Part shown: in pieces, positions 1-64,000 of the stretch
Position numbering within the stretch: position 1 is the first letter of the stretch
Layout: each line of letters starts with the position of its first letter
NCBI GenBank assembly: GCA_044432785.1
Contig: JAWXUK010000001.1
Location: 145-64,144, forward strand
Source of the DNA: Eubacteriales bacterium
GTDB taxonomy: Bacteria > Bacillota > Clostridia > Oscillospirales > Oscillospiraceae
DNA: 64,000 bases
Direction of reading: 5' to 3'
Position numbers and translations under genes: made by a program
Notes under the pieces: model-generated
Databases searched by the model: none
Told to the model about the DNA's origin: nothing
Seen by the model: only the letters and a program-made list of their open reading frames with translations

Positions 1-56
1 TTCTATGATATCGTATTATTTCTATTATATCACATCGAAAACATTTTTGTTCCTTT

Positions 57-91
57 TTGCACGAGTGGTCAATATTTTGCACGAATGGACC
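57..91. promoter_or_regulatory. Conserved 35-bp element, copy 1 of 2. It has two direct 15-bp half-sites (TTGCACGAGTGGTCA and TTGCACGAATGGACC) whose starts are 20 bp apart.
   Basis: Nearly identical to 4146-4180. Non-coding, and downstream of the 306-aa coiled-coil gene on the minus strand. Confidence 0.4.
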
Positions 92-192
92 ACCACCCAA
101 CAAAAAACCCCCTTCCCTAGCCATAACTAAGAAAGAGGGTGAAAAATGAGCGATATCCTTTGTAATCTACTACCCTATCAGAATAACAATGA

Positions 193-1113
193 TTATAATT
201 TTCTGCCACCTGTGGTAGGAAAGGATTTTTGTGGGATCTCGTTGCTTTTGCCACTCTTGTTTTGCTCGACTTCAATCTTTTTGGCAGGGCCATGCTTTTT
301 CGAAAAGGCATGGAATGACATTTCTGTTTTGCTTAAATCCTGAACTTCTTCTGGTTGCTCCAGTTTCTTATCCTCGATCTCGACCTGTTGCTCTTTTCTC
401 GGCTCTTGAGCTTGGATGGGTTCCACTTCCATTTCGGGGGTCTGGTTTTCGGGAGCCTGTGGTTCTGGGGTTCTTTCTCTCTCGGCTCGGGCTTCTGCAA
501 TGCGCTGAAGTTCAGGTTCGCAGAGCTCTTTGCGCAATTTGGATTTCTCCTCGAGGAAGCGCTCGGCAACCACCTCCACCCCTTTTTTCCGAATTTCGTT
601 TGCACCACAGAGCTCTCTGCCGTTCTTTTCGGTGAACTCTTGCTCTGCTTTGGCTTTTTCCTCGGGAATACGATTTTCACGGGCATGGGTTGCGTATGCC
701 TTTTGGGCTTCGGGACTATGGGCGAGCTTCAAATTTTCTTTATACTCATGATTGAGATAGACATCCAGACTTTCAATCACGTCGGCTTCGGGGCCTGTGC
801 GCTTTTTGTTATTGAAGAACGCAGACATATTTTTTGCCATTTTCGTCCACCATGTGGTTTGCTCGGGAAGGGGGTCGGGGGCACGGTTATCACCGTAAAG
901 TTTTGTTAAATCTTGGTGTTTGTTTGCCCGAGCCACCTCTGCAGAGGAAAATCGTGCCGATTTCGCCACCGTATTGAGGTATTTTTCCTCGATGGCTTTC
1001 TCGTGAGTGCGCAGTTTAAGTAGCACATCTCCCCTCATCGATTCTTTGGTATAGTACTCTTTGGCTTGGGCATAGACTTCCTTGGCTTCTGCTATTTTTT
1101 CCCAAAATGTCAT
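193..1113 (-). CDS. Hypothetical charged coiled-coil protein (306 aa), a short paralogue of the adjacent 972-aa protein
   Basis: RBS gatcAGGAGaatttatcATG. The N-terminus MTFWEKIAEAKEVYAQAKEYY parallels MAFWDSIKAAYRHYKEVKEY of the upstream gene. There is a shared FNxKKRT segment and KK(I/V)E-rich tail. No signal peptide or TM segment. It lies 38 nt after the upstream stop, so the two are probably co-transcribed. Confidence 0.6.
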   Translation of the reverse strand: MTFWEKIAEAKEVYAQAKEYYTKESMRGDVLLKLRTHEKAIEEKYLNTVAKSARFSSAEVARANKHQDLTKLYGDNRAPDPLPEQTTWWTKMAKNMSAFFNNKKRTGPEADVIESLDVYLNHEYKENLKLAHSPEAQKAYATHARENRIPEEKAKAEQEFTEKNGRELCGANEIRKKGVEVVAERFLEEKSKLRKELCEPELQRIAEARAERERTPEPQAPENQTPEMEVEPIQAQEPRKEQQVEIEDKKLEQPEEVQDLSKTEMSFHAFSKKHGPAKKIEVEQNKSGKSNEIPQKSFPTTGGRKL

Positions 1114-1151
1114 GATAAATTCTCCTGATCCTTGATGGATCTACCACAGGA

Positions 1152-4070
1152 TCACTTTCTTCTAGTATGTTGGTTTTGTTGTGGTTCCACTTTTTTCGAG
1201 CCGTTGATGCGCACATCTTTGGTGGTGTTACCCACCAACTCGTCCGGTGTAATCTTCCTTCTATGGGGGTTCTCTGCTTGCGCCGTATCTTTCTGTTTGT
1301 CTTTGTTTGCCTCTATTGGCTCTTTACCGATGGCGTCTGCTTTCTGATCCAGTTCTGTCAATTCTTTGGCACGTTCGGTACGATTATTTGAAATCCGTTC
1401 CTTTTCAAATTTGGGATCGAGTTTGTCGTGAGCCCCTTCTTTGAGCAGTCTTTCCACGGATTGGTCTTTGAGTTCTTCTGCAAAATTACCCTTGCGAGCA
1501 TCGAGAATTTCCTTTGCTTGATCCAATTCTTTCCGCATTTTCTGAACCTCTTCAGGCTTTACATTGGGTCTTTTTGCATAGCTTTGGTAATATCTCTCGA
1601 GGTTGTTGTGGGTTTTATCTCTCTGTGCCAGATCGTCGCTGATGATTTTGTTGGCGGCTTCTTGCTCTGGGGTGGGTGGTGGCACGAGAGTGGTGTGCAG
1701 TATTTCTTCTCTATCTAGTTCCTTCTCGGCTTTGGCACGGCTGGCACGATTTTCGGCGATCCCTGCTTTCTCTTCCTTCGTCATGTCTGCACCGAGCACT
1801 CTCTCTTTCACTTGGTCTTCGAGTTCTGCTGCAAAGGCTTCATAACGTGCATCCAGGATCTCCTTCACTTGGTCTAATCCTGCACGCATTTCGCTTAGGT
1901 TTTTGGGGTCTGCATTGGGTGCCGATGCTTGCACTTTGTAAATATCCTCTTTGTGCTGGTGGAGACGTGCTTTCTCGTCGAGTTCCATCCTGATCTCGAT
2001 ATTCTTTGCATCTAGCTCCTCTTGCTGTTTTTTCAATCTTTGCTCGGTTTCTTCGGGACTTGGTTGGTCGATCCCTTTGAGTTCTCTGTCCCTTTTGCCG
2101 AGTTCTTCCTCCTCTTTGGCACGGTTGGCACGATTTTCGGCAATCTTTTCCTTCTCTTCTGGCAATATGTTCTTTCCGAGTCTTCTCTCGGTGGCTTGAT
2201 CTTCGAGTTCTGCGTCAAAGGCTGCGAAACGTGCATTGAGGATTTCCTGTACTTGGTCGATATCGCTACGCATTTGTCTGAGATTTTCTGGCTTTTCGTT
2301 GGGTTTTTCTGTAGAGCTTTTGTAATATTTCTCCTGATTGTTGATGACCCTTTGTTGCTGGGCAAGATCATCTCTGATTTTTTTGTTGGCAAGTTCTTGC
2401 TCTGGGCTTGGGGGTGGCGTAGCACCGGTGAGCCGTTCTTCCTTCACATCGAGTTCTTTCTCGGCGATCTCACGTTTGGCACGATTATCGGCGATACGTT
2501 CTTTCTCTTCTGCCGATAGATTATCCCCTCGTACTCTCTCTTTGATTTGGTCTTTGATTTCTGCATCCAAGGCTTCATAGCGAGCATCGAGGATTTCTTT
2601 CCCTTGGTCTAATCCAGCACGCATTTCGCTGATTTTTTTGGGGTCTGGATTGGGTACCGATGCTTGCGATTTATAATATTTCTCTTGAATCTGATGGAGA
2701 CGTGCTTTCTCATCCAGTGCAGCCCTTAACTCTACGTTCTTTGGATCCTGTACCACCTCGGGGCCTACCGTTGTTAGGATCTGCTCTCTCTCGTCAAGTA
2801 CTTCCTTATCTTTGGCACGTTGCGCACGATCATTTGCAATCCTTTCTCTCTCTGCTCCATAAATGGCATCGTCGCCGATCAATTTCTCTGTGGATTGGTC
2901 ACCCAGTTCTGCCTTGAAGGCAGCCTTGTGCCCTTCCAGTATTTCGGATGCTTCCTTGACCTCTGCTTGGAGCGCTTTGATCTCTTTTGGGTCTGGTCTG
3001 GGGACATCTTCTCTGGATTTGAGGTAATTTTTCATGAAGGAAAGATTTTTTTCCTTCTCCTCAATCATGGTTTTGGTCTTATCGTTCTGTGCCTCTAGCG
3101 CAGCTTGCTTCGCAATTTTTGCAGGATCATTTTTCTCCTCGGCTTCTTTGGCTTTTCTTGCTTCTTCTGCTTTGCGCTTGGCTTCTTGTGCTGCTTTGAT
3201 TTTATCCTGTTCTGCTTTTTGCTTGGCTGCTTGCTCTGCCTTGATTCTATCCTGTTCTGCTTGATGCTTGGCGGCTTGCTCTGCTCGTTGCTTGGCTTCT
3301 TGTTCTCTTTGTTTGGCAGCTGCCGCTTCTTTCACATTTGGTAGATCTTCGACGGCTTTTTTATGTTTCTCCTTAAATTCATCGGCTTCTGCTTTGCTCT
3401 TTTTCGCATCTGCTCTAAGACTTTCGAGCTCTTCCATATACTCCTTGCGTAGGTTTTGCAGATCGAGACGTTCCTGCTTTAGCGCCTCTAGTTCATTGTC
3501 CACACTGTCAGAACTGGCAGATTGTTTCGAGGTTTTCTTGGTCTCCGAGAGGGATGCTATCTTTTTCGCCGCAACATAATCTTTTTCTGCTGCATCTTGC
3601 AACGCAGGGTGCTTCTTTAGCATAGCATCTTCGGCATAGGCATCACGAAAGTCTTTATTTTTATTCTTGCAGTACTCTACGGCTTGTTCCGACTGACCCT
3701 GCAAAGCGTCCATATCTTCTTGCAATTTAGTGCGCTCTTCTGGGGTGCGTTTTTTGCCGTTGAAGCGAACCGCCCAGTATTGCGCAGCACGTTGCAGAAA
3801 AGGTAGCTCCACCTTGATTGGGCTCTCGATATATTGCTTTTGCAACTTGGTGCAGGTCTTGACGATCTGTGCTTGTTTTTGATAGCTGTTCTTCACATGC
3901 TCGAGTTCCGTCCTGGAACCACTGATCTCTTTTGCGTACTTTGCTTCGTTCGCTACAAGTTCTTGCTGCGCTGTTCTGATCCGTTCCTCTCGAGTGCTAT
4001 CCTCGATACAGTATTCTTTTACCTCTTTGTAATGACGGTATGCAGCTTTAATGGAATCCCAAAATGCCAT
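1152..4070 (-). CDS. Large coiled-coil tandem-repeat protein (972 aa), function unknown
   Basis: The start was moved to ATG 4070, which has RBS tAGGAGGatttatt; the ORF-track start at 4151 is a GTG extension. There are five repeats of about 115-130 aa, each carrying the E(K/R)IAxNRAxRAK motif, arranged in an alternating A-B pattern. There is also an AEQAAKQKAEQD low-complexity block. No signal peptide or TM segment. Confidence 0.7.
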   Translation of the reverse strand: MAFWDSIKAAYRHYKEVKEYCIEDSTREERIRTAQQELVANEAKYAKEISGSRTELEHVKNSYQKQAQIVKTCTKLQKQYIESPIKVELPFLQRAAQYWAVRFNGKKRTPEERTKLQEDMDALQGQSEQAVEYCKNKNKDFRDAYAEDAMLKKHPALQDAAEKDYVAAKKIASLSETKKTSKQSASSDSVDNELEALKQERLDLQNLRKEYMEELESLRADAKKSKAEADEFKEKHKKAVEDLPNVKEAAAAKQREQEAKQRAEQAAKHQAEQDRIKAEQAAKQKAEQDKIKAAQEAKRKAEEARKAKEAEEKNDPAKIAKQAALEAQNDKTKTMIEEKEKNLSFMKNYLKSREDVPRPDPKEIKALQAEVKEASEILEGHKAAFKAELGDQSTEKLIGDDAIYGAERERIANDRAQRAKDKEVLDEREQILTTVGPEVVQDPKNVELRAALDEKARLHQIQEKYYKSQASVPNPDPKKISEMRAGLDQGKEILDARYEALDAEIKDQIKERVRGDNLSAEEKERIADNRAKREIAEKELDVKEERLTGATPPPSPEQELANKKIRDDLAQQQRVINNQEKYYKSSTEKPNEKPENLRQMRSDIDQVQEILNARFAAFDAELEDQATERRLGKNILPEEKEKIAENRANRAKEEEELGKRDRELKGIDQPSPEETEQRLKKQQEELDAKNIEIRMELDEKARLHQHKEDIYKVQASAPNADPKNLSEMRAGLDQVKEILDARYEAFAAELEDQVKERVLGADMTKEEKAGIAENRASRAKAEKELDREEILHTTLVPPPTPEQEAANKIISDDLAQRDKTHNNLERYYQSYAKRPNVKPEEVQKMRKELDQAKEILDARKGNFAEELKDQSVERLLKEGAHDKLDPKFEKERISNNRTERAKELTELDQKADAIGKEPIEANKDKQKDTAQAENPHRRKITPDELVGNTTKDVRINGSKKVEPQQNQHTRRK

Positions 4071-4145
4071 AATAAATCCTCCTAAAATTTCGGTTATCTT
4101 GCTATGGTTCGAGTATAGCACAAAGAATTTGCGTTGTCTCGCTTT

Positions 4146-4180
4146 TTGCACGAGTGGTCATTTTTTTGCGTGAATGGACG
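4146..4180. promoter_or_regulatory. Conserved 35-bp element, copy 2 of 2 (TTGCACGAGTGGTCA-N5-TTGCGTGAATGGACG)
   Basis: Lies in the divergent intergenic region between the coiled-coil operon (start 4070, minus) and the hemerythrin gene (start 4300, plus). It has the same half-site spacing as 57-91. Confidence 0.45.
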
Positions 4181-4221
4181 TGGGGGGGAGAATTTCTTTA
4201 CGCTTGATTCAAAAATAACCC

Positions 4222-4250
4222 TTGATTTCCCCAGAAAAATCTGGTATAAT
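4222..4250 (+). promoter_or_regulatory. Sigma-70-type promoter for the hemerythrin gene
   Basis: -35 TTGATT (4222-4227), a 17-bp spacer, and an extended -10 TGgTATAAT (TATAAT at 4245-4250), 50 nt upstream of ATG 4300. Confidence 0.5.
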
Positions 4251-4299
4251 TGAGGTAAGACAATTTTCACAGCAAAATTTCATCTTCGGAGGGGTTTTC

Positions 4300-4725
4300 A
4301 TGGTTTTTGAATGGTCAAAAGAGATCGAAACGGGAAATCGTGTCATCGATCGAGAGCATGCGCAACTATTGCGTCACCTGAACGCATTTTTAGCCGCCTG
4401 TCGCAAGGGAGACGCCCGTGACGACATCATTTCCACCTTGCAATTTCTCAAGCAATATACGGTCAGCCACTTCGCCCACGAGGAAGAACTCCAACGTCAA
4501 AGTGGTTACCCCGATTATGTCCGTCATAAGAGATTACATAGCGATTTTGTCCAAACCGTCCTCGATATCGAGCAAAAATTCCTCAAAGAGGGGTGCACCA
4601 TCCGATTAGTATGCGAAATAAACCTAGAAATCGGCAATTGGGTCATGGCACACATTAAAAATGAGGATAAAAAAATCGGACAACATATTGCTAAGCAAGA
4701 GGCACTCCGAAAACAAGGGTTGTAA
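4300..4725 (+). CDS. Bacteriohemerythrin (hemerythrin-like metal-binding protein), 141 aa
   Basis: FEWSKEIETGNRVIDREH...HFAHEE...HKRLH...HIKNED, matching the His/Glu/Asp di-iron ligand pattern. RBS GGAGGGG lies before ATG 4300. Confidence 0.85.
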   Translation: MVFEWSKEIETGNRVIDREHAQLLRHLNAFLAACRKGDARDDIISTLQFLKQYTVSHFAHEEELQRQSGYPDYVRHKRLHSDFVQTVLDIEQKFLKEGCTIRLVCEINLEIGNWVMAHIKNEDKKIGQHIAKQEALRKQGL

Positions 4726-4733
4726 TGTTAATT

Positions 4734-4761
4734 CCTCACTCAATCACAAATTTGAGTGGGG
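4734..4761 (+). terminator. Stem-loop after the hemerythrin gene
   Basis: A 10-bp stem CCTCACTCAA / TTGAGTGGGG with an 8-nt loop, followed by AATTTGCTC, which is a weak T-tract. Confidence 0.45.
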
Positions 4762-4837
4762 AATTTGCTCAAAATCCACTAATTCGAACTGAAAATTTCT
4801 GATTCTACACTCAAAAAACATTGAAAGAGAGTTCTTT

Positions 4838-5452
4838 ATGAAATTACTACACATCGACGGCTGTGTCCGTACATCTGCTTCCCGCACCCTCGCATTAACC
4901 CAACATTTCCTCGGAAAATTGTCCGAAAACTGCGCAAAAACAGGGCAACCACTCGAGACCGAAACCCTCACACTTGGGGAGCTGTCTATCTCTCACTTCG
5001 TGGGGGAGAGTTTGAAAATCCGTGATAATCTCATCAAAAAAGGGGAGTTATCCCACGAAAACTTCGATTTATCTCACCAATTCGCCGATGCAGATATCCT
5101 CGTGATCTCCGCCCCTTTCTGGGATTTGAGCCTCCCCGCCGTGGTCAAGGTCTACATCGAAAATATTTCGGTACAGGGGATCACCTTCGACATCGACGAT
5201 TCTGGTCTCTTCGGACTGTGCAAGGCACGCCATCTGGTCTATGTCACCACTCGAGGGGCATTTTATCAGGGTGGAGAGCTCGACATCGGCTCAAAATACC
5301 TCGAAGCGCTATGCAAAATGTACGGAATCGACAATTTTCACACCGTTTTTGCCGAAGGAACCGACATTGCAACCCTCGATTTGCAAAAAATCATGGAGGA
5401 AGGTCGAGAGCGAGCCGATGCGGTGGCGCAGACCATTTCCGCTCAAAAGTAA
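4838..5452 (+). CDS. Flavodoxin-fold NAD(P)H-dependent FMN oxidoreductase (AzoR / quinone reductase family)
   Basis: 204 aa, with an azoreductase-like layout (ADILVISAPFWDLSLPAVVKVYIENI...VTTRGAFY). Confidence 0.7.
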   Translation: MKLLHIDGCVRTSASRTLALTQHFLGKLSENCAKTGQPLETETLTLGELSISHFVGESLKIRDNLIKKGELSHENFDLSHQFADADILVISAPFWDLSLPAVVKVYIENISVQGITFDIDDSGLFGLCKARHLVYVTTRGAFYQGGELDIGSKYLEALCKMYGIDNFHTVFAEGTDIATLDLQKIMEEGRERADAVAQTISAQK

Positions 5453-5459
5453 CACAACA

Positions 5460-5488
5460 TCTCCCCATTTTCGGTTAGAATGGGGGGA
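5460..5488 (+). terminator. Intrinsic terminator after the oxidoreductase gene
   Basis: Stem TCTCCCCATT / AATGGGGGGA with a 9-nt loop, followed by TTTTGCTCC. Confidence 0.55.
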
Positions 5489-5564
5489 TTTTGCTCCACA
5501 TCCCCCATTTTGACAGGAAACTGTCCCGATTTTCCACCCGAACACCACTGAAAGAGAGTTTTTT

Positions 5565-6224
5565 ATGAAATTTATCCCCATTCTACTCGCCTTGATCCTC
5601 ACAGGTTGCGCAGCAGAACCCACTCCAAGCACTTCAGGCACAACCACTCCCCCCCCACAAACCACCGAACAACCCGAGGTACTCGAAGAGTCCACCGAGG
5701 ATCTAGTGGAAGAACTAACCGAAGAAGAACCCCTCGAAAATGATCCAGTTGAAGAAGAATCCACCGAAAACGGAGCTTTTTACATCAATTTTGACAGTCA
5801 AACCATGGATAACACCCCCATTACCCACGAAATTTTTGCAGACTACGACGTCACAATTATCAACGTATGGGCTACTTGGTGTCCTCCCTGTGTGGACGAA
5901 ATGCCCTACTTGCAAACTTTGTCAGAGAGCTTACCCGAAAATGCGTACTTTTTGACCATTTGTCACGATGCAGAGAGTGAAATGGAGCTCGCCACGGCTA
6001 TTCTAACCGAAACAGGGGCCACTTTCTCCACAATTATCCCTGATGAGACCCTAAATTCAGAATTCTTCCCTCTCATCCCTGCATTCCCAAGTACCCTTTA
6101 TGTCGGTTCTGATGGCGAAATCATCGGCATTATGACAGGAGTGCCTCAAGGGGATCTGGTAGAGCAGTATTTGCTCTCGCTCGACACTGTTCTCGACTAT
6201 CTCGAAACCCGTCATGAAGAATAA
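5565..6224 (+). CDS. TlpA/ResA-like thiol-disulfide oxidoreductase lipoprotein
   Basis: Lipobox LILTGC at the N-terminus, an acidic linker, and the thioredoxin motif WATWCPPC. Confidence 0.85.
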   Translation: MKFIPILLALILTGCAAEPTPSTSGTTTPPPQTTEQPEVLEESTEDLVEELTEEEPLENDPVEEESTENGAFYINFDSQTMDNTPITHEIFADYDVTIINVWATWCPPCVDEMPYLQTLSESLPENAYFLTICHDAESEMELATAILTETGATFSTIIPDETLNSEFFPLIPAFPSTLYVGSDGEIIGIMTGVPQGDLVEQYLLSLDTVLDYLETRHEE

Positions 6225-6357
6225 AACTGCATTTTATCGTGTCATTTTCCTCTCTTTGAGTGCAATTTGTCTCGGAATTGGCATATTTATGGAGCAACAC
6301 ACCACGACCATGACCAAAGCAATTCGCATCTGTTTAGAGTGCATCGGAATCGGGTGA
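6214..6357 (+). CDS. Small membrane CxxC protein (47 aa, CD1871A-like); absent from the ORF track
   Basis: Hand translation gives MKNKTAFYRVIFLSLSAICLGIGIFMEQHTTTMTKAIRICLECIGIG. It overlaps the tlpA-like stop by 11 nt and ends 4 nt before the next ATG. It has one TM helix plus CLEC. Confidence 0.6.
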   Translation: MKNKTAFYRVIFLSLSAICLGIGIFMEQHTTTMTKAIRICLECIGIG

Positions 6358-6361
6358 GCAT

Positions 6362-7213
6362 ATGCGACATTTCTTTCAATTAGGGTTTTTCGCCCTCTCA
6401 AACGGCTATTTTTTAGGATTTTTCAAGGGAAATATCTATCAAGGGAGCACAAAACAGCTCTGTTTTCCTGGTCTCAACTGCTATTCCTGTCCTTCTGCGA
6501 TGGGTGCCTGTCCAGTCGGGGCTGTCCAAGCCACCTTGACAGGGGCAAGCAAATCCATCCCCTTCTACGCCTTGGGATTCCTGCTCTTTTTCGGGGTTGT
6601 GCTCGGTCGTGGGGTGTGTGCGCTGTGCTGTCCCTTCGGTTTAGTGCAAGAACTGCTCCACAAACTTCGCCCTAAAAAGTGGAAAAAAACCATCTCACTG
6701 CCGAATATTTTCCGTAAAGTCCCCTATTTTGTACTAGGAATTTTTGTGATAGCACTCCCTATTTTGGTGACAAACAAGTTCGGGCTCAGCTCCCCTGCCT
6801 TCTGCAAGTGGATCTGTCCCTCGGGGACGCTATTTGGAGGAATACCCCTCCTTTTGGTCAATGAGAGCCTTCGAGGCAGTGTTTCTAATCTATTTTACTG
6901 GAAATTTTCGCTTTTAATCACAATTTCGCTCTGGTCTGTGGCAGAATACCGTCCATTCTGCAAATATCTCTGCCCCCTCGGGGTCTTTTACGGACTGTTC
7001 CAGTCATTCTCCCTCTATCGTATGAAATTCGAAAAATCATCTTGTATCGGGTGTGAATCTTGTCATTCTGCCTGTAAAATGGGTGTAAAAGTGACCGAAA
7101 CACCAAACTCCACCCAGTGTGTACGCTGTGGTGACTGTGTTGGTGTTTGCCCCACAAATTCTCTAAAATTAGGGTTTAGTGAGGGAAAATCTACCGAGCA
7201 GGCAATTGAATGA
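6362..7213 (+). CDS. Polytopic membrane 4Fe-4S binding protein (NapH/MauN-like)
   Basis: CYSCPSAMGACP, CCPFG, CPSG and CPLG motifs, plus a C-terminal ferredoxin-like CIGCESCHSAC...CVRCGDCVGVCP. Confidence 0.85.
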   Translation: MRHFFQLGFFALSNGYFLGFFKGNIYQGSTKQLCFPGLNCYSCPSAMGACPVGAVQATLTGASKSIPFYALGFLLFFGVVLGRGVCALCCPFGLVQELLHKLRPKKWKKTISLPNIFRKVPYFVLGIFVIALPILVTNKFGLSSPAFCKWICPSGTLFGGIPLLLVNESLRGSVSNLFYWKFSLLITISLWSVAEYRPFCKYLCPLGVFYGLFQSFSLYRMKFEKSSCIGCESCHSACKMGVKVTETPNSTQCVRCGDCVGVCPTNSLKLGFSEGKSTEQAIE

Positions 7214-7224
7214 AGGTAATAAAA

Positions 7225-7246
7225 GGAGCAGACCGAAGTCTGCTCC
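7225..7246. terminator. Bidirectional hairpin terminator GGAGCAGAC-CGAA-GTCTGCTCC
   Basis: A perfect 9-bp stem between convergent genes, flanked by an A-run on one side and a T-rich run on the other. Confidence 0.6.
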
Positions 7247-7280
7247 TTACTGTTTTATGGTTATCGACTGGAAAATAGTC

Positions 7281-8387
7281 CTACCCCTTCAGAAATTCCA
7301 TAAATAGTTTTTTGTTTTCTTGTGGACTTTCCTTCGGTCTACCCAGATTCTCACGTGATCCAATCCCACATTTCACTTCGATAAAACACAATTCTCCCTT
7401 ATTTTTCGCCATAGTCGCAAAAGAATTAAGTTCTTTTAAAGTGCTAACTTGCCAGCAATTGGGATAACCACATCCCTCAGCGATTTTGCACCAATCCAAA
7501 CCTTTCGAAATGGTGGGTGCCCCCCCAACCGACTCATGGGACTCATTATTGAGCAAAATATGGATCAAATTGTTGGGTTTTCGCTGCCCAACAAGGGCAG
7601 CACCCCCCAAATGCATGAGCATTGCGCCATCTCCGTCCAAACACCACACGGTTTTGTCAGGGCAGTTTTCTGCCAATCCTAAGGCGATGGAGGAACTGTG
7701 TCCCATCGAACCCACCGTTAAAAAGTCTTGTTGATGTTGTTCCCCGAGTTTTTCCCTCAATTCATACAATTCTCGTGAAGATTTCCCTGTCGTTGATACG
7801 ATAGGGTCTTTTTTTGTAATATTTAACAGCATTTCTAGGACGGATTCCCGTGATTCAGTGTGCTGATTACTGTAACGAATAGAATTCGGATATTCGAGTC
7901 CTCCCTTACTCACAACCAATGCAACCTGTCCACCGTTACTTAAAATATCTTCCATTTCTTGGACTATTTGCTTGAATTCATCCTCTAATGTTGATTTTTT
8001 GAGGAAAAATACCGAAATACCACCTGATTCTAGCATAGAAACGGTAGCCACTCCTTGATGAATGTGCTGAGGTTCATCTTTGGTTTCTGGTTCTCCACGC
8101 CAACCGACCAGATAAAGGCACGGAATTCGATAGACCTTTTCATGCATCAGGGACGAAACAGGGTTTAAAATGTTGCCAATTCCACTGTTTTGCAAGTAAA
8201 CCACTGGTATTTTACCGGTTGCAAGGTGATATCCAGCAGCCAAACCAACTGCATTTCCCTCGTTTGCAGCAATGACATGTTGCTTGGAAACTCCGTATTT
8301 CTCCATTAAATAATCACAAACTGCCTTTAAATAGGAATCAGGAACACCTGTAAAAAAGTCATATTTCTCCAAAAAATCAAGGTTCAT
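7281..8387 (-). CDS. aepY: Phosphonopyruvate decarboxylase (ThDP-dependent)
   Basis: 368 aa, with the characteristic N-terminus FFTGVPDSYLK and the ThDP motif GDGAMLMH...NNESH. It is in an operon with a PEP mutase. Confidence 0.85.
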   Translation of the reverse strand: MNLDFLEKYDFFTGVPDSYLKAVCDYLMEKYGVSKQHVIAANEGNAVGLAAGYHLATGKIPVVYLQNSGIGNILNPVSSLMHEKVYRIPCLYLVGWRGEPETKDEPQHIHQGVATVSMLESGGISVFFLKKSTLEDEFKQIVQEMEDILSNGGQVALVVSKGGLEYPNSIRYSNQHTESRESVLEMLLNITKKDPIVSTTGKSSRELYELREKLGEQHQQDFLTVGSMGHSSSIALGLAENCPDKTVWCLDGDGAMLMHLGGAALVGQRKPNNLIHILLNNESHESVGGAPTISKGLDWCKIAEGCGYPNCWQVSTLKELNSFATMAKNKGELCFIEVKCGIGSRENLGRPKESPQENKKLFMEFLKG

Positions 8388-9508
8388 TGGGATTTCTCCT
8401 CACAATTTAGTATCTTCCGATAAAGTTTTTCAAGTTTTTTCTCTGAAAGTTGGACAGGATGGTTGGACAATCGTTCTACATTTACGGTCTGGCACAGTTT
8501 GCAAATATCTTCATTTGTCGCAGTTTCGGAAAAATCGAGCCCCAATTCTAAGCGCAGTTTCTCAAATATTTCGACGCCTTTTTCGTTTGTTTCCACTCCA
8601 AAAATACTTGAAAGTTCACTTAATGTCTCTTTCAAGTAGGGTAAGCCTTGCTCGTGTCTCGTTGTTTCTGCTTGCAATAAATCCTCCCAAACTTCAACCA
8701 AACAAAGAGAAACTGCATGACCATGAGGAAGTGAAAAACGAGAGGTAATCCCGTAACTCATGGCATGAGGGGCTGTTGTTTTGGTGATTTTGATGGCTTT
8801 CCCCATCAAATGCGAGCCATATAGAAGGTTTTTCCGACCTTCTTCACCATTTTCGAGATACTCCTGATAATGATTTAAGATAAGTGGAATCCCCTCTCTC
8901 ACAAGGGATTTACTTTCTTGTGTTGCAGAGATTGACCAAAAAGACTCAATTCCTTGACATAAAGCGTCCATCATGGCTGATTTCTTCTGATATAACGGTA
9001 AACTTTTGAGAAATTCTGGTTCTAATACCACAAAATCTGGTAAAATATCGGGATGCACCAATGACAGTTTCACTTTATTGTGATAGACAACCACGAAATC
9101 TGTGGCTTCGCTCCCTGTTCCTGCCGTGGTAGGGACGCAAATAAGTGGTATTTTTCCGACATAATTGGGGTTCATATCGAATTTTAGAGGTCTTTTCTCT
9201 GCAAAAAAGAGTTTTATACTCTTCCCAACGTCCATCGCAGAGCCACCACCCACAGCTAAAATGCCATCACACTGCTGTTCATGAAAAAATTCAATCCCTA
9301 GTTTCACTTCTTCCGTAGTGGGATTGCTAGAAAATCCGTGGAAATAGTGTGTATGACACTTCAAATTGCTCAAGAAATCCTCAAATTCATCGAATTTACT
9401 GCTTTTACCTGTTACCACTAATAGATTTTTTACCTTGCGTTTTTGCAGAAAATCTTCGATTTTTTCATAGCCTTTTGGGCGATCTATCACGATTTGGGAA
9501 GAAATCAT
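8384..9508 (-). CDS. Iron-containing (group III) alcohol dehydrogenase, probably a phosphonoacetaldehyde reductase
   Basis: Fe-ADH motifs (GGGSAMD, HAMSY, HGHAV). It overlaps the ppd start by 4 nt. The substrate assignment rests on gene context only. Confidence 0.65.
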   Translation of the reverse strand: MISSQIVIDRPKGYEKIEDFLQKRKVKNLLVVTGKSSKFDEFEDFLSNLKCHTHYFHGFSSNPTTEEVKLGIEFFHEQQCDGILAVGGGSAMDVGKSIKLFFAEKRPLKFDMNPNYVGKIPLICVPTTAGTGSEATDFVVVYHNKVKLSLVHPDILPDFVVLEPEFLKSLPLYQKKSAMMDALCQGIESFWSISATQESKSLVREGIPLILNHYQEYLENGEEGRKNLLYGSHLMGKAIKITKTTAPHAMSYGITSRFSLPHGHAVSLCLVEVWEDLLQAETTRHEQGLPYLKETLSELSSIFGVETNEKGVEIFEKLRLELGLDFSETATNEDICKLCQTVNVERLSNHPVQLSEKKLEKLYRKILNCEEKSQ

Positions 9509-9512
9509 ATCA

Positions 9513-11522
9513 TTACTCCTCTGGAATCAAGGTGATAATTTCCTTGATGGACATGCAATAAGCTTGATCTGCTTCTTGTGCTCGATGGTGTGTTAGGATG
9601 GATTCTGCTGTTTTTTGCATGGCTGGGAACCCACTTCGTGTCAATTGGTTGGCATAAATGACGATATTCGCCCCTTTTTCGATGAATTCTTCCTCAGTTA
9701 CTGAATTAAACGAGGATGGAACCACCACAACAGGGGTGACAGAATCTGCGTTTCGGAATTTCTCGATAAACTTGAAAATCTCATCTGGCGATTTTTGACG
9801 AGAATGAATCATAATGCCATCTGCCCCAGCTTTTACAAAAGATTTTGCACGCAAGAGCGCATCATCCATTCCTTTTTCAAGGATTAGACTCTCAATTCTG
9901 GCAATAATCATAAATTCTTTGGTTTTCTGTGCTCTTTTCCCTGCCATGATTTTCGCAGAAAAATTTTCTATACTATCTTGGGTTTGTTCTGCCTCTGTTC
10001 CGAATAGTGAGTTTTTCTTAAGACCGGTTTTGTCCTCAATAATGACGGCAGAGACCCCCATACGCTCTAAAGTCTTGACCGTGTAGACGAAATGCTCCAC
10101 TTGCCCCCCTGTATCACCATCTAAAATGATGGGTTTCGTGGTCACTTCCATAATATCGTCAATTGTACGCATCCTCGAGGAAAAATCCACTAGTTCAATA
10201 TCTGGTTTTCCTTTTGCAGTGGAATCGCACAGGGAAGAGACCCACATCGCATCAAATTGCTTGGTTTTTCCGTCTTGATAGACGGTTGACTGCTCGACAA
10301 TGAGCCCTGTGATGCCACTATGCGCCTCCATAACGGTAATCAGGGGTTTCATTGATAATAATTTTCGCAAACGACCTCTGCGCAGGTCTGGAATGGAAAG
10401 TTGTTGACGTGCCATCTTCTCCATTTCTTGGAAAGTTTTATCATTTTCATAAGGAAATTCAACCAAAGTGCCATCAAAAGTTTGTAAAACTTCGAGCACT
10501 TCTTCACGCACAGGTTTTTGAATACCCTCTTTCCAATCATCCCCATGTACCACAAAATCAGGCTTTAACATCTCGAGAACATTGCGATAACTTAGCTCAT
10601 TTTGTTGCACAACTTCCGAAACTCCAAGAATATTTTCAAACAAAATCTTGCGATTTTCGTATGGCATCAGAGGAAATCGCTTATATTGTGCGATCGCCTC
10701 ATCTGTTAAAAGTCCTACCACCAATCGCCCTAACAAGCTTGCTTTTTGGATGATACTGATATGTCCACTATGAATCATATCCGAGGAAAAACACATATAT
10801 ACCGTTTTATCCTTAGAACATTCCCACTTTTTAACAACATTTTCTAAATCTTCTTGGGTATCTATTTCCAAACATAACTCATTTTTCACGTCAATTCCTC
10901 CTATAGGACAGTCCTGCCACACCTCGTTAAATGCGTTCTCTGCATAGCAATGGACTGTGCCATTTTCACAAAATTCTACTATTTTATTCAGCCAAACCGA
11001 CCATTCTGCTTCTTTTAAATGGTAAAATGGCTGCGCTGTGACCTGATTTTCTCCGAGTTCGATGGAAATTTCCTCCACTCGCCCCTCAATCCATCGTGCT
11101 TTGAAATCTTTTTCTGGCAACTCAGCAGTACTGCTGATCACCACACCACTCTGCTCCTGCTCGAGCACCCTTTTGAGCACGGAAAATTCGAACACCAAAT
11201 CACCATGAAAGAGCAAAATATCCTCTTTTAGTAGGTGTCTCGCCTGATAAATAGAGTAAATGTAGTTGGTTTCAGCGTACTTTTCATTTTTCACAAAGGA
11301 GATTTCCAAAGGTAGCCCCAAAGATGCGCAATATTCCTGTATTTCTTGGTGAAATTTTCCGGTTGTGATCACCACCTCTTTGACACTTGCCAAAGAGAGA
11401 AATTTGAGTTGTTGGCTGAGTATGGTCTCGGTTTCGCTTAATTTCGTGAGACATTTGGGCAAATTCTCGGTTAAACTGCCCATTCTCGTGCCACTTCCTG
11501 AGTTTAAGATCAGTGCTTTCAT
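9513..11522 (-). CDS. aepX: Three-domain fusion (669 aa): LicC-like nucleotidyltransferase, HxGH cytidylyltransferase, and PEP phosphomutase
   Basis: N-terminus LNSGSGTRMG...LPKC; middle domain SSDMIHSGHISIIQKA; C-terminal isocitrate-lyase/PEP-mutase fold carrying the PEP-mutase signature EDKTGLKKNS (EDKX5NS). Confidence 0.85.
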   Translation of the reverse strand: MKALILNSGSGTRMGSLTENLPKCLTKLSETETILSQQLKFLSLASVKEVVITTGKFHQEIQEYCASLGLPLEISFVKNEKYAETNYIYSIYQARHLLKEDILLFHGDLVFEFSVLKRVLEQEQSGVVISSTAELPEKDFKARWIEGRVEEISIELGENQVTAQPFYHLKEAEWSVWLNKIVEFCENGTVHCYAENAFNEVWQDCPIGGIDVKNELCLEIDTQEDLENVVKKWECSKDKTVYMCFSSDMIHSGHISIIQKASLLGRLVVGLLTDEAIAQYKRFPLMPYENRKILFENILGVSEVVQQNELSYRNVLEMLKPDFVVHGDDWKEGIQKPVREEVLEVLQTFDGTLVEFPYENDKTFQEMEKMARQQLSIPDLRRGRLRKLLSMKPLITVMEAHSGITGLIVEQSTVYQDGKTKQFDAMWVSSLCDSTAKGKPDIELVDFSSRMRTIDDIMEVTTKPIILDGDTGGQVEHFVYTVKTLERMGVSAVIIEDKTGLKKNSLFGTEAEQTQDSIENFSAKIMAGKRAQKTKEFMIIARIESLILEKGMDDALLRAKSFVKAGADGIMIHSRQKSPDEIFKFIEKFRNADSVTPVVVVPSSFNSVTEEEFIEKGANIVIYANQLTRSGFPAMQKTAESILTHHRAQEADQAYCMSIKEIITLIPEE

Positions 11523-11619
11523 GCAAATCTCCTTTGGGTTTTGATTGATGGTAATTACTCTATTTTATCAGATAATAACACTTTCGTCAAGGTGATTTCA
11601 AGGGGTTGTGAGCAAAGAT

Positions 11620-11646
11620 AAAAAAAGAGCAGACCGAAGTCTGCCC
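11620..11646 (-). terminator. Intrinsic terminator of the DUF819 gene
   Basis: On the minus strand a GCAGAC-TTCG-GTCTGC hairpin is followed by a T7 run. It lies 14 nt after the stop codon at 11660-11662. Confidence 0.6.
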
Positions 11647-11659
11647 TTCATTTGTGAGA

Positions 11660-12826
11660 TTATGCGAACATTTTCATGATATTTGCGACCAGCAGTCCCC
11701 CACCGGTTCCCACGACATACCCGATCAGCGCCATGAGCACCCCCACGGGGACGAGGGCAGGGCTGTACGAGCCGGCAAGGATGGGAGCAGAAGCGGTTCC
11801 ACCGATATTGGCAAGGCTTGCGACACCACAGGTGAACATATCTAGCTTGAAAATCTTAGCCAAAACAATCATGATTCCTGCGTGGATTGCCAAAATCACG
11901 AAGCCAGCAGCGATCCAAAGAGGTGCGTCGCTGAGCTCTGCGAGGGTGGCACGAGAGGCGAGCAGACCCACCACGGTGTAGAGGAACATGGAGGAAAGTT
12001 CGGAGGCACCAGCGATTTTGCCGATGGGAGTGACGGCGCAACCCAGTCCGAGCACCGTGATCACCACCACAATCCAAGTGGCTTTATCCATAATTCCAAC
12101 CGTGGCTTGGAGGTAAGTTCCGACGTTTTGACAAAGAGCAGAAGCCAGTAGCGCCATGCCGAAGAGAGCGAAAAGGGACTCGAAAGTGATGGGGCTTGCC
12201 TTTTCATCGGCACTTTCTGCCTCTAAACGGGCACAAACTTCGTCCAAAACCGAGGTATCAGCCTTCGACCATTTGTTAAATTGTGGGGCAAAGTTGATGA
12301 CCCAGAGCAGGAACATGACCCAGATAGAGTAGTCGATGGAGTCGATGACCAGAGCGTAAACCATGTCCCCTTCCGAGATATCGAGGGCTGCTTGGATGGC
12401 CATCATGTTACCAGAGCCACCCATCCAACTACCACAGAGAGCTGCAAGTGCCTTCCAAGCGTCAGCCCCGAGCGCCGAGCTAAAGAGTGCATAGGTGATG
12501 ATAAATCCGAGACCGATGGAGAGGCTTGCTGCCAAAAATCCACCAATCATCTTGGGGCCTAGCTTGACGATTTTGCGCACGTCGCACCGAATCATCATCA
12601 AAAAGATCATACCATATAAAATATTGTTGCGTGTATTGCCATAAGCAGCAGAGGTTTCTGCCAAATCCCACAGATTCATGGTACAAAGCACCATGCAGAG
12701 GAGGTACATGAGCACGATGGGAGGGGCAAATTTGAAGAGCTTACTGCCGGTGGTCTTTTCCAGTCCGACAAGTGTGGCAGCCAGAGCCACCAACACTGCA
12801 AAATAAGTAAATCCTGAGGTAATCAT
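11660..12826 (-). CDS. DUF819-family polytopic membrane protein
   Basis: 388 aa and hydrophobic throughout. The family assignment is from memory of the N-terminal pattern. Its 3' 265 bp is duplicated, in degenerate form, at 30886-31113. Confidence 0.7.
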   Translation of the reverse strand: MITSGFTYFAVLVALAATLVGLEKTTGSKLFKFAPPIVLMYLLCMVLCTMNLWDLAETSAAYGNTRNNILYGMIFLMMIRCDVRKIVKLGPKMIGGFLAASLSIGLGFIITYALFSSALGADAWKALAALCGSWMGGSGNMMAIQAALDISEGDMVYALVIDSIDYSIWVMFLLWVINFAPQFNKWSKADTSVLDEVCARLEAESADEKASPITFESLFALFGMALLASALCQNVGTYLQATVGIMDKATWIVVVITVLGLGCAVTPIGKIAGASELSSMFLYTVVGLLASRATLAELSDAPLWIAAGFVILAIHAGIMIVLAKIFKLDMFTCGVASLANIGGTASAPILAGSYSPALVPVGVLMALIGYVVGTGGGLLVANIMKMFA

Positions 12827-12862
12827 AACAATTCTCCTTCTTTATTCAACTTTATTTGTTAT

Positions 12863-13960
12863 TTAGGGCAACATCGTGAGATGGGATTCCGAAATCCCTT
12901 TGATTCCAAACCCAGCCTCGGTGGAAACCGTAATTTCCTTCTCACGGAAGAGAGCTCCCCCTAAAATGGGGTCCTCTTTGCACAAAACAGGGCCGTCGAG
13001 GTCGATTTTCGTGATAATATTCTTGGCACAGGCGAGGTGAACCGCAGCGTTCACCGAAATTTTCGCCTCTAACATGCACCCGATCATACATTCCACTCCG
13101 TAAACCTCGGCAGCAGAAGCAATTTTCAGACCGTTGTAGATCCCACCACACTTCATGAGTTTGATGTTCACCAAATCGGCAGCTCGATTTTGCATGATGG
13201 TGAGGGCATCTTGAGGGGAAAAGACGCTCTCGTCGGCGAGAACAGGGACATAGGAGCGCTCGGTGACGTAGCGCATGCCCTCAATGTCGCTTGCGTGGAC
13301 AGGTTGCTCCACAAATTCGATGTCCAGACCCTTCTCCTGCATTTGATTGAGCAGTCGCACTGCTTCTTTCGGAGACCACGCCTGATTTGCATCGATACGG
13401 AGCAAGCAGTCGGAGCCAATCACCTTGCGAATGGCAGAGAGACGTTCCACATCGAGGGAGGGATCGCTCCCCACTTTGACCTTGAGGCAGTCATACCCAC
13501 GATCTACGGCATCCTTCGCATCACGAGCCATCTCCTCAGGGGGGTTGACGCTGATGGTAATGTCGGTGGTGATTTGGGTTTTGCTCCCTCCTAGCAGCTG
13601 ATAAACCGGTGCTTTGTGAAGCTGACCGAAGAGGTCCCACAGGGCGATATCCATGGCAGCTTTTGCGCTAGAATTGTGCAGCACACATCGTTGCACAGCC
13701 TGCATCAGATCCTCGAAATCTTCCACATTTCGTCCTACAACGGTCTTGATGATGTGATCTTGGAGCGCACCGAGAATGGCTCCGGTGGTATCTCCAGTAA
13801 TCACGCCGGTGGGTGGCGCCTCGCCGTAGCCGATATTTCCGGTATCGGTGTAGACCATAACCACGACGTCCTCGACAGAGCTCACCTCACGCAGAGCTGT
13901 TTTGAAGGGGACCCGTAGTGGAACGGAAATTCTGCCAAGCTTCACTTCGGTAATCTTCAT
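12863..13960 (-). CDS. Dipeptide epimerase (L-Ala-D/L-Glu epimerase family, enolase superfamily)
   Basis: MKITEVKLGRISVPLRVPFKTA N-terminus, LKVKVG, RIDANQAW, FVEQP and ADES metal/acid-base motifs. Confidence 0.85.
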   Translation of the reverse strand: MKITEVKLGRISVPLRVPFKTALREVSSVEDVVVMVYTDTGNIGYGEAPPTGVITGDTTGAILGALQDHIIKTVVGRNVEDFEDLMQAVQRCVLHNSSAKAAMDIALWDLFGQLHKAPVYQLLGGSKTQITTDITISVNPPEEMARDAKDAVDRGYDCLKVKVGSDPSLDVERLSAIRKVIGSDCLLRIDANQAWSPKEAVRLLNQMQEKGLDIEFVEQPVHASDIEGMRYVTERSYVPVLADESVFSPQDALTIMQNRAADLVNIKLMKCGGIYNGLKIASAAEVYGVECMIGCMLEAKISVNAAVHLACAKNIITKIDLDGPVLCKEDPILGGALFREKEITVSTEAGFGIKGISESHLTMLP

Positions 13961-14114
13961 TTTCTCACTCTCCTCTCAAAAATCCAATGGCCCCTCGAAA
14001 GGAGCCATGTGGTATAAAAATATTATAGCATAATTTCCCTGTAGAATCAAGGAGTTCGCACAGTTTAGGCATTATGACGAAAAAGTGAGGAAGTTTCGCA
14101 AGGTGGGCGAAGGG

Positions 14115-14130
14115 TCGGCGAACTCGCCGA
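14115..14130. repeat. 16-bp palindrome TCGGCGAACTCGCCGA, candidate parS, copy 1 of 5
   Basis: Half-sites TCGGCGA / TCGCCGA around a 2-bp centre, in a non-coding region. Confidence 0.45.
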
Positions 14131-14225
14131 GGGGTTGTCCTCGCCTGTGAAATCAGGTTTTTTCTTTGAGAATGTTGAATTCTAGTTGTCGTATCTTGAT
14201 ATTTTCTACTTGACCGTAATTTCTT

Positions 14226-14627
14226 CTATCCTTCGTCCAAAGTGGGTGCAACCTTATTCTTCCCTTTGACCTCATAGAACTTGGCAAAACGATCGCTATC
14301 CACAGGCTTGAGACTGGACGCAGCACTGAGCACCACAGCTGTGATCTTAGCACTCTGGTTTTCATCTAGAAAACTTCTCACTGCTGGCGGGAGACTGCCT
14401 GCCCAAATCGGAAAGACAAGCAGAATTTCCTCATTTTCGATGGGTTTTGGATAACTTATTTGGTGTTTTTCCTTGCGTGCAGAGGAAGCACCTGCTTTCA
14501 AAAAGTGAATGGCACCACTCCAGTCGTGACCATCGTCGATTTTGTGTGGAATTGTTTGACTGCGCTCGGCGAGTTCTGTGGCGATTTTCTGGCTCTCCCC
14601 TGATCGGGTAAAATAATAATACTGCAT
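14226..14627 (-). CDS. Flavodoxin-like protein (133 aa)
   Basis: Short alpha/beta protein with LLVFPIWAGSLPPAVRSFL, typical of flavodoxin-family proteins. This is a weak assignment. Confidence 0.5.
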   Translation of the reverse strand: MQYYYFTRSGESQKIATELAERSQTIPHKIDDGHDWSGAIHFLKAGASSARKEKHQISYPKPIENEEILLVFPIWAGSLPPAVRSFLDENQSAKITAVVLSAASSLKPVDSDRFAKFYEVKGKNKVAPTLDEG

Positions 14628-14664
14628 CTTTTCTCCTTTATATGGTGGTTGATTTTGATAAAGC

Positions 14665-14718
14665 TCGGCGAGTTCGCCGAGCTTATGTCTCTTTGCTTTG
14701 AGTCGGCGAACTCGCCGA
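14665..14718. repeat. Two further copies of the 16-bp palindrome, at 14665-14680 and 14703-14718
   Basis: TCGGCGAGTTCGCCGA, with palindromic flanks AGC..GCT, and TCGGCGAACTCGCCGA. The second ends 1 nt before the parB stop codon. Confidence 0.5.
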
Positions 14719-14719
14719 C

Positions 14720-15745
14720 CTATCCCTCTTCTGGGTGATTTTTCAAATATTCTGCCATAGCTTTCTCCACTAAATTGCGTTTCTCGAAATATTTATGGTA
14801 GAAATCAAGGGCTTGATCCACCACCATAGCCGGATTGTGATGATTTGGCAGCTTTTTGCGTAAAACCTGTTTCATTTTCGCCATATCAGAGACCGTTTTG
14901 TCCTCTTTTGGCGCCTTGTATTGAGAGGAGAAGATGTGCTCGAGCCCCTCTTCATCGAAATTTTGCCCCTTCACTCTACCCTCTCGGAGAGCGAAAACCG
15001 TGGCAACCAACTTGGCTGATGTGAGCTCATTTGCATATTCACCGAGCAGTTTTTGCTCATCGTTCGAGAGTTTGGCTAGCTGTTCCCCACTATTTATGCT
15101 CAAAACTCCACTGTTGATCTGCTCCTTGAGGTCGGGGTGAAGCTGAGAAATCTGGTGGTATCGGAAAATCTGGCGCTTGGAGACCTCGGGAGCATCATCG
15201 GCTTTGAGCAGTCCTTCATCTCGGAGCTCGGCAATGCGCTCTTGGGTTTTGCCCTTTGTCAAGGAGTAGTAATGGCTCCAACCTTGGATCCTGTCTGCGA
15301 TTGTGAGCTCACGGCTGACGATATTCGTCAGAGCGAAGATACATTTTGCCTTCTCATCGTCGCAGTCGGTGATGATTTTAGCCGGAATATCGCTCAAACC
15401 AAGGGCAACCGATGCCTTCCAACGGTGTTCCCCTGCTAAAATCTCATAAAAACTCTCTTTTTCCTTGTGATGACGGACGATGATGGGGTGAAGCACCCCG
15501 AATGTCTCTACCGAAGCCATCAATTCTTGGAATTTTTCATCCTCCCAAGGCGAGAAATCGTACTCCTCTTTCATGGTGAAGACCTCGAGTTTGTTGCAGG
15601 GAAGGCGATAGAACCCCTCTGCTTCACGTCGGCCCCCTGAAATATCGCTCGGATTTTTCGAGGTGGTCAGATTCGAACCGGGCAGATTCATGTTGATTAA
15701 ATATTCCTCACCGGTTCCGTTGAGGTTGAAATTCGATTTTGCCAT
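14720..15745 (-). CDS. parB: ParB-like partition protein (ParB/Srx N-terminal domain)
   Basis: VLHPIIVRH...YEILAGEHRWKAS, a variant of the GERRxRA box. RBS AAGGAG. Located immediately downstream of parA. Confidence 0.8.
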   Translation of the reverse strand: MAKSNFNLNGTGEEYLINMNLPGSNLTTSKNPSDISGGRREAEGFYRLPCNKLEVFTMKEEYDFSPWEDEKFQELMASVETFGVLHPIIVRHHKEKESFYEILAGEHRWKASVALGLSDIPAKIITDCDDEKAKCIFALTNIVSRELTIADRIQGWSHYYSLTKGKTQERIAELRDEGLLKADDAPEVSKRQIFRYHQISQLHPDLKEQINSGVLSINSGEQLAKLSNDEQKLLGEYANELTSAKLVATVFALREGRVKGQNFDEEGLEHIFSSQYKAPKEDKTVSDMAKMKQVLRKKLPNHHNPAMVVDQALDFYHKYFEKRNLVEKAMAEYLKNHPEEG

Positions 15746-15810
15746 ACCTTTTCTCCTTTTCTGGTATTTTTAGTGAAATCTATCATATTTTTTTGATATT
15801 GAGTGGAATT

Positions 15811-16806
15811 TTATTTCCCCTCTGCTAAATTTCCAATTCTTTCCTTGAGTTCGTCCACAAAATCCCGATAATCTTGGGTGGTGTTCCCTGATGGATCGTG
15901 ACGGACAATGTCTAGTTTGGCTTCGACGTATTCGGAGGCTCGCTCGGTGTCTCGAATCCGTGTTTTAAATAAGTAGGAGCCCATTCCCCTCTCCACAACA
16001 GTGGTCAAAATATTGTCGTGTCGCTTACTTTTGACCCGATGTGGAGAATATTTCGTCCGTAATACCCCTGCAATCTCGAGTTTTCGATAGGGATTGAGGT
16101 TTTTGATGGTGAAAATGGTCTCGAAGAGCTCGATAGTGGCTTCGATGGCTGACGCTTCCGGAAAGGTTGGGATCACAACATACTGACAGGCATAGAGTGC
16201 GTTGAGGGTGAGCAGGGTGAGGGTAGGGTTTGTGTCGATCAGGATGAAATCATACTCACGGTCGAGGGTTTTGAGGGCTCTTTCTAAGAGGCGATGATCG
16301 GCATTTTCCTCCCCTAATAGTTCTGAAATGGTGACTTTTCCCTCTTTTGTGAGGAGTTTTCCAATGTTTTTAGAATGTATATGGATGTTTTTTAGCAAAT
16401 CATCCACGTCACCTTGTTCTTGCTCGTGTCCTAACAAAAGGAGCTCAATTTTCGCCCAATTGTCAGCAACAATGGAAAATTCATCATCTTTGATGCACTT
16501 ATTGCCGAGCCAACCATATAATTGGTTGGAGGCACGCACCAAATCACCGATGGCGCTCGGGACAATGGCCTCTTCGAGGGTGCAATCCCCTTTTAGGACG
16601 TCTAAAACGCTGAGACTGGTGCTGTCATTTCGCTTGATTTCCAAGGGCTCGCCGAGATGTCCTGCCACCATATCAAGGTTTCGCTGGGCATCGAGGTCGA
16701 TCATCAGGACCTTGAACCCCTGCTCGGTGAGCACCGAAGCCGTGGCAGCCACCGTCATGGTCTTGCCAACACCGCCTTTTTGGTTCGCAAAGGTGATTAT
16801 GCTCAT
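15811..16806 (-). CDS. parA: ParA/Soj-family partition ATPase (331 aa, with an internal insertion)
   Basis: Deviant Walker A FANQKGGVGKTMT, and Walker B FILIDTNP. The start was moved to ATG 16806, which has RBS AGAGGGA. Confidence 0.9.
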   Translation of the reverse strand: MSIITFANQKGGVGKTMTVAATASVLTEQGFKVLMIDLDAQRNLDMVAGHLGEPLEIKRNDSTSLSVLDVLKGDCTLEEAIVPSAIGDLVRASNQLYGWLGNKCIKDDEFSIVADNWAKIELLLLGHEQEQGDVDDLLKNIHIHSKNIGKLLTKEGKVTISELLGEENADHRLLERALKTLDREYDFILIDTNPTLTLLTLNALYACQYVVIPTFPEASAIEATIELFETIFTIKNLNPYRKLEIAGVLRTKYSPHRVKSKRHDNILTTVVERGMGSYLFKTRIRDTERASEYVEAKLDIVRHDPSGNTTQDYRDFVDELKERIGNLAEGK

Positions 16807-16914
16807 ATTTTTCCCTCTTTTCCTGTTTTTTTCAGTATAACACATCTTATACCATTTTTGCAAGGTTTTTCTTATGGAAGTTCTAACTTTTTCCACTCAG
16901 TTATCATAATTTTC

Positions 16915-16944
16915 TTGACAGTTCCCCCCGTTTTGAGGTATAAT
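16915..16944 (+). promoter_or_regulatory. Sigma-70-type promoter for the 16976 gene
   Basis: -35 TTGACA (16915-16920), an 18-bp spacer, and -10 TATAAT (16939-16944). Confidence 0.5.
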
Positions 16945-16975
16945 AGAGGTGATATTTTAGAAAAGAGGTGGGTTT

Positions 16976-17992
16976 GTGGCTAAAAAAAGCAAGGAAATCG
17001 AAGAACAACAGAGTATTTTCGATCAGGTTTCTCTCGAAAAAACACCCTCCCAACAGCTCCCATCTCAACCCATTCCGGTCAAACCCTCCGAGGTCAAGCG
17101 AAATCTTTCCGAAGAAATGGCACTCAATGACCCTACGAAAATCATGGAAAATCCACCTCTTCCCGACGAAGTGAAGAAGGATGGAACCCATATTTTTAAT
17201 GAAGTGATCAATATTTCGGCAGAAGAGATGTCGGAATCGGTCAATATTGAGCTCGAACCGTTGGGATCCCTCCCAGTTCACCACAAAATGGTGCTCTCCT
17301 ATGAGGGGGAATTTGCCGAAAAATTGGGGAGCTTCGACCGTGAGGTCATCGACGCCATCGCCACCCTCGCCCCACATACTCAGGTGATCTCGTCCACCAC
17401 GATTTACCGAGTCATCACCGGAAAACAAGAGGGTTCCATCAACCTCGAGCACCGAAAAAAAGTGGATCAGTCCATGGAACGCTGTGGAAATTACGTGGTG
17501 TCCATCGATTTGACCAACCAATATCTCGAGGCCAATCCCAGTGAGCTCGGAAATACCAAGTCCATGACCTACAGTGGTCGGCTGATAAGTTTCGAAAAAG
17601 TGGAAAAAAAGGCAAAAAACGGCAGTAATACCTACTATAAAATACTAAGTATCCCACCCATTTTCCGTCTTGCCGAGTCCATCGGAAAGGTGAGCCAATT
17701 TCCGCTCACCCTGCTCGACACCCCCATCAAAAAAACCGATCAAATTATCGCTGTCCAGAGCTTTTTGCTCCGTACCATCGACCAAATGAAGAAGGGGGAA
17801 CTCGATTCTCGCACCATTTCGTGGGAAATCCTGTACGAAATCGCCGAAATCGACCTCACAAAGCGACAATATAAGCAAAGAGTGCGAGAAAATGTCTCCA
17901 CCATTTTGACCGACTGGGTGACCAAGGGATTTATCCTAAGTTTCGACATTCAGACCGCAAAAAAGAACAATATTCTCAGGATTGAGTTCTAA
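16976..17992 (+). CDS. Hypothetical plasmid-backbone protein (338 aa), divergent from parA
   Basis: GTG start with RBS AAGAGGTGG. It has a disordered acidic/proline-rich N-terminus and a globular C-terminal region. I recognise no motif in it. Confidence 0.55.
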   Translation: MAKKSKEIEEQQSIFDQVSLEKTPSQQLPSQPIPVKPSEVKRNLSEEMALNDPTKIMENPPLPDEVKKDGTHIFNEVINISAEEMSESVNIELEPLGSLPVHHKMVLSYEGEFAEKLGSFDREVIDAIATLAPHTQVISSTTIYRVITGKQEGSINLEHRKKVDQSMERCGNYVVSIDLTNQYLEANPSELGNTKSMTYSGRLISFEKVEKKAKNGSNTYYKILSIPPIFRLAESIGKVSQFPLTLLDTPIKKTDQIIAVQSFLLRTIDQMKKGELDSRTISWEILYEIAEIDLTKRQYKQRVRENVSTILTDWVTKGFILSFDIQTAKKNNILRIEF

Positions 17993-18073
17993 CTGTCCTA
18001 AATGGCGGATTCTTTTGCGGGATAATCCTTCTTTTTCACCTATTTCGAGGTAAAAATCGGTGAAAGCTCTAAA

Positions 18074-18357
18074 ACAAGATTCCATGACGTTAAAAACACA
18101 ATAGCATGACGCTCCCATAAATCAAAAGCATAATAACATGACATGACGAACAGAATCAAGACACAACCAGAAAAAACGGTTCAAATAGTTGCAGAAATAG
18201 CCATTTTCGTCCATTCTGAACCAAAATATTTCGCTTCCATTCTAAAACAGAATAACATGACATTCCAACAATTCAAACCCACAAAAACATGACAACACCA
18301 GACAATCAAAATGACAATTCCATGACAGCTACGCTCCAAAAACAAGATAAGATGACG
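18074..18357 (+). repeat. Iteron-like array, candidate replication origin
   Basis: Seven CATGAC motifs, all in the same orientation (18083, 18105, 18137, 18142, 18256, 18288, 18321), plus AATGAC (18310) and GATGAC (18351). The array is bounded by the 17-mers AACAAGATTCCATGACG and AACAAGATAAGATGACG, which differ at 3 positions. It is AT-rich, non-coding, and directly upstream of rep. Confidence 0.5.
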
Positions 18358-18576
18358 CAATTTTCAAAGATATGTTAAAACAGTTAAATTTTAGCCATTT
18401 TCTCTATTTTATCGATTCAATCGTGATATTTTATTGCAAATATCGAAAATCCACCCTCTCTTGACGGAGGGTTTTTTTTATGTTTTAATTAAAATATTAA
18501 GTTGCGTGTACAGAAACGTACAACTTTTCGCCCTCCCCCACCAAGGGTATAGGGACTTTTTGTAAAGGAGAATGAC

Positions 18577-19776
18577 ATGACATTTCAAACCGTTTATGCC
18601 GACACCATCGAGCAGAAATCTAGTTTCCTGCGCCTGCCCAAGGGTTTTACCACCGATCCAGTGCTCAAAAAGCTCAGCAATGACAGCAAATTCCTCTATA
18701 TGTTGCTTTTAGACCGCCTTTCCCTCTCAAAAGCCAACAATTGGACCGACTCGACCGGTCGGGTCTACATTTATTATACCATCGAAGAGGCGTGCGAGAT
18801 GCTGGGCAAAAGTCACGCCACCGTGGTGCGTCTCATGGCGGAACTCGACGAGGTCAAAGGGGTTGGTCTGATCCAACGCAAACGTCAAGGTCTTGGAAAA
18901 CCTGACATCATTTATGTGAAATACATCTCAGAAACCGTCGAAAAGGAGAAGAAAGTTTCCAAAAAAGTCGATGTATCAGTAGGGGAGAGCGAAAAATTTT
19001 GCGTTAAAAATGAGATTTCAAGAAGTATCAAAAGTACCATTCCAGAGGTGCCAAAAGTTGAAGCAATTAAGACAGATAAAAACAATCCAGAGATGATTAA
19101 CTCTCTCCCTCCCTCAAACCCTCCCAAAAACAAACTTTTTATGAAGAAAGACAAAAGAGAGAGGGGAGAGAGAGAATATAAAGTCTCAAGAAAGCAAAAC
19201 CCTCAGGGCAACCCAACTCTTCCGTCCGATTGTCTGGAAAATGGGGAGAGAATCGACATAGCTCAAGTGGCGCAGGAGTTGCAGCGTGACCAGGTGCTCC
19301 CGTCCAATTATCTGGGAAATCGAGAGAAAACCGGCATAGCCATCGAGATTTTGACAGATTTAGAGGGGGAAAGGTTGAAGTTTCAGCATGGGGAGATTAG
19401 CGAATTCGATCTAAGGCTTCATACTCTTTTTTGTGATGTCCTCACCCAGATGCTGACCACTCAGGGGACCCAGTTGGCGAAAGGGATCAGTTTTAGTCAA
19501 CGTAATATTTATGAAAAAGTGCAGAAAAATTTGGAAATGAGCGGTTCTCCTGTCAATTTATATGATTTTGCGGGAAATACCATTCAGGACTACAAGAGGG
19601 GAGCGGAACAAGCAGAAATTCGGCATCCGTTTTCTTATATGAAATCTTGTATCCTATCTGCGCTGCAAAGTGGAAATTTATCTCAGCACGGGGAGTATGT
19701 TCGGCAGGTGGAGCAGGGGATGTCTGGGAGTGCAGTGGTTCAGGGGTATTCGTCTGAGGCCTTTCAGAGGAGATGA
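18577..19776 (+). CDS. RepA_N-family plasmid replication initiator
   Basis: FLRLPKGFTTDPVLKKLSNDSKFLYMLLLDRLSLSKANNWTDSTGRVYIYYTIEE...GKPDIIYV matches the RepA_N pattern of Firmicutes theta plasmids. RBS AAAGGAG. Confidence 0.8.
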   Translation: MTFQTVYADTIEQKSSFLRLPKGFTTDPVLKKLSNDSKFLYMLLLDRLSLSKANNWTDSTGRVYIYYTIEEACEMLGKSHATVVRLMAELDEVKGVGLIQRKRQGLGKPDIIYVKYISETVEKEKKVSKKVDVSVGESEKFCVKNEISRSIKSTIPEVPKVEAIKTDKNNPEMINSLPPSNPPKNKLFMKKDKRERGEREYKVSRKQNPQGNPTLPSDCLENGERIDIAQVAQELQRDQVLPSNYLGNREKTGIAIEILTDLEGERLKFQHGEISEFDLRLHTLFCDVLTQMLTTQGTQLAKGISFSQRNIYEKVQKNLEMSGSPVNLYDFAGNTIQDYKRGAEQAEIRHPFSYMKSCILSALQSGNLSQHGEYVRQVEQGMSGSAVVQGYSSEAFQRR

Positions 19777-19891
19777 AGGAGACCTGCGTCGAGGTGAGAG
19801 GGAAGTGCTCTGCTTGCATGACGTTCCATGAGGTTCTTTGATATTCTTGGTGACGAGGAGTTTACAAGAATTCTCAGTTCTAGTGAGAAAG

Positions 19892-19947
19892 TCGGCGAGT
19901 TCGCCGAGGGGAATGGTGAGTTAACGGGAGGTCGGCGAGCTCGCCGA
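19892..19947. repeat. Palindrome copies 4 and 5, at 19892-19907 and 19932-19947
   Basis: TCGGCGAGTTCGCCGA and TCGGCGAGCTCGCCGA. The second sits within a perfect 22-bp palindrome AGGTCGGCGAGCTCGCCGACCT (19929-19950). Confidence 0.5.
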
Positions 19948-20139
19948 CCTTAGAGAGGATGACAAAGTGTTGTAGTGGAGTTCCCCTCGCTTAAACAACA
20001 ACGACAGACTATGAAGATCATTTTTGCTCGGGGGTACTCTTCTGAATGTCGGTCAAAAAGAGCGATGTCAAGAAAAATTTCACTGCTCCCATTTTCAGTC
20101 GTGGGGGCTGACTCACCAATGATTTAGAAAGGGTTTTTT

Positions 20140-21525
20140 ATGAATCTATTTGACATCATAGAAAAGGATATCTTTTCCTTATTGGCTTCCAAGAACAAAA
20201 GATTATACTTCGAATCTTTGACCGTGCTGTGGGATTTGTATCAAGATCGGGTCAAAATCGAGCACAAACTCTATTTGCGTGCCTTGGTGGAACACCTCGA
20301 ACCCCAGAGCAACCTCGAATTCTTTGACGAGGAGGAAATGAACCCCGAAGAACGTGCCAATCTGCGTGGAAAGGCCTCCTTTCTTATCCGGAAATTGCTG
20401 CAAAAAGGGTGGATTGTGAGCGAATTTAGCACAGAATACGAACGATACTACACCGTCCCAGATTACAGTTCGAAATTGCTTGACCTCTTCCACAGCCTGC
20501 AAGAGAATCAGCCTTCGAGAGGATTTTCCTATGTTTACGGCACCTATGCCGCCCTCAAAACGGCCCAAGGAGAGGGGAGTCCCGAAGAAAAAGTGCGTAC
20601 TTTGGCGCTGTCCTATCAAAATACTCAGGATTTAATCAAACTTTTGAAGAGCGTGTATCACAACATCAAACGTTATGTCAAAGAGCAATTTGAGTTAGAG
20701 CACGGTAATGATGTCCTTGCCATGTATTATGATGATTTCATCAAAAATGTTTCGGAAACCTATATCAGACCACTCAAAGTCAGAGAATCCATTCCGAAAT
20801 ATCGTGACTTCATTCAAGGTACGCTGAAAATTTGGTTGGAGGATCGTGAGGTCTGGACGGCAATGGTGGAGGCAAACCTAATCGAGCAGCAAGACGGTGA
20901 TTTTGAAACTTCTGCAGCCGAAATGAGTCGTAAAATTCACTGGATTATCGAGCAATATGATCATCTTGCAGTGGATTTACTGGATGAAATCAATCGAGAA
21001 CTCAACAGATATACACGAATTGCCACCCAAAAACTAAAAAATCTCTCCAGTTACGATCACAACACAAAGGGGGACTTGATTTATTTGCTGCAAGTCTTGG
21101 CAAAAGAGGAAACGATCTCCCCCCAGGTACAAGATCATTTTCAGTTGGGGACACAGGAATTTTTGGATGTCAAAAGTTTGTATCATCGCAAAAACCCCGC
21201 CCCGAAACAGATGAAATCCCCCCTTGTCATCGAAAGCACTGAACTTTCTGCTGTAGATCAACAACAAATGGAGGCTCTTTTATTTCGCCCCTATGGAAAA
21301 AAAGAGGTTGACAGTTTCATGCAAGATCTCTTCGGCGCACGCCAGACACTCCAGTCCGAAGATTTCCCCTTTGACCAAGAAAAGGGATATATCATGAGTT
21401 TTTTGTCTGTTCTATACCAAGATGACCCCAAATGTTTTTACAATATCGAATATTTGGACGGATTTTATCAATTGCAACCCTATCGCATTCCGAAGATGGT
21501 ATTCACACGAAAGGAGAGTTTATGA
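20140..21525 (+). CDS. jetA: Wadjet JetA (kleisin-like, MksF/DUF3375-type)
   Basis: 461 aa, first gene of a four-gene operon with the canonical Wadjet order and sizes. There is an ATGA stop/start overlap with jetB. Confidence 0.7.
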   Translation: MNLFDIIEKDIFSLLASKNKRLYFESLTVLWDLYQDRVKIEHKLYLRALVEHLEPQSNLEFFDEEEMNPEERANLRGKASFLIRKLLQKGWIVSEFSTEYERYYTVPDYSSKLLDLFHSLQENQPSRGFSYVYGTYAALKTAQGEGSPEEKVRTLALSYQNTQDLIKLLKSVYHNIKRYVKEQFELEHGNDVLAMYYDDFIKNVSETYIRPLKVRESIPKYRDFIQGTLKIWLEDREVWTAMVEANLIEQQDGDFETSAAEMSRKIHWIIEQYDHLAVDLLDEINRELNRYTRIATQKLKNLSSYDHNTKGDLIYLLQVLAKEETISPQVQDHFQLGTQEFLDVKSLYHRKNPAPKQMKSPLVIESTELSAVDQQQMEALLFRPYGKKEVDSFMQDLFGARQTLQSEDFPFDQEKGYIMSFLSVLYQDDPKCFYNIEYLDGFYQLQPYRIPKMVFTRKESL

Positions 21526-22175
21526 TTTCGTTACAAGAAGTATTTGGTCTTAGCAGTGCTGAAGGGGAGCAATTTCGGCGGGTTGCTAATGATTTGGTGA
21601 GCCATACCTTTCTCTTGCGCAGTGTTTTGACCAAAGAAGGGGAGAAAGTTCACAGAAATCCCGATTATCTCTTTGTGGAACGTCATGTTGAGGTATTTGA
21701 GTCCTATTTCCTCTTTATGGATTGGCGACTTGTGCTGGATACCCACAACGGATATTGCTACCTGCTCAGTGAACATGGTGGAAATCGTTTGACCCTCACT
21801 AAGGATCAGACAGCACTCTTTCTCTGTTTGCGCCTACTTTATGAAGAAAAATTGGCAGATCTCGGGTCGGAAACCGATGTGGTGGTCTCGCTTCAAGAGA
21901 TTTTGGACAAAATGATCACCGACTTCGGAATTTTGAAGGGGTATAACAGACAAAAAATGGGGGCAGATCTCTCCACTTGTTTGCATTATCGGGTGCTCAT
22001 GAAAAAGAAAGGGGGGCTGCAATCCACCGACTCCCTCTTTGTCATCATGCCCACCATTCTCACTGCAGTTCCTACCCAACGGTTGCACGGATTGGTGCAA
22101 AATTTGAAAAAAATGGAGGAAGAGCAACATGAAACAGCTCAATCGAGTGCTTCTGATCAACTGGCTCCATTATGA
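21522..22175 (+). CDS. jetB: Wadjet JetB (MksE/DUF4194-type)
   Basis: 217 aa counted from ATG 21522. The segment RLTLTKDQTALFLCLRLLYEE is typical of DUF4194. Confidence 0.7.
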   Translation: MISLQEVFGLSSAEGEQFRRVANDLVSHTFLLRSVLTKEGEKVHRNPDYLFVERHVEVFESYFLFMDWRLVLDTHNGYCYLLSEHGGNRLTLTKDQTALFLCLRLLYEEKLADLGSETDVVVSLQEILDKMITDFGILKGYNRQKMGADLSTCLHYRVLMKKKGGLQSTDSLFVIMPTILTAVPTQRLHGLVQNLKKMEEEQHETAQSSASDQLAPL

Positions 22176-25100
22176 TCACACCTTGGTGGACCTCAAACAG
22201 GTCAATTTTTTCACAGGGAACAATGGGTCGGGAAAGTCGGCTTTTTTGGATGCCCTCCAAGTAGTGCTCTTGGGGGAAACCAAGTCGAGTAACTTCAACA
22301 AAGCAGCAAACGATCGCTCCGAGCGCACCTTGGAGGGATATTTGCGTGCCGATCGGTCGGAAAACTCCCCTCGCAGTCGCCGTGGAAAGGATTTTTGCTC
22401 CTATCTCGTTTGCGAGTTTTATGATCAACAAAAGGACAATTACTTTGTTTTGGGGGCTGTCTTTGAGTGCTACCAAAATGGCGAGATCCACAAACGTTTT
22501 TTCCTCTATGATGGGACAATCCCCGACCATCAATTTTTAGAGCAAAAGATTGCAATGGACATCGATAAACTCAAAAAATTCCTAAAATCCACCGACCCAG
22601 ATGGGATACTGACCGAAAAACAATCCACCTATCGAGAACACATGATGGCACGCACCAATGTGTATGATCCCAAGTTTTTCTCTCTGCTCAAAAAGAGCAT
22701 CGCACTCAAAGAAGTGCGAAAAATTGAGGATTTTATCACTGAAAACCTCTGTGACGTTCCACCTCCACCCGATATTTACGAGATGCAGGAAAATATTCGC
22801 AACTACAAAGACCAAGAGCGCATGGCAGAGAGGGAAGCCGAAAAATTGCAGGATTTAGTGGAAATCTGCAAAACATTTGATCAGGTCACCAACATCAGAG
22901 GGGTGCTGACCCAACACGAGTTTCTTGTTTTGTGGGGGGAACAAGAATTATTGCGCCAAACGGTTTCGCAGTTAGAGAGAGAACTCCAACAGCTCCACGA
23001 CAAATCCAGTCAACTCGATAACACCCTCGCCACCGTGCAAGAGCAAATCACGAGCGCAGACCAAACCCGTCAATCCCTTTGCTATCAACGGGATAACAGC
23101 GACGAGGTCAAGGAGCAACAGCGTTTGGAAGCACTCTTAAGCGCACTGGTCACCCAAGCAAACAAACTCAAAACCCAACTAGATCACAGCCTTGCAGAAC
23201 TTCGCACCGAGGCAAACTGGGTGGTGGAGTTCTGTCAATCCATTTTGAGGAGCAGTACAACCTTTGAATCGCTCTGCGCCCAAGCCGAAGAGGTCAAAGG
23301 GTGCTATGATCAGCTTTGCGCTCCCGATTCCTCATATTTTGGGGAGAAATCGCAATTATTCGAGGGGGCACACCAGAAAACAGTGCCATTTTGTAAATTG
23401 TTGCAAGAGATTTCGGCAGACACCCGTCAAAGACGCAAACAGCTCCAAACCGAGTTAGAGCAAATTCAAATCGCCATTCAATCTCTGCAAAAAAATATCA
23501 AACGCTATCCCGTCGGCTTGGTGGAACTGCGTGACCGATTGAGAGCCGAACTCCAAACACAAAATCCCACTTGCGAGGTGGAGATTTTGGCAGACCTGCT
23601 GGAATTGACCACAGGGGAAGAGGGGTGGCGAGCCCCCATCGAGGCATATTTGAACACCCAGAAATTTTATTTACTGGTGTCACCCGAGTGCTATGGTCAG
23701 GCGATTTCCCTCTTTGATGACTGGAAAAAAGGGTTCTCCGAGCAGAGTTTTGGCTTGGTTGACCTCGAAAAACTGAGGAAAAAGGGGGGAACCACCCCCC
23801 ACGATCGCTCCCTCGCCCACAAAATCCAGACCGAGAATCCACTGGGGCGTGCCTATATCGACTATCTTTTGGGTCGTGTGGTGGCTTGCCAAACCCCAGA
23901 GGAACTGCGTGGTCACACGGTGGCAGTCACCCAAAGTGGACTGGTATATCAAGGGTATGTCTTGCGAAATTTCCCCCAAAAATTGCTACAATCTGCTTAC
24001 ATCGGCAAAAAAGCCATTGAATTACAGCTCAAACAAATGCAAAACCAGCAAGAACGGTTGCTTGCAGAGCAGACACAGCTCACCTCGCAGTGCGCCCCCT
24101 TTGAGCACGAGATCCATCGAGAGTGGCTCATCAAAGAGAGATACTTAAAGCAAGATCTCACCGAGCGTGCCCAAGACCATCTGGATTATCTGGAAAATAG
24201 CGAGGAGCAGGCAAGCACCCAGCAAGCCCTCTCGAAATGCGATCTCTTTTGGCTTGGAGAATTACAACAAAAAATCGAGGGGTTGGAGGGAGAGATCGCT
24301 AAACTTTCGAGACAAAAAGAGACGAATTTGGTGGAAATCGGTGGGGTTCGAGGGAAGATAGGCCACCTAGAGGGGGAGCAACTCCCACAAAAACGGCGAG
24401 ATCTCACCAACCAAGAGAACATGGTCACCCAAAAAATCACCCCACAATTTCGGGACGAAATCGGTCTACCCCGTTATGTGGACGAACTTGCTCGATTGGG
24501 GGAAATCCAAACCCTCATCACGAACTTCAAACGAGAGTCGATCGGTCAGAACACACGGCTTGAAAACCAGAAAAACACCCTCCTCCAACAGCGCTTCGCC
24601 TACAGTCAAAAGTATCAAACCAGTGCTTATTCCGACGATACCGAGGAGAATACCCTGTACGAATCCGAAAAAATCACCTTGGAAGAGAGCAAACTCCCCC
24701 AATATGCGCAAAAAATCAAAGAGGCACGAGAATCTGCGATGGAGCAGTTTCAAAACGAATTTCTGGACAAACTCAAATCCAATATCGATCAGGTGCGCAG
24801 TCAGTTGCGTGACCTCAACAGAGCCCTCAAGGGCACTCAATTCGGAAGCGACAGCTATCAATTTAAGGTGGAGCCCGACCCCTCCTATTTGCCCTATTAC
24901 AAAATGATCACGTCGGACAAACGCATGGAAGGGGACGTGGGCTTTTTCCGTACCGATTTCGACAATGAATTTGCTGATTTGAGGGAAGAAATGTTTTTGC
25001 AGTTGTCACAGGCAGAGGGCAATGGTGGTGCTGATTTGGAAAAAAACATCAAACGATATACCGATTATCGCACCTATCTGAAATTCGACATGGAAAGCAC

Positions 25101-25464
25101 CGATAAACACGGGATCAAGCAACTGCTCTCCAAGGTGCTTGCCACCAATTCGGGGGGCGAAACACAGACCCCGTTCTATGTGGCGATGCTTGCCTCCTAT
25201 GCACAACTATATAAGGTGAATGATATCACTTCCACAGGAAATACCATGAGATTGGTGATATTTGACGAGGCTTTTAGCAAAATGGACAGTGACCGTATCA
25301 TCGAAAGTGTTGGTCTCATACGCACCTTAAAATTACAAGCCATCATGTGTACCCCACCAGAAAAGGTGGCAGATATTATGCCAGAAGTGGATCAAACCAT
25401 TCTATTTACCCACCAAAATTTCCACATGAATACACTTCCATTTCAAAAGGAACACGAGATATGA
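22129..25464 (+). CDS. jetC: Wadjet JetC (SMC/MukB-like ATPase)
   Basis: 1111 aa. Walker A GNNGSGKS (22216-22239), a long coiled-coil middle region, and C-terminal GGETQTP and Walker B LVIFDEAFSKMD. Confidence 0.85.
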   Translation: MKQLNRVLLINWLHYDHTLVDLKQVNFFTGNNGSGKSAFLDALQVVLLGETKSSNFNKAANDRSERTLEGYLRADRSENSPRSRRGKDFCSYLVCEFYDQQKDNYFVLGAVFECYQNGEIHKRFFLYDGTIPDHQFLEQKIAMDIDKLKKFLKSTDPDGILTEKQSTYREHMMARTNVYDPKFFSLLKKSIALKEVRKIEDFITENLCDVPPPPDIYEMQENIRNYKDQERMAEREAEKLQDLVEICKTFDQVTNIRGVLTQHEFLVLWGEQELLRQTVSQLERELQQLHDKSSQLDNTLATVQEQITSADQTRQSLCYQRDNSDEVKEQQRLEALLSALVTQANKLKTQLDHSLAELRTEANWVVEFCQSILRSSTTFESLCAQAEEVKGCYDQLCAPDSSYFGEKSQLFEGAHQKTVPFCKLLQEISADTRQRRKQLQTELEQIQIAIQSLQKNIKRYPVGLVELRDRLRAELQTQNPTCEVEILADLLELTTGEEGWRAPIEAYLNTQKFYLLVSPECYGQAISLFDDWKKGFSEQSFGLVDLEKLRKKGGTTPHDRSLAHKIQTENPLGRAYIDYLLGRVVACQTPEELRGHTVAVTQSGLVYQGYVLRNFPQKLLQSAYIGKKAIELQLKQMQNQQERLLAEQTQLTSQCAPFEHEIHREWLIKERYLKQDLTERAQDHLDYLENSEEQASTQQALSKCDLFWLGELQQKIEGLEGEIAKLSRQKETNLVEIGGVRGKIGHLEGEQLPQKRRDLTNQENMVTQKITPQFRDEIGLPRYVDELARLGEIQTLITNFKRESIGQNTRLENQKNTLLQQRFAYSQKYQTSAYSDDTEENTLYESEKITLEESKLPQYAQKIKEARESAMEQFQNEFLDKLKSNIDQVRSQLRDLNRALKGTQFGSDSYQFKVEPDPSYLPYYKMITSDKRMEGDVGFFRTDFDNEFADLREEMFLQLSQAEGNGGADLEKNIKRYTDYRTYLKFDMESTDKHGIKQLLSKVLATNSGGETQTPFYVAMLASYAQLYKVNDITSTGNTMRLVIFDEAFSKMDSDRIIESVGLIRTLKLQAIMCTPPEKVADIMPEVDQTILFTHQNFHMNTLPFQKEHEI

Positions 25465-26687
25465 AACAAGAACCCCATCTATTGCGCCAGCTCATCGCAA
25501 AATTGGAACGCTCCAAACAGTTTCGCACCCCACACGAGGGCAAAGGGGTCTATTTGACCAAGGAAAATATCGCAGGGTATCAAAGTGAAAAACTGGAATC
25601 TGCCAAGCAATTCCACCGAGTGGCAGAGGGTCTTGAAGAGCTAGGACTCATCACTTTGCAGTGGGAAATCCCAGAAAAAGTGCTATCCCGTGTGACCTTG
25701 AACCCCAAACAGGTGGATAAATCATACCAAACCTTAGGGCAGACACCCCCTTGGGTTGAGGCGCAACGTGCGATAGAATCTTTGGAGGTGGAGCTTCGCA
25801 GTTTAGAGAGTGCGTGGCTCGTACTGTGGCGTGACCACACCCTATCGGAAATTCAAGGAAATTGGAAAACCCCCTCCTTTGTGCAAAAAGGGGATGGATA
25901 TTGCTCGCATTTTTGCAAATTAATCTGCGCCTATGATAAATTATCGGGGGAATCCATCAGCCAAAGACAGTTTAGCATCCAAGTCTTTCACAACAGCAAA
26001 GATCTCGAGAAAGTCTATTGGGAGGATTTTCTCAAACTGTGTCTTAAGTTCCACCCCGAACTCTCCCAAATCCCGAGCGACCAACCCCTCTCCCACCAAG
26101 AGACCTTGGCTTGTTTGGGGCTTACTCCTCGGAGTGAACTTGTGGAGCTCTCGGGGGAGGTTGCAATCACCTATCCCGAGGGGGTGTTGCAGGTGGGAGC
26201 CGTGGGGGGTGAGAGCCTTGGGATTTCGGCAGGAAACTGCGAGATGATCCAATCCATCCAATTTCCAAGTCCGTGCCAACTGCTTTTCATTGAGAACAAG
26301 ACAAATTACGACCTCCTGCTCCCCCACAGAGCCAAAGACCAAGTGCTGATTTATCACGGAGGGTTCTTGGGAGGGAGCAAGCGCAAATTTTTTCAAACAC
26401 TTTCGCAATGGACGAGGAGCGATACCACGGTTCTCTTTTGGGGGGACATTGATTTGGGTGGTTTTTTGATGTTCGAGGGCTTGCAACAAATCTTCCAAAC
26501 CATCAAACCCCACCGTATGGGATCGAACGAGGTGGAGCAATTTGCACACATGGGGCTTGCCCGAGAGCAGGGATATTTGGAGAAATTACGGGGGTATCGG
26601 TTGGAAGGGCGATTCCCAGAGTTCGGGACTGCCATTGAGGAGATTTTGAGGGTTGGGGTTACCATTGAGCAAGAGGTGATGTTGTAG
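25461..26687 (+). CDS. jetD: Wadjet JetD (Toprim nuclease, DUF3322/DUF2220-type)
   Basis: 408 aa counted from ATG 25461, with an ATGA overlap with jetC. Toprim acidic residues are FIENKTNYD and WGDIDLGG. Confidence 0.8.
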   Translation: MKQEPHLLRQLIAKLERSKQFRTPHEGKGVYLTKENIAGYQSEKLESAKQFHRVAEGLEELGLITLQWEIPEKVLSRVTLNPKQVDKSYQTLGQTPPWVEAQRAIESLEVELRSLESAWLVLWRDHTLSEIQGNWKTPSFVQKGDGYCSHFCKLICAYDKLSGESISQRQFSIQVFHNSKDLEKVYWEDFLKLCLKFHPELSQIPSDQPLSHQETLACLGLTPRSELVELSGEVAITYPEGVLQVGAVGGESLGISAGNCEMIQSIQFPSPCQLLFIENKTNYDLLLPHRAKDQVLIYHGGFLGGSKRKFFQTLSQWTRSDTTVLFWGDIDLGGFLMFEGLQQIFQTIKPHRMGSNEVEQFAHMGLAREQGYLEKLRGYRLEGRFPEFGTAIEEILRVGVTIEQEVML

Positions 26688-26730
26688 GGGATCTGGATGG
26701 GAGAGGTTGGGCTGAAAGGAGGATGTCCAC

Positions 26731-26985
26731 ATGACACAAGAAACAATACTTGATCTTCAAACCATTGTACAACGAATCATTCAAACGGTGGATTCGGAAG
26801 AAATCTATTTGTTCGGCTCTTATGCTCGCTCGGAAGAAACCACCGAGAGCGATTATGACATCTTTGTGGTACTCAAGGATTCCGAAAGACGACTCCTTGA
26901 ATGCGAGCAAGCCCCTCTGTCACCGACAAAACTCTCACCCTCACCGTCAATCAGGTGGGCGGAGTGTATCGGTGATGGTGAGTAA
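26731..26985 (+). pseudogene. Minimal nucleotidyltransferase (MNT-type, HEPN-MNT antitoxin-like), apparently 3'-truncated
   Basis: IYLFGSYARSEETTESDYDIFVV is the GSxxRGxxxxxSDxD motif. After roughly residue 55 the reading frame runs into unrelated sequence. There is no HEPN partner. Confidence 0.5.
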
Positions 26986-28476
26986 CGGAGTGGATTATAC
27001 CCGAGGGCTTCAGACCCCTTACGACTTGGCGCAGACCCCTCAAGGGAAGGGATACATTTTCGTGGATGTGGATGCAAAAACCCCCACAACCGACCTGGTC
27101 ACCTCTTCCGAGATGACCAGAATCATGTCCGATCTCCTCGAAACCTCCCTCGCAGGCTCCACTGCGACCTCCTGCTCCTTTGGTTATACCTCGAGTTATG
27201 CCTACAAAGATCCTCTCGGCTACTTTGCAGCGGCAGGGATTGAGCTCAACAAATACAATTATCCGATGAATGCCAATGGAACCACGATGTCCTCCACCTA
27301 TTACCCAAACTACCTCCCCGGCGAGTATTATTACGCAGCCGACAGCGATTACCCCAACAATCTCTACGTGAGCGGCAACACCTACTACAGCGCAGGTCGT
27401 CTGCTCGGCGCTGAGGTTGTGGTGACCTCTGGCGGGAACGAGCTCACCAACACAGGCACCCCCACCTTATTCGACCGTAATGACTGGCCCCTTGCCGACA
27501 TGACCGACCTCGACGGCATCGAAACCGACGATGGGTATGCCGATATCATCGGGGTTGCGAGAAATGCGGGGTATTCCAGCACCGAACTCAAACTTGTCCA
27601 CCCCTTTTTGGAGGGTTCTGTGGGGCAATCCCTGACAGTGGAAGAGCTTGAAGCCTATATCTTCACCATCAGTCAGACCACCACCGACCACAATAACGAC
27701 CACATTGACGCCGAAAACGACCCCGATACCATCAAAAATAAGAGTTATATCATCGTGAGCGACCCCTTTGCCGCCGATGTGCAAGCTCTTTTGGGGGACA
27801 AAGCCAAGGTCATCATCAGCGGGGCGGGAGACTCGGATCATCTTGCGGTGGATGCTTTGTGCAAGCAGATCGACCAAGATTTCACCTTTTATTGTAGCGA
27901 CACCACCAAACGTGTCCTCGACGAGGACGTCGACCTCTACATCGACGATAACGAGGTCAATCTCTACTCCATTCGTGTGCCACGGTATTATCAAACCACG
28001 GTAAATTACGAGCCAGAAGAGCACGAAGTTTGGGAGACCATCATCACTACAGGCGCCCCATTTACGAGGAAAAAGAGACCCCGATTATCCTACAAATCGG
28101 GGAACAAAACGAAAATTTCGACCGTTTATATGTCTATATCGACAATATGCAGGATGATGTGGAGCGATTGCGTACCGTGGATGTCTCCACCCAAGCCTCC
28201 GCCTCCGCAGGGCTCGATACCATCTACAACACCATCAACGACGCCTCCCTCAACCGAGGGCGGTTGGGTGCTTACGACAATCGACTGCAACACGCAATCA
28301 ACGTCAACCGAACCACCACTGAGAATCTCACCGAGGCAGAATCCCTCATCCGAGACACCGATGTCGCCGAAGAAATGATGAAATACACCAAAAATAACAT
28401 CCTTTTGCAAACTTCGCAATCCATACTATCCCATGCCATGATGCTGCCTGAAGGGGTTTTGCAGTTGTTAGGATAA
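26960..28476 (+). pseudogene. Flagellin-family gene remnant lacking the N-terminal D0/D1 region and frameshifted near 28060
   Basis: The frame of ORF 28030-28476 encodes LQIGEQNE...RGRLGAYDNRLQHAINVNRTTTENLTEAESLIRDTDVAEEMMKYTKNNILLQTSQSILSHA...VLQLLG, a flagellin C-terminal D1/D0. The upstream variable region sits in another frame (ORF 26750-28378). No flagellin N-terminus is present. Confidence 0.6.
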
Positions 28477-28486
28477 AAGAAGCGGG

Positions 28487-28502
28487 GCAGACCTAGGTCT
28501 GC
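28487..28502. terminator. Perfect palindrome GCAGACCTAGGTCTGC after the flagellin remnant
   Basis: Lies 10 nt after the stop codon. It has the same GCAGAC/GTCTGC stem seen at three other sites in the window. Confidence 0.4.
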
Positions 28503-28549
28503 TCGGTTGGTTTGTTGGGAAAGGTGAAGGGTTTGCGACACCACAGGCG

Positions 28550-28931
28550 AATTTGATGAACCGAAACACCAGCCAAGTACATCTCGATGAGGGACTCCTC
28601 CACCGAGCTTTCACGGCGCTGATACCTCTCAATAATGGCAGTTTCGAAGTGTGGACCACGGAGTTTTGGAGCATTTAGTGTCACATCTCTGGAAGTTGTG
28701 GTGAGATACCGCGGATAATGACAGCTACGATAGCCCTAACATTCACAGGATCGTCCTACTTGCTAGCGATCAAAACTTGCTCTGCCTCGGCATTTAAGAG
28801 CTCGTTGAGGGTTTCTTCCACGGGGCCACGGACTAATTCTTCGGTTGGGTCTTGATTTAGGTGCGCTAAAGTAGCGCTACCACCAGCCAAAACAAGTTTT
28901 GGGGTGTCAATTCTATCATTTCTTTAGACAT
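28550..28931 (-). mobile_element. IS256-family (mutator-type) transposase remnant: N-terminal third only, with frameshifts and stops
   Basis: The minus strand has RBS CAGGAGGG plus ATG at 28931. Fragments ELVRGPVEETLNELLNAEAEQ and PKLRGPHFETAIIERYQRRESSVEESLIEMYLAGVS match the conserved IS256 Tnp N-terminal region. No catalytic domain and no inverted repeats were found. Confidence 0.6.
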
Positions 28932-29103
28932 AATTTGTCCCTCCTGAATGGGGTGCTTGGTAACTTCATTTTATACCACAAGTGCACTTCCAAGGTCGCA
29001 GGAAATTTCTAACTATGTCTACCTTTTTAGGCGATTTATAATTTACGAAACTTATTGTACATTATCTGATTTTAAATCCGTAAATGTAAATTCTAACAGC
29101 AAA

Positions 29104-30711
29104 CTACTGCGTATAAGGATTTATTTCAGAAACTAAGGGTTCTTTCACAATTGCCTGTACCCAGTGCATCATTGTGACCACTGAGGGTTTAATTTCAGCT
29201 ATTAAATTGAATACATCGTCTTTATTTAGATTTCCACGAATGTCAATGAAGTGAATCTCAGAAAAATGAGGTGCTAAGAAACTTGCTACTGGACGAGTGA
29301 ATGAATCACATAAACAAACCATTTTTCTGGTTTCTTTAATTTTATGGTTCACTATTTTACAGTGACCTTTAACAATTAAAGAATAGACTCCATATGGATG
29401 TAAGTCATAATAGCACCAATCGAAATGAACGGGGAAAAGCAATGATTTTTCTGCTGAACCACGAATGCTAAAATTCTCTCCTTCACAAATCCAACTATAG
29501 TCAGTCTTATACTTCGGTAAGATCAGCTCAAAATCATCTAAACCCGCATAAAGCAGTCCTGTTTGCTTTCCGTAGCTACCAAGAAATATATCGGGATAGG
29601 TTATAACATCGTAATTACTTATCTCAAATTTACTGTGATCTAAGGTTACTCCCAACATATCTTCTATTTTTTCACAAACCTTTTGCGTGGCATGAAAGGC
29701 CGTACTTGTTCTCCAGTGGTGGTCAGTCCTAAAAAAAACTTCTAGTGAATTGATCTTTTCTTCAGCCATTGTTTTTCTATAATCGTACACTGACACCCCT
29801 TTTTCTTCGAGTTTTTCAACTATAATGGTTGCCCCTTCATTGAGTCCCTCTTTTTGATCCGTATAGAGAGAAAGGTTAACCGATGATAATTTATTCGGTA
29901 GTAGAACAAACAAAAAAGGGATTTCGCGCTCAGATAGATAGTGATTGAATTGACTGATGTTTTCCGCTGTTGTTTCAACTCGATTGAAATCCCATTCGAC
30001 AAATTCATGCTCACATAACCACTTCGTATTTTCTCCAATTTTATAGATATTGTTATAACATTTTTGATCCAAAAACTCAATCAGAGGCATCTCTTTTTCG
30101 TCTGGTAATTCTTCCTCCCAAAAGTCAATCTCACGTCCCATGACATAATAATTGTCCAGATAAATCATTGGATTTTGTCCATTCTCATATAGTTCCTGAT
30201 AGTGTTTTAATTTTGTAGTTACTGCTATCGCCTCAGCTGGCATATCACTTGGCTTGAGCAAAGAAAAACTTGCTTCATTTTCTCCACGCAAATAAGCAGT
30301 GTATGATTTTATTCTCGCCTGAATTTCTTCTGGCGCCTCCGCAAACAATGTTGATCCTTTTTTGAAAAATCTCTGAATATTTATGACCGAATTACTCTCT
30401 TTTTCCTCAAAAACTTGAGCCTCAATCTGGTTCCCATATAGTCTTGATGTGATTATTATACCAAGAGAAGGGTAATGTTCAATGGCATAATCAAATGACA
30501 TAATGGGTATTCCGTTTAATTTTTCTCCCTGCTTGTCTGTTGCGTTATCGCAAATACCCACAGGTAAAGAGAGTTTTTTCTTTCCAAACCATTGAAGCAT
30601 GTTCAAGCAGTCTGCCCCTGAACCAAAGAAACAAATTGCCTCCTTATCTTTGCATAGTTCGATAATTTCTTGCTCCAGTTTCTTTGCTTTATCATATTTA
30701 ATGTTATTCAT
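29104..30711 (-). CDS. DHHW-family (AlgX/AlgJ-like, SGNH-type) putative glycan O-acyltransferase with the N-terminal Rossmann-like module
   Basis: FFRTDHHWRTSTAFHA motif. N-terminus AICFFGSGADCLN...GICDNATDKQGEKLNGIPIMS. The start was moved to ATG 30711, which has RBS TAGGAG. Confidence 0.7.
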   Translation of the reverse strand: MNNIKYDKAKKLEQEIIELCKDKEAICFFGSGADCLNMLQWFGKKKLSLPVGICDNATDKQGEKLNGIPIMSFDYAIEHYPSLGIIITSRLYGNQIEAQVFEEKESNSVINIQRFFKKGSTLFAEAPEEIQARIKSYTAYLRGENEASFSLLKPSDMPAEAIAVTTKLKHYQELYENGQNPMIYLDNYYVMGREIDFWEEELPDEKEMPLIEFLDQKCYNNIYKIGENTKWLCEHEFVEWDFNRVETTAENISQFNHYLSEREIPFLFVLLPNKLSSVNLSLYTDQKEGLNEGATIIVEKLEEKGVSVYDYRKTMAEEKINSLEVFFRTDHHWRTSTAFHATQKVCEKIEDMLGVTLDHSKFEISNYDVITYPDIFLGSYGKQTGLLYAGLDDFELILPKYKTDYSWICEGENFSIRGSAEKSLLFPVHFDWCYYDLHPYGVYSLIVKGHCKIVNHKIKETRKMVCLCDSFTRPVASFLAPHFSEIHFIDIRGNLNKDDVFNLIAEIKPSVVTMMHWVQAIVKEPLVSEINPYTQ

Positions 30712-30835
30712 GCTAACACTCCTAAACTCTGTTTGTTTAAATTGTAACACAAAGTTCGCCAGTAAGTCAAGTCTAATCCCACTCCATTTGTCCTTGAGGT
30801 TGAGGTTTGGTGAGGGGTGAGTTCAAACTCAACAT

Positions 30836-30867
30836 AAAACGGAGCAGACCGAAGACTGCTCCGTTTT
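30836..30867. terminator. Hairpin AAAACGGAGCAG-N8-CTGCTCCGTTTT
   Basis: A 12-bp stem flanked by A and T runs, homologous in position to the terminator at 11620-11646 next to the DUF819 3' end. Confidence 0.5.
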
Positions 30868-30885
30868 ATTTGAATATGACTGCAA

Positions 30886-31113
30886 TTATGCGAACATTTT
30901 CATAATATTCGCCACAAGCAGCCCCTCACCGGTTCCCACAACGTAAGCGATCAGCACCATGAGCACTCCCACGGGAACGAGGGCAGGGCTGTACGAGTCG
31001 GCAAGGTTTGCGACACCACAGGTGAACATGTCTAGCTTGAAAATCTTTGCCATCACGATCATGATAGTGGAATGGATAGCCTAAATTACGAAGCCGGCAG
31101 CGATCCAGAGAGG
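30886..31113 (-). pseudogene. 3' fragment of a DUF819 gene, a degenerate duplicate of 11660-11924
   Basis: Aligns by eye base-for-base with the 3' end of the intact gene, starting at the stop codon (TTATGCGAACATTTTCAT...). It has scattered substitutions, a 36-bp internal deletion between GGCAAGG repeats, and an in-frame stop. Homology ends at 31113. Confidence 0.8.
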
Positions 31114-31348
31114 TTTCGTAGCTTGACGCAAGAAAATATCCTTGCTGTTGTCACTCAAGGGAAAATCGCCACCTAGGGCACAACCTCCTCGGCGAGGACA
31201 AAAGTTGTCACAATTGTCATAAAAAGTTTGTGTTGACTAGGGGGACTCCATGTTTTCACCAACTACCTTGAAATTTAGCGATAAGGAGATTAAGTTTAGA
31301 CCCGAGTATGTCGATATATAGAACAGTGCATGAGGGGAGGAGACCGAA

Positions 31349-32152
31349 ATGAATCTGATAGACTTGAAAGAAATCGAGCAGTTTTGTGCTGACCTTGCCA
31401 TTAAGGCGGGCGAGAAAATCATGGAGGTCTACGATGACCCCAATTTGTTCTCTCAAACAGAGGTCAAAGGGGATAAAAGTCCATTGACCCTTGCGGATAA
31501 GCGAGCAAATGACCTGATTGTGGCAGGATTAAAGAAAAAATTTCCTGATTTCGCCATTCTGTCCGAGGAAGAAAAAGACGACCTAAGCAGACGGGAGAAT
31601 CCCTTCTGCTTTATTGTCGACCCCTTAGATGGTACCAAAGAATTTATCAAAAGAAACGGACAATTTACCGTCAATATCGCTCTTGCCGAGCACCAAAAGG
31701 TGATCATGGGTGTGATCTACGTCCCTGCTACTGGAGATTTATACTATGCTTCCAAGGAAAACGGAAGTTTTTACAAGAGTCCACAGGGAGAGGTCGCTCA
31801 AAACAAGGTTTCTACCCAAGTGGGGTTAAGAGAGCCTAGCAAAATCCGTCTTGTGATGAGTGCTTCCCATGGAGCGCCTGAAATGGATGCACTGATCGAA
31901 AAATATAACTTCACCAATTTTGTGAAAATGGGCAGTTCCCTCAAGGGTTGCCTTGTGGCACGAGGGGAAGCTGAAATTTATTATCGCCACGGTCCTACCT
32001 GTGAGTGGGACACAGCTGCCATGCAATGTATTGTGGAAGAGGCAGGTGGAGTATTCCGTCAGATGGATGGGAGCGAGATGGTCTATAATCGGGAGAATAC
32101 CCGAAATGAAAAAGGTTTTTTTGCAATAAATTCGAAAGAAAATCAATTATAA
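31349..32152 (+). CDS. 3'(2'),5'-bisphosphate nucleotidase (CysQ / inositol monophosphatase family)
   Basis: ILSEEE, VDPLDGTKEF and WDTAA motifs of the IMPase/CysQ fold. RBS GGGGAGGAG. Confidence 0.8.
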   Translation: MNLIDLKEIEQFCADLAIKAGEKIMEVYDDPNLFSQTEVKGDKSPLTLADKRANDLIVAGLKKKFPDFAILSEEEKDDLSRRENPFCFIVDPLDGTKEFIKRNGQFTVNIALAEHQKVIMGVIYVPATGDLYYASKENGSFYKSPQGEVAQNKVSTQVGLREPSKIRLVMSASHGAPEMDALIEKYNFTNFVKMGSSLKGCLVARGEAEIYYRHGPTCEWDTAAMQCIVEEAGGVFRQMDGSEMVYNRENTRNEKGFFAINSKENQL

Positions 32153-32165
32153 TACGAGGAACTAT

Positions 32166-34490
32166 ATGATAACGATACAACCCTCTATCTCGGATATCCC
32201 CTCTAAAAAATCAGTGGTAATTATTTGGGGGACGAGTGCACAGGCAATCAAATTAGTGCGTTTTTTCAAAGAATATCATTTCGAAGTACACGCATTTTGT
32301 AATAATGACCCCGAAAAATGGGGCGAAACTTTCATCGGCTTTCCGATCATTTCACCTAGCGAACTGGAAGATCTAACCAAGGAATCTGGCTTTGATGTCA
32401 TAATCCAGCTCTTAGGGGACGAAAAATCCTGCTCCGAGATTGCTGCACAAGTAGAGTCTTTTGCCATTAGCAGAATCCTCTACCCAAATGATGCGTGGGA
32501 TTTTTGCGAAACTTTCGTACAAGAGAAACAGCAACTATCAAAACAAAACGAAGAAACATTAGAAGAGAGGTTGCGAGCTCTTTCTCACGCAAGGGATGTG
32601 GACCTGTGCACCCAATTAGAAGAGGGATTTTATCTACCCTATCAAGCGCAATTCTCAGCTAATTTTGATAAAAACAAATCCCTTTTAGTGCAATATCCTT
32701 ATTTATTTCAAAAGGAAATGATCGCTCCTAGTGAAACAGAGTTTTCTGTTTTTCCAGTAAATGAAGAGAAAATTTACTGTTACCACAAAATGAATGGTAA
32801 TTACATCTTACTCGAAACCTATTCAGAGCACGAAACTAAGCATTTTTTTGAAAATTTAGATGATCCGATTTTCGTTTCGAATGAATTTAACGAATTTAAT
32901 CTAAAGTTCTTGGTAGATAACGTAAGAGCGAGCGAATTAGTTGCCCAGGATAACCATATATATCTCCAGTATGACAATATGGAAGAATTTTCTTTTCTAT
33001 TGTACTATGTCGATTTTGAGCCACTGCTAAAAGATGAAAAAATTGTTTTCCTAATTGGGGAAGAAGAACGAAATCTCTGTCCCATCAATTTCAAAGAAAA
33101 ATTCAACATTGATTATGATTCCATGGAAGTGCAAGAAGTACAACCTCCTGAAATCAAACGAATTACGGTACAATTGCATCTAAGCCCATTTTCGGGCAAT
33201 GCACTTATGAACGAGATCTTGGATGGTCATTCTGCAATCTTGAGCGCAAATGGGGGATTCTCAAAATTTGGCTTTTATAATTTTGATGAAAAAAATAATA
33301 TCCTTCCATTTGAATCTTTTCTAAATGATATGAAAAGAAATATCGATGCAAAGAATATCCCGCAATTAGAGCTCATCTGCTGTCATCTAAAGCTACCTAA
33401 ACATACACATATGGAACCAAGTGTCGAGACAAAGTTAGAAGCCGCTACCGTTTTTTGGGGGCATCTAGTGGCATTGAACGAAGAGTTCCCGGTTTCTACA
33501 CTGAAAGATTGGATTGTTTCATTGTATATCGCTTACGTGAGAACAAGGGAACTACAACTACCTTCTCGAATAGCACCTATGATTCATCACTTTGAGCACG
33601 ATGTCAGAGCTGCGCCCTATCATTATTCTCAGCTGCGCTTGATGTATGATGATTTCGACTACACCTACTACTATTTTCCCATGAGGGACTTGTTTCCACG
33701 AAAATTATCTGGTGTAATGTTCACCGACAATGATTTTCGTAAACTACTAGACGTAGTTGCTAGCACAGCGGAGCTCGAAACCAACCTGAAAAACTGCATT
33801 GGAACTTGGTTCGCAGTAATGGGACCCTTATTGATAGAGTACAATAATGTCCCCTTAACCCCTAGAACACTGCAAGCAATTCGATTTGAAGATCTAAAAC
33901 TCAACCCAAAAGCGACCCTAACCGCTATTTGCCGTCAATTCAATATCCCGTATAGCGATATCCTTCAGCTTTGCACGAAAAATCACAAGGGTTACGAATT
34001 CTACAACCCCACTCTCACTGAAGCCGCCAAAACAGGATTTCATATCATGCCACTCTACAGAGAAGGTTACGACTATCTCTCTCTTGAGGAGAGAAAATTT
34101 TACGAATCGGTCTTTGGATCAACGATCACCCCATATGAATATACGAGAGAGTATACCAAGGAAAATGATCCGATGATTTCCCTTGAGGAGCGATACAACC
34201 AACCCTTTGCGTTTGAGCAAAAACTCGTGGAGCGTCTAGCCCAATATAGTAGCCAGGACTTCACGGATGAAATCGAGAAGAATAGGCGCATTATGATAGA
34301 TAACCTAGTGAAGAACAGTGCTATGCAGAGCAAATATTCCGTAACATTGCTACGGCCAGTCCCTGAATTGCTGGTCCATGAGTTATATCAAAACCAGTCT
34401 TCTCTACCAAAACTTGAGGATCTTGATGTGACATTTTTAGATGCACCACTTCTCTCTACAAAACAAGAAAAGAGGGACTGTGATGAATAA
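32166..34490 (+). CDS. Large multidomain protein (774 aa): N-terminal Rossmann-like module plus a C-terminal region with sulfotransferase-like motifs. Candidate phosphoramidate (or sulfo) transferase.
   Basis: N-terminus VVIIWGTSAQAIKLV...FCNNDPEKWGETFIGFPIISPSEL. LSPFSGNALM (about 33180-33210) resembles a 5'-phosphosulfate-binding loop. RFEDLKLNPKATLTAICRQFNIPY (about 33882-33960) resembles the YEDL...FLGL tail of sulfotransferases. It overlaps the next gene by 8 nt. Confidence 0.4.
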   Translation: MITIQPSISDIPSKKSVVIIWGTSAQAIKLVRFFKEYHFEVHAFCNNDPEKWGETFIGFPIISPSELEDLTKESGFDVIIQLLGDEKSCSEIAAQVESFAISRILYPNDAWDFCETFVQEKQQLSKQNEETLEERLRALSHARDVDLCTQLEEGFYLPYQAQFSANFDKNKSLLVQYPYLFQKEMIAPSETEFSVFPVNEEKIYCYHKMNGNYILLETYSEHETKHFFENLDDPIFVSNEFNEFNLKFLVDNVRASELVAQDNHIYLQYDNMEEFSFLLYYVDFEPLLKDEKIVFLIGEEERNLCPINFKEKFNIDYDSMEVQEVQPPEIKRITVQLHLSPFSGNALMNEILDGHSAILSANGGFSKFGFYNFDEKNNILPFESFLNDMKRNIDAKNIPQLELICCHLKLPKHTHMEPSVETKLEAATVFWGHLVALNEEFPVSTLKDWIVSLYIAYVRTRELQLPSRIAPMIHHFEHDVRAAPYHYSQLRLMYDDFDYTYYYFPMRDLFPRKLSGVMFTDNDFRKLLDVVASTAELETNLKNCIGTWFAVMGPLLIEYNNVPLTPRTLQAIRFEDLKLNPKATLTAICRQFNIPYSDILQLCTKNHKGYEFYNPTLTEAAKTGFHIMPLYREGYDYLSLEERKFYESVFGSTITPYEYTREYTKENDPMISLEERYNQPFAFEQKLVERLAQYSSQDFTDEIEKNRRIMIDNLVKNSAMQSKYSVTLLRPVPELLVHELYQNQSSLPKLEDLDVTFLDAPLLSTKQEKRDCDE

Positions 34491-34983
34491 AGTTTACTGG
34501 ATTACGGGACTCTCTGGTTCTGGAAAAACAACCATCGGCAGAGCATTACAGGCTGAACTACAAAGGGAAAATCAAACAGTCATATTTTTAGATGGCGATG
34601 AGATGCGCCCCCTCCTCTGCCCTGACCTAGGATATACAGAGGAGGATCGTAGAATTTGCGCCTTACGCTATGCAGGGCTGTGTAAATTACTCCATGACCA
34701 AAATTTCACCGTCATTTGCTGTACAATCTCCATGTTTCATCAGGTAAGGGATTGGAATCGAGAGAATATCGACCGTTATTTTGAGATTTATATCAAAGTA
34801 AATGAGAATACTCTGGAGCAGCGAGATCAAAAAGGGATGTATTCCCAGAAAACCCAAAATATGACTGGAAAAGATATTCTAGCAGAATTTCCACGCAATC
34901 CTGATTGCACAGTGGTTAACGACCACGGTAATATAGAAGAAATTATCAATCAAATTTTACATGTAGAAGAGGACACAAAATGA
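34483..34983 (+). CDS. APS-kinase-fold P-loop kinase. In this context it is Cj1415-like (cytidine diphosphoramidate 3'-kinase) rather than CysC.
   Basis: VYWITGLSGSGKTTIG, FLDGDEMR, and the fold-typical length of 166 aa. The start was moved to ATG 34483. Confidence 0.75.
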   Translation: MNKVYWITGLSGSGKTTIGRALQAELQRENQTVIFLDGDEMRPLLCPDLGYTEEDRRICALRYAGLCKLLHDQNFTVICCTISMFHQVRDWNRENIDRYFEIYIKVNENTLEQRDQKGMYSQKTQNMTGKDILAEFPRNPDCTVVNDHGNIEEIINQILHVEEDTK

Positions 34984-35762
34984 GTAGTAACTTAAAACTA
35001 GGCGATTTCACACAAATGGCAAAATACTATAAGAACAGACCTACCTATTCTTTAGAAGCACTGAAGCTAATTTCTGGCTATATCGAAAATTCTATGAATC
35101 AAAGCATTGAAAAAGTCGCTGATATAGGTGCTGGAACAGGAAAACTGACAGAAAATCTAAGCCAACTTGGTTTTTCGGGATTAGCTGTTGAACCTAATGA
35201 TGCAATGCGTGAAGAGGGAATGAAAAACGAATTATGCGAAAGATTTTCCTTTCAAAAGGGCGCCGCTGAGGAAACCGGACTGGACGAAAATTTTGCGCAG
35301 TGGGTGTTGATGGGAAGTTCTTTTCACTGGACGCAGCACAAGGATGCATTAAAAGAGTTCCATCGCATTCTAACCCCAGGTGGCTTTTTCACCGCTATCT
35401 GGAATCCTCGAGATATCGAGAAAAGTCCGCTACACACAACAATTGAATCAAAAATACACGAAATCGCGCCTAATATTGTTCGAGTATCATCAGGCTCATC
35501 CAACAATTTGAAGGATGTAGAAGAAAAGTTGTTATCAACAAATTATTTCAGTGATTTATTCTTTGTAGAAGTTCCTTTCGAACTAGAAATGAGCAAGCAA
35601 CGCTATATCGACACCTGGAAATCAGTAAATGATATTCAAGTGCAAGCAGGCGAAGAAAAATTCAAGGAAATTCTTGCCATGATCGAAACAGAGATTAGCG
35701 GCATGGATTCTGTTCTCGTTCCTTACAAAGCAAGAGCATGGACCGTTAGAAGTACAAAATAA
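34980..35762 (+). CDS. Class I SAM-dependent methyltransferase
   Basis: Motif I VADIGAGTGKLT. ATGA overlap with the upstream kinase. Confidence 0.8.
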   Translation: MSSNLKLGDFTQMAKYYKNRPTYSLEALKLISGYIENSMNQSIEKVADIGAGTGKLTENLSQLGFSGLAVEPNDAMREEGMKNELCERFSFQKGAAEETGLDENFAQWVLMGSSFHWTQHKDALKEFHRILTPGGFFTAIWNPRDIEKSPLHTTIESKIHEIAPNIVRVSSGSSNNLKDVEEKLLSTNYFSDLFFVEVPFELEMSKQRYIDTWKSVNDIQVQAGEEKFKEILAMIETEISGMDSVLVPYKARAWTVRSTK

Positions 35763-35778
35763 ATTTATAGGTGGCGCC

Positions 35779-38118
35779 ATGAAAAAGCTTCATTTTTCCA
35801 CAAAAGCAGAGACATTACAGCGGTTAGAGGGGAAACTCTCTACCGCTCAGGTCTTGCCTCAATATTCCTTTACGGTTGAAGAATACACGAAAAATCCCGA
35901 GAAAATCTCCCATGAGTTGCAAGATTCCATCAAAAACTGGGGGAATCCATCTGTCATTGTGCGATCTTCTGCGTTATCGGAAGATGGAATCACACAATCC
36001 AATGCAGGAAAATACCTCTCCATTGCAAATGTGCGTGGAGAGGATTCTTTGCTTCGTTCCATTCAAGAGGTCATTGCGTCGTATGATCCAGACCCACAAA
36101 ATCAGGTTCTTGTTCAACCCATGTTGGAAAAGATCCAAGGGTCTGGCGTCATATTTTCGGTAGATCCACAAAATTCAAGCCCTTACTTCGTCATAAATTA
36201 CGATGACACCACAGGTTCAACCGATTCCGTCACATCTGGACAAGGGAAAAACCTGAAAACCTGCTATTTATACCACGGGAAAGACTCCGACCACCCAATC
36301 ATTTCAAAATGCAAGGCGACCACCGAGGAACTGATGGTTTGTTTCGAGACAAATTACATTGATTTAGAATTTGCAATTTCAAATAATACCTTTTATGTTC
36401 TTCAGGTGCGACCTTTGATTGTTCGCACGCAAATAAGCTCGACAAATTCAAAAAGTGATGCCAAAGAACTAGAGCAAATTCACACCTATATCAGCAACGC
36501 AATGAAGAAAAATCCCTATTTGTACGGTGATTCCACCATTTTCGGTGTCATGCCGGACTGGAATCCTGCTGAAATCATCGGCATCCGTCCAAAAGCACTT
36601 GCAACTTCTCTGTACAAATATCTCGTCACAGATGGGGTGTGGGCATATCAGCGAGACAATTATGGCTATAAAAATTTGCGTTCCTTCCCTCTGATGATTG
36701 ATTTTTGTGGACTTCCCTACATAGATACACGGGTTAGTTTCAACTCATTTATTCCAAAAAATATCGACCATGACCTCAGTGATAAGTTAACCAATTATTA
36801 TCTCAGGAAACTCGAAGAAAATCCAACCGAACAAGATAAAGTTGAATTTAATATCATTTTATCGTGTTTCACCTTTGATATTGAAAAAAGACTGGAGATT
36901 TTGAAGAAAAACGGCTTCACTGATAGCGAATGTTCCAGCATCAAAGAAGCTCTCCTCGAACTCACAAACCATATCAGTCACGCAGATGATGGTCTGTGGA
37001 AAAAAGATATGAAAAAAATCGAGCAACTGGAAGAGCGTTTAGAGATCATTTCTAGCAGTGATTTGAGCACATTAGATAAAATTTATTGGCTGTTAGAGGA
37101 CTGTTCTCGCTACGGAACCTTACCATTTGCAGGACTTGCTCGGGTCGGTTTTATCGCTGTGTTGTTGCTAAAATCTATGGTAACCGAAAATTTATTGTCT
37201 CAGGAAAATTACGAACAATTTATGGGGAGTTTGAATACTGTAAGTTCGCAGATGTCGGAAGATTATACAGGGCTATCATCGGAACATTTTCTCGAAAAAT
37301 ACGGACATTTACGCCCTGGAACCTATGATATTTTATCCCCTCGATATGATATGGCACCAAAATTGTACTTCTCTGCTCCGCAATCAGAGAAGCCGAAAGA
37401 ATCCCGAAAAGAGCAGGAAGAATTCAAGCTATCTCTGCAACAATACCAGCAAATTCAAACGCTCATGACCGAGCAGGGCTTCGATCAAGACGTGTTATCC
37501 CTCTTCCAGTTCATTAAAGTTGGTATCGAACAACGGGAATATTCTAAATTTATTTTCAGCAAAAGCCTGTCGCTATCACTAGAACTGGTTGCAAAACTAG
37601 GAGAGGAATACGGATTTTCCCGTGAGGACATGGCATTCTTTGATATCATGAAAATCAAAGAGCTCTACTCTAAATCAGCCGATATTACGCAAGAAATCAA
37701 AGATTCCATCCTAAAAGGGAAGGTTCGATACCAAGAATCCCTTAAAATCACCCTCCCTCCTGTGATCACTCACCCAAATGAGGTTTATGAATTTCATCTC
37801 TCTGAAGCAACACCGAACTATATCACCCAAAAAACCACCACAGGAGCAGTCCTTGCAAATGATCTCAACAGCAACACAATTCCTGGAAAAATTCTTTTAA
37901 TTCCGTCTGCAGACCCTGGCTTTGACTGGATTTTCGCTCAACCGATTTTAGGATTTGTCACGGCATATGGAGGCGCAAATTCGCATATGGCAATCCGTGC
38001 AAATGAACTGGGGATTCCTGCTGTCATTGGGGTCGGGCAACAACTTTTTGAGGGGTTGCAAGAATGTTCTTTGTTGCAGATCGACTGTTCCAATAAGAAA
38101 ATGGAGATTTTGTCATGA
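35779..38118 (+). CDS. PEP-utilising-enzyme-family kinase (ATP-grasp domain plus swivelling phosphohistidine domain, no PEP/pyruvate TIM barrel). Cj1418-like L-glutamine kinase candidate.
   Basis: 779 aa. N-terminal PPDK_N-like region (VIVRSSALSEDG). C-terminal YGGANSHMAIRANELGIPAV with the His736 codon at 37984-37986. The protein ends 43 residues after that His. Confidence 0.7.
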   Translation: MKKLHFSTKAETLQRLEGKLSTAQVLPQYSFTVEEYTKNPEKISHELQDSIKNWGNPSVIVRSSALSEDGITQSNAGKYLSIANVRGEDSLLRSIQEVIASYDPDPQNQVLVQPMLEKIQGSGVIFSVDPQNSSPYFVINYDDTTGSTDSVTSGQGKNLKTCYLYHGKDSDHPIISKCKATTEELMVCFETNYIDLEFAISNNTFYVLQVRPLIVRTQISSTNSKSDAKELEQIHTYISNAMKKNPYLYGDSTIFGVMPDWNPAEIIGIRPKALATSLYKYLVTDGVWAYQRDNYGYKNLRSFPLMIDFCGLPYIDTRVSFNSFIPKNIDHDLSDKLTNYYLRKLEENPTEQDKVEFNIILSCFTFDIEKRLEILKKNGFTDSECSSIKEALLELTNHISHADDGLWKKDMKKIEQLEERLEIISSSDLSTLDKIYWLLEDCSRYGTLPFAGLARVGFIAVLLLKSMVTENLLSQENYEQFMGSLNTVSSQMSEDYTGLSSEHFLEKYGHLRPGTYDILSPRYDMAPKLYFSAPQSEKPKESRKEQEEFKLSLQQYQQIQTLMTEQGFDQDVLSLFQFIKVGIEQREYSKFIFSKSLSLSLELVAKLGEEYGFSREDMAFFDIMKIKELYSKSADITQEIKDSILKGKVRYQESLKITLPPVITHPNEVYEFHLSEATPNYITQKTTTGAVLANDLNSNTIPGKILLIPSADPGFDWIFAQPILGFVTAYGGANSHMAIRANELGIPAVIGVGQQLFEGLQECSLLQIDCSNKKMEILS

Positions 38119-38726
38119 AAAAGAAGAAAATAGTCCTGTCTCAAAGGGTTGATGTGATTGAAAGTTACGGAGAAACTAGAGATTCCCTCGACCAAAATTG
38201 GACAGAATTTATCGTGTCATTGGGAATGATCCCGTTTCCAACACCGAATTTTCCCGATAGTTTATCGGATTATTTAGAAGTCATCCAACCGGACGGCATC
38301 CTCCTCACAGGGGGAAGTGGCCCTGTGAGCTATGGCGGAAATTCCGTAAAACGTGACAAAACCGATGATATGCTCCTTGCATATGCGATTGGAAATAAGA
38401 TACCACTTATGGGAGTTTGTCGTGGAATGCAGTCTTTAGGATGCTTTTTCGGTGGAGTTTTAGAAGAAATTTCCAACCATATTGCGACAAATCACCCCAT
38501 TTCAGGGAAAATCACTCGATCCGTGAATAGTTATCACGGTTGGGGATTTCGGCAATTAGACGATAACATATTTGAAATTTTAGCAACCAGTTCCGACGGA
38601 ATGATCGAGGGCATCTGCCACAGAGAGCATGATTTCGTCGGGATCATGTGGCATCCAGAGCGAGTTTCCCCTTTTTCAGAGGAAGATATTGCTCTTTTCC
38701 AAAAAACATTTCAGAAAGAAGGTTAA
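38115..38726 (+). CDS. Class I glutamine amidotransferase / peptidase C26 hydrolase. Cj1417-like gamma-glutamyl-CDP-amidate hydrolase candidate.
   Basis: Nucleophile elbow GVCRGMQ and catalytic MWHPER. ATGA overlap with the upstream gene. Confidence 0.75.
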   Translation: MKKKKIVLSQRVDVIESYGETRDSLDQNWTEFIVSLGMIPFPTPNFPDSLSDYLEVIQPDGILLTGGSGPVSYGGNSVKRDKTDDMLLAYAIGNKIPLMGVCRGMQSLGCFFGGVLEEISNHIATNHPISGKITRSVNSYHGWGFRQLDDNIFEILATSSDGMIEGICHREHDFVGIMWHPERVSPFSEEDIALFQKTFQKEG

Positions 38727-38729
38727 CTT

Positions 38730-39458
38730 ATGAAAATTATTATTTTAGCAGCAGGTCGTGGAAGTCGTATGGGAGATAGCACCGAAATTTTACCCAAAGG
38801 AATGGTCTCCATTTATGGAAAACCAATTTTGCAACATTGTCTCGATACCCTGGAAAAAGCTGGTATTAATCGAGAGGATATAGCCATTGTCACTGGATAC
38901 CATAAAGAAAAAATCGATTTTTCTGGGGTTACCTACTTCCATAACGAAAATTGGGCGAATACGAATATGTTTATGTCGCTGATGGAAACAAAAAGTTGGT
39001 TGCAACAAGAGCCCTGCATCATGTGCTACTCCGATATTTTATTTAGTGCAGAGCCCATCTTGAAATTGATCAAAAGTACCGCAGATTTCGCCATGACCTC
39101 TTATACCGGTTTTTGGGAACTATGGGAAAAACGTTTCCCAAATCCACTCGAAGATTTAGAAACTTTCATCATAAAGGAAGGGAAATTAACCGAAATTGGT
39201 CAAAAACCTTCGGATAAATCTCAAATCATGGGGCAATATATGGGGCTTCTCCGCATTTCACCAAATGGTTGGGATATCATAGAAAAAGCAGTGAAATTAC
39301 CCATGCCAAAGCCAGTAGAAAAATTGGATATGACCACGTTGCTACAGCATTTATTGACCTTAAAGAATGAAATTGAAGTGATAAATTGTGATGATTTGTG
39401 GCTGGAATGCGATAATGAAGAAGATGTGCGTGTTTATGAGGCGAATTATCAGTTTTGA
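38730..39458 (+). CDS. LicC-like nucleotidyltransferase. Cj1416-like CTP:phosphoglutamine cytidylyltransferase candidate.
   Basis: MKIIILAAGRGSRMG...LPKGMV N-terminal NTP-transferase signature. Starts 3 nt after the upstream stop. Confidence 0.75.
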   Translation: MKIIILAAGRGSRMGDSTEILPKGMVSIYGKPILQHCLDTLEKAGINREDIAIVTGYHKEKIDFSGVTYFHNENWANTNMFMSLMETKSWLQQEPCIMCYSDILFSAEPILKLIKSTADFAMTSYTGFWELWEKRFPNPLEDLETFIIKEGKLTEIGQKPSDKSQIMGQYMGLLRISPNGWDIIEKAVKLPMPKPVEKLDMTTLLQHLLTLKNEIEVINCDDLWLECDNEEDVRVYEANYQF

Positions 39459-39586
39459 CTAGTAATATAATGTTTAGTGCGGTAACTTAACTATATCCGA
39501 TTTTTGGAGTTTCTTCCACTTTTTTTGACGAGTGTCCAAGATGTGTGAGATACCCACATTTTTTAGCCAATTGGTGATATTAGCAC

Positions 39587-39615
39587 TTGCGAAATTGCAA
39601 TATATGTGGTATAAT
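39587..39615 (+). promoter_or_regulatory. Internal sigma-70-type promoter
   Basis: -35 TTGCGA (39587-39592), a 17-bp spacer, and an extended -10 TGgTATAAT (TATAAT at 39610-39615). Confidence 0.5.
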
Positions 39616-39645
39616 GAAATAATTTATAAGAATGAGGTAATATAC

Positions 39646-40704
39646 ATGGGAAACATCATGCAGCAAATCAATGAGGTTTACAGTTTTTTAGAAGATGACC
39701 TGTCTCGTAGAGTTTTCGAGACTAGACTAGAATATAATTTTAGTCGAAAAACTCACAACTTCGGACATCTCATGAAAGAAGAAAATAGAAGTTTCTACTA
39801 TCTCACCGATAAAAATATTTATACAACACCGCTCGCAAGTGGAGAGACTATCATATTTTATGGGTTCACCGGAATGGCTGTTTGGGATTATAATAAAATA
39901 AAAGCTAGAGATCCTCAGTGCAACTTTATTTTTTGTGATCGAAGACACGACGAACTTAAAGATCATCAATTTCTAATTGATAACAATTTAAGAATGATCT
40001 CTCCAGAAGAACTTTTGGGAAATTACAGAGATTGCAAAGTGATCATCAGTATTTCTTCCAAAACAAGGTTTGAAGTGTTTGATTTTTTAAAGGCGAATGG
40101 AGTGCAACAAATTCTATCTGGGAGATTAACCGATGCAATGCAATATTTCGAAGATTTCGTACCAGTCGAAGAAAATGAGATATTCGTTGATGCAGGGGTG
40201 AGAGATGGAGGAACGTCGTTGCAATTTGCGAATTGGTGCGACAATCACTATGAAAAAATATATCTATTTGAGGCCGATCGTACCGTAAAGAATGTCATTG
40301 AAAAGAATATAACATGTTTGCACAACACAGAACTGTATATGAAAGGTCTTTGGAATACCGAGGCTACCCTGTCTTTTCAGCTAGTTGAAAAAACAGGTGG
40401 TTCGCACATCGCAGAAAATGGGACTGAGACAATGGAAGCAGTAGCTCTCGACGATGTGTTGCAAGGCCAGAGAATTACATTTTTGAAGATGGATATTGAG
40501 GGATCAGAACTAAAAGCATTAGAAGGAGCACAAGAAAGCATTAAAAAACATAAACCGAAGTTAGCAATCTCACTCTATCATAAACCAGAGGATATTTTGA
40601 CACTGCCGTTATATATCAAACAATTAGTGCCTGAGTATAAAATTATCTTAAGGCATTATAGTAACGTTATGACAGAAACAGTTTTATATGCTTTTCTAAA
40701 GTAG
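39646..40704 (+). CDS. FkbM-family methyltransferase with the Rossmann-like module in its N-terminal half
   Basis: FVDAGVRDGGTS...FLKMDIEGSELKALEGA...KPKLAISLYH is the FkbM signature. The module is GETIIFYGFTG...FCDRRHDE (about 39841-40110). The start was moved to ATG 39646, which has RBS GAGGT. Confidence 0.8.
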   Translation: MGNIMQQINEVYSFLEDDLSRRVFETRLEYNFSRKTHNFGHLMKEENRSFYYLTDKNIYTTPLASGETIIFYGFTGMAVWDYNKIKARDPQCNFIFCDRRHDELKDHQFLIDNNLRMISPEELLGNYRDCKVIISISSKTRFEVFDFLKANGVQQILSGRLTDAMQYFEDFVPVEENEIFVDAGVRDGGTSLQFANWCDNHYEKIYLFEADRTVKNVIEKNITCLHNTELYMKGLWNTEATLSFQLVEKTGGSHIAENGTETMEAVALDDVLQGQRITFLKMDIEGSELKALEGAQESIKKHKPKLAISLYHKPEDILTLPLYIKQLVPEYKIILRHYSNVMTETVLYAFLK

Positions 40705-40803
40705 TGATTACGCTATTATCACCTTATGGGAACCATATAACCTTATCTTCGCTGTGCAACTTGCCTCCTTACCTATCTCCCCAAAGAAAAGAGAGTCACT
40801 TGA

Positions 40804-42699
40804 ATGGATTTTCAAAATCATCACGCCCTCTGCACAAAAGGCGCCGAGCTTGCAAATGAACTCTGCATCGAGCCTCAAACCACCAGTTATTTTATTCTAA
40901 ATCGAGAGATATCCACTTCGCTCTCATCTATCAAGCACTTCGAGGGGTATCGTGCTTACTTCAGCCCAGAAGGTTTTGCGCAGGGTGAAGTGGCGCAGAT
41001 GACTCGCAACCGCAAAATTGTGCGCAAAATTGTGGTTATTTGCCCCGAACGGCTGGCGTTTCTGCCCCGTTTGTGCACCGCTGTGGAGGATACCATTCTC
41101 TGTAGCGATGAGGAGCTCGAATGCCTAGAAGCCTACGCTCGACTGACCCCAAACATTCACAAAAATTTATTTCCTGGGGAACCACTCAATTTAGAGCCCT
41201 ACGCCATCACCTCTAATCGTAGTAACCCCCTAGTTTTTGCAGATTCACTCCCTTGGAATGATCAAACCATTCCTTGTTTTGGGGTGAGTCTTTTTGGAAT
41301 GTCCCTCCAACTTCCCCAAAGCTATATCGAGGAGTATCAGACGGTTTTTGCAGTCCAAGGATATTCTTATGAAAAAGCGAGAAATCTGCTCGCTAACCGT
41401 GGAATTTCCGCGAAAAATATATGGATTCTTGCGACTACAGTGGATTCCCCTGTAATTTTGGAGGAAATGGCGCAAAAATACAATAAAACCTTGTTACGGC
41501 AAGAAGAGATTTCCTGTGACTGGGACGTGGTCTTTGCACTGGTGAAGTTGGGTGCCGTCTTTTTTTGCGACCAGACCGAAATTGTTCAATTTATCGAGGG
41601 ATCTGGTCTCGATTGTCCTTTTAGCCACTGTGATTCTGATTCTTTGTTCGCTTTTGAGCAGGAATATTTGGAAAAACAGGGGTATTTGAGCCGTCGGGAT
41701 GAATACGAAAATCGTGCTCTAGAAAAAACTTTGGCGCAGATAAAACTGGGGGCAGAACTTGCACAAAAACATTGTCCTTATGAAGAAAATAGCATTTATT
41801 TACTGGCAAATCGTCATATTGGAGATGCCTTTTTATTTCTCAAGCGAGTGCGTGGAATCAAAGAGTTTTATGCACCAGAAAACTCCGAAAATTCGGGGGG
41901 ACGTGTGGTGCGCAAAATATATCTCATCACCACGCCATTGCTCGGATCTGTGGGGGCGCTATTCCCTGATTTGGACGGGATCACCACCCTCCCAAGCGCA
42001 GAGGTGCAAGGGCTTCGCACCTTTGTCAGGTCTATCCCCAACCCAAATCCACATATTTTTTCCGATGCCATGCTCTGGGTGGATCATATTGTGGAGGAAA
42101 AGCTCTATGGATTGCATGAAATCTCCCATCAGCTCCCATTTCCACCCAATTATCCGAAAAAATTCCCGAGCTATTCCACTCTTTCTCAAGAGAGTGTGGC
42201 TAAGGCGCAAGCGTGGTTGGACGAGCGAAACTGCACTCCCGAAAAATGTGTAATTATCGCCCCTTATGCCCAAACAAGCAGTTCTTTTTCGCAAAAAGAT
42301 TGCCAAATGCTCATTGATTACTGCAATCAAAAGGGGTATACCATGTTCACCAACTGCTCCCCCACAGAGTCCCCTTTGGACGGAACCGAAAAAATGGTGC
42401 TTCCGTTGGATGTCTGCTGTGGACTTTCCTCGCTCGGTTGTCGCTTTGTCTGTTCTCAGAGTGGTTTTTCCGATATTTTACGCTGGTTAGAGCGTCCAAG
42501 ACTCACCCTTCTCGTGGTAATGCAGTCGATTTTAGAATGTGAAATGGACTGGGCGAGGGAGTGGAAGGTGGATAAACGGGTGTCTCGACTGGATGAGAGC
42601 TTGTTTTTGTACTACGCACCCGAGGATCGTGTTCCACTTGATTTGGAGCTAAAAACGTGGTTTGCGAAACTATTTGAGGAGGGTTTTGATGAATTTTGA
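40804..42699 (+). CDS. Hypothetical protein (631 aa). The C-terminal part is possibly a GT-B / heptosyltransferase-like fold.
   Basis: Long ORF in operon context. VIIAPYAQTSS...LIDYCNQKGYTMFTN...SQSGFSDIL vaguely resembles GT9-type acceptor/donor loops. No firm motif. Confidence 0.4.
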   Translation: MDFQNHHALCTKGAELANELCIEPQTTSYFILNREISTSLSSIKHFEGYRAYFSPEGFAQGEVAQMTRNRKIVRKIVVICPERLAFLPRLCTAVEDTILCSDEELECLEAYARLTPNIHKNLFPGEPLNLEPYAITSNRSNPLVFADSLPWNDQTIPCFGVSLFGMSLQLPQSYIEEYQTVFAVQGYSYEKARNLLANRGISAKNIWILATTVDSPVILEEMAQKYNKTLLRQEEISCDWDVVFALVKLGAVFFCDQTEIVQFIEGSGLDCPFSHCDSDSLFAFEQEYLEKQGYLSRRDEYENRALEKTLAQIKLGAELAQKHCPYEENSIYLLANRHIGDAFLFLKRVRGIKEFYAPENSENSGGRVVRKIYLITTPLLGSVGALFPDLDGITTLPSAEVQGLRTFVRSIPNPNPHIFSDAMLWVDHIVEEKLYGLHEISHQLPFPPNYPKKFPSYSTLSQESVAKAQAWLDERNCTPEKCVIIAPYAQTSSSFSQKDCQMLIDYCNQKGYTMFTNCSPTESPLDGTEKMVLPLDVCCGLSSLGCRFVCSQSGFSDILRWLERPRLTLLVVMQSILECEMDWAREWKVDKRVSRLDESLFLYYAPEDRVPLDLELKTWFAKLFEEGFDEF

Positions 42700-44206
42700 G
42701 TATATTATCGTCCAAGCAGGTGGACTTGGAAGCCGATTAGAGCATTTAACGAAAAATCGTTCCAAGGCGATGGTACCGGTCAACAATGCCCCCATTTTGT
42801 TCCACTTATTTCGAAAGTATCCCAAGAAAAAATTTATCATCATTGGGGACTATAAATTCGAAGAATTTTCCAACTATCTATCCTGTTTTGCCCCTGTGGA
42901 CTATATTTTGATACAATCCATCGAAAAAGGGAACGTATCTGGACTGGATCAATCCCTCGGATATCTGCCCGAACAATCCCCCTTCATGATCATTTGGTCG
43001 GACTTGATTTTATCAGAGGATTTTGAGACAGATTCCCTTAAAAATGGCTGTTATGTTGGGGTTAGTGATCGATTTACTTGTAGTTGGTCCTTTTCAGATG
43101 GAGTTTTAGAGAAAAAATCCACCACCCAAACAGGTGTGGCTGGCTGTTTCCTCTTCGATTGCAAAACAAAACTTCAAAATCTTCCCAAAGGAGGGAGTTT
43201 CACCAAGTATTTGAAGCAAAGTGACCTCGATTTGCAACATTTTTCTATGGAAAGCACCAAAGAAGTGGGCTCGTTAGAGGGCATTTCTGAACTTGAGAAG
43301 GACTATCAACATCGTTGTCGCCCCTATAATTCCATTGAAATGGGGGAAACCCAAGTGGTGAAACGTGGCTTGACACCAGAAGCAAATACCTTGATCGATC
43401 GTGAAATCGTGTGGTTTGATGCTGTGAAAAAGTGTGGTTTTACTGGGATTCCTCAGGTGATATCCCTCGATCCACTGACAACCGAGCGCATTTATGGAGA
43501 GAATCTGTTTTTAACTCCACTTTCTGACCCAGAAAAGAAAGAGACCATCACTAGATTGTGCGAGAAATTGGACAACCTTCATCATTTGCAAACAGGGGAG
43601 GTCAACTATTTCGACCTTCAAAAGGAATATGAGCAGAAAACTTTGGATAGATTGGTGGGAATTGCCCCATCTATTCCTTTTCATCATCAAAAAGAGATCA
43701 AAATCAACGGGAAACTGTGCCGAAATATTTTGATGGATCGAACCTATTTTCGTCATTTGATTGACCGAATTATGGTGCCAAGTGAATTTGGGCTGTTGCA
43801 CGGTGATTGTACCTTCACAAACAGTCTCATCAACGGGGATGGAGACATTTTCTTCATCGATCCTCGTGGATATTTCGGAAATACCCCTTTGATTGGAGAT
43901 GTTTACTATGATTGGGCGAAGATCTATTATTCCATCGTGGGTAGATTTGATCAGTTCAATGTCAAGCGATTTTCCCTCGAAATTGGAGAAAATGAGGTCA
44001 ATTTCTCCATCAATCCCAGTGGTTGGGAGGGTTTTACCGATTATTTCCTCTCCCTCATCCCAAATTGCAACCTCTATCGCTTGAAACTCATTCACGGGAT
44101 TGTCTGGCTCTCTCTGGCAAGTCATTGCTGGGAAGATTTCGACTCGATGTGTCTTGCCTATTATCACGGATTATACTTACTTCATGGACTAGAAGAGGAG
44201 AAATGA
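42689..44206 (+). CDS. Bifunctional nucleotidyltransferase / APH-ChoK-type kinase (505 aa)
   Basis: N-terminus IVQAGGLGSRL...KAMVPV. C-terminus LLHGDCTFTNSLINGDGDIFFIDPRGYFG (Brenner HGD...N and D-x-x-G motifs). ATG 42689 has RBS GAGGAGGG. Confidence 0.7.
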   Translation: MNFEYIIVQAGGLGSRLEHLTKNRSKAMVPVNNAPILFHLFRKYPKKKFIIIGDYKFEEFSNYLSCFAPVDYILIQSIEKGNVSGLDQSLGYLPEQSPFMIIWSDLILSEDFETDSLKNGCYVGVSDRFTCSWSFSDGVLEKKSTTQTGVAGCFLFDCKTKLQNLPKGGSFTKYLKQSDLDLQHFSMESTKEVGSLEGISELEKDYQHRCRPYNSIEMGETQVVKRGLTPEANTLIDREIVWFDAVKKCGFTGIPQVISLDPLTTERIYGENLFLTPLSDPEKKETITRLCEKLDNLHHLQTGEVNYFDLQKEYEQKTLDRLVGIAPSIPFHHQKEIKINGKLCRNILMDRTYFRHLIDRIMVPSEFGLLHGDCTFTNSLINGDGDIFFIDPRGYFGNTPLIGDVYYDWAKIYYSIVGRFDQFNVKRFSLEIGENEVNFSINPSGWEGFTDYFLSLIPNCNLYRLKLIHGIVWLSLASHCWEDFDSMCLAYYHGLYLLHGLEEEK

Positions 44207-44207
44207 G

Positions 44208-44588
44208 ATGGAAAACACCAATTTACGGCTCTCTCCCTTGTCAAAAACGTGGATTTTCGATTTTGACGGCACTTTAGTGGTGCATAACGGATACAAAACA
44301 GGGGAGGACGAGTTTCTCCCCGGTGCGTTGGAACTTTTGCAAAGTATTCCAGCCGATGATTTTATTTTGATCTTGACAGCTCGAGAGCCCGAAGCACAGG
44401 GCAAAACCGAGGCTTTTTTGGCGAAACATGGGGTGAGATACAACCAAATTGTGTGTGGCATGCCCATGGGAGAACGGATTTTGTTTAACGACTCCAAGCC
44501 ATCTGGGCTGAAATGTTGCTACGGGGTGGAATGCAGTCGAAATCAGGGACTCGAAGGGTTTTCCTATGAAATTGACCCCAATTTATAA
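44208..44588 (+). CDS. Small HAD-superfamily phosphatase-like protein
   Basis: Motif I IFDFDGTLV and motif II LILTAR. 126 aa. Confidence 0.55.
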   Translation: MENTNLRLSPLSKTWIFDFDGTLVVHNGYKTGEDEFLPGALELLQSIPADDFILILTAREPEAQGKTEAFLAKHGVRYNQIVCGMPMGERILFNDSKPSGLKCCYGVECSRNQGLEGFSYEIDPNL

Positions 44589-44602
44589 TAAAGGATAGTG
44601 CC

Positions 44603-45268
44603 ATGAAAGAAATAGTCTTTAGTGCTTCTATGATGTGTGCCAATTTTGCTTCTTTGGAGAGAGAGGTGCACGGATTGCAAGAGGGAAAAATTGATAGTTT
44701 TCATCTAGATGTGATGGATGGGCTATTTGTGGATAATTTTGGTATGGGTTTTCAGGATATGGAGTATATTCGCTCGGCCACCAAAATTCCCCTCGAAGGA
44801 CACCTGATGATCCAAAATCCCGAGCGATATTTCCGAATTTTAGAAAAACTTCGCTTGGATGTGGTGTATATTCACCCAGAATCCACCCAATGCCCCGAAA
44901 TTGCCCTAGAAGATTTGCGAAAAATGGGGATCGCCCCAGGAATTGCCGTAAACCCTGGCACTTCCATTGCGCAGATTGAAGAGCTGTTATATATTGCAGA
45001 TCGTGTCTTGGTCATGTGCGTGATTCCTGGCCATGCAGGGCGAGAATTTGCCCCTTATGTGGCGAAAAAGATTGATAAACTGCTCGCTATGAAAGAGGAA
45101 ATAGGGTTCGAACTCCATTGGGACGGGGCTTGCACTGAGGAAAAGGTCTTGGAATATGCCCCCAAAGGGGTGGACGGATTTGTCCTTGGGACCTCCCTTT
45201 TATTTGGGAAAAACCGACCTTATCCCGAATTGCTCCATGAAATTCGTGGGAAATTACCCAAAAATTAG
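44603..45268 (+). CDS. Ribulose-phosphate 3-epimerase family protein (RPE / allulose-6-P 3-epimerase-like)
   Basis: SMMCANFASL...FHLDVMDGLFV...H...VMCVIPG...DG, the (beta/alpha)8 RPE pattern. Confidence 0.8.
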   Translation: MKEIVFSASMMCANFASLEREVHGLQEGKIDSFHLDVMDGLFVDNFGMGFQDMEYIRSATKIPLEGHLMIQNPERYFRILEKLRLDVVYIHPESTQCPEIALEDLRKMGIAPGIAVNPGTSIAQIEELLYIADRVLVMCVIPGHAGREFAPYVAKKIDKLLAMKEEIGFELHWDGACTEEKVLEYAPKGVDGFVLGTSLLFGKNRPYPELLHEIRGKLPKN

Positions 45269-45284
45269 GAAAGTTGGTGCGTAA

Positions 45285-46175
45285 ATGCTTCTATTAAAGC
45301 CTGTGGCACACGAAACCATCTGGGGTGGAGCTCGACTCAAAGAGTTTTGCGAGAGCCAGAGCAACCAGATCGGACACCTCTATTCCCTGTATGATCAAAA
45401 AGGGAATCCCAACATCATTTTGAATGGAACATGGAAGGGGAGCACCATCCATGACTATTTTGTCGCCAATAAAGAGAGGTTTCACCTCGCACAATACGAT
45501 TATTTCCCCATTATTGTAGCGATGGTGGAGGCAAAGGAACATTTGAGCATTCAAGTCCATCCAGACGATGAGGCTGCAGTTTTGCTCACCGATGGAGAAA
45601 AACGAGGGAAAAACGAATCTTGGTTCTTCCTCGAGACACCGAAAGAGGGGTCCATCTATTGTGGTTGTTCCTGTGGTACTCTTGCCGAACTCAAGGGGGA
45701 AATTCTGTCGGGCAACATCGCAAAGGTGACCAACCGTCTCCCTGTGCAAAAAGGGGATTATGTCTATGTGACTGGGGGGACCCTCCATGCCATGACAGCA
45801 GGCTCCTTCGTCTACGAAATCGAGGAAAATGCCGATGCCACCTATCGGTTTTACGACTTTGACCGTGTCGACGAGACAGGAAACAAACGAGAACTCCATA
45901 TTTCTAACGCTTTTTTCGCTATTGACGTGGAAAAAGAGAGCAAGGTGCGACACTACGACGGAAACCCCATCGAGGAGCGACTCTACTCCACCTGTCATTA
46001 TGAAAAAATAGATTGCTATGAAAATACCAGTGATACCTTAGAAGTGGTAACCTTTTTGAGTGATTCCTCTGAACTAGAGGGGGTTAAGCTTAGATTTGGA
46101 ACATCCATCGTGTTAGAGCCCAAAGAATCCATCTCCTTTGGGTCGGCACAGATTATGGTGGCACAGCCACGATAA
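45285..46175 (+). CDS. Type I phosphomannose-isomerase-like cupin sugar-phosphate isomerase
   Basis: LLLKPVAHETIWGG, LSIQVHPDD, ESWFFLE and GGTLHAM motifs. Confidence 0.7.
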   Translation: MLLLKPVAHETIWGGARLKEFCESQSNQIGHLYSLYDQKGNPNIILNGTWKGSTIHDYFVANKERFHLAQYDYFPIIVAMVEAKEHLSIQVHPDDEAAVLLTDGEKRGKNESWFFLETPKEGSIYCGCSCGTLAELKGEILSGNIAKVTNRLPVQKGDYVYVTGGTLHAMTAGSFVYEIEENADATYRFYDFDRVDETGNKRELHISNAFFAIDVEKESKVRHYDGNPIEERLYSTCHYEKIDCYENTSDTLEVVTFLSDSSELEGVKLRFGTSIVLEPKESISFGSAQIMVAQPR

Positions 46176-46202
46176 AATTTCTCAGAAAGAGGGGTAATAC
46201 CC

Positions 46203-46919
46203 ATGAATTATGCTTTAATTTTTGCCGGAGGGACAGGGGTGCGAATGAATACACACTCCCGTCCCAAACAATTTTTGGAACTTCACGGAAAACCCATCAT
46301 CATCTACACCTTAGAGCATTTTCAACATCATCCAGAGGTGGAGGGCATGGTGGTGGTATGCCTGAAAGAGTGGGTGCCCGAACTCAAAAAACAAATCAAG
46401 AGATACGAGCTCGATAAGGTGATCCGAGTGGTGCAAGGGGGAGAGACTGGACACCAATCCATAAATAAAGGTCTGGAAGAGCTTAATAAATGTTGCAAAG
46501 ATGCCGATATTATATTGGTTCACGACGGAGTGCGCCCCTTAATCACAGCCGAGCTCATATCCAAGAACATTGCCATGGCGCAAAAAGAAGGAACAGCCAT
46601 TACGGTGGAATCCTCTTGGGAGAGCATAGTGCGCAGTGAAGATGGCAAGACCATCACAGAGGTGCCCGACCGTAGCGAGATGTATATCGCTCGTGCCCCT
46701 CAAAGTTTTCGGTTTGAACTATTGTGGGATCTCCATCAGCGAGCAAAGAAAGAGGGAAAAGATTTCACCGATTCCAGTCACCTCTTCCGTTACTACGATG
46801 TCACCTTGCACCTCGTCGAGAGTTCGCCAAATAACATTAAAATCACAGAACCCAATGATTATTATATCTTCAGAGCCCTCTTTGAAGTATTCGAAAATCA
46901 GCAAATTATAGGAGGTTGA
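46203..46919 (+). CDS. IspD/TarI-family cytidylyltransferase (CDP-alditol synthase type)
   Basis: ALIFAGGTGVRM...PKQF...VHDGVRP signature. Confidence 0.85.
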   Translation: MNYALIFAGGTGVRMNTHSRPKQFLELHGKPIIIYTLEHFQHHPEVEGMVVVCLKEWVPELKKQIKRYELDKVIRVVQGGETGHQSINKGLEELNKCCKDADIILVHDGVRPLITAELISKNIAMAQKEGTAITVESSWESIVRSEDGKTITEVPDRSEMYIARAPQSFRFELLWDLHQRAKKEGKDFTDSSHLFRYYDVTLHLVESSPNNIKITEPNDYYIFRALFEVFENQQIIGG

Positions 46920-46923
46920 CCCC

Positions 46924-47952
46924 ATGCTACAAAGCCCAGCCTATCTAAAGGAATTAGATCACTATCTCAAACAATATCCCATGGATCAATTTAGTGGAAA
47001 ACGTCTGCTCATCACTGGTGCCACAGGACTGCTCGGTTCGGCGCTTGTGGATCTCCTCCTTCGCTTCAACGAACAGGGAGGGAAGATCAAACTCACCCTC
47101 ACCTCTCGTTCGGCTGATAAAATCAGAGCACGATTCCCCGATTTAGGGGATACGGAAGTGCTCTCGTGGGATGTCCAGACGGCACTCCCTTCGATGGAAA
47201 AACCCGATTACATCCTCCACTGCGCAAGTCCTGCTGATCCAGTGAGCTATAGCACACTTCCAGTGGATACCATGCTCACCAATATGCTCGGTACCAATGT
47301 TTTGCTCGAGTACACCAAGAACCAAAAGGTGTCACGGATGATCTTTGTCTCCACGGTGGAGATGTACGGTCAAATGGGGGATAGCAAGGAGGACTTTGAC
47401 GAGAACTATTGTGGTACGGTTGACCACAGCAGTGCTCGTTCGGGCTATCCTGCTGCAAAACGGTGCGCAGAGGTGCTCTGTCTGAGCTATATCGACCAAT
47501 ATGGGGTGGATGCAGTGATTGCACGTCCTTGTCATATGTTTGGACCCACCATGATGGAAAACGATCCTCGTGCTGCCTCCTCTTTCCTCAAAAAAGCCGT
47601 GGCAGGGGAGAAAATTGTCATGAAGAGCAAGGGAGATCTCGAGAGATCCCACTGTTACTCCCTCGATGCTGCCATTGCCCTCCTGTTCTTGCTCGAAAAA
47701 GGGGAGTGTGGACAGGCTTACAACATTGCAGATCCTGCCTGTCAGATGACCATCGCCCAGTTTGCCCAAACGGCTGCGAAAACTGCAGGGCAAGAGGTGG
47801 TCTTCGAACTTCCCACTGAGATGGAGAGCAAGGGGTACTCCACGGCGAAACGTGCAGTGCTCGCATCGGATAAACTGCGTGGATTGGGCTGGCGTCCTCT
47901 CGGCGAAGGCTGCGCCATTGAGAAGACGGTGGCTTTTTTGCGTGGAGAGTGA
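46924..47952 (+). CDS. Extended SDR (NAD-dependent epimerase/dehydratase family) reductase
   Basis: ITGATGLLGS Rossmann motif and YPAAK catalytic motif. Paired with the IspD-like gene, as in the Bcs1-type CDP-ribitol synthases. Confidence 0.8.
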   Translation: MLQSPAYLKELDHYLKQYPMDQFSGKRLLITGATGLLGSALVDLLLRFNEQGGKIKLTLTSRSADKIRARFPDLGDTEVLSWDVQTALPSMEKPDYILHCASPADPVSYSTLPVDTMLTNMLGTNVLLEYTKNQKVSRMIFVSTVEMYGQMGDSKEDFDENYCGTVDHSSARSGYPAAKRCAEVLCLSYIDQYGVDAVIARPCHMFGPTMMENDPRAASSFLKKAVAGEKIVMKSKGDLERSHCYSLDAAIALLFLLEKGECGQAYNIADPACQMTIAQFAQTAAKTAGQEVVFELPTEMESKGYSTAKRAVLASDKLRGLGWRPLGEGCAIEKTVAFLRGE

Positions 47953-48031
47953 CAAAGAATTGATCGGTGTCTCGCAAGGCATCGGCTGACCAAAATAATA
48001 ATTTTTAGGCGATACAAGAAGGAGAAAGAAT

Positions 48032-49861
48032 ATGAAATCACCACAGGATATGAAAATCATTCAAATAGAGATCACCAATGCGTGTATGTTGACATGCTCC
48101 AATTGTACTCGCCTTTGTGGTCACCATAAGAAGCCATTTATGATGGATTTTGAGACATTTAAACGGGCAGTGGACTCCCTCGAAGGCTACAAAGGAACCG
48201 TGAGTTTGATGGGTGGCGAGCCCACCTTGCACCCAGAATTGGAAAAATTCGCTGCTTACATCAAAACAAAGTACCCCCATCTCTACAGCGAAGAAGGGGA
48301 TAAAGAGCTTCTGCACCCTGTGACCGAGTTTTCCAAAACTATTCAGGATTTGTCCCTCCGTCACACCTCTTGCCTGGAAGCACCAGAGGGAAAACTCTCG
48401 GTTGTGGCAGGACCTGGCATCTATTCCACCATGGGGACAGGGTTTTTGAAACATTACGAGATGATTCAAGATACCTTCAAATTCCAGTGTCTCAACGACC
48501 ACAGCAACGAAATGTTCCACCAACCAGCCCTGATTTCTCGGAAAGATTTGGGAATTCCTGACGAAGAGTGGATCCCTATGCGAGATAAATGTTGGATGCA
48601 AAACACTTGGAGCGCATCGGTCACACCAAAAGGTGCCTTCTTCTGCGAAATTGCAGCTGCATTGGATATTTTATTTGATGGGCCCGGTGGTTGGGTCATC
48701 GAAAAGGATTGGTGGAAACGTCAACCAGAGGACTTTGCAGATCAGCTTCACTGGTGTGAAATTTGTGGATTTGCCTGTGAAACCTTCACACGAAACGCAA
48801 ATGATCAAGTGGATGACGTCAGTCCAACCCTCTATGCAAAACTCAAAGAGATCAACAGTCCCAAGCTAAAGGCGGGAAAGGTCAACCTGATTGAAATCAA
48901 TGGTGGTGTCATCTCGGAAGAGAGCAAAGCCACCCAATTTATGTACAGCGACGACGATTTCAGCCGTGGTAGTCCTTATATCAAATATACAGCGGACAAA
49001 TATTCCGCCGAAGCATCGGTGCTCCACCCCGACACCATGACCCCCGTCTATCATTTCACCTCTAGCACCACCGAGGAGACCATGAAAAAGGCGCTTCAAT
49101 CGGCAGATCGCTATTGCGACACACTCTATGCCATCTGCGAAACCGAAAAAGTAGAGCAAGCGGTCAAGGGACTATCAAAGTCTGTGACCACCTTCCAATT
49201 AGGGAATACTTCCTTTGGTATGGCGGTTCATCAGATTCTAGCAAGCGGAAAGGATCGTGAATATTTCGCTTTCTTGTCCGATGGTTGCAGATTGACCGAA
49301 GCATTTGTGCAAAAATTCAAAGCCGCCACTCCAAACCCAGGCACACTGATTTACACCGAGAACCCAGCAAATCAAAAGATTTCGCAATGGTTGGATGTTG
49401 ATGGAACCAAAGGCGGTTTTGCCGCAATTCTCAATAAAAATGCGTCCTCCTTGCGTGAAATTGGATTTGATCGCATGGTCAGAAGTACTGAATTCAAATC
49501 GGTCAAAGAGGGATGGAATCCCATAAAAGTAATCCCATTTGACGAGAGTTTGTTCGTGGAATCCCTCAAGATGGTCATTCAAGAGGGGGATCGTTGTGCG
49601 ATCTTTGGAGCAGGAGGACGCTCTGCTGACGTGTTCTATTTGATCGAAAACCGCAAGGGAATTTGTAGCGTCGTGGTGGATTCCGATCCTGCAAAACAGG
49701 GACTCCCCTTCGAACACCTCAAAGTGCAAGCACCTGAGGTGCTCCCCAGTATGTTCCAAGATATCGACCGTGTTTTGGTTGGGATGCCCATTTATTACGA
49801 CGAAATGAGAGCGCAACTCTTGGAATTAGGCTGTCCAGAGGAGAAAATCTGCAAGATATAG
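48032..49861 (+). CDS. Radical SAM enzyme with the C-terminal Rossmann-like module
   Basis: CMLTCSNC (CxxxCxxC) near the N-terminus. The module CAIFGAGGRSAD...VDSDPAKQG...LLELGCPEEKI lies at about 49585-49858. Confidence 0.7.
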   Translation: MKSPQDMKIIQIEITNACMLTCSNCTRLCGHHKKPFMMDFETFKRAVDSLEGYKGTVSLMGGEPTLHPELEKFAAYIKTKYPHLYSEEGDKELLHPVTEFSKTIQDLSLRHTSCLEAPEGKLSVVAGPGIYSTMGTGFLKHYEMIQDTFKFQCLNDHSNEMFHQPALISRKDLGIPDEEWIPMRDKCWMQNTWSASVTPKGAFFCEIAAALDILFDGPGGWVIEKDWWKRQPEDFADQLHWCEICGFACETFTRNANDQVDDVSPTLYAKLKEINSPKLKAGKVNLIEINGGVISEESKATQFMYSDDDFSRGSPYIKYTADKYSAEASVLHPDTMTPVYHFTSSTTEETMKKALQSADRYCDTLYAICETEKVEQAVKGLSKSVTTFQLGNTSFGMAVHQILASGKDREYFAFLSDGCRLTEAFVQKFKAATPNPGTLIYTENPANQKISQWLDVDGTKGGFAAILNKNASSLREIGFDRMVRSTEFKSVKEGWNPIKVIPFDESLFVESLKMVIQEGDRCAIFGAGGRSADVFYLIENRKGICSVVVDSDPAKQGLPFEHLKVQAPEVLPSMFQDIDRVLVGMPIYYDEMRAQLLELGCPEEKICKI

Positions 49862-49871
49862 GAGAATCCTT

Positions 49872-51161
49872 ATGGGAAGCGTGCCGAAAATATCCGTGGT
49901 AATCCCTGTTTATAACGTGGAGAACTATCTGCCACAGTGTTTAGATTCTCTGTGCGCCCAAACCCTCCGAGAGATCGAAATCATCTGCGTGGACGATGGA
50001 TCTCGAGATGGTTCTGTTGATATTTTGCGAAAATATGCCGAAAAAGACCAAAGAATTCGGATTTATCACAATAAAAAAGAGGGTCCTGGCGCCGCCCATG
50101 CGAGAAATTTAGGGATTGAAAAGACTCGTGGAGAATATGTGCTGATTTTGGATTCTGACGACCATTTTTCCACTGAACTTGCCGAAAAAACCTACCAAAA
50201 GGGGAAGAGCACCAATGCCGATGTGGTCATCTTTGATGCCATCAAGTTCGACACCGATACAGGGGTGGACATTCCCACAAATCAGTTTGTATCCTATGGT
50301 CTGTGCCCTGAAAAAGAGTTTTTTTCAGGGCGAGATGTGGCGCAATCCCTCTTTGTGCTCACAGATAGCATTGCGTGGAACAAGTTATATCGTCGCACCT
50401 ACATCCAAGAGCATGGGCTTTCCTTTCAGGTGGTGGATGTCATTGATGATGCCTTTTTCACCTATACCGCCCTTGCTTTGGCGGAAAAAATCACGGTTTT
50501 GCCCGAGATTCTGCTCTATTATCGAGTGAACAACAGCGCAAGTCAGCTCTCTAACCGAGATCGAGATCCACTCTCCCCTGTCAAAGTGGGGGTGGCGCTC
50601 AAAGAGTGGCTCAACGAGAGAGACCTGTTCGAGCTCTATGAGGCAAGTTATTACAAGCGAGTGCTCATGATGGTTCACGTGTATTTTGATACCTTGAAAT
50701 TGGAAGAAAATTATACAATTTTGTACAACCATCTCCACTCCGAGGGAATTTCTGCGCTCGATCTCGAGCGTGGATGCGAAAAGGGCATGATCACGGGCAC
50801 CATGAAAAATTGGGTGCAACATGTGGTCACCCAAGACCTCGCCACCTTTGAAGGGGAGCGAGAGAAAGAAAATCGCAGAAAAATCTCCCAAGGCACCCCC
50901 TGCACCATCTACGGATGTGGGATTCGAGCAGACTACGTCGCACAGCAAATCGAGTCCTGTGGTGGAAAACTGGTCGGGGCGGTGGACTCCTCCGAAGAGA
51001 GACAAGGGCAATTCTATCGAGAAATCGAGATTTTATCCCCCTCTCAACTGATTCCAGAAGAGGTTGGACTGTTGGTGGTGACCACCATGGTGTTTTTTGA
51101 TGTCATTCGAGCGCATTTGCTCGAACTAGGCTTCGAGGATGAGAAAATCATCCTAATTTGA
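49872..51161 (+). CDS. GT2 glycosyltransferase with the C-terminal Rossmann-like module (paralogue 1 of 4)
   Basis: SVVIPVYNVENYL...CVDDGSRDGS...LDSDD. The module CTIYGCGIRAD... lies at about 50892-51158. Confidence 0.85.
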   Translation: MGSVPKISVVIPVYNVENYLPQCLDSLCAQTLREIEIICVDDGSRDGSVDILRKYAEKDQRIRIYHNKKEGPGAAHARNLGIEKTRGEYVLILDSDDHFSTELAEKTYQKGKSTNADVVIFDAIKFDTDTGVDIPTNQFVSYGLCPEKEFFSGRDVAQSLFVLTDSIAWNKLYRRTYIQEHGLSFQVVDVIDDAFFTYTALALAEKITVLPEILLYYRVNNSASQLSNRDRDPLSPVKVGVALKEWLNERDLFELYEASYYKRVLMMVHVYFDTLKLEENYTILYNHLHSEGISALDLERGCEKGMITGTMKNWVQHVVTQDLATFEGEREKENRRKISQGTPCTIYGCGIRADYVAQQIESCGGKLVGAVDSSEERQGQFYREIEILSPSQLIPEEVGLLVVTTMVFFDVIRAHLLELGFEDEKIILI

Positions 51162-51201
51162 CGAAATTTCTTATATTATGTGTGAAAGGTGGCAGAAAAA
51201 T

Positions 51202-52500
51202 ATGAATATCAAAGTCTCGATTGTATTGCCCGTATATAATATGGAAAAATACCTGCACCAGTGTTTGGTCTCTCTCTGCTGCCAAACACTAAAAGAGATT
51301 GAAATTATTTGTGTAGATGATGGATCGAAGGACAATTCCATGGCAATCTTAGAGGTATATGCCGGAAAAGATGAGCGAATTAAAATTTTCGAGAACAAAG
51401 AGGAAGGTCCAGGCGCAGCCCACGCTCGCAATCTTGGTGTGTCTCAGGCGACAGGGGAATATCTTCTGGTTTTGGATTCTGATGACTATTTTCACGAGGA
51501 ATTAGCAGAAAAAACCTATCAAAGAGCCATCGAAACCGAGGCGGAAATCGTATTGTTTGATGCGATGGAAGTGGATGATGTCACTGGAGAACCAAATCCC
51601 TTTCGCAATTCCATTCATTTCGGATTGCTTCCCGATAAAAAAGTGTTTTCTCCCATGGAATTTCGAGAGGACATCTATCAGGTGACCAATGGAAGCGCAT
51701 GGACGAAATTATATAAAACTTCCTTCGTGAGGGAAAATTCTTTGAAATTTCAGCCAATCAACGTGATGGATGACATTTTTTTCACGTTTAGTTCCTATTC
51801 CATCGCAAAAAAAATCAGTTACATAGAGGATAAACTGGTCTATTATCGAGTGAATAACAGCAACAGTCAGACCCGAAATATGCAAAGAGATCCCTTATCT
51901 CCCCTGAAATTCGCCCAAGAACTGAAAGAATTTTTAGCAGAAAAAGGGCTGCTAGACACATATTCCAAAAGTTTTATACGAACTGCCCATCAGCATTTTA
52001 GATGGTATTTTAGACAATTGGACTGTTATGCGGATTTTAGTGTGCTGTATGATGCTCTGCATAAGAATGGAATCGCCCAACTATTTTCAGGGTTAACCAC
52101 CGATACACAGCAAGATTTGAGCTGGGCAAATGAGATCATGGGGCTATCTTGCCCTGAATATATGTTTCAATGCTTTCACAACGTAGAAAAACATTTTTGC
52201 AAATTCCCAAAAGAACTACAAAATAAAGAGTTAAAGGTCATCCTCTATGGTGGGGGACTTTGTGGGAAATCACTCTTCGCCCAAAATAGTTTTCATCATT
52301 ACTGTAGTATTGTAGGATGGGTCGACAGAAATTACGAAAAAATCGGGTTTCCTTTAACAGGTGTAGAAAGCTTAACTACAACCGAGTATAACTGTATTTT
52401 CATAACATTAGAAAGCCTAGAAGAGTGCGAAAAAATAAAAAAGTCGTTATTCGAGATGGGGATTTCGCCAGAAAAGATTCTATATCGTGATACGTTGTAA
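51202..52500 (+). CDS. GT2 glycosyltransferase with the C-terminal module (paralogue 2 of 4)
   Basis: IKVSIVLPVYNMEKYLHQCL...VDDGSKDNS...LDSDD. The module VILYGGGLCGKS lies at about 52225-52497. ATG 51202 has RBS AAAGGTGG. Confidence 0.85.
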   Translation: MNIKVSIVLPVYNMEKYLHQCLVSLCCQTLKEIEIICVDDGSKDNSMAILEVYAGKDERIKIFENKEEGPGAAHARNLGVSQATGEYLLVLDSDDYFHEELAEKTYQRAIETEAEIVLFDAMEVDDVTGEPNPFRNSIHFGLLPDKKVFSPMEFREDIYQVTNGSAWTKLYKTSFVRENSLKFQPINVMDDIFFTFSSYSIAKKISYIEDKLVYYRVNNSNSQTRNMQRDPLSPLKFAQELKEFLAEKGLLDTYSKSFIRTAHQHFRWYFRQLDCYADFSVLYDALHKNGIAQLFSGLTTDTQQDLSWANEIMGLSCPEYMFQCFHNVEKHFCKFPKELQNKELKVILYGGGLCGKSLFAQNSFHHYCSIVGWVDRNYEKIGFPLTGVESLTTTEYNCIFITLESLEECEKIKKSLFEMGISPEKILYRDTL

Positions 52501-52539
52501 GAATAGATCTATTTTATGTCCGAAAGGGGAGGGTGAGCC

Positions 52540-53862
52540 GTGCAGACCAATATCAAAGTGTCAATTGTAGTGCCCGTATATAATGTCGAAAAATATTTGC
52601 ATCAGTGTTTGGACTCTCTTTGTGCGCAGACATTGCGAGAGATCGAAATTATTTGTGTAGATGATGGGTCGAAAGATAATTCCATGACCATATTAGAGGC
52701 ATTTGCTAGAAAAGATGACCGAATCAAAATTTTTGAAAATAAAACGGAAGGGCCAGGCGCCGCACACGCTCGCAATCTCGGAATTACAAAGGTAACAGGA
52801 GACTATCTGCTTATCTTAGATTCTGATGATTATTTTCATCCAGAATTAGCGGAGAAAACCTATCAAAAGGCCATCGAAACCGAGGCGGATATTGTTCTAT
52901 TTGATGCAATGGTAGTGGATAATGTTACTGGAAAACCAAATCTCAGCAGAAATTTTGTTGAGTATGAACTACTTCCCGATAAAGATGTATTTTCTCCTCT
53001 AGAGGTGAAAGAGTGCATTTTCCAAATGACACAAGGGTGTGCATGGAATAAATTGTATCACACTTCTTTTGTGAAGGAAAATCACTTAGAATTCCAAGCA
53101 ATCCATGTGATCGATGATCTTTTCTTTACCTATAGTTCCTGTGCAAAGGCGGAAAAAATCACATACCTAGAGGAAAAATTACTGAGTTATCGGGTGAACA
53201 GCAGTAGTAGCCAGTCAAATAATTTGCATGTTAACCCCCTATCTCCCTTGATAGCTTCTCTTCGACTGAAAGAATTTTTGGTGAAAAATGGGTTATTTCA
53301 ATTATATTTTGAAACGTTTCTGGAGATGTTTCTAGGACTCTTTAGTTGGTATACATCGAAATTAAAAGGGTTTGATGATTTTAGTATTTTATATCATTCA
53401 CTGAAAAGTGAAGGATTCGACCAATTACTTTCTGGTATAGATACAGATTCTAGGCAAGATTTAAAATGGTTAACAGAGATTCAGTCTCTCTCTTGTGAGG
53501 AATATATTTTTCGGCGCTTACAAAAATCAGAGCAATTTGCTTATAAATTTCCCATAGAACTTAAAGATAGCAAGATGAACGTAATATTTTATGGGGGGGG
53601 AGTTCGAGGGAAAAGCCTCTATGCGCAGAATATCATTCATAATTATTGCAATATTATTGCCTGGGTTGACCGAAAGTATAAGGAAATAGGGTTCCCGTTA
53701 ATGGGGTTAGAAATCTTGTCCGCAACGGAATTTGACATGCTTTATATCACATTAGGCGATCTAGAGATATGTGAAACCATCAAAGAGAGTTTGACTGCGA
53801 TGGGGATTGCGACAGAAAAAATTTTCTATCGTAATATGCAGTTAGAAGTGAGCTCTAGTTGA
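52540..53862 (+). CDS. GT2 glycosyltransferase with the C-terminal module (paralogue 3 of 4)
   Basis: GTG start with RBS AGGGGAGGG. Same motifs as the other paralogues. The module VIFYGGGVRGKS lies at about 53570-53859. Confidence 0.85.
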   Translation: MQTNIKVSIVVPVYNVEKYLHQCLDSLCAQTLREIEIICVDDGSKDNSMTILEAFARKDDRIKIFENKTEGPGAAHARNLGITKVTGDYLLILDSDDYFHPELAEKTYQKAIETEADIVLFDAMVVDNVTGKPNLSRNFVEYELLPDKDVFSPLEVKECIFQMTQGCAWNKLYHTSFVKENHLEFQAIHVIDDLFFTYSSCAKAEKITYLEEKLLSYRVNSSSSQSNNLHVNPLSPLIASLRLKEFLVKNGLFQLYFETFLEMFLGLFSWYTSKLKGFDDFSILYHSLKSEGFDQLLSGIDTDSRQDLKWLTEIQSLSCEEYIFRRLQKSEQFAYKFPIELKDSKMNVIFYGGGVRGKSLYAQNIIHNYCNIIAWVDRKYKEIGFPLMGLEILSATEFDMLYITLGDLEICETIKESLTAMGIATEKIFYRNMQLEVSSS

Positions 53863-53885
53863 GAGCAGAGAGAGGACAAGAAACC

Positions 53886-55190
53886 ATGACAACTCATATC
53901 AAAGTGTCAATTGTATTACCCGTATATAACGTCGAAAAATATTTGCACCAGTGTTTGGACTCGCTTTGTGCGCAGACACTAGGAGAAATCGAAATTATTT
54001 GTGTTGATGATGGATCACAAGACCATTCCATGAAGATTTTGGAAGATTTCGCCCAAAAAGATAACCGGATTAAAATTTTTTCAACCACGGAAGAAAAATC
54101 AGGCGCAGCTCATGCCCGAAATCTTGGAATCGATAAAGCGGCAGGGGTCTACCTGCTGATCTTAGATTCTGATGATTATTTTCATCCTGAATTGGCGGAG
54201 AAAACCTATCAAAAGGCTATTGAGACAGATGTGGATTTTGTTTTGTTTGACGGACTGGCAATTGACAATGTGAGTGGGGAGCCAGATCTTAATCTAAATT
54301 ATCGGCTGATTCAGTATGGATTGCTGCCTGAAAAAGAAGTGTTTTCTCCGCTAGAGATTCAGGAGAATATTTTTCAAATCACGCACGGAAATGCTTGGAC
54401 TAAGTTGTACAAGACTTCTTTTGTGAAGGGGAATCATTTGGAATTCCAGCCACTCAAAACCATGAATGACTCTTTTTTTACATATAGCTCCTATGTAACA
54501 GCGAAAAAAATCGTCTATATAGATGAAGCGTTGGTCTACTACCGTGTGAATAATAAAGATAGCCTGAGCCATCATTTAGATCCCTTAGCGCCATTAAAAT
54601 TTGCAGTATTACTAAAAGAATTTTTAATAAATAAAGGTTTGTTCCATGCGTATTCCAAAAGCTTTATGAGGGCAGCTGCGTTTTATACTCGGTGGTATTT
54701 GAGGGCTTTGAGCGGTTACGGTGAGTTTCGCTTGTTATATCATGGTTTACAAAATGAGGGAATAGAGTATCTGTTCGGAGATCTAGATTTCGATGCGAAT
54801 CAGGAGTTTCAATGGCTTAAAGAGATTAAGTCTCTACCTTGTGAGGAATTTCTCTATCACAGCCATCAAAAAGCAGAACAAAATACCTATGAAGTTCCGG
54901 CGTCGTTGCAGGATTGTAGCTTGAAAGTCATACTATATGGTGGTGGAGTTGGGGGGAGAACCCTCTATTCAGAAATTATTTTAAATCAACATTGCAATAT
55001 AGTCGCATGGGTTGACAAAAATTATGAAGACATTGGATTTCCAGTTACGGGACTAGACACCCTAGCTACAACCGAATTTGACAGGGTGTTCATCACATTG
55101 AAAAGTTTAGAAGAGTGCAAGAAAATAAAAGAGGATTTGATTCAGATGGGGATTGAAAAAGAAAAAATTATGTATCAGGATACATTTTAA
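53886..55190 (+). CDS. GT2 glycosyltransferase with the C-terminal module (paralogue 4 of 4)
   Basis: ATG 53886. Same motifs as the other paralogues. The module VILYGGGVGGRT lies at about 54915-55187. Confidence 0.85.
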   Translation: MTTHIKVSIVLPVYNVEKYLHQCLDSLCAQTLGEIEIICVDDGSQDHSMKILEDFAQKDNRIKIFSTTEEKSGAAHARNLGIDKAAGVYLLILDSDDYFHPELAEKTYQKAIETDVDFVLFDGLAIDNVSGEPDLNLNYRLIQYGLLPEKEVFSPLEIQENIFQITHGNAWTKLYKTSFVKGNHLEFQPLKTMNDSFFTYSSYVTAKKIVYIDEALVYYRVNNKDSLSHHLDPLAPLKFAVLLKEFLINKGLFHAYSKSFMRAAAFYTRWYLRALSGYGEFRLLYHGLQNEGIEYLFGDLDFDANQEFQWLKEIKSLPCEEFLYHSHQKAEQNTYEVPASLQDCSLKVILYGGGVGGRTLYSEIILNQHCNIVAWVDKNYEDIGFPVTGLDTLATTEFDRVFITLKSLEECKKIKEDLIQMGIEKEKIMYQDTF

Positions 55191-55286
55191 GAAGTGGCGT
55201 CCATAACGGCTTTATGCGTTATGAGAACATTTATTTGTTTTTGAGAGCTAAAATTGTATTGATAGGAATAAAGGAGAAACTTCACT

Positions 55287-56495
55287 ATGCCTGAAAAGAA
55301 AATAATTCCCATTATCTTTGCCACAGATGATGGCTATGCCCCGTACCTTGGGGTTGCACTTCATTCCTTGATTGTCCATGCCAGTACAGAACTTGAATAT
55401 CTTGTGCATATTTTATACACAAAATTGGCCGCAGAACATAGAAGACGGCTGTGTAACATGGCGCAAAGCCATGTGCGGGTGGAGTGTGTGGATATACGAG
55501 AGAAAACCGATATCTTCAAAACTTATAGTACCTCGAAACACTTTAAAGTTGAGTCTACTTATCGCTTGTTGATACCAGAACTTTTCTCGCAATTTGATAA
55601 AATTTTGTATTTAGATTGTGATATTATCGTGCGAGAGGATGTGGCGCTTTTATACCAAACGGATCTTGGAGAAAATGTTTTAGGGGTTGGGGAAGTTGTT
55701 ATGGGACCAGAATTCAAACTCCATTTTCAAACAGTGTTAGGGGTAGAGGAAGAAGAGGGATTTAATTCGGGTGTTTTGCTTGTTAATACAAAGCAGTTTC
55801 AAAGAGAAGGTATCAAGGAAAAATGCCTGAATTTATTATTGGAAGATTGGGAGTCAGTAGAAAAAAAATATATTTATCCGGATCAAGATGTATTGAATAT
55901 CACTTGTACTGGAAAAACAAAAAAATTCCCAATTTCTTGGAATTTCGAGTGGTTGTATTCTTTAGAGGGAGAAGACATAGACACAAGTCTCTATGAGTTA
56001 TCACAATCAAGCCTTAAAATATACGAAGAAAATGTAGAAGACCCCAAAATTATCCACTATATCTCGCCAATAAAACCTTGGAATAGACCAGACCTTCCTT
56101 TTGCGGATATATTTTGGCGTTTTGCTAGGGAAACGGTATTTTATGAAGAAATCTTAAAAAATGTCATGGTTACCACGGTGAAGAAAGCCCCAAACCCTGC
56201 CACTTTTCCATGGAAAGAGGTTCCTGCGGGCTCTGTCATCGTGATTTATGGGGGTGGCTACTTAGGTAGAAATCATCTAGAGCTGATGGTAAAGACAAAT
56301 TATTGCTTTGTAGCCGCCATTTGCGACCAAAATGCAAAGAGAATCAAAGATTTTCTCCTTCCTGTTGTGAGAAAAGAAGAGCTTTCCTCTCTGTCATTTG
56401 ATTACATCATTATTTCTCTTATGGATAGTGACGTGAAAGAAGCGGTAAAACGAGATTTGATAGAGCTTGGTATTGCACCTGAAAAAATAAAGTAA
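55287..56495 (+). CDS. GT8 (LgtC-like retaining) glycosyltransferase with the C-terminal module
   Basis: IPIIFATDDGYAPYLGV, YLDCDIIV (DxD), FNSGVLLVN and DQDVLN. The module VIVIYGGGYLGRN...LIELGIAPEKI lies at about 56229-56492. Confidence 0.85.
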   Translation: MPEKKIIPIIFATDDGYAPYLGVALHSLIVHASTELEYLVHILYTKLAAEHRRRLCNMAQSHVRVECVDIREKTDIFKTYSTSKHFKVESTYRLLIPELFSQFDKILYLDCDIIVREDVALLYQTDLGENVLGVGEVVMGPEFKLHFQTVLGVEEEEGFNSGVLLVNTKQFQREGIKEKCLNLLLEDWESVEKKYIYPDQDVLNITCTGKTKKFPISWNFEWLYSLEGEDIDTSLYELSQSSLKIYEENVEDPKIIHYISPIKPWNRPDLPFADIFWRFARETVFYEEILKNVMVTTVKKAPNPATFPWKEVPAGSVIVIYGGGYLGRNHLELMVKTNYCFVAAICDQNAKRIKDFLLPVVRKEELSSLSFDYIIISLMDSDVKEAVKRDLIELGIAPEKIK

Positions 56496-56511
56496 GCAAA
56501 GAGGTTATTTC

Positions 56512-57849
56512 ATGAAAATTGCAGTCATCGGCACGGGTTATGTTGGACTTGTCACAGGCACTTGTTTTGCAGAGATGGGAAACGATGTGTGGTGTGTTGA
56601 CGTAGATCAAAAAAAGGTAGACAACTTAAAGAAGGGGATCATCCCCATTTTTGAAAACGGGCTCGAGGAAATGGTCAAGACCAATGTGGGGCAAAATTGC
56701 CTGAAATTTACCACAAAACTATCCGAATCCATCGAAAAAGCGCAAATTTGTTTCATCGCAGTGGGCACCCCTATGACCGAGGATGGCAGTGCGGATTTGC
56801 AGTATGTCCTCGCAGTCGCAAAAGAAATTGGACAGACCATGTGCCATCACATGTATATTGTGGATAAATCCACCGTTCCCGTGGGGACAGGGGAGAAGGT
56901 GGCACAGACCGTCCAAAAAGAGTTGGATCTCCGTGGAAGTGACCTTACATTTGATGTGATTTCTAATCCCGAATTTTTAAAAGAGGGAAATGCCGTCACC
57001 GACTGCATGAAGCCCGATCGCATCGTGATTGGAGTGGAATCGGAAGCCGCCAAGGAGATTATGGCGGAATTGTATAAACCTTACGTCAGACACACCGAAA
57101 CCTTCATCATTATGGACGTAAAAAGTGCGGAAATGACGAAATATACCGCCAATGCCATGCTTGCCACGAAAATTTCTTTCATGAACGAAATTGCGAATAT
57201 TTGCGAGCGAGTGGGGGCTGATGTCAACCGAGTGCGAGAGGGAATTGGAAGCGATAAGCGAATTGGATATCATTTTATCTATCCAGGTTGCGGATATGGG
57301 GGGAGCTGTTTCCCAAAAGATGTTCAAGCTTTGCTCAAAACCTCCACCGATTTTGGGTATCAACCTCGCCTCCTTCAAGCGGTGGAAGATGTCAATGCGG
57401 ATCAAAAACATCTACTTCCCACGAAAATCAAGAGATATTATAAGGGAGACCTGAAGGGAAAGGTTTTTGCTATTTGGGGGCTTGCTTTCAAGCCCGATAC
57501 CGACGATATGCGGGAATCCCCATCTATTTCCATCATCAAAGAACTGTTGGCAGAAGGTGCTTCGGTTCAGGTCTATGACCCAAAGGCGATGGAGGAAGCA
57601 AAGTCGCATTATCTGAAGGATCTTGAGAATATCACTTATTTTTCAAATAAATACGACGTATTAAACGGGGCGGATGCCGTGGTTTTGGTCACCGAATGGA
57701 AGGAATTTCGCAGTCCCGACTTTTACGAGATGGAAGAGCGGTTGAAGGAAGCGGTCATTTTTGACGGACGTAACCAGTACGACAGTGCCAAAATGAATAA
57801 ATATGGGTTCACTTACTGCCAAATCGGCGTAAATGAGGGGGATTTATGA
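56512..57849 (+). CDS. ugd: UDP-glucose 6-dehydrogenase
   Basis: [14 protein letters not shown] and GGSCFPKD, the catalytic Cys motif. 445 aa. Confidence 0.9.
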
Positions 57850-58784
57850 TGAAAAAAACCATCTTGGTCACAGGGGGAGCAGGTTTTGTGGGCTCTCACC
57901 TGTGTGAGCGCTTGCTCAAAGAGGGGAATGAAGTCATATGTGTGGATAATTTCTTCACAGGTCGAAAAGTCAACATTGCGCATCTGATGAGAAACCCAAA
58001 TTTCGAGGTGATTCGCCACGATGTTGTGCACCCTCTATCAGTGCAAGTGGATCAAATCTACAACCTTGCTTGCCCTGCCAGTCCCCCACACTATCAGTAT
58101 GACCCCATCCACACCGGGAAGACCTCGGTACTTGGGTCGCTCAACCTCCTTGAGCTTGCTCGTGGGTGCAAGGCTCGGATTCTGCAAGCCTCCACCTCGG
58201 AGGTCTACGGCGATCCAGAGGTACACCCTCAACCAGAAAGTTATCGTGGAAATGTGAACACCGTGGGGATTCGGTCCTGCTACGATGAAGGGAAGCGCAT
58301 GGCGGAGACCTTTTGCCATGATTTCCACCAAGTTCATGGGGTTGAGATTAGAATTGCTCGCATTTTCAACACTTATGGACCCAATATGAACCCAGAAGAT
58401 GGCAGAGTGGTGAGCAATTTTATCATGCAAGCACTCCGTGGAGAAAATATCACCATTTACGGCGATGGCAGCCAAACCCGTAGTTTTTGCTATGTGGATG
58501 ACCTGGTTGATGGTCTGATTCGTTTGATGAATTCAGACAAAGAGTTCGTTTCTCCATGCAATCTTGGAAATCCGATTGAATTTAACGTCAAAGAGCTCGC
58601 AGAGCTGATTGTCAAGGAAATTGGGAGCGATTCTCAACTGGTCTATCAGCCACTGCCACAGGACGACCCACTTCAGCGAAAGCCTGTGATTGCACTTGCG
58701 AAGGAGAAATTGGGATGGGAGCCAAAGGTGGAGCTCATAGAGGGGCTAAAGAAGACTATCGAGTATTTTAGGGAGAATGGTTAG
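57846..58784 (+). CDS. UDP-glucuronate decarboxylase (UDP-xylose synthase)
   Basis: [39 protein letters not shown] and the typical UXS length. ATGA overlap with ugd. Confidence 0.85.
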
Positions 58785-59948
58785 ATGGAAAAAAGATTAC
58801 AAGATGCACCAAAAGAAATTTGGGAGTATGATCAGGAATCCTATCAAAGGCTCACAGATCATGATGTGCATTATTCTGAAATGGTGCCTTACGAGCGAAA
58901 ATTTGTTCATGGTCTCATTCGCTACATGAAACCCAAAAGAATTTTAGAGATTGGTGTTGCAGAAGGTGGAGGGAGTGTTGTCATTTTAAATGCCATCGAG
59001 GACACTCCCGAGACCACCCTTACCTCGATCGACCTGATGGAGACCTGTTGGAATGATAGTACCAAAGGGGTGGGATTTGCTTGTTTAGAAAAATATCAAA
59101 GCAACAAACAGTGGGAGATGCATCTAGGAAAAGACCCTTCAGAGATCATCGAAGAGCTCGCAAAAGAGGGGAAATTTGATTTTTTGATTCTAGATACGGC
59201 GCATGTTCATCCCATCGAAAGTTTAAATTTTCTATCCGTATTTCCGTTTTTGACCGAGAATTGCACGATGGTTCTGCATGATATTGGTGAGTATGAGGGA
59301 AATGAGGAGAGATACAGCAATTTTCCTGCTGTTCCATTTGCGTGTAAACTATTATTTGACACCTTGGTCGGTGAAAAGAGAGTGTTACCCCCTTCGAAGT
59401 ATCCGATGGATAGAGTGGTTTCTAATATTGGAGTGTGTCAATTTAACATAGACACTAAAAAATATATCGGAAATATTTTATCTATGCTTCTTTTTCCATG
59501 GGGATTGCAACCAGATAGAGTGGATAGTATTTTCGCATTATTAGAGAGATACTATGATGAGGACGCTGTGCAAACTTTGGAGCGGAGCTATCAATACAAT
59601 CGTTTTTTCGAGCTAGGATGGGGACAGACACGGAATAACAATCCCCTGCATTACAATAAAAAGAAGATTATATTCTATGGATATGGAGACTTTTTTCAAA
59701 AGCTGTGGAACACGCCTTCTTTTTTCTCGGAACCAATTGTAGAAGTATGGGACAAGGCAGACAAAGAGAGTACGGAAGAGGGATTACTCCTTCGAAAACC
59801 CGATTATAACTCGACTGAAAAAGAGGAAATTTTAATTGTTTTGTCCACTGCACCCAAGGATATCGAGGTTCAGGAGAGTATCAAAGCAGAGCTCAAGGGG
59901 TATGGGTTCCCTCGTGTGGTTCATTATTTAGAGTTGGATAGGGCATAG
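58785..59948 (+). CDS. Class I SAM-dependent methyltransferase (CmcI/Methyltransf_24-like) with the C-terminal module
   Basis: ILEIGVAEGGGS...FDFLILDTAH. The module IIFYGYGDFFQK... lies at about 59658-59945. Confidence 0.7.
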   Translation: MEKRLQDAPKEIWEYDQESYQRLTDHDVHYSEMVPYERKFVHGLIRYMKPKRILEIGVAEGGGSVVILNAIEDTPETTLTSIDLMETCWNDSTKGVGFACLEKYQSNKQWEMHLGKDPSEIIEELAKEGKFDFLILDTAHVHPIESLNFLSVFPFLTENCTMVLHDIGEYEGNEERYSNFPAVPFACKLLFDTLVGEKRVLPPSKYPMDRVVSNIGVCQFNIDTKKYIGNILSMLLFPWGLQPDRVDSIFALLERYYDEDAVQTLERSYQYNRFFELGWGQTRNNNPLHYNKKKIIFYGYGDFFQKLWNTPSFFSEPIVEVWDKADKESTEEGLLLRKPDYNSTEKEEILIVLSTAPKDIEVQESIKAELKGYGFPRVVHYLELDRA

Positions 59949-59998
59949 GTTTTTCATTTAAAGTAGTATCCATGAATTTATTGGTAGGAGGCGAACTC

Positions 59999-61363
59999 AT
60001 GAGTCAGATCACAAAAAAACAAATACTAGAAATTCTAGAAGACATCAAAGAGGGGACCCATTCCCTTCGTGACCTAAAAGAAGAGTCCTTATCCTCGGTC
60101 TGGATGGAAAACATTCCGGTCTTTGGTCAGCTTATTTGTATGGTAGGGGATCATTTACTGGAATTGAGTGAGGAATATGCGCCTTTAGTGGAACTCATCG
60201 AGGGATATTGTCTCAACTTGCAGAAAATCGAAACAGAAAATCTGGAGATAAAAGAGAGAAAAAAAACCGCCAAAGAAATGTTGGATCTTTTGCAAAAATT
60301 GCAATTTGAATGCAAAAAACGATTGCCAGAGGATCGCAAAAAACTAGTCTTTTTTCCATATCTATATGCGATGTGGGATTCACTGGAGAGCATTTGGCGA
60401 GCAGCGGTAGAGAGTGGAGAATACGATGTTTTGGTGGTACCCATTCCCTATTATGAGAAAAATCCAGACGGCTCTTTTGGCAAAATGAATTATGATGGAC
60501 AACTCTATCCAGATGAAGTGCAAGTGGTGGACTGGAAAAGTTATGATGTGGCAGCACAAAAACCAGATGTTGCCTATGTGCACAATCCCTATGACGACAT
60601 GAATTATGTGACCAGTATTCATCCTAATTTTTATAGCAAAAACCTCAAGGAGCATGTTGGGTCCTTGGTGTATGTTCCTTATTTTGTCTGCGTGAATGAT
60701 GTGATTACCGAGGATTATTGTGTGAATCCTGTCACAATTTCGGCGGATTATATCATTGTGCAGTCAGAAATAGTGAAAGAAGCGTATGTGGATGCGCTAT
60801 ATCAGTTTGGGAAAAGTAATCAATTATCGTGGAACAAAAGGGAGATTAGCAAAAGAATCCTTCCTTTAGGTAGCCCTAAGTACGATAGTGTCAAACAAGA
60901 CAGTGAGTTCGATATTCCAAAAGAGTGGGAATCTGTCCTCTATAAAGAAGATGGCATAGCAAAAAAAGTGATCTTCCTCAACAGCACGTTGAGCACTGTG
61001 CTCGCCCTTGGGGAGGAGGCTCTTGATAAGCTAGAGGATAATCTTGCTACCTTTGAGCAAAAACAAGACAGGATAGCACTATTGTGGCGACCCCATCCTC
61101 TGATGGAGAGTACTCTTAAATCTATGCGCCCTCAGTGGTATCAACGATATCTCTCCATCGTGAAGGGGTATCGAAACGGTAACTGGGGAATCTTTGATGA
61201 CAGCAAAGACTTTACTCGTGCTGTGGCAGTCAGTGATGCCTATTATGGCGATCATGCAAGTTCTGTGGTGGACGTCTTTGAGAAGGCGGGAAAACCAATT
61301 ATGATGCAAAACTATAAAATATTATATCAAAGCGAATACCATGAAAAAGAGGGGGTGGGGTGA
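59999..61363 (+). CDS. TagB/TagF-like CDP-alditol (glycerol/ribitol) phosphotransferase candidate
   Basis: The C-terminal LWRPHPL...VSDAYYGDHASSVVDVFEKAGKPIM resembles the HP and SS motifs of Glyphos_transf enzymes. ATG 59999 has RBS TAGGAGG. Confidence 0.5.
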   Translation: MSQITKKQILEILEDIKEGTHSLRDLKEESLSSVWMENIPVFGQLICMVGDHLLELSEEYAPLVELIEGYCLNLQKIETENLEIKERKKTAKEMLDLLQKLQFECKKRLPEDRKKLVFFPYLYAMWDSLESIWRAAVESGEYDVLVVPIPYYEKNPDGSFGKMNYDGQLYPDEVQVVDWKSYDVAAQKPDVAYVHNPYDDMNYVTSIHPNFYSKNLKEHVGSLVYVPYFVCVNDVITEDYCVNPVTISADYIIVQSEIVKEAYVDALYQFGKSNQLSWNKREISKRILPLGSPKYDSVKQDSEFDIPKEWESVLYKEDGIAKKVIFLNSTLSTVLALGEEALDKLEDNLATFEQKQDRIALLWRPHPLMESTLKSMRPQWYQRYLSIVKGYRNGNWGIFDDSKDFTRAVAVSDAYYGDHASSVVDVFEKAGKPIMMQNYKILYQSEYHEKEGVG

Positions 61364-62580
61364 TGAGTTTTTCGTTAATGCCAAATGGAATTTATGAAGA
61401 TGAGCAGTATTACTGGTTTCCAGAAATGCAGTTTAACGCGTTTTATCGTGTTGATAAAGAAACTAGGGTGCCGGAGCTACTCTTCCACTTTCCAAATGAG
61501 GCACTTGAGACTGAGAGATTATATACTCAACCGGTTAAAGTAGGGGATTGGTTTGTCTTTTCTCCAATAAGTGCCAAATCGCTTTTTCTGTATAATGTTC
61601 TAACAGGGGAACAAAAAAATATTCCACTTAAACCTGTGAGCGAAACGAAAAAAATCGAATATATAGAAGGTTTGAAATTTTCCGTCCCTGTGGTGCGCGG
61701 AGATATCGTTTACTTTTTCCCGTTAACTTACCCTGCTATCCTGAAATTGGATCTTAACACGATGAAAGTGTACTATTTAACCACTTGGGTGAAGCAACTA
61801 GAAAAGCAGATTGTGCAACACCAATCCACTCAGACAATTTTATATTTTAATGGTAGATACCTTAATGATGTAGATAGCAGGAAAGTTCTGTTTACTTGTG
61901 GGGGTAGCGCAGTTGTATTCGAGTTTGACTTCAATCTTGAAACAGGGATCGTTCATAACTTACAGGGGGATGTCGCTGTATTTCAGCGGATCATATATGA
62001 TGGCAGTAACTATTGGTTGACGCCTAGTATAGGCAATCTTCTCACAAAATGGAACAAAGAGACCGGAGAGATCACTACTTTTCCTATAATAGACCAGTGG
62101 AATCATCCTTGGCCCATTGTGGGTGTATCCTTTAAGTATAACGAAGGTATTTATATGCTGACGACAAAAGATAGTCATTGTTATCGATTGAATTTAAAAG
62201 AAGAAAGAATAGAACAATTGGGATTCCTTGAGCCTGTGATACAGCAAGAGAAAACCGATCAAGTCATCTATTACACTTACGATATCTTCTCGAATATGGT
62301 GGAAAAGGAACATTTGTGCTTTGTCAGTGCTCGAGATTTTCGTTGGTATACCATAAATCTTGAGACCGAAGAGGTCACTTCCTTCGCACTAGAAGTTGAT
62401 GAAAGTGCGCAGAGTATCATTTCGGATCAAATTGCACCCTATAAGTACGAGTGTATAGCGCGTGGAATTTCAGAATTTGTCAATTTTCTGGATGAACGTA
62501 TTTCAAAGGAACACATTGTAGTCAAACGCAGTGACACCATAGGGGATACCATTTTGGAGGCGACTACGACCTCTAAGTGA
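61360..62580 (+). CDS. Hypothetical protein (406 aa), possibly a beta-rich or propeller fold
   Basis: 4-nt overlap with the TagF-like gene. Aromatic-rich with a repetitive beta-strand-like pattern. No motif recognised. Confidence 0.45.
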   Translation: MMSFSLMPNGIYEDEQYYWFPEMQFNAFYRVDKETRVPELLFHFPNEALETERLYTQPVKVGDWFVFSPISAKSLFLYNVLTGEQKNIPLKPVSETKKIEYIEGLKFSVPVVRGDIVYFFPLTYPAILKLDLNTMKVYYLTTWVKQLEKQIVQHQSTQTILYFNGRYLNDVDSRKVLFTCGGSAVVFEFDFNLETGIVHNLQGDVAVFQRIIYDGSNYWLTPSIGNLLTKWNKETGEITTFPIIDQWNHPWPIVGVSFKYNEGIYMLTTKDSHCYRLNLKEERIEQLGFLEPVIQQEKTDQVIYYTYDIFSNMVEKEHLCFVSARDFRWYTINLETEEVTSFALEVDESAQSIISDQIAPYKYECIARGISEFVNFLDERISKEHIVVKRSDTIGDTILEATTTSK

Positions 62581-62616
62581 ATCTGTCAAAAAATTTACAG
62601 TGAGTTCCTCCCCAGA

Positions 62617-63330
62617 TCAAGCTCTCCGAACCTTATCCTTCATGAGATAGCCCTGCCTTTTTATAGCAGGTGGCAGCCACTCGTTGGCGGAATAAATTCT
62701 TCTATTTTTTAGTAAAAACCCAGAAAAGTCGGGCTTTGTACGTCCAAACATGTTCACGCATTTGGCGTTGTTATGACACCGCCCACCCGCAGAATTCATA
62801 CTTTGAATTAGCTCATTTTCCTTGCTGAAATTCTTGAATTTGTGGCTGGCGCACTGACTTCCACGGTCAGATTGTGGGATACATCCTTTCAAGTCGTGCT
62901 TCTCTAGAGCGTGTTAGTACCTTACAAGGACTAAATCTATTTCCATATTGTCCTTCATCGCTATAACAAGGCATAGATTGTCATAACAGTCGAAAATTCT
63001 ACTTAAATACAAGCTTTTGTCCAAACAAGGTGAATTGTCACGAAGGACAAGAAAAGCCACCCTGGGGGTGCATGGAATTTCAGTAGTGTCGGTTACAACC
63101 ATTTTGCAACGTTTTTCGGCGGTGAATCCTCTGTTTAGACCATTATCTTCTTTTTGTGTATTTTTCATCGCTTTTAGAATTCTGAAGGCTCTCAGCTCTG
63201 GCGTTTATGAACTGACTCCTAATTTTGCTCTCGTGTATATCTTTGTAGCATCTTCTATTCCGGGGGTGTTTCATCCTTGCTGGTTGTTTTACTATATCAC
63301 AGATTTTAGGAAAAAACTTTAACTTTCAAT
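62617..63330 (-). mobile_element. IS3-family transposase (OrfB / rve integrase) remnant with multiple stops
   Basis: Fragments TAEKRCKMVVTDTTE...LYLSRIFDCYDN and QSDRGSQCASHKFKNF...IQSMNSAGGRCHNNAKCVNMF match the DDE core (WVTDITY...YLS.I.DL; HSDRGSQY...QSMSR.GNC.DNA). No intact frame. Confidence 0.65.
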
Positions 63331-63348
63331 GTACCTTATCAGATAGGG

Positions 63349-63468
63349 GATTAAGATTAGGTTTGAGTGTGTCGATATATTTACCAGTGTATGAGGGAAT
63401 GAGTTCGAAAAGAGTCTAAGGATTTGAAAGAAATGGAGCAGGTATTGTGTGCTTGTCGCTGATAAAGT
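63349..63468 (+). repeat. Degenerate copy of the cysQ-like leader and first ~19 codons (homologous to 31288-31406)
   Basis: GATTAAGATTAGGTTTGAGTGTGTCGATATAT...GATTTGAAAGAAATGGAGCAG aligns with GATTAAGTTTAGACCCGAGTATGTCGATATAT...GACTTGAAAGAAATCGAGCAG. The start codon is lost. Confidence 0.7.
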
Positions 63469-63555
63469 AAGATCATTGGGTGTTTTAGGGATAGTCGGTA
63501 AGAAACTTACTAAAACATGATATGATAGATCAACAAGATTTAGAGGAGATAGGGT

Positions 63556-64000
63556 ATGAACTATGAAAAAGAAGAGATCATAGAAAAAATTTCAGGTTGT
63601 CGAGCGAAAAAACTGTGTATTTTTGGTGCAGGAACTAACGGGAAGTTGTTTTGTGAAAAATTTAAAAAGGTGCAGTTTGAAATTGATTCATTTTGTGACA
63701 ATAATTCGGAACTTCATGGTGAATTTATTCATGGTTTTCCTTGTATTTCCCTAGAAATACTACAACAGGATAAAGAGGAAACTTTGGTTGTAGTTTCACC
63801 GGATGAATCCGAAGGGATTGTCAGCCTATTAAAAGAAAAAGGGTTCCCTTTTGTAGTTTTGAAAGACGAAATTAATTTTTATGAGTACTATATAGAAAAT
63901 ATAGAATTAAATATCGTAAATCACTGTGATTTAGATTGTCAATTTTGTAGTCATTTTTCTTCGATTGCACCAGAGTATTGCGTCCCTTTTGAAGCATTAG
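63556..64000 (+). CDS. Radical SAM enzyme with the N-terminal Rossmann-like module; partial, running off the window end, and not in the ORF track
   Basis: Hand translation from ATG 63556 (RBS GAGGAG) gives MNYEKEEIIEKISGCRAKKLCIFGAGTNGKLF...FCDNNSELHGEFIHGFPCIS...NIVNHCDLDCQFCSHF (CxxxCxxC). Confidence 0.7.
   Translation, partial: MNYEKEEIIEKISGCRAKKLCIFGAGTNGKLFCEKFKKVQFEIDSFCDNNSELHGEFIHGFPCISLEILQQDKEETLVVVSPDESEGIVSLLKEKGFPFVVLKDEINFYEYYIENIELNIVNHCDLDCQFCSHFSSIAPEYCVPFEAL

Follow-up and report, generated by a model that had tools for sequence, protein, structure and literature searches.

The question raised by the locus is why one small domain should be attached to so many unrelated glycan enzymes. 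In the window, the whole stretch of 64,000 nucleotides analysed here, the same nucleotide-binding-type domain of about 90 residues was confirmed on 11 enzymes of seven families (Table 1).

Recurrence of one module in the window

All 11 segments proposed in the sequence-only reading translated in frame and could be aligned with each other over about 88 aa. Leave-one-out HMMs, in which three close GT2 paralogues were dropped together, recovered every module significantly (E(Z=1000) from 2e-10 to 3e-3), and the proposed relatedness of the segments was thus upheld. The weakest copy was that of the FkbM methyltransferase with 13.8 bits, followed by those of the CmcI-like methyltransferase (16.6 bits) and the DHHW-like acyltransferase (17.9 bits). 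Also a profile constructed of 49 modules from other organisms, including no window sequences and searched against all six reading frames of the 64-kb window, found exactly these 11 modules with E-values from 7e-25 to 1.8e-8. The next match had an E-value of 0.17, and the ordinary Rossmann enzymes of the window (UDP-Glc dehydrogenase at 56512, UXS at 57846 and SDR at 46924) were left unmatched. Some pairs of window copies are only 14–25% identical, as could be expected if the resemblance were due to chance or to a generic Rossmann motif; this reading, of practically negligible probability, was ruled out by the gap in the external profile search together with the leave-one-out results, and the strong GT2c copy and the weakest copy were also modelled with the same fold.

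The modules of GT2b, GT2c and GT2d are mutually 55–59% identical and the GT8 module is nearest to them despite the unrelated catalytic domains, while the nearest window relative of the radical SAM module (copy 4) is the GT2a module with 33% identity. Pfam identified the partners as AlgX/DHHW-like (E 2e-13), FkbM (1e-13), Methyltransf_24 (2e-10), four GT2 (up to 2.5e-39) and GT8 (2e-48), and both radical SAM partners have the CX3CX2C motif. The sole Pfam match of the 774-aa protein, Sulfotransfer_3, was below threshold (E 0.002), indicating a weak sulfotransferase-like region. The database gene call of GT2d is 434 aa, and the second radical SAM gene runs past the window end.

Table 1. Module copies, given as HMM envelopes, and other features of the window.
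Feature	Position	Strand	Content or partner	Partner ORF	Support and motifs
Flagellin C-terminal domain remnant	27952-28473	+	Directly upstream of locus		Pfam Flagellin_C E 9e-19
Glycan-biosynthesis genes	31349-62580	+	26 soluble, co-directional, including 9 module genes		Pfam scans
Copy 1	30367-30651	-	AlgX/DHHW-like acyltransferase, N-terminal	29104-30750	External HMM 34.5 bits, E 1e-9; GSGxxC, ICDN
Copy 2	32202-32489	+	774-aa protein, N-terminal	32166-34490	External HMM 50.3 bits; degenerate, GTS and N replacing D
Copy 3	39835-40125	+	FkbM methyltransferase, behind ~60-aa helical extension	about 39646-40704	External HMM 30.5 bits, E 1.8e-8
Copy 4	49580-49858	+	Radical SAM enzyme, C-terminal	48032-49861	External HMM 55 bits
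Copy 5	50886-51158	+	GT2a, C-terminal	49872-51161	External HMM; stored PF22674 match
Copy 6	52222-52497	+	GT2b, C-terminal	51178-52500	External HMM 79.9 bits
Copy 7	53566-53841	+	GT2c, C-terminal	52540-53862	External HMM and AF2 model
Copy 8	54915-55187	+	GT2d, C-terminal	53859-55190	External HMM 83 bits; stored PF22674 match
Copy 9	56223-56492	+	GT8, C-terminal	55287-56495	External HMM 76.7 bits; stored PF22674 match
Copy 10	59652-59939	+	Methyltransf_24 (CmcI-like clan) methyltransferase, C-terminal	58785-59948	External HMM 37 bits, E 1.6e-10
Copy 11	63598-63879	+	Second radical SAM gene, N-terminal	63556 to >64000	External HMM 63.5 bits; canonical GAGTNG, FCDNN, then CX3CX2C

Family, fold and known relatives

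The repeated element was shown to be a truncated Rossmann-type domain, with the order β1, glycine-rich loop, α1, β2 (terminated by Asp), β3, β4 and a last helix at the C-terminus, and a member of the Pfam family PF22674 (C2185-like_N; founder CA_C2185, PDB 2G6T). Stored Pfam matches place PF22674 on GT2a, GT2d and GT8 of the window itself (E ≤ 1e-5) and also on relatives of the window proteins, and most FkbM orthologues carry it together with PF05050. When the window was scanned with PF22674.2, only the GT8 copy was matched, below the threshold (17.2 vs 27 bits). The module was further shown to be sister to the N-domain of PglD/NeuD/VioB, to CoA_binding_3 (WbaP/PglF/WbpM) and to the NAD-binding domain of Rex. 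The likeness to the first two, already seen in the sequence-only reading, was borne out by the profile matches in the PDB (3nkl 3e-10, Rex 2vt2 8e-9, 2g6t 8e-6, VioB 8e-5). The AF2 model of the GT2c module (pLDDT 95.1) had 2g6t_A as its top PDB match in Foldseek (TMq 0.75, rmsd 2.4 Å, 91 columns), and the full-length FkbM protein was modelled with pLDDT 94.6 and pTM 0.91.

Neither the fold nor the family is new, as PF22674 is already catalogued though functionally unstudied. The literature search found no publication on the function of the domain or on the locus-wide multi-enzyme pattern, and the earlier description of the module as undescribed therefore holds for its function but not for the domain. 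Since the founder has no known function, membership in the family gives no mechanism.

The domain is present in two structural-genomics entries, 2G6T and the FkbM fusion 2PY6. CA_C2185 (2G6T) is the best structural match and the profile alignment reaches its C-terminal GI..EKIL tail, but its domain is joined to another, uncharacterised C-terminal domain. The 2PY6 protein of Methylobacillus flagellatus has the same order as the window FkbM protein, with a helical extension, the module and then the FkbM domain. The two were matched over 366 columns (Foldseek E 9.8e-18), while the other matches span only the methyltransferase domain of about 200 columns, and the module profile matches 2py6 residues 53-112. 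However, the proteins share 20% identity and the TM-score is only 0.5, so the domain orientation differs. The N-domain of 2PY6 has no described function or ligand.

The PglD/NeuD/VioB N-domain (PF17836), in which the nucleotide part of the NDP-sugar substrate is bound, has the pattern GAGGxG...(F)xD(N/D) and a half-Rossmann fold of three to four strands in common with the module (VioB TMq 0.65), and PglD_N was matched by 36 of 88 relatives; 7txp is a TDP-sugar complex. PF17836 is, however, always followed by a left-handed β-helix acetyltransferase, whereas the module occurs at either end of GT2, GT8, radical SAM, methyltransferase and other enzymes, and NCBIfam NeuD_NnaD matches reached only 12–26 bits against a cut-off of 160.8. 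CoA_binding_3 (PF13727) of the large phosphoglycosyl transferases and the PglF/WbpM dehydratases is, like the module, an accessory, non-catalytic domain on catalytically unrelated glycan enzymes. The top PDB sequence match 3NKL is a CoA_binding_3 fragment, while WbaP itself reached only E 0.12; there the domain is placed behind a membrane bundle of four helices and forms a dimer with a swapped β-hairpin, whereas no membrane segments are present in the proteins of the window. In Rex and CoA_binding (PF02629), weakly matched by several window copies, β1–β4 are aligned with the module including GxGxxG and the β2 Asp, but Rex has an N-terminal winged helix, a complete Rossmann fold and a swapped C-terminal helix, while the module, a shorter unit, is attached to enzymes. 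Methyltransf_14 (PF08484; the C-terminus of sugar C-methyltransferases, e.g. 4RV9) is likewise a small Rossmann-like appendage of an NDP-sugar tailoring enzyme and was matched by 16 of 88 relatives and weakly on rSAM1 and rSAM2. The match is nevertheless marginal (4rv9 E 0.014), and the domain is larger (160 positions) and belongs to one enzyme family only.

Setting of the locus and distribution of the module

The flagellin remnant upstream of the locus matches residues 213-303 of B. subtilis Hag (phmmer E 3e-22), and its reading frame is broken near 28000-28030. The flagellin N-terminal D0/D1 domain was not found in the window, and the remaining fragment is adjoined by plasmid-like genes. In the hydropathy check of the locus, TM-like segments were in no case present as a membrane protein, and neither hydropathy nor Pfam scans revealed Wzx, Wzy, PGT or an ABC transporter in the locus. 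The CA_C2185 gene is located inside the flagellar glycosylation island of C. acetobutylicum, adjoining PseG (PMC13317340 supplements). The solubility of all the proteins, the lack of Wzx, Wzy and PGT, the upstream flagellin remnant and the setting of CA_C2185 make it probable that the locus represents a flagellin-glycosylation island and not a capsule locus. Flagellin genes are present inside the related loci L004 and L022, the neighbouring genes include NeuB, NeuC and PseB-type genes, and the 25 commonest neighbour families contain no export machinery. It is at least strongly suggested that also the module-rich loci of other Clostridia look like flagellin-glycosylation islands, the link to flagellin being based on three of about 30 loci and the setting of the founder.

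At the superfamily level, the module was matched in 6,665 representative clusters at E ≤ 1e-3 and in 225 at E ≤ 1e-10. It is placed N-terminally, C-terminally, in stand-alone proteins of 93–130 aa, or in tandem arrays of 2–4 copies with a period of about 145 aa, and about 15 glycan-enzyme families beyond those of the window were found as further partners. The partners seen include GT2, GT4, GT8, GT32-like, WbsX, DUF4422, LicD, TagF-like and cytidylyltransferase proteins, class-I, FkbM and MT24 methyltransferases, radical SAM enzymes, pyruvyl transferases and hexapeptide acetyltransferases. All 28 related genome loci had 2–11 module genes inside ≤20 kb, and the multi-enzyme pattern is thus routine for the lineage. 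The fusion to many enzymes in one locus, emphasised in the sequence-only reading, is real here but not exceptional, and the architecture described there as abnormal for a capsule locus, while probably not that of a capsule locus, is the routine one in related loci. The objection raised in the same reading, that the module could be a known domain routinely fused in ordinary loci, applies in part, given PF22674 and the 28 loci.

Candidate functions of the module

The best explanation, to which we give a probability slightly above even, joins the PF22674 identity, the context of probable flagellin-glycan enzymes and a predicted nucleotide binding by each copy. Among 322 distinct modules, the top-conserved positions are GxGxxG and the Asp closing β2 (G 97%, GxG 93%, third G 80%, Asp 96%), the residue before the glycine loop is aromatic in 100%, and the pattern GAGxxG...(F/V)xD(N/D) aligns with the nucleotide sites of VioB and Rex. 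At the sequence level, this conservation favours nucleotide binding over pure docking. Each copy would most likely bind a nucleotide moiety, with the phosphates held by the glycine-rich loop and the ribose diol by the Asp of β2. One candidate ligand is the NDP/NMP portion of a sugar nucleotide, which would be anchored as the substrate by analogy to PglD/VioB; another is a free nucleotide that would be sensed in a regulatory role, comparable to UMP in WbaP. In WbaP, the homologous domain is a binding site for UMP/UDP/UTP and also the dimer interface (PMC10942596), and a similar dimerisation role may coexist with the predicted binding. Against nucleotide binding, the full GxGxxG is kept in only five of the 11 window copies and in the copy of the 774-aa protein the second Gly and the Asp are both missing, so some copies may not bind a nucleotide. 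The fold itself also partly requires the glycine loop and the tight turn between β1 and α1, and the partners already bind differing cosubstrates (NDP-sugars, SAM, CTP, probably acyl-CoA/PAPS), which makes a common ligand not obvious. The tandem arrays and module-only proteins would be explained at least equally well by a role as scaffold or in avidity.

According to the docking idea of the sequence-only reading, modules would pair with each other or with tandem-module scaffolds to form a cytoplasmic glycosylation complex resembling dockerin/cohesin or PKS docking. Most dimer contacts of WbaP come from the homologous domain (PMC10942596), tandem and stand-alone modules exist, a large share of the genes per locus carries the module, and the GT8 and radical SAM modules are nearest to those of catalytically unrelated GT2 enzymes. 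We still consider docking rather unlikely: the top conservation is in a ligand-type fingerprint rather than on any separate patch of the surface, and N- and C-terminal modules fail to separate into clearly complementary classes (top matches C–C 72 and C–N 25, N–N 36 and N–C 27). The C-terminal copies of the window are not preceded by linker-like low-complexity sequence, and the FkbM module is modelled as rigidly built in and not tethered, likewise in the crystal structure 2py6. That the module recognises an acceptor common to all the enzymes, either a cytoplasmic nucleotide-linked glycan intermediate or glycosylated flagellin, is improbable. The acceptor could be common to glycosyltransferases and tailoring enzymes with differing donors, all of them soluble, and the fingerprint would suit an NDP-linked acceptor, while tandem arrays could provide avidity for multiply glycosylated flagellin. 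We know, however, of no NDP-oligosaccharide carrier in flagellin glycosylation. The module is also found on cytidylyltransferase-like enzymes, which make activated donors and do not act on the acceptor, and known flagellin glycosylation is direct transfer to Ser/Thr (PMC4441256). Very improbable is an inert appendage, a decayed Rossmann remnant that would have neither ligand nor partner, aid only folding or solubility and have spread within these loci by gene duplication. The degenerate fingerprints of the 774-aa, FkbM and CmcI-like copies and the GT2b–d modules, simply duplicated along with their genes, would agree with such decay, but Gly and Asp are conserved in modules of only about 29% mean identity, which indicates purifying selection on a site, and many unrelated families have acquired the module independently at either terminus.

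If the modules bind nucleotides as predicted, the enzymes of a pathway, otherwise unrelated, would have a handle in common under either ligand option. The multi-enzyme pattern of the window is also found in many loci of gut Clostridia, and the data at least strongly suggest that the module is a promiscuous accessory domain of soluble glycan-building and glycan-tailoring enzymes in Lachnospiraceae and other Clostridia.

Homology and family identity of the module copies

The region 29104–64000 contains 28 ORFs. All 11 segments singled out in the sequence-only reading proved to be in-frame translations at the positions assigned to them there, with an aligned length of about 88 residues and the common pattern (I/V)-(Y/F/W)-G-x-G ... 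(V/C)-D-x-N ... G-x-P-(V/I) ... D-x-h-h-I ... L-x-x-x-G-I-x-x-E-K-I. Leave-one-out HMMs, in which three close GT2 paralogues were removed as one group, scored each of the copies with E(Z=1000) values from 2e-10 to 3e-3, the lowest scores being those of the N-terminal copy on the FkbM methyltransferase (13.8 bits) and the copies on the CmcI-like (16.6) and DHHW (17.9) proteins. When the whole window, translated in all six frames, was searched with an HMM of all 11 copies, no further copy scored above 7 bits. The most stringent of the three tests against chance was an external profile of 49 foreign modules without any window sequence, which recovered exactly the 11 copies (E 7e-25 to 1.8e-8; next match E 0.17). 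Together the three tests show that the likeness of the modules is not due to chance, and the relatedness originally proposed for the segments was borne out by the leave-one-out HMMs and the external profile. The ordinary Rossmann enzymes of the locus, UDP-glucose dehydrogenase, UXS and an SDR, were unmatched by the module profiles.

Pfam scans also agreed with the partner families first assigned: AlgX/DHHW-like, FkbM, two radical SAM proteins (both with CX3CX2C), four GT2, GT8, Methyltransf_24, and the 774-aa protein, in which a sulfotransferase-like match was found only below the threshold. A conserved motif, F-P-(Y/W)-H-L-F or F-P-W-x-x-V-P-x-G, lies directly before β1 in tandem-module proteins (database proteins P0001–P0016; related loci L016 and L017) and recurs in the window GT8 and GT2b–d copies ('FPWKEVPAG', 'KFPxEL'). 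Because of this conservation, the module unit may extend slightly beyond the 88 aa that were scored.

A Pfam scan with PF22674.2 (C2185-like_N) matched the GT8 copy alone, whose 17.2 bits fall short of the cut-off of 27. The stored PF22674.3 matches included GT2a, GT2d and GT8 at E ≤ 1e-5, with GT2b and GT2c faint. Stored Pfam hits place PF22674 also on many orthologues of the window radical SAM and FkbM proteins, and include no such match for the window FkbM protein itself (P0268). The Pfam and NCBIfam scans run directly on the modules gave sub-threshold matches only (CoA_binding, PglD_N, Methyltransf_14, C2185-like_N, the N-terminal part of NeuD_NnaD, and Rex). Among 177,635 PDB sequences, the profile of a 60-sequence module alignment (A3) matched residues 19–89 of 2g6t_A, the structure of the family founder CA_C2185, with E 7.9e-6, the region tested for founder homology being residues 1–91 of 2G6T. 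It also matched the WbpM-type N-domain 3nkl (3e-10), Bacillus subtilis Rex (8e-9) and VioB (8e-5), and marginally the sugar C-methyltransferase 4rv9, the FkbM protein 2py6 (residues 53–112) and WbaP.

The proposed structure search on an isolated module gave a concordant result. The AF2 model of the GT2c module (pLDDT 95.1) has a β-α-β-α-β-α half-Rossmann fold, and its top structural match in the PDB was the N-domain of 2g6t_A (TMq 0.75, rmsd 2.4 Å), with 3nkl, VioB and Rex-family proteins next in rank. For the FkbM protein, which carries the weakest copy, an AF2 model of the full length (pLDDT 94.6, pTM 0.91) aligned with the 2py6 crystal structure over 366 columns, while all its other matches covered the methyltransferase domain alone; the match to 2py6 means that a module–FkbM fusion has been structurally solved since 2007. 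The module belongs to PF22674, and the window adds new members to this family. Literature searches on PF22674, C2185, 2G6T and HI1244 found no description of the domain, and those on flagellin glycosylation in Lachnospiraceae none of the module. The word 'undescribed' in the sequence-only reading does not apply to the domain as such and stands for its function and its sharing by most enzymes of the islands, both of which appear to be undescribed in the searchable literature.

Distribution and fusion partners

When 1.84 billion representative proteins were searched exhaustively with the profile, 6,665 clusters matched at E ≤ 1e-3, and 225 did so at E ≤ 1e-10, counts which apply to the superfamily level. 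A word-index homologue search with the module alignment gave no matches. In the best 150 of the 6,665 clusters the module is N-terminal, C-terminal or internal, and these matches include tandem arrays of 2–4 modules with a period of about 145 aa as well as near-solitary modules in proteins of 93–130 aa. Some of the proteins P0001–P0016 consist largely of 2–4 tandem modules. The partners in the best matches and related loci include glycosyltransferases (GT2, which dominates, GT4, GT8, GT32-like/Caps_synth, WbsX and DUF4422), phosphotransfer or activation enzymes (LicD, TagF-like, cytidylyltransferase-like) and methyltransferases (class-I, FkbM, MT24). Further partners are radical SAM enzymes, polysaccharide pyruvyl transferase, DUF1919 and hexapeptide acetyltransferases.

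When one genome per species was scanned, 28 related loci were identified; the query was the GT2-type sub-alignment, which biases the set toward GT2-bearing Lachnospiraceae. The majority belong to Lachnospiraceae, the others to Hungatella, Agathobacter, Acetatifactor, Parablautia, an Oscillospiraceae MAG and rumen Treponema. All 28 carry 2–11 module genes within at most 20 kb (L003 11, L007 and L008 10 each). On one further contig there are nine or more, and radical SAM enzymes bear six of these. The 11 copies on seven families in the window are therefore typical of the lineage rather than exceptional. The sequence-only reading had held that this is not normal capsule-locus architecture; the sharing by seven families is real, but the same pattern recurs in every related locus. 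The possibility it had allowed for, a known domain routinely fused to such enzymes in ordinary loci, applies in part, the family being catalogued and the pattern lineage-typical.

GT2-plus-module genes were also seen in a spirochaete (L010 and L024, rumen Treponema MAG), and FkbM-plus-module orthologues in Paenibacillus, Propionispira and Epulonipiscium, so the domain is not confined to Lachnospiraceae. These lineages are mostly flagellated.

Type of locus and other features of the window

Pfam scans of the 27 complete locus ORFs found no Wzx, Wzy, phosphoglycosyl transferase or ABC family/exporter, and a crude hydropathy scan found no membrane proteins among them. Nor do the 25 commonest neighbour families of the related loci include export genes. 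A capsule or Wzy-type locus was rejected, since genes for initiation, flipping and polymerisation are absent. The locus encodes precursor enzymes (CDP-ribitol-type IspD with SDR, UDP-Glc dehydrogenase, UXS, PMI, ribulose-phosphate epimerase and nucleotidyltransferases), a PPDK-like enzyme, transferases and a sulfation set (APS kinase, CysQ-like phosphatase).

A flagellin remnant, 630 bp from the first module gene, is 5'-truncated and has a frame break near 28000–28030 (Table). The remnant region as a whole lies at 26700–28476, and no flagellin N-terminal D0/D1 domain was found anywhere in the window. Either the adjacent mobile-looking block has truly truncated the gene at its 5' end, or there is a junction of the MAG assembly here. 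Of the related loci, only L004 (Hungatella) and L022 (Parablautia muri) have intact flagellin genes beside them, and the neighbour genes of the related loci include NeuB, NeuC and PseB-type enzymes. According to a 2026 survey (PMC13317340), CA_C2184/CA_C2185 lie inside the Clostridium acetobutylicum flagellar glycosylation island CA_C2165–CA_C2205, adjoining PseG. The soluble-only enzymes, the upstream remnant, the flagellin genes beside L004 and L022, the NeuB/NeuC/PseB-type neighbours and the island of the founder point to a locus that is probably a flagellin-glycosylation-type island and not a capsule locus.

Pfam scans found no Maf/MptE-like or TPR match in the window for a flagellin-directed transferase. 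A 463-aa protein has homologues in six related loci, including versions of 840–850 aa that adjoin the Hungatella flagellin gene (L004 2432–4954), and is a candidate for this transferase. At E ≤ 1, Pfam gave nothing useful for it or for the proteins at 40804 and 61360.

Features of the window besides the module genes
Feature	Position	Strand	Remarks
306-aa ORF	193–1113	−	no Pfam match at E ≤ 1
999-aa ORF	1152–4151	−	no Pfam match at E ≤ 1
Phosphonate cassette	7281–11522	−	669-aa fusion of two nucleotidyltransferase-type domains and PEP mutase, then TPP enzyme (phosphonopyruvate decarboxylase-like) and Fe-alcohol dehydrogenase
ParB, ParA, RepA_N-type replication initiator	14720–19776		
Complete Wadjet system (JetA, JetB/DUF4194, JetC, JetD)	20140–26687		between replication-partition genes and flagellin remnant
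Minimal nucleotidyltransferase motif fragment (LFGSYAR...SDYDIFV)	~26730–26980		just upstream of flagellin remnant
Variable-domain-like ORF, ~400 aa	26750–28378		frame differs from that of the conserved flagellin C-terminal domain (to 28473)
Flagellin C-terminal domain remnant	27952–28473		Flagellin_C 9e-19; Hag residues 213–303, E 3e-22
Putative sulfation group	31349–34983		CysQ-like inositol-monophosphatase-family protein, 774-aa module protein, APS kinase
Conserved block	34441–39458		APS kinase, class-I methyltransferase, 779-aa PPDK_N/PEP-utilizer, GATase-like, MobA-like nucleotidyltransferase
463-aa protein	59972–61363		candidate flagellin-directed transferase
Interval before last radical SAM gene, ~970 bp	62581–63555		only ORF a 101-aa TTG ORF (63017–63322), not convincing

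The best plasmid-database matches of the initiator N-domain lie on plasmids of about 0.5 Mb of Monoglobus pectinilyticus and Pusillibacter faecalis, because of which the 66.6-kb source contig (MAG) may be part of a megaplasmid or chromid. The gene content of the phosphonate cassette suggests synthesis and activation of 2-hydroxyethylphosphonate, possibly as another glycan decoration. The CysQ-like protein, the weak sulfotransferase-like region of the 774-aa protein and the APS kinase suggest that the glycan is sulfated in a PAPS-dependent manner; the scanned ORFs showed no ATP sulfurylase. The conserved block is kept nearly en bloc in the uncultured Eubacterium sp. locus L014 (10892–16274; E 2e-39 to 1.5e-233), and its methyltransferase/PPDK-like/NTP-transferase cassette may correspond to the flagellin phospho-amino-acid cassette of Clostridioides difficile CD0241–0243 and Pseudomonas aeruginosa PA1088–1090. 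Rfam gave no match anywhere in the window, including the interval before the last radical SAM gene, where the external-only profile found no module remnant.

Possible function of the module

Across 322 distinct modules with a mean identity of about 29%, the best-kept sites are the pre-loop aromatic residue (Y/F/W, 100%), the glycines of GxGxxG (97, 93 and 80%) and the Asp at the end of β2 (96%), with N/D two residues past this Asp in 77%. Family-wide, the module shows the classical Rossmann nucleotide signature, GxGxxG after β1 and an acidic β2 end, and in the comparison of the A3 profile with the PDB its conserved sites line up with those at which VioB and Rex bind nucleotide. By analogy, we infer that the module binds nucleotide and works like the accessory domains PglD_N and CoA_binding_3. 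It would then have one of two roles, to anchor a sugar-nucleotide substrate by the NDP part, as happens in PglD/VioB, or to sense free nucleotide, as does the homologous domain of WbaP, which binds UMP, UDP and UTP, mediates inhibition by UMP and makes the dimer interface (PMC10942596). Among CoA_binding_3 domains, uridine-nucleotide binding with dimerisation is known from WbaP only. The rigid integration of the module in the FkbM protein (pTM and 2py6 match) fits an intramolecular role.

Membership in either accessory family was rejected. In PglD/NeuD/VioB the N-domain is followed by a left-handed β-helix acetyltransferase, whereas Hexapep is absent from all 11 window proteins, and TIGR03570 scored the modules at 12–26 bits against a cut-off of 160.8, over model positions 1–89 only. 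In PF13727 (CoA_binding_3) proteins, the Lg-PGTs and the dehydratases of the PglF type, a four-helix TM bundle precedes the domain and a PGT or dehydratase catalytic domain is fused to it; the window modules are without TM-like segments, none is joined to Bac_transf or Polysacc_synt_2, and PF13727 is absent among their Pfam matches.

Against nucleotide binding, the full GxGxxG is present in only 5 of the 11 window copies (GxG in nine, the Asp in ten), and the partner enzymes already bind varied nucleotide cosubstrates. The tandem-module and module-only proteins would suit a scaffold or avidity role, and together with the degenerate copies and varied cosubstrates they keep alive a docking function, in which the modules associate with each other to hold the pathway enzymes together. 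This we consider unlikely; a division of N-type and C-type modules into complementary docking classes was rejected as evidence, as the two showed only weak enrichment and separation. Recognition of a shared acceptor by the module is a more speculative variant. It is also rather improbable that PF22674 modules organise a cytoplasmic glycosylation metabolon, by either of two routes. The modules would pair mutually and with tandem-module scaffolds, so that the glycans of flagellin would be made on a soluble assembly line resembling a cellulosome, or all would hold on to the same nucleotide-linked glycan carrier, and the chain would be built and tailored on this before transfer. If true, this would be a previously unrecognised coordination of dozens of enzyme families in gut Clostridia.

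With nucleotide binding as the preferred reading, its mechanism proposed by analogy, the module is real, widespread and tractable by experiment, and not a new kind of element. PF22674 is catalogued without an assigned function and no literature on it was found, so that biochemical work on a modest scale would close a real gap and would tell whether the nucleotide sensing and dimerising of the WbaP domain extend to soluble pathways. The immune system meets major antigens in the flagellins of gut Lachnospiraceae, whose glycans are to our knowledge almost unstudied. Being common to most enzymes of the putative islands, the module offers a cheap genomic marker for them and a single experimental handle, with which the coordination or regulation of many unrelated enzymes could be brought to light.

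What the first reader, a model, noticed from the sequence alone, without database searches (positions are those of the whole stretch)
34483..39458. Family-for-family match to the Campylobacter O-methyl-phosphoramidate (MeOPN) donor pathway in a Firmicutes-like glycan locus
Seen in sequence: five tightly coupled ORFs with ATGA or 8-nt overlaps.
- An APS-kinase-fold P-loop kinase (GLSGSGKTT).
- A class I methyltransferase.
- A 779-aa PEP-utilising-family protein with an ATP-grasp region and a swivel-His motif GGANSHMAIRANELG (His736). It has no PEP/pyruvate barrel.
- A C26 amidotransferase-type hydrolase (GVCRGMQ, MWHPER).
- A LicC-like nucleotidyltransferase.

Established knowledge: in C. jejuni the same four enzyme families build the donor.
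- Cj1418 is L-glutamine kinase.
- Cj1416 is CTP:phosphoglutamine cytidylyltransferase.
- Cj1417 is gamma-glutamyl-CDP-amidate hydrolase.
- Cj1415 is cytidine diphosphoramidate 3'-kinase.
- Together they make 3'-phospho-cytidine-5'-diphosphoramidate. Cj1419 and Cj1420 are methyltransferases.

Inference: this locus makes a phosphoramidate donor and installs an N-P (probably O-methylated) group on a cell-surface or flagellar glycan. To my knowledge MeOPN has been characterised chemically only on Campylobacter capsules. A Gram-positive version with a different gene order and extra partners would be new biology.
Basis: partly seen in the sequence, partly recalled or inferred. Interest (0 to 1): 0.85.

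Follow-up and report, generated by a model that had tools for sequence, protein, structure and literature searches.

The report
Phosphoramidate (MeOPN-type) glycan-decoration cassette in a Firmicute
This gut-type Firmicute genome fragment carries the complete enzyme set that Campylobacter uses to make the donor for its rare nitrogen-phosphorus sugar decoration; the set turns out to be widespread but chemically unstudied outside Campylobacter, and here it sits next to a sulfotransferase-like protein that probably attaches the group.

Summary
Window 34483-39458 holds five co-directional, translationally coupled ORFs. They are an APS-kinase-fold kinase, a class I methyltransferase, a 779-aa ATP-grasp plus swivel-His protein with no PEP barrel, a C26 hydrolase and a LicC-like nucleotidyltransferase.

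The MeOPN-donor reading is well supported.
- The 779-aa protein matches NCBIfam NF004508 end to end (953 bits, against 80 bits or less for PEP synthase and rifampicin phosphotransferase models).
- The hydrolase's best model is gamma-glutamyl-CDP-amidate hydrolase.
- Syntenic homologues 39-51% identical carry JGI/IMG names for all four Campylobacter enzymes.
- The five families co-occur within 10 kb in about 85-95% of 87 loci from many phyla.

The novelty claim is overstated. About 600 or more species genomes carry the cassette, including cultured Firmicutes, and a phosphoramide is known on Xanthomonas LOS.

Two additions come from this work. The upstream 774-aa protein has a PAPS-sulfotransferase fold, and related genes flank the cassette in 54 of 84 loci. 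A CysQ gene lies directly before it. Together these suggest a PAPS-like transfer-and-recycling logic.

No direct comparison with C. jejuni sequences was possible, and there is no chemistry.

The parts
31349..32152 (+). CysQ-type 3'(2'),5'-bisphosphate nucleotidase. Inferred role: hydrolysis of the 3',5'-cytidine bisphosphate left after phosphoramidate transfer.
   Evidence: Inositol_P 1.3e-56. TIGR01331 scores 237.8 bits against a cutoff of 228.8. It lies 14 nt upstream of the 774-aa ORF. CysQ homologues lie within 10 kb of the cassette in 9 of 87 loci and in L093.
32166..34490 (+). 774-aa protein with a low-confidence N-terminal Rossmann-like region, a middle domain, and a sulfotransferase-fold domain at about residues 330-690. 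It is the candidate phosphoramidate (MeOPN) transferase.
   Evidence: AF2 model has pLDDT 69 and pTM 0.72. The top 15 Foldseek PDB hits are all PAPS sulfotransferases, with 4gox at 2e-4 and TPST2 at 7e-4. Sub-threshold Sulfotransfer_3 hit, 1.9e-3. hhalign to the cassette-linked family c7 gives 99.9% probability and E 7e-31. The c7 profile hits the CurM sulfotransferase at 8e-19. It overlaps the kinase gene by 8 nt. The same adjacency is seen in L001 and in 8 further loci.
34483..34983 (+). APS-kinase-fold kinase, the predicted cytidine diphosphoramidate 3'-kinase (Cj1415 role).
   Evidence: PF01583 5.9e-33. NF004041/PRK05541 scores 159.5 against a cutoff of 127, while TIGR00455 apsK scores 122.9 against a cutoff of 138.7. 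It is 47-49% identical to JGI-named 'cytidine diphosphoramidate kinase'. It co-occurs with GlnK in 83 of 87 loci and is fused to GlnK in P0080.
34980..35762 (+). Class I SAM methyltransferase, the predicted O-methylation of the phosphoramidate (Cj1419/Cj1420 role).
   Evidence: Methyltransf_11 1.7e-12. A homologue is present in 74 of 87 cassette loci. It is 58% identical to the methyltransferase in the JGI cassette L093.
35779..38118 (+). Predicted L-glutamine kinase (Cj1418 role): ATP-grasp domain plus swivel-His domain, with His736.
   Evidence: NF004508 scores 953.5 bits over 2-778 of 779 residues, cutoff 501. PPDK_N and PEP-utilizers only. It is 50-51% identical to JGI-named 'glutamine kinase' P0084 and P0120. 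His736 and its motif are invariant in 13 diverse homologues.
38115..38726 (+). C26/class I amidotransferase-type hydrolase, the predicted gamma-glutamyl-CDP-amidate hydrolase (Cj1417 role).
   Evidence: The best NCBIfam model is NF045546 at 105 bits, below the equivalog cutoff of 250; the next model scores 41 bits. It is 40-41% identical to JGI-named 'N5-(cytidine 5'-diphosphoramidyl)-L-glutamine hydrolase'. A homologue is present in 77 of 87 loci.
38730..39458 (+). LicC-like nucleotidyltransferase, the predicted CTP:phosphoglutamine cytidylyltransferase (Cj1416 role).
   Evidence: NTP_transf_3 4.1e-16. Best solved relative is LicC 1jyk, 1.6e-11. It is 39-42% identical to JGI-named 'L-glutamine-phosphate cytidylyltransferase'. 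A homologue is present in 79 of 87 loci. A nucleotidyltransferase-like N-terminal region (read by eye from the translation) precedes GlnK in Vibrio alfacsensis pVa1.
39649..40704 (+). FkbM-family methyltransferase. It is an accessory gene of uncertain role, possibly sugar O-methylation.
   Evidence: Methyltransf_21 8.7e-14 and TIGR01444. Homologues are seen near the cassette only in L020 and L093.
40804..42699 (+). 631-aa orphan protein, tentatively with a GT-B / GT9-like glycosyltransferase C-terminal half. It is not part of the conserved cassette.
   Evidence: No Pfam or NCBIfam hit. Only 3 homologues were found. The AF2 model is low confidence, pLDDT 57. Top Foldseek hits are GT9 heptosyltransferases, 3tov at 3e-4 and WaaC.
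42662..44206 (+). Fusion of a nucleotidyltransferase with an APH-type kinase. It is probably a sugar-1-kinase/NDP-sugar pyrophosphorylase and belongs to the glycan-locus context.
   Evidence: NTP_transferase 9.3e-6 and APH 1.2e-3.

Best explanation
The five ORFs are a horizontally widespread 'phosphoramidate-donor cassette', equivalent to C. jejuni Cj1415-Cj1420.

Proposed steps:
1. The 779-aa enzyme uses ATP and its swivel His736 to phosphorylate the amide N of L-glutamine.
2. The LicC-like enzyme joins the product to CTP, giving CDP-L-glutamine.
3. The C26 hydrolase removes glutamate, leaving cytidine diphosphoramidate.
4. The APS-kinase-fold enzyme phosphorylates the 3'-OH. This gives 3'-phospho-cytidine-5'-diphosphoramidate, a structural analogue of PAPS.
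5. The class I methyltransferase supplies the O-methyl group. Its timing is unknown.
6. The adjacent 774-aa protein, whose catalytic half has a PAPS-sulfotransferase fold, transfers the (methyl)phosphoramidate to a hydroxyl of a cell-envelope glycan. That glycan is built by the downstream genes: TarI/TarJ-like, GT2 x4, GT8 and UDP-glucose dehydrogenase.
7. The CysQ encoded directly upstream hydrolyses the by-product 3',5'-cytidine bisphosphate.

What is shown here: family membership, motif conservation, tight coupling, cross-phylum co-occurrence, gene fusions, and the sulfotransferase fold of the 774-aa protein.

What is inferred: every substrate and product (by transfer from the C. jejuni enzymology), the transferase role of the 774-aa protein, the CysQ role, the methylation, and the acceptor.
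For: - GlnK: NF004508 scores 953 bits end to end, against 80 or less for PEP synthase, PigC and RPH models. There is no PEP barrel. His736 is invariant.
- Hydrolase: the best model by a wide margin is gamma-glutamyl-CDP-amidate hydrolase.
- Kinase: it belongs to the PRK05541 subfamily and scores below the canonical apsK cutoff.
- Names: JGI/IMG gives all four pathway enzyme names to syntenic homologues in L093 and L094. The window proteins are 39-51% identical to these over full length.
- Co-occurrence within 10 kb of GlnK in 87 loci: kinase 83, NTase 79, hydrolase 77, MT 74. The genes are nearly always co-directional.
- Gene fusions: kinase-GlnK in P0080, and a nucleotidyltransferase-like region fused to GlnK in Vibrio.
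- The same five families lie in an Azospirillum plasmid polysaccharide locus.
- No ATP sulfurylase was found among the window ORFs scanned.
- 774-aa protein: sulfotransferase fold. It is homologous to family c7, which matches the CurM, OLS and TPST sulfotransferases by sequence profile. Sulfotransferase-like genes flank the cassette in 54 of 84 loci, and 50 of the 52 such genome-scan loci also carry the kinase.
- CysQ passes the TIGR01331 cutoff and abuts the 774-aa gene.
Against: - No C. jejuni protein sequence could be obtained, so similarity to Cj1415-Cj1422 was never measured directly.
- The hydrolase scores below the NF045546 equivalog cutoff (105 against 250).
- The 774-aa protein's Pfam sulfotransferase hit is sub-threshold. 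Its P-loop-like motif (SPFSGNA) lacks the Arg/Lys found in sulfotransferases and in family c7. Foldseek E-values are modest (2e-4) and TM-scores are about 0.4-0.5.
- Two tandem homologues of the 774-aa protein in a Bacillota MAG have no cassette within 10 kb.
- 30 of 84 loci have no detected sulfotransferase-like neighbour.
- CysQ is linked in only about 10% of loci.
- There is no chemical evidence for N-P groups in any Firmicute.
Confidence: 0.75

Rival explanations
1. PAPS-type sulfation system. The APS-kinase-fold enzyme makes PAPS, the 774-aa sulfotransferase-fold protein sulfates the glycan, and CysQ removes pAp. The GlnK, hydrolase and NTase genes would serve another purpose.
For: APS_kinase Pfam hit. 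Sulfotransferase fold of the 774-aa protein. A bona fide CysQ. In Vibrio alfacsensis pVa1, cysDN lie next to a GlnK homologue.
Against: No sulfate adenylyltransferase or PAPS reductase was found among the window ORFs scanned. The kinase is below the canonical apsK cutoff and falls in a separate subfamily. It accompanies GlnK in 83 of 87 loci and is physically fused to GlnK in P0080. The catalytic Arg/Lys of the 5'-PSB loop is missing in the 774-aa family.
Confidence: 0.05
2. The cassette makes a CDP-activated amino-acid or phosphodiester donor (for example CDP-glutamine used directly), as in C. difficile type A flagellin modification. The final decoration would then be a phospho-amino acid, not a phosphoramidate.
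For: CDP-amino-acid donors used by phosphotransferases now exist in Firmicutes (bioRxiv 10.64898/2026.02.12.704994). Some cassette loci lack the kinase and carry TagF-like CDP-glycerol glycerophosphotransferase family genes: the Defluviitaleaceae flagellin locus and Vibrio.
Against: The C26 hydrolase is conserved and translationally coupled to GlnK here (ATGA overlap), and it best matches the CDP-amidate hydrolase model. A 3'-kinase has no role in a CDP-amino-acid phosphotransferase route.
Confidence: 0.08
3. The donor is made as proposed, but the acceptor is not an envelope glycan. It could be a small-molecule natural product, a lipid or a protein. Alternatively, the transferase is another gene and the 774-aa protein has an unrelated role.
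For: The transferase assignment rests on fold and adjacency only. Homologues of the 774-aa protein occur without a nearby cassette. 30 of 84 loci lack a detected sulfotransferase-like neighbour.
Against: The cassette is embedded in a long co-directional array of sugar-nucleotide and glycosyltransferase genes. The same embedding in polysaccharide loci is seen in the Azospirillum and Vibrio plasmids. The 774-aa gene overlaps the kinase gene by 8 nt.
Confidence: 0.1
4. The 779-aa protein is an ordinary PEP synthase, PPDK or antibiotic (rifampicin) phosphotransferase, and the gene neighbourhood is coincidental.
For: It shares the PPDK_N and swivel domains. The best solved relatives are rifampicin phosphotransferases deposited as 'phosphoenolpyruvate synthase' (5fbs, 5hv1), at only 7.5e-9.
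Against: 953 bits to NF004508 against 45 bits to RIF phosphotransferase and 80 or less to PEP synthase models. No PEP-binding barrel. Cassette co-occurrence is conserved across phyla.
Confidence: 0.01

Closest known systems
Campylobacter jejuni NCTC 11168 MeOPN pathway: Cj1418 L-glutamine kinase, Cj1416 CTP:phosphoglutamine cytidylyltransferase, Cj1417 gamma-glutamyl-CDP-amidate hydrolase, Cj1415 CDP-amidate 3'-kinase, Cj1419/Cj1420 methyltransferases, Cj1421/Cj1422 MeOPN transferases
   Same: The same four donor-enzyme families plus a class I methyltransferase are present. The GlnK-hydrolase-NTase run is the same (C. jejuni transcription order from my own knowledge). The cassette is embedded in a surface-polysaccharide locus. 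A large protein of unassigned family sits immediately upstream, in the position the transferases occupy in C. jejuni.
   Different: The host is a Clostridia-class MAG ('Eubacteriales bacterium') and possibly a plasmid-like replicon. The kinase sits at the 5' end of the cassette rather than the 3' end. There is one class I methyltransferase plus an FkbM methyltransferase instead of two class I methyltransferases. CysQ is linked. The candidate transferase is sulfotransferase-fold; whether Cj1421/Cj1422 share that fold could not be tested. No poly-G phase-variation tract lies in the cassette or the 774-aa gene.
PAPS economy: ATP sulfurylase, APS kinase CysC, PAPS sulfotransferases, CysQ
   Same: A kinase of the same fold creates a 3'-phospho-nucleoside-5'-diphospho-X donor. 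A sulfotransferase-fold protein and a CysQ phosphatase are encoded alongside it.
   Different: The nucleotide is expected to be cytidine and the transferred group phosphoramidate, not sulfate. No sulfurylase is present. The 5'-PSB catalytic Arg/Lys is absent in the 774-aa family.
C. difficile type A flagellin modification (CDP-threonine; FtaC methyltransferase, FtaD phosphotransferase) and LicC/LicD phosphocholine decoration
   Same: In Firmicutes, a LicC-type cytidylyltransferase activates a small phospho-compound as a CDP-X donor that decorates a surface glycan. A SAM methyltransferase acts within the pathway.
   Different: Those systems transfer a phosphodiester-linked alcohol or amino acid from CDP-X. 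They have no glutamine kinase, no C26 hydrolase and no 3'-kinase.
Predicted MeOPN clusters in Borg extrachromosomal elements (bioRxiv 10.1101/2024.11.05.622173)
   Same: That work is also a purely in-silico recognition of Cj1416-1418-like genes in a glycan-rich region, next to PEP-mutase/phosphonate genes. This window likewise has a PEP-mutase fusion, at 9513-11522.
   Different: The host there is archaeal. No kinase or sulfotransferase-like partner is described.

Membership tests
L-glutamine kinase (Cj1418 type, EC 2.7.3.13) | Domain architecture: N-terminal ATP-grasp (PPDK_N) plus C-terminal swivel phosphohistidine domain, with no PEP/pyruvate-binding barrel | tested here: met
   Pfam finds PPDK_N at residues 40-132 and PEP-utilizers at 702-772 only.
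L-glutamine kinase (Cj1418 type, EC 2.7.3.13) | Full-length match to the family model, well separated from PEP synthase, PPDK and rifampicin phosphotransferase | tested here: met
   NF004508 scores 953.5 bits (cutoff 501) over residues 2-778. PEP synthase models score 80 or less, and RIF phosphotransferase 45. That NF004508 contains Cj1418 itself is my recollection and was not verified here.
L-glutamine kinase (Cj1418 type, EC 2.7.3.13) | Conserved catalytic swivel histidine | tested here: met
   His736 in GGANSHMAIRA is invariant in 13 homologues down to 32% identity. The equivalence to His737 of Cj1418 is from memory.
L-glutamine kinase (Cj1418 type, EC 2.7.3.13) | Direct or reciprocal similarity to Cj1418, and ATP-dependent N-phosphorylation of L-Gln | not testable with these tools
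   No Cj1418 sequence is in the PDB. The Raushel papers are not held. The genome scan kept only the best 80 loci, none from Campylobacter. Proxy: 50-51% identity to JGI-named 'glutamine kinase'.
gamma-glutamyl-CDP-amidate hydrolase (Cj1417 type) | Match to the curated equivalog model NF045546 above its cutoff | tested here: not met
   105.1 bits against a cutoff of 250. It is nevertheless the top model, with the next at 41 bits. So this is a divergent relative, not an equivalog by NCBI's criterion.
gamma-glutamyl-CDP-amidate hydrolase (Cj1417 type) | Class I amidotransferase/C26 fold with nucleophile Cys and His (GVCRGMQ ... MWHPE), and genomic coupling to GlnK | tested here: met
   Peptidase_C26 and GATase hits. 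Motifs are present in the translation. ATGA overlap with the GlnK gene. A homologue is present in 77 of 87 loci. 40-41% identity to the JGI-named hydrolase.
CTP:phosphoglutamine cytidylyltransferase (Cj1416 type) | LicC/MobA-like nucleotidyltransferase fold with the N-terminal GxGxR signature, encoded with GlnK and the hydrolase | tested here: met
   NTP_transf_3 4.1e-16. LicC 1jyk 1.6e-11. LAAGRGSRMG is present in the translation. A homologue is present in 79 of 87 loci. 39-42% identity to the JGI-named enzyme. Substrate specificity was not tested.
cytidine diphosphoramidate 3'-kinase (Cj1415 type) | APS-kinase fold, but a distinct subfamily from canonical CysC, linked to GlnK rather than to ATP sulfurylase | tested here: met
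   PF01583 hit. PRK05541 scores 159.5 against a cutoff of 127, while TIGR00455 scores 122.9 against a cutoff of 138.7. Present in 83 of 87 loci. Fused to GlnK in P0080. No sulfurylase was found among the window ORFs scanned. Nucleotide specificity was not tested.
PAPS-dependent sulfotransferase superfamily (for the 774-aa protein) | Sulfotransferase alpha/beta fold | tested here: met
   Foldseek ranks 1-15 are all sulfotransferases with probability about 1.0 and E 2e-4 to 9e-3. There is a homology chain to CurM, OLS and TPST through family c7.
PAPS-dependent sulfotransferase superfamily (for the 774-aa protein) | Pfam model above the gathering score, and a conserved 5'-PSB loop with catalytic Lys/Arg | tested here: not met
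   Sulfotransfer_3 scores 18.9 bits against a cutoff of 27. The loop reads SPFSGNA with no conserved basic residue across the family, whereas c7 has GRSGS. The RDP...S and RFEDLK motifs are kept.
MeOPN transferases Cj1421/Cj1422 | Sequence or fold similarity to Cj1421/Cj1422 | not testable with these tools
   No sequences or structures were available. The library holds no paper linking these enzymes to a fold.

The most novel reading that the evidence does not exclude
Phosphoramidate (MeOPN-type) decoration is not a Campylobacter curiosity. It would be a widespread surface chemistry run on a PAPS-like logic. A dedicated, so far unnamed branch of the sulfotransferase superfamily would use 3'-phospho-CDP-amidate to phosphoramidylate envelope glycans. 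This branch comprises the 774-aa family (about 2,100 representatives) and its relative c7. A linked CysQ would recycle the 3',5'-cytidine bisphosphate by-product. This Firmicute would then display N-P groups on a Gram-positive wall polymer, alongside C-P (phosphonate) groups encoded 25 kb away.
Probability: 0.4. Interest if true: 0.7.

Novelty: new member of a known kind. Interest (0 to 1): 0.5.

Why it matters
MeOPN is a phage receptor, serum-resistance factor and vaccine epitope in C. jejuni. A 2022 review from the field still calls the glutamine kinase 'C. jejuni-specific' (PMC9561416). Finding the intact cassette in a gut-type Firmicute, and in about 600 or more other species including culturable Anaerotruncus, Paenibacillus and Butyrivibrio, suggests that N-P decorated glycans are an overlooked feature of many microbiome and soil bacteria.

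The transfer and methylation steps remained uncharacterised even in C. jejuni as of 2025 (PMC12409886). The sulfotransferase-fold neighbour and the linked CysQ give a concrete, testable hypothesis for how the group is delivered and how the by-product is cleared.

Tried and rejected
1. Direct BLAST or reciprocal-best-hit comparison against Cj1415-Cj1422 was not possible.
- No such chains were found in the PDB by sequence.
- The four Raushel-lab papers are not held.
- The single genome-contig scan returned only the 80 closest relatives, none from Campylobacter.
- A search for 'PRK05849' in the literature found nothing.

2. The exact 779-aa product is not on record. The organism was identified instead through the 774-aa and 631-aa proteins, which are 100% identical to NCBI MAG 'Eubacteriales bacterium' locus tags R3Y07_00140 and R3Y07_00175.

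3. The hypothesis that the 631-aa protein is a paralogue of the 774-aa protein, as with Cj1421/Cj1422, was rejected. There is no similarity, and the model, though poor, points to a GT9-like fold.

4. Family c10 (about 340 aa, in Acidobacteriota-type loci) and Nitrospina P0141 look sulfotransferase-like by motif (RHPLDS and RDPRD). This could not be shown by hhalign or PDB search, so it is left open.

5. The flagellin-glycosylation reading was rejected for this window because no flagellin was found among the ORFs scanned. It does apply to a Defluviitaleaceae relative.

6. Promoter and terminator scans gave nothing above shuffled background for promoters.

7. Literature searches for MeOPN outside Campylobacter returned only the Borg preprint and Campylobacter or Helicobacter papers.

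Full report
**1. The observation**

- A 166-aa P-loop kinase at 34483-34983. An in-frame ATG at 34441 is less likely. The 34483 start has a good RBS and gives the 166-aa length called in the public Logan contig.
- A 260-aa methyltransferase at 34980-35762.
- A 779-aa protein at 35779-38118.
- A 203-aa C26-type hydrolase at 38115-38726.
- A 242-aa nucleotidyltransferase at 38730-39458.

Two junctions are ATGA overlaps. The 8-nt overlap is with the upstream 774-aa ORF, which ends at 34490.

All quoted motifs are present, and the swivel His is residue 736. Pfam confirms every family. It also confirms that the 779-aa protein has PPDK_N plus the mobile His domain but no PEP barrel.

**2. What the five genes are**

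NCBIfam places the proteins as follows.
- The 779-aa protein falls end to end in NF004508/PRK05849, with 953.5 bits against a cutoff of 501. PEP synthase, prodigiosin ligase and rifamycin phosphotransferase models score 80 bits or less.
- The hydrolase's best model by far is NF045546, gamma-glutamyl-CDP-amidate hydrolase. It scores 105 bits with the runner-up at 41, but this is below the equivalog cutoff of 250.
- The kinase passes the PRK05541 subfamily cutoff (159.5 against 127). It fails the canonical apsK equivalog cutoff (122.9 against 138.7).

The PDB holds no C. jejuni counterparts. The nearest solved relatives are generic: APS kinases, PuuD-like C26 enzymes, LicC and rifampicin phosphotransferases.

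**3. Relatives and context elsewhere**

The 779-aa family is very large. At least 7,537 90%-identity clusters have E of 1e-10 or better among the 8,000 candidates scored. The 50-56% identical members come from Bacillus cereus and B. wiedmannii, Paenibacillus, Clostridium homopropionicum, Treponema, Prevotellaceae, Nitrospina and Coxiellaceae. JGI names some of them 'glutamine kinase'.

The 80 best come from Firmicutes, Proteobacteria, Acidobacteriota, Planctomycetota and others. The Firmicutes include Anaerotruncus colihominis DSM 17241, Paenibacillus, Cohnella, Butyrivibrio, Lachnospiraceae, Oscillospiraceae and Epulopiscium.

I ran tblastn of the window proteins against all fetched loci. Of 87 loci with a GlnK homologue, the numbers with a partner within 10 kb were:

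| Partner | Loci (of 87) |
|---|---|
| APS-kinase-like gene | 83 |
| Nucleotidyltransferase | 79 |
| C26 hydrolase | 77 |
| Class I methyltransferase | 74 |

These genes are almost always co-directional. The window's order, kinase-MT-GlnK-hydrolase-NTase, recurs in 16 of 80 loci, and GlnK-hydrolase-NTase is the dominant core.

Gene fusions add Rosetta-stone evidence. P0080 is a kinase-GlnK fusion. In Vibrio alfacsensis pVa1, GlnK carries an N-terminal extension that looks nucleotidyltransferase-like by eye.

In two syntenic cassettes (L093, a JGI metagenome, and L094, Nitrospina) JGI/IMG names the neighbours as follows:
- 'cytidine diphosphoramidate kinase'
- 'N5-(cytidine 5'-diphosphoramidyl)-L-glutamine hydrolase'
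- 'L-glutamine-phosphate cytidylyltransferase'

The window proteins are 47-49%, 40-41% and 39-42% identical to these over full length. GlnK is 50-51% identical to its named counterparts, and the methyltransferase is 58% identical to the one in L093.

An Azospirillum plasmid carries the same five families in a polysaccharide locus under generic PGAP names.

**4. The surroundings in the window**

The window matches an NCBI MAG labelled 'Eubacteriales bacterium', through proteins 100% identical to locus tags R3Y07_00140 and R3Y07_00175.

Pfam scans of the main ORFs found no ATP sulfurylase, PAPS reductase or flagellin.

The cassette sits in a + strand array of roughly 30 kb, in this order:
- CysQ (31349-32152)
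- the 774-aa protein
- the cassette
- an FkbM methyltransferase
- a 631-aa orphan protein
- an NTase-kinase fusion
- a ribulose-phosphate epimerase family protein
- TarI/TarJ-like CDP-alditol genes
- a radical SAM protein
- four tandem GT2 genes
- a GT8 gene
- UDP-glucose dehydrogenase and an epimerase

This is a wall or capsular polysaccharide (or teichoic-type) locus, not a flagellar island. A Defluviitaleaceae relative does place GlnK-hydrolase-NTase beside a flagellin gene, with a TagF-like gene and no kinase.

**5. The candidate transferase and the PAPS analogy**

The 774-aa protein upstream overlaps the kinase gene by 8 nt. The same pairing is present in the 70%-identity relative L001 and in eight other Firmicute loci.

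Its AlphaFold model has pLDDT 69 and pTM 0.72, with a good core and a poor N-terminal 143 residues. The model retrieves only PAPS sulfotransferases as its top 15 PDB matches: OLS and CurM sulfotransferase domains, TPST1 and TPST2, and Stf9.

Clustering all ORFs of the 84 loci revealed a second cassette-linked family, c7, in 22 loci.
- c7 is homologous to the 774-aa family (hhalign 99.9%, E 7e-31).
- By sequence profile alone, c7 matches the CurM sulfotransferase at 8e-19, OLS at 2e-14 and TPST1 at 4e-10.

Three shared motifs are visible in both families:
- G(R)SGS...LDGHP
- RDPxxxxS
- RFEDLKxNP

The 774-aa family has lost the basic residue of the first motif.

With HMMs of c7, the 774-aa family and a third family (c10), 54 of 84 loci carry such a gene within 10 kb. 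Of the 52 such loci among the 80 genome-scan loci, 50 also have the kinase. The 774-aa family has about 2,100 representatives at 50% clustering. One member is auto-named 'Sulfotransferase domain-containing protein' by UniRef, and another is from cultured Acutalibacter muris.

The C. jejuni kinase product, 3'-phospho-cytidine-5'-diphosphoramidate, is a PAPS look-alike (established enzymology, cited in PMC6429109). A sulfotransferase-fold transferase and a CysQ to clear 3',5'-cytidine bisphosphate therefore form a coherent mechanistic picture. This part is inference.

**6. What remains unshown**
- I could not obtain any Cj1415-Cj1422 sequence. The link to C. jejuni therefore rests on curated models, KO-derived JGI names and pathway logic.
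- The hydrolase is sub-cutoff for its equivalog model.
- The sulfotransferase assignment is fold-level only. Tandem homologues of the 774-aa protein occur without a nearby cassette in another MAG.
- The 631-aa protein is only tentatively GT9-like.
- No chemistry exists for any non-Campylobacter cassette in the searched literature.
- A Borg preprint made a similar in-silico call.
- An unmethylated phosphoramide is known on X. campestris LOS.

**7. Verdict**

The finding is real and the functional reading is very probably right. I put 0.75 on a phosphoramidate-donor cassette that decorates an envelope glycan.

It is a new member of a known pathway rather than new biology in itself. The cassette is common, and automated annotation already recognises it. 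The more interesting yield is twofold. First, the breadth of the cassette contradicts the 'C. jejuni-specific' view. Second, there is a testable hypothesis that sulfotransferase-fold proteins and CysQ complete a PAPS-like phosphoramidyl-transfer cycle.

Noticed in passing
window 7281-11522 (- strand): Phosphonate-biosynthesis module, so the window encodes C-P chemistry about 25 kb from the N-P cassette. It comprises a 669-aa fusion of two nucleotidyltransferase domains with PEP mutase (9513-11522), a TPP-dependent decarboxylase (7281-8387, Ppd-like) and an Fe-alcohol dehydrogenase (8384-9508).
   Followed up: partly
window 20140-26687 (possibly to 28378): Complete Wadjet anti-plasmid system: JetA (20140-21525), JetB/DUF4194 (21432-22175), JetC SMC-like 1111 aa (22129-25464) and JetD (25347-26687). 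A 542-aa ORF without a family follows.
   Followed up: partly
window 14720-19776: Plasmid-type maintenance genes: ParB (14720-15745, -), ParA (15811-16896, -) and a RepA_N initiator (18577-19776, +). The best tblastn matches of the initiator are on about 500-kb plasmids of Monoglobus pectinilyticus and Pusillibacter faecalis. The glycan locus may therefore lie on a megaplasmid or secondary replicon that itself carries Wadjet.
   Followed up: partly
window 49872-55190; G8 tract at 53593-53600: Four tandem paralogous GT2 glycosyltransferases of about 440 aa. One of them (52540-53862) contains a G8 homopolymer, a possible phase-variation tract. No such tract lies in the cassette or the 774-aa gene.
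   Followed up: no
L002/L013 (Defluviitaleaceae MAG) 4040-13648: Here GlnK-hydrolase-NTase lies directly downstream of a 775-aa flagellin, a GT2 and a TagF-like (Glyphos_transf) gene, with no APS-kinase-like gene. This may be a kinase-less variant that uses CDP-amidate directly on a flagellin glycan.
   Followed up: no
P0080; L011:8326-11334 (Vibrio alfacsensis pVa1): Natural fusions. P0080 joins an APS-kinase-like domain to GlnK (972 aa). In Vibrio a region that looks nucleotidyltransferase-like by eye is joined to GlnK (1002 aa), and this gene lies next to cysDN and a CDP-glycerol glycerophosphotransferase family gene.
   Followed up: partly
L008 10001-13810 (Bacillota MAG GCA_044425835.1): Two tandem paralogues (639 and 624 aa) of the 774-aa sulfotransferase-fold family have no donor cassette within 10 kb. 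This arrangement is reminiscent of tandem Cj1421/Cj1422, and it is also a caveat for strict coupling.
   Followed up: no
window 29104-30750 (- strand): A 548-aa AlgX-like SGNH protein (a putative polysaccharide O-acetyltransferase). It shares an N-terminal Rossmann-like segment with the 774-aa protein (E 1e-4).
   Followed up: no
window 30834-30869: A strong 14-bp-stem hairpin followed by a T-run on the - strand. It separates the AlgX-like gene from the CysQ/cassette array.
   Followed up: no
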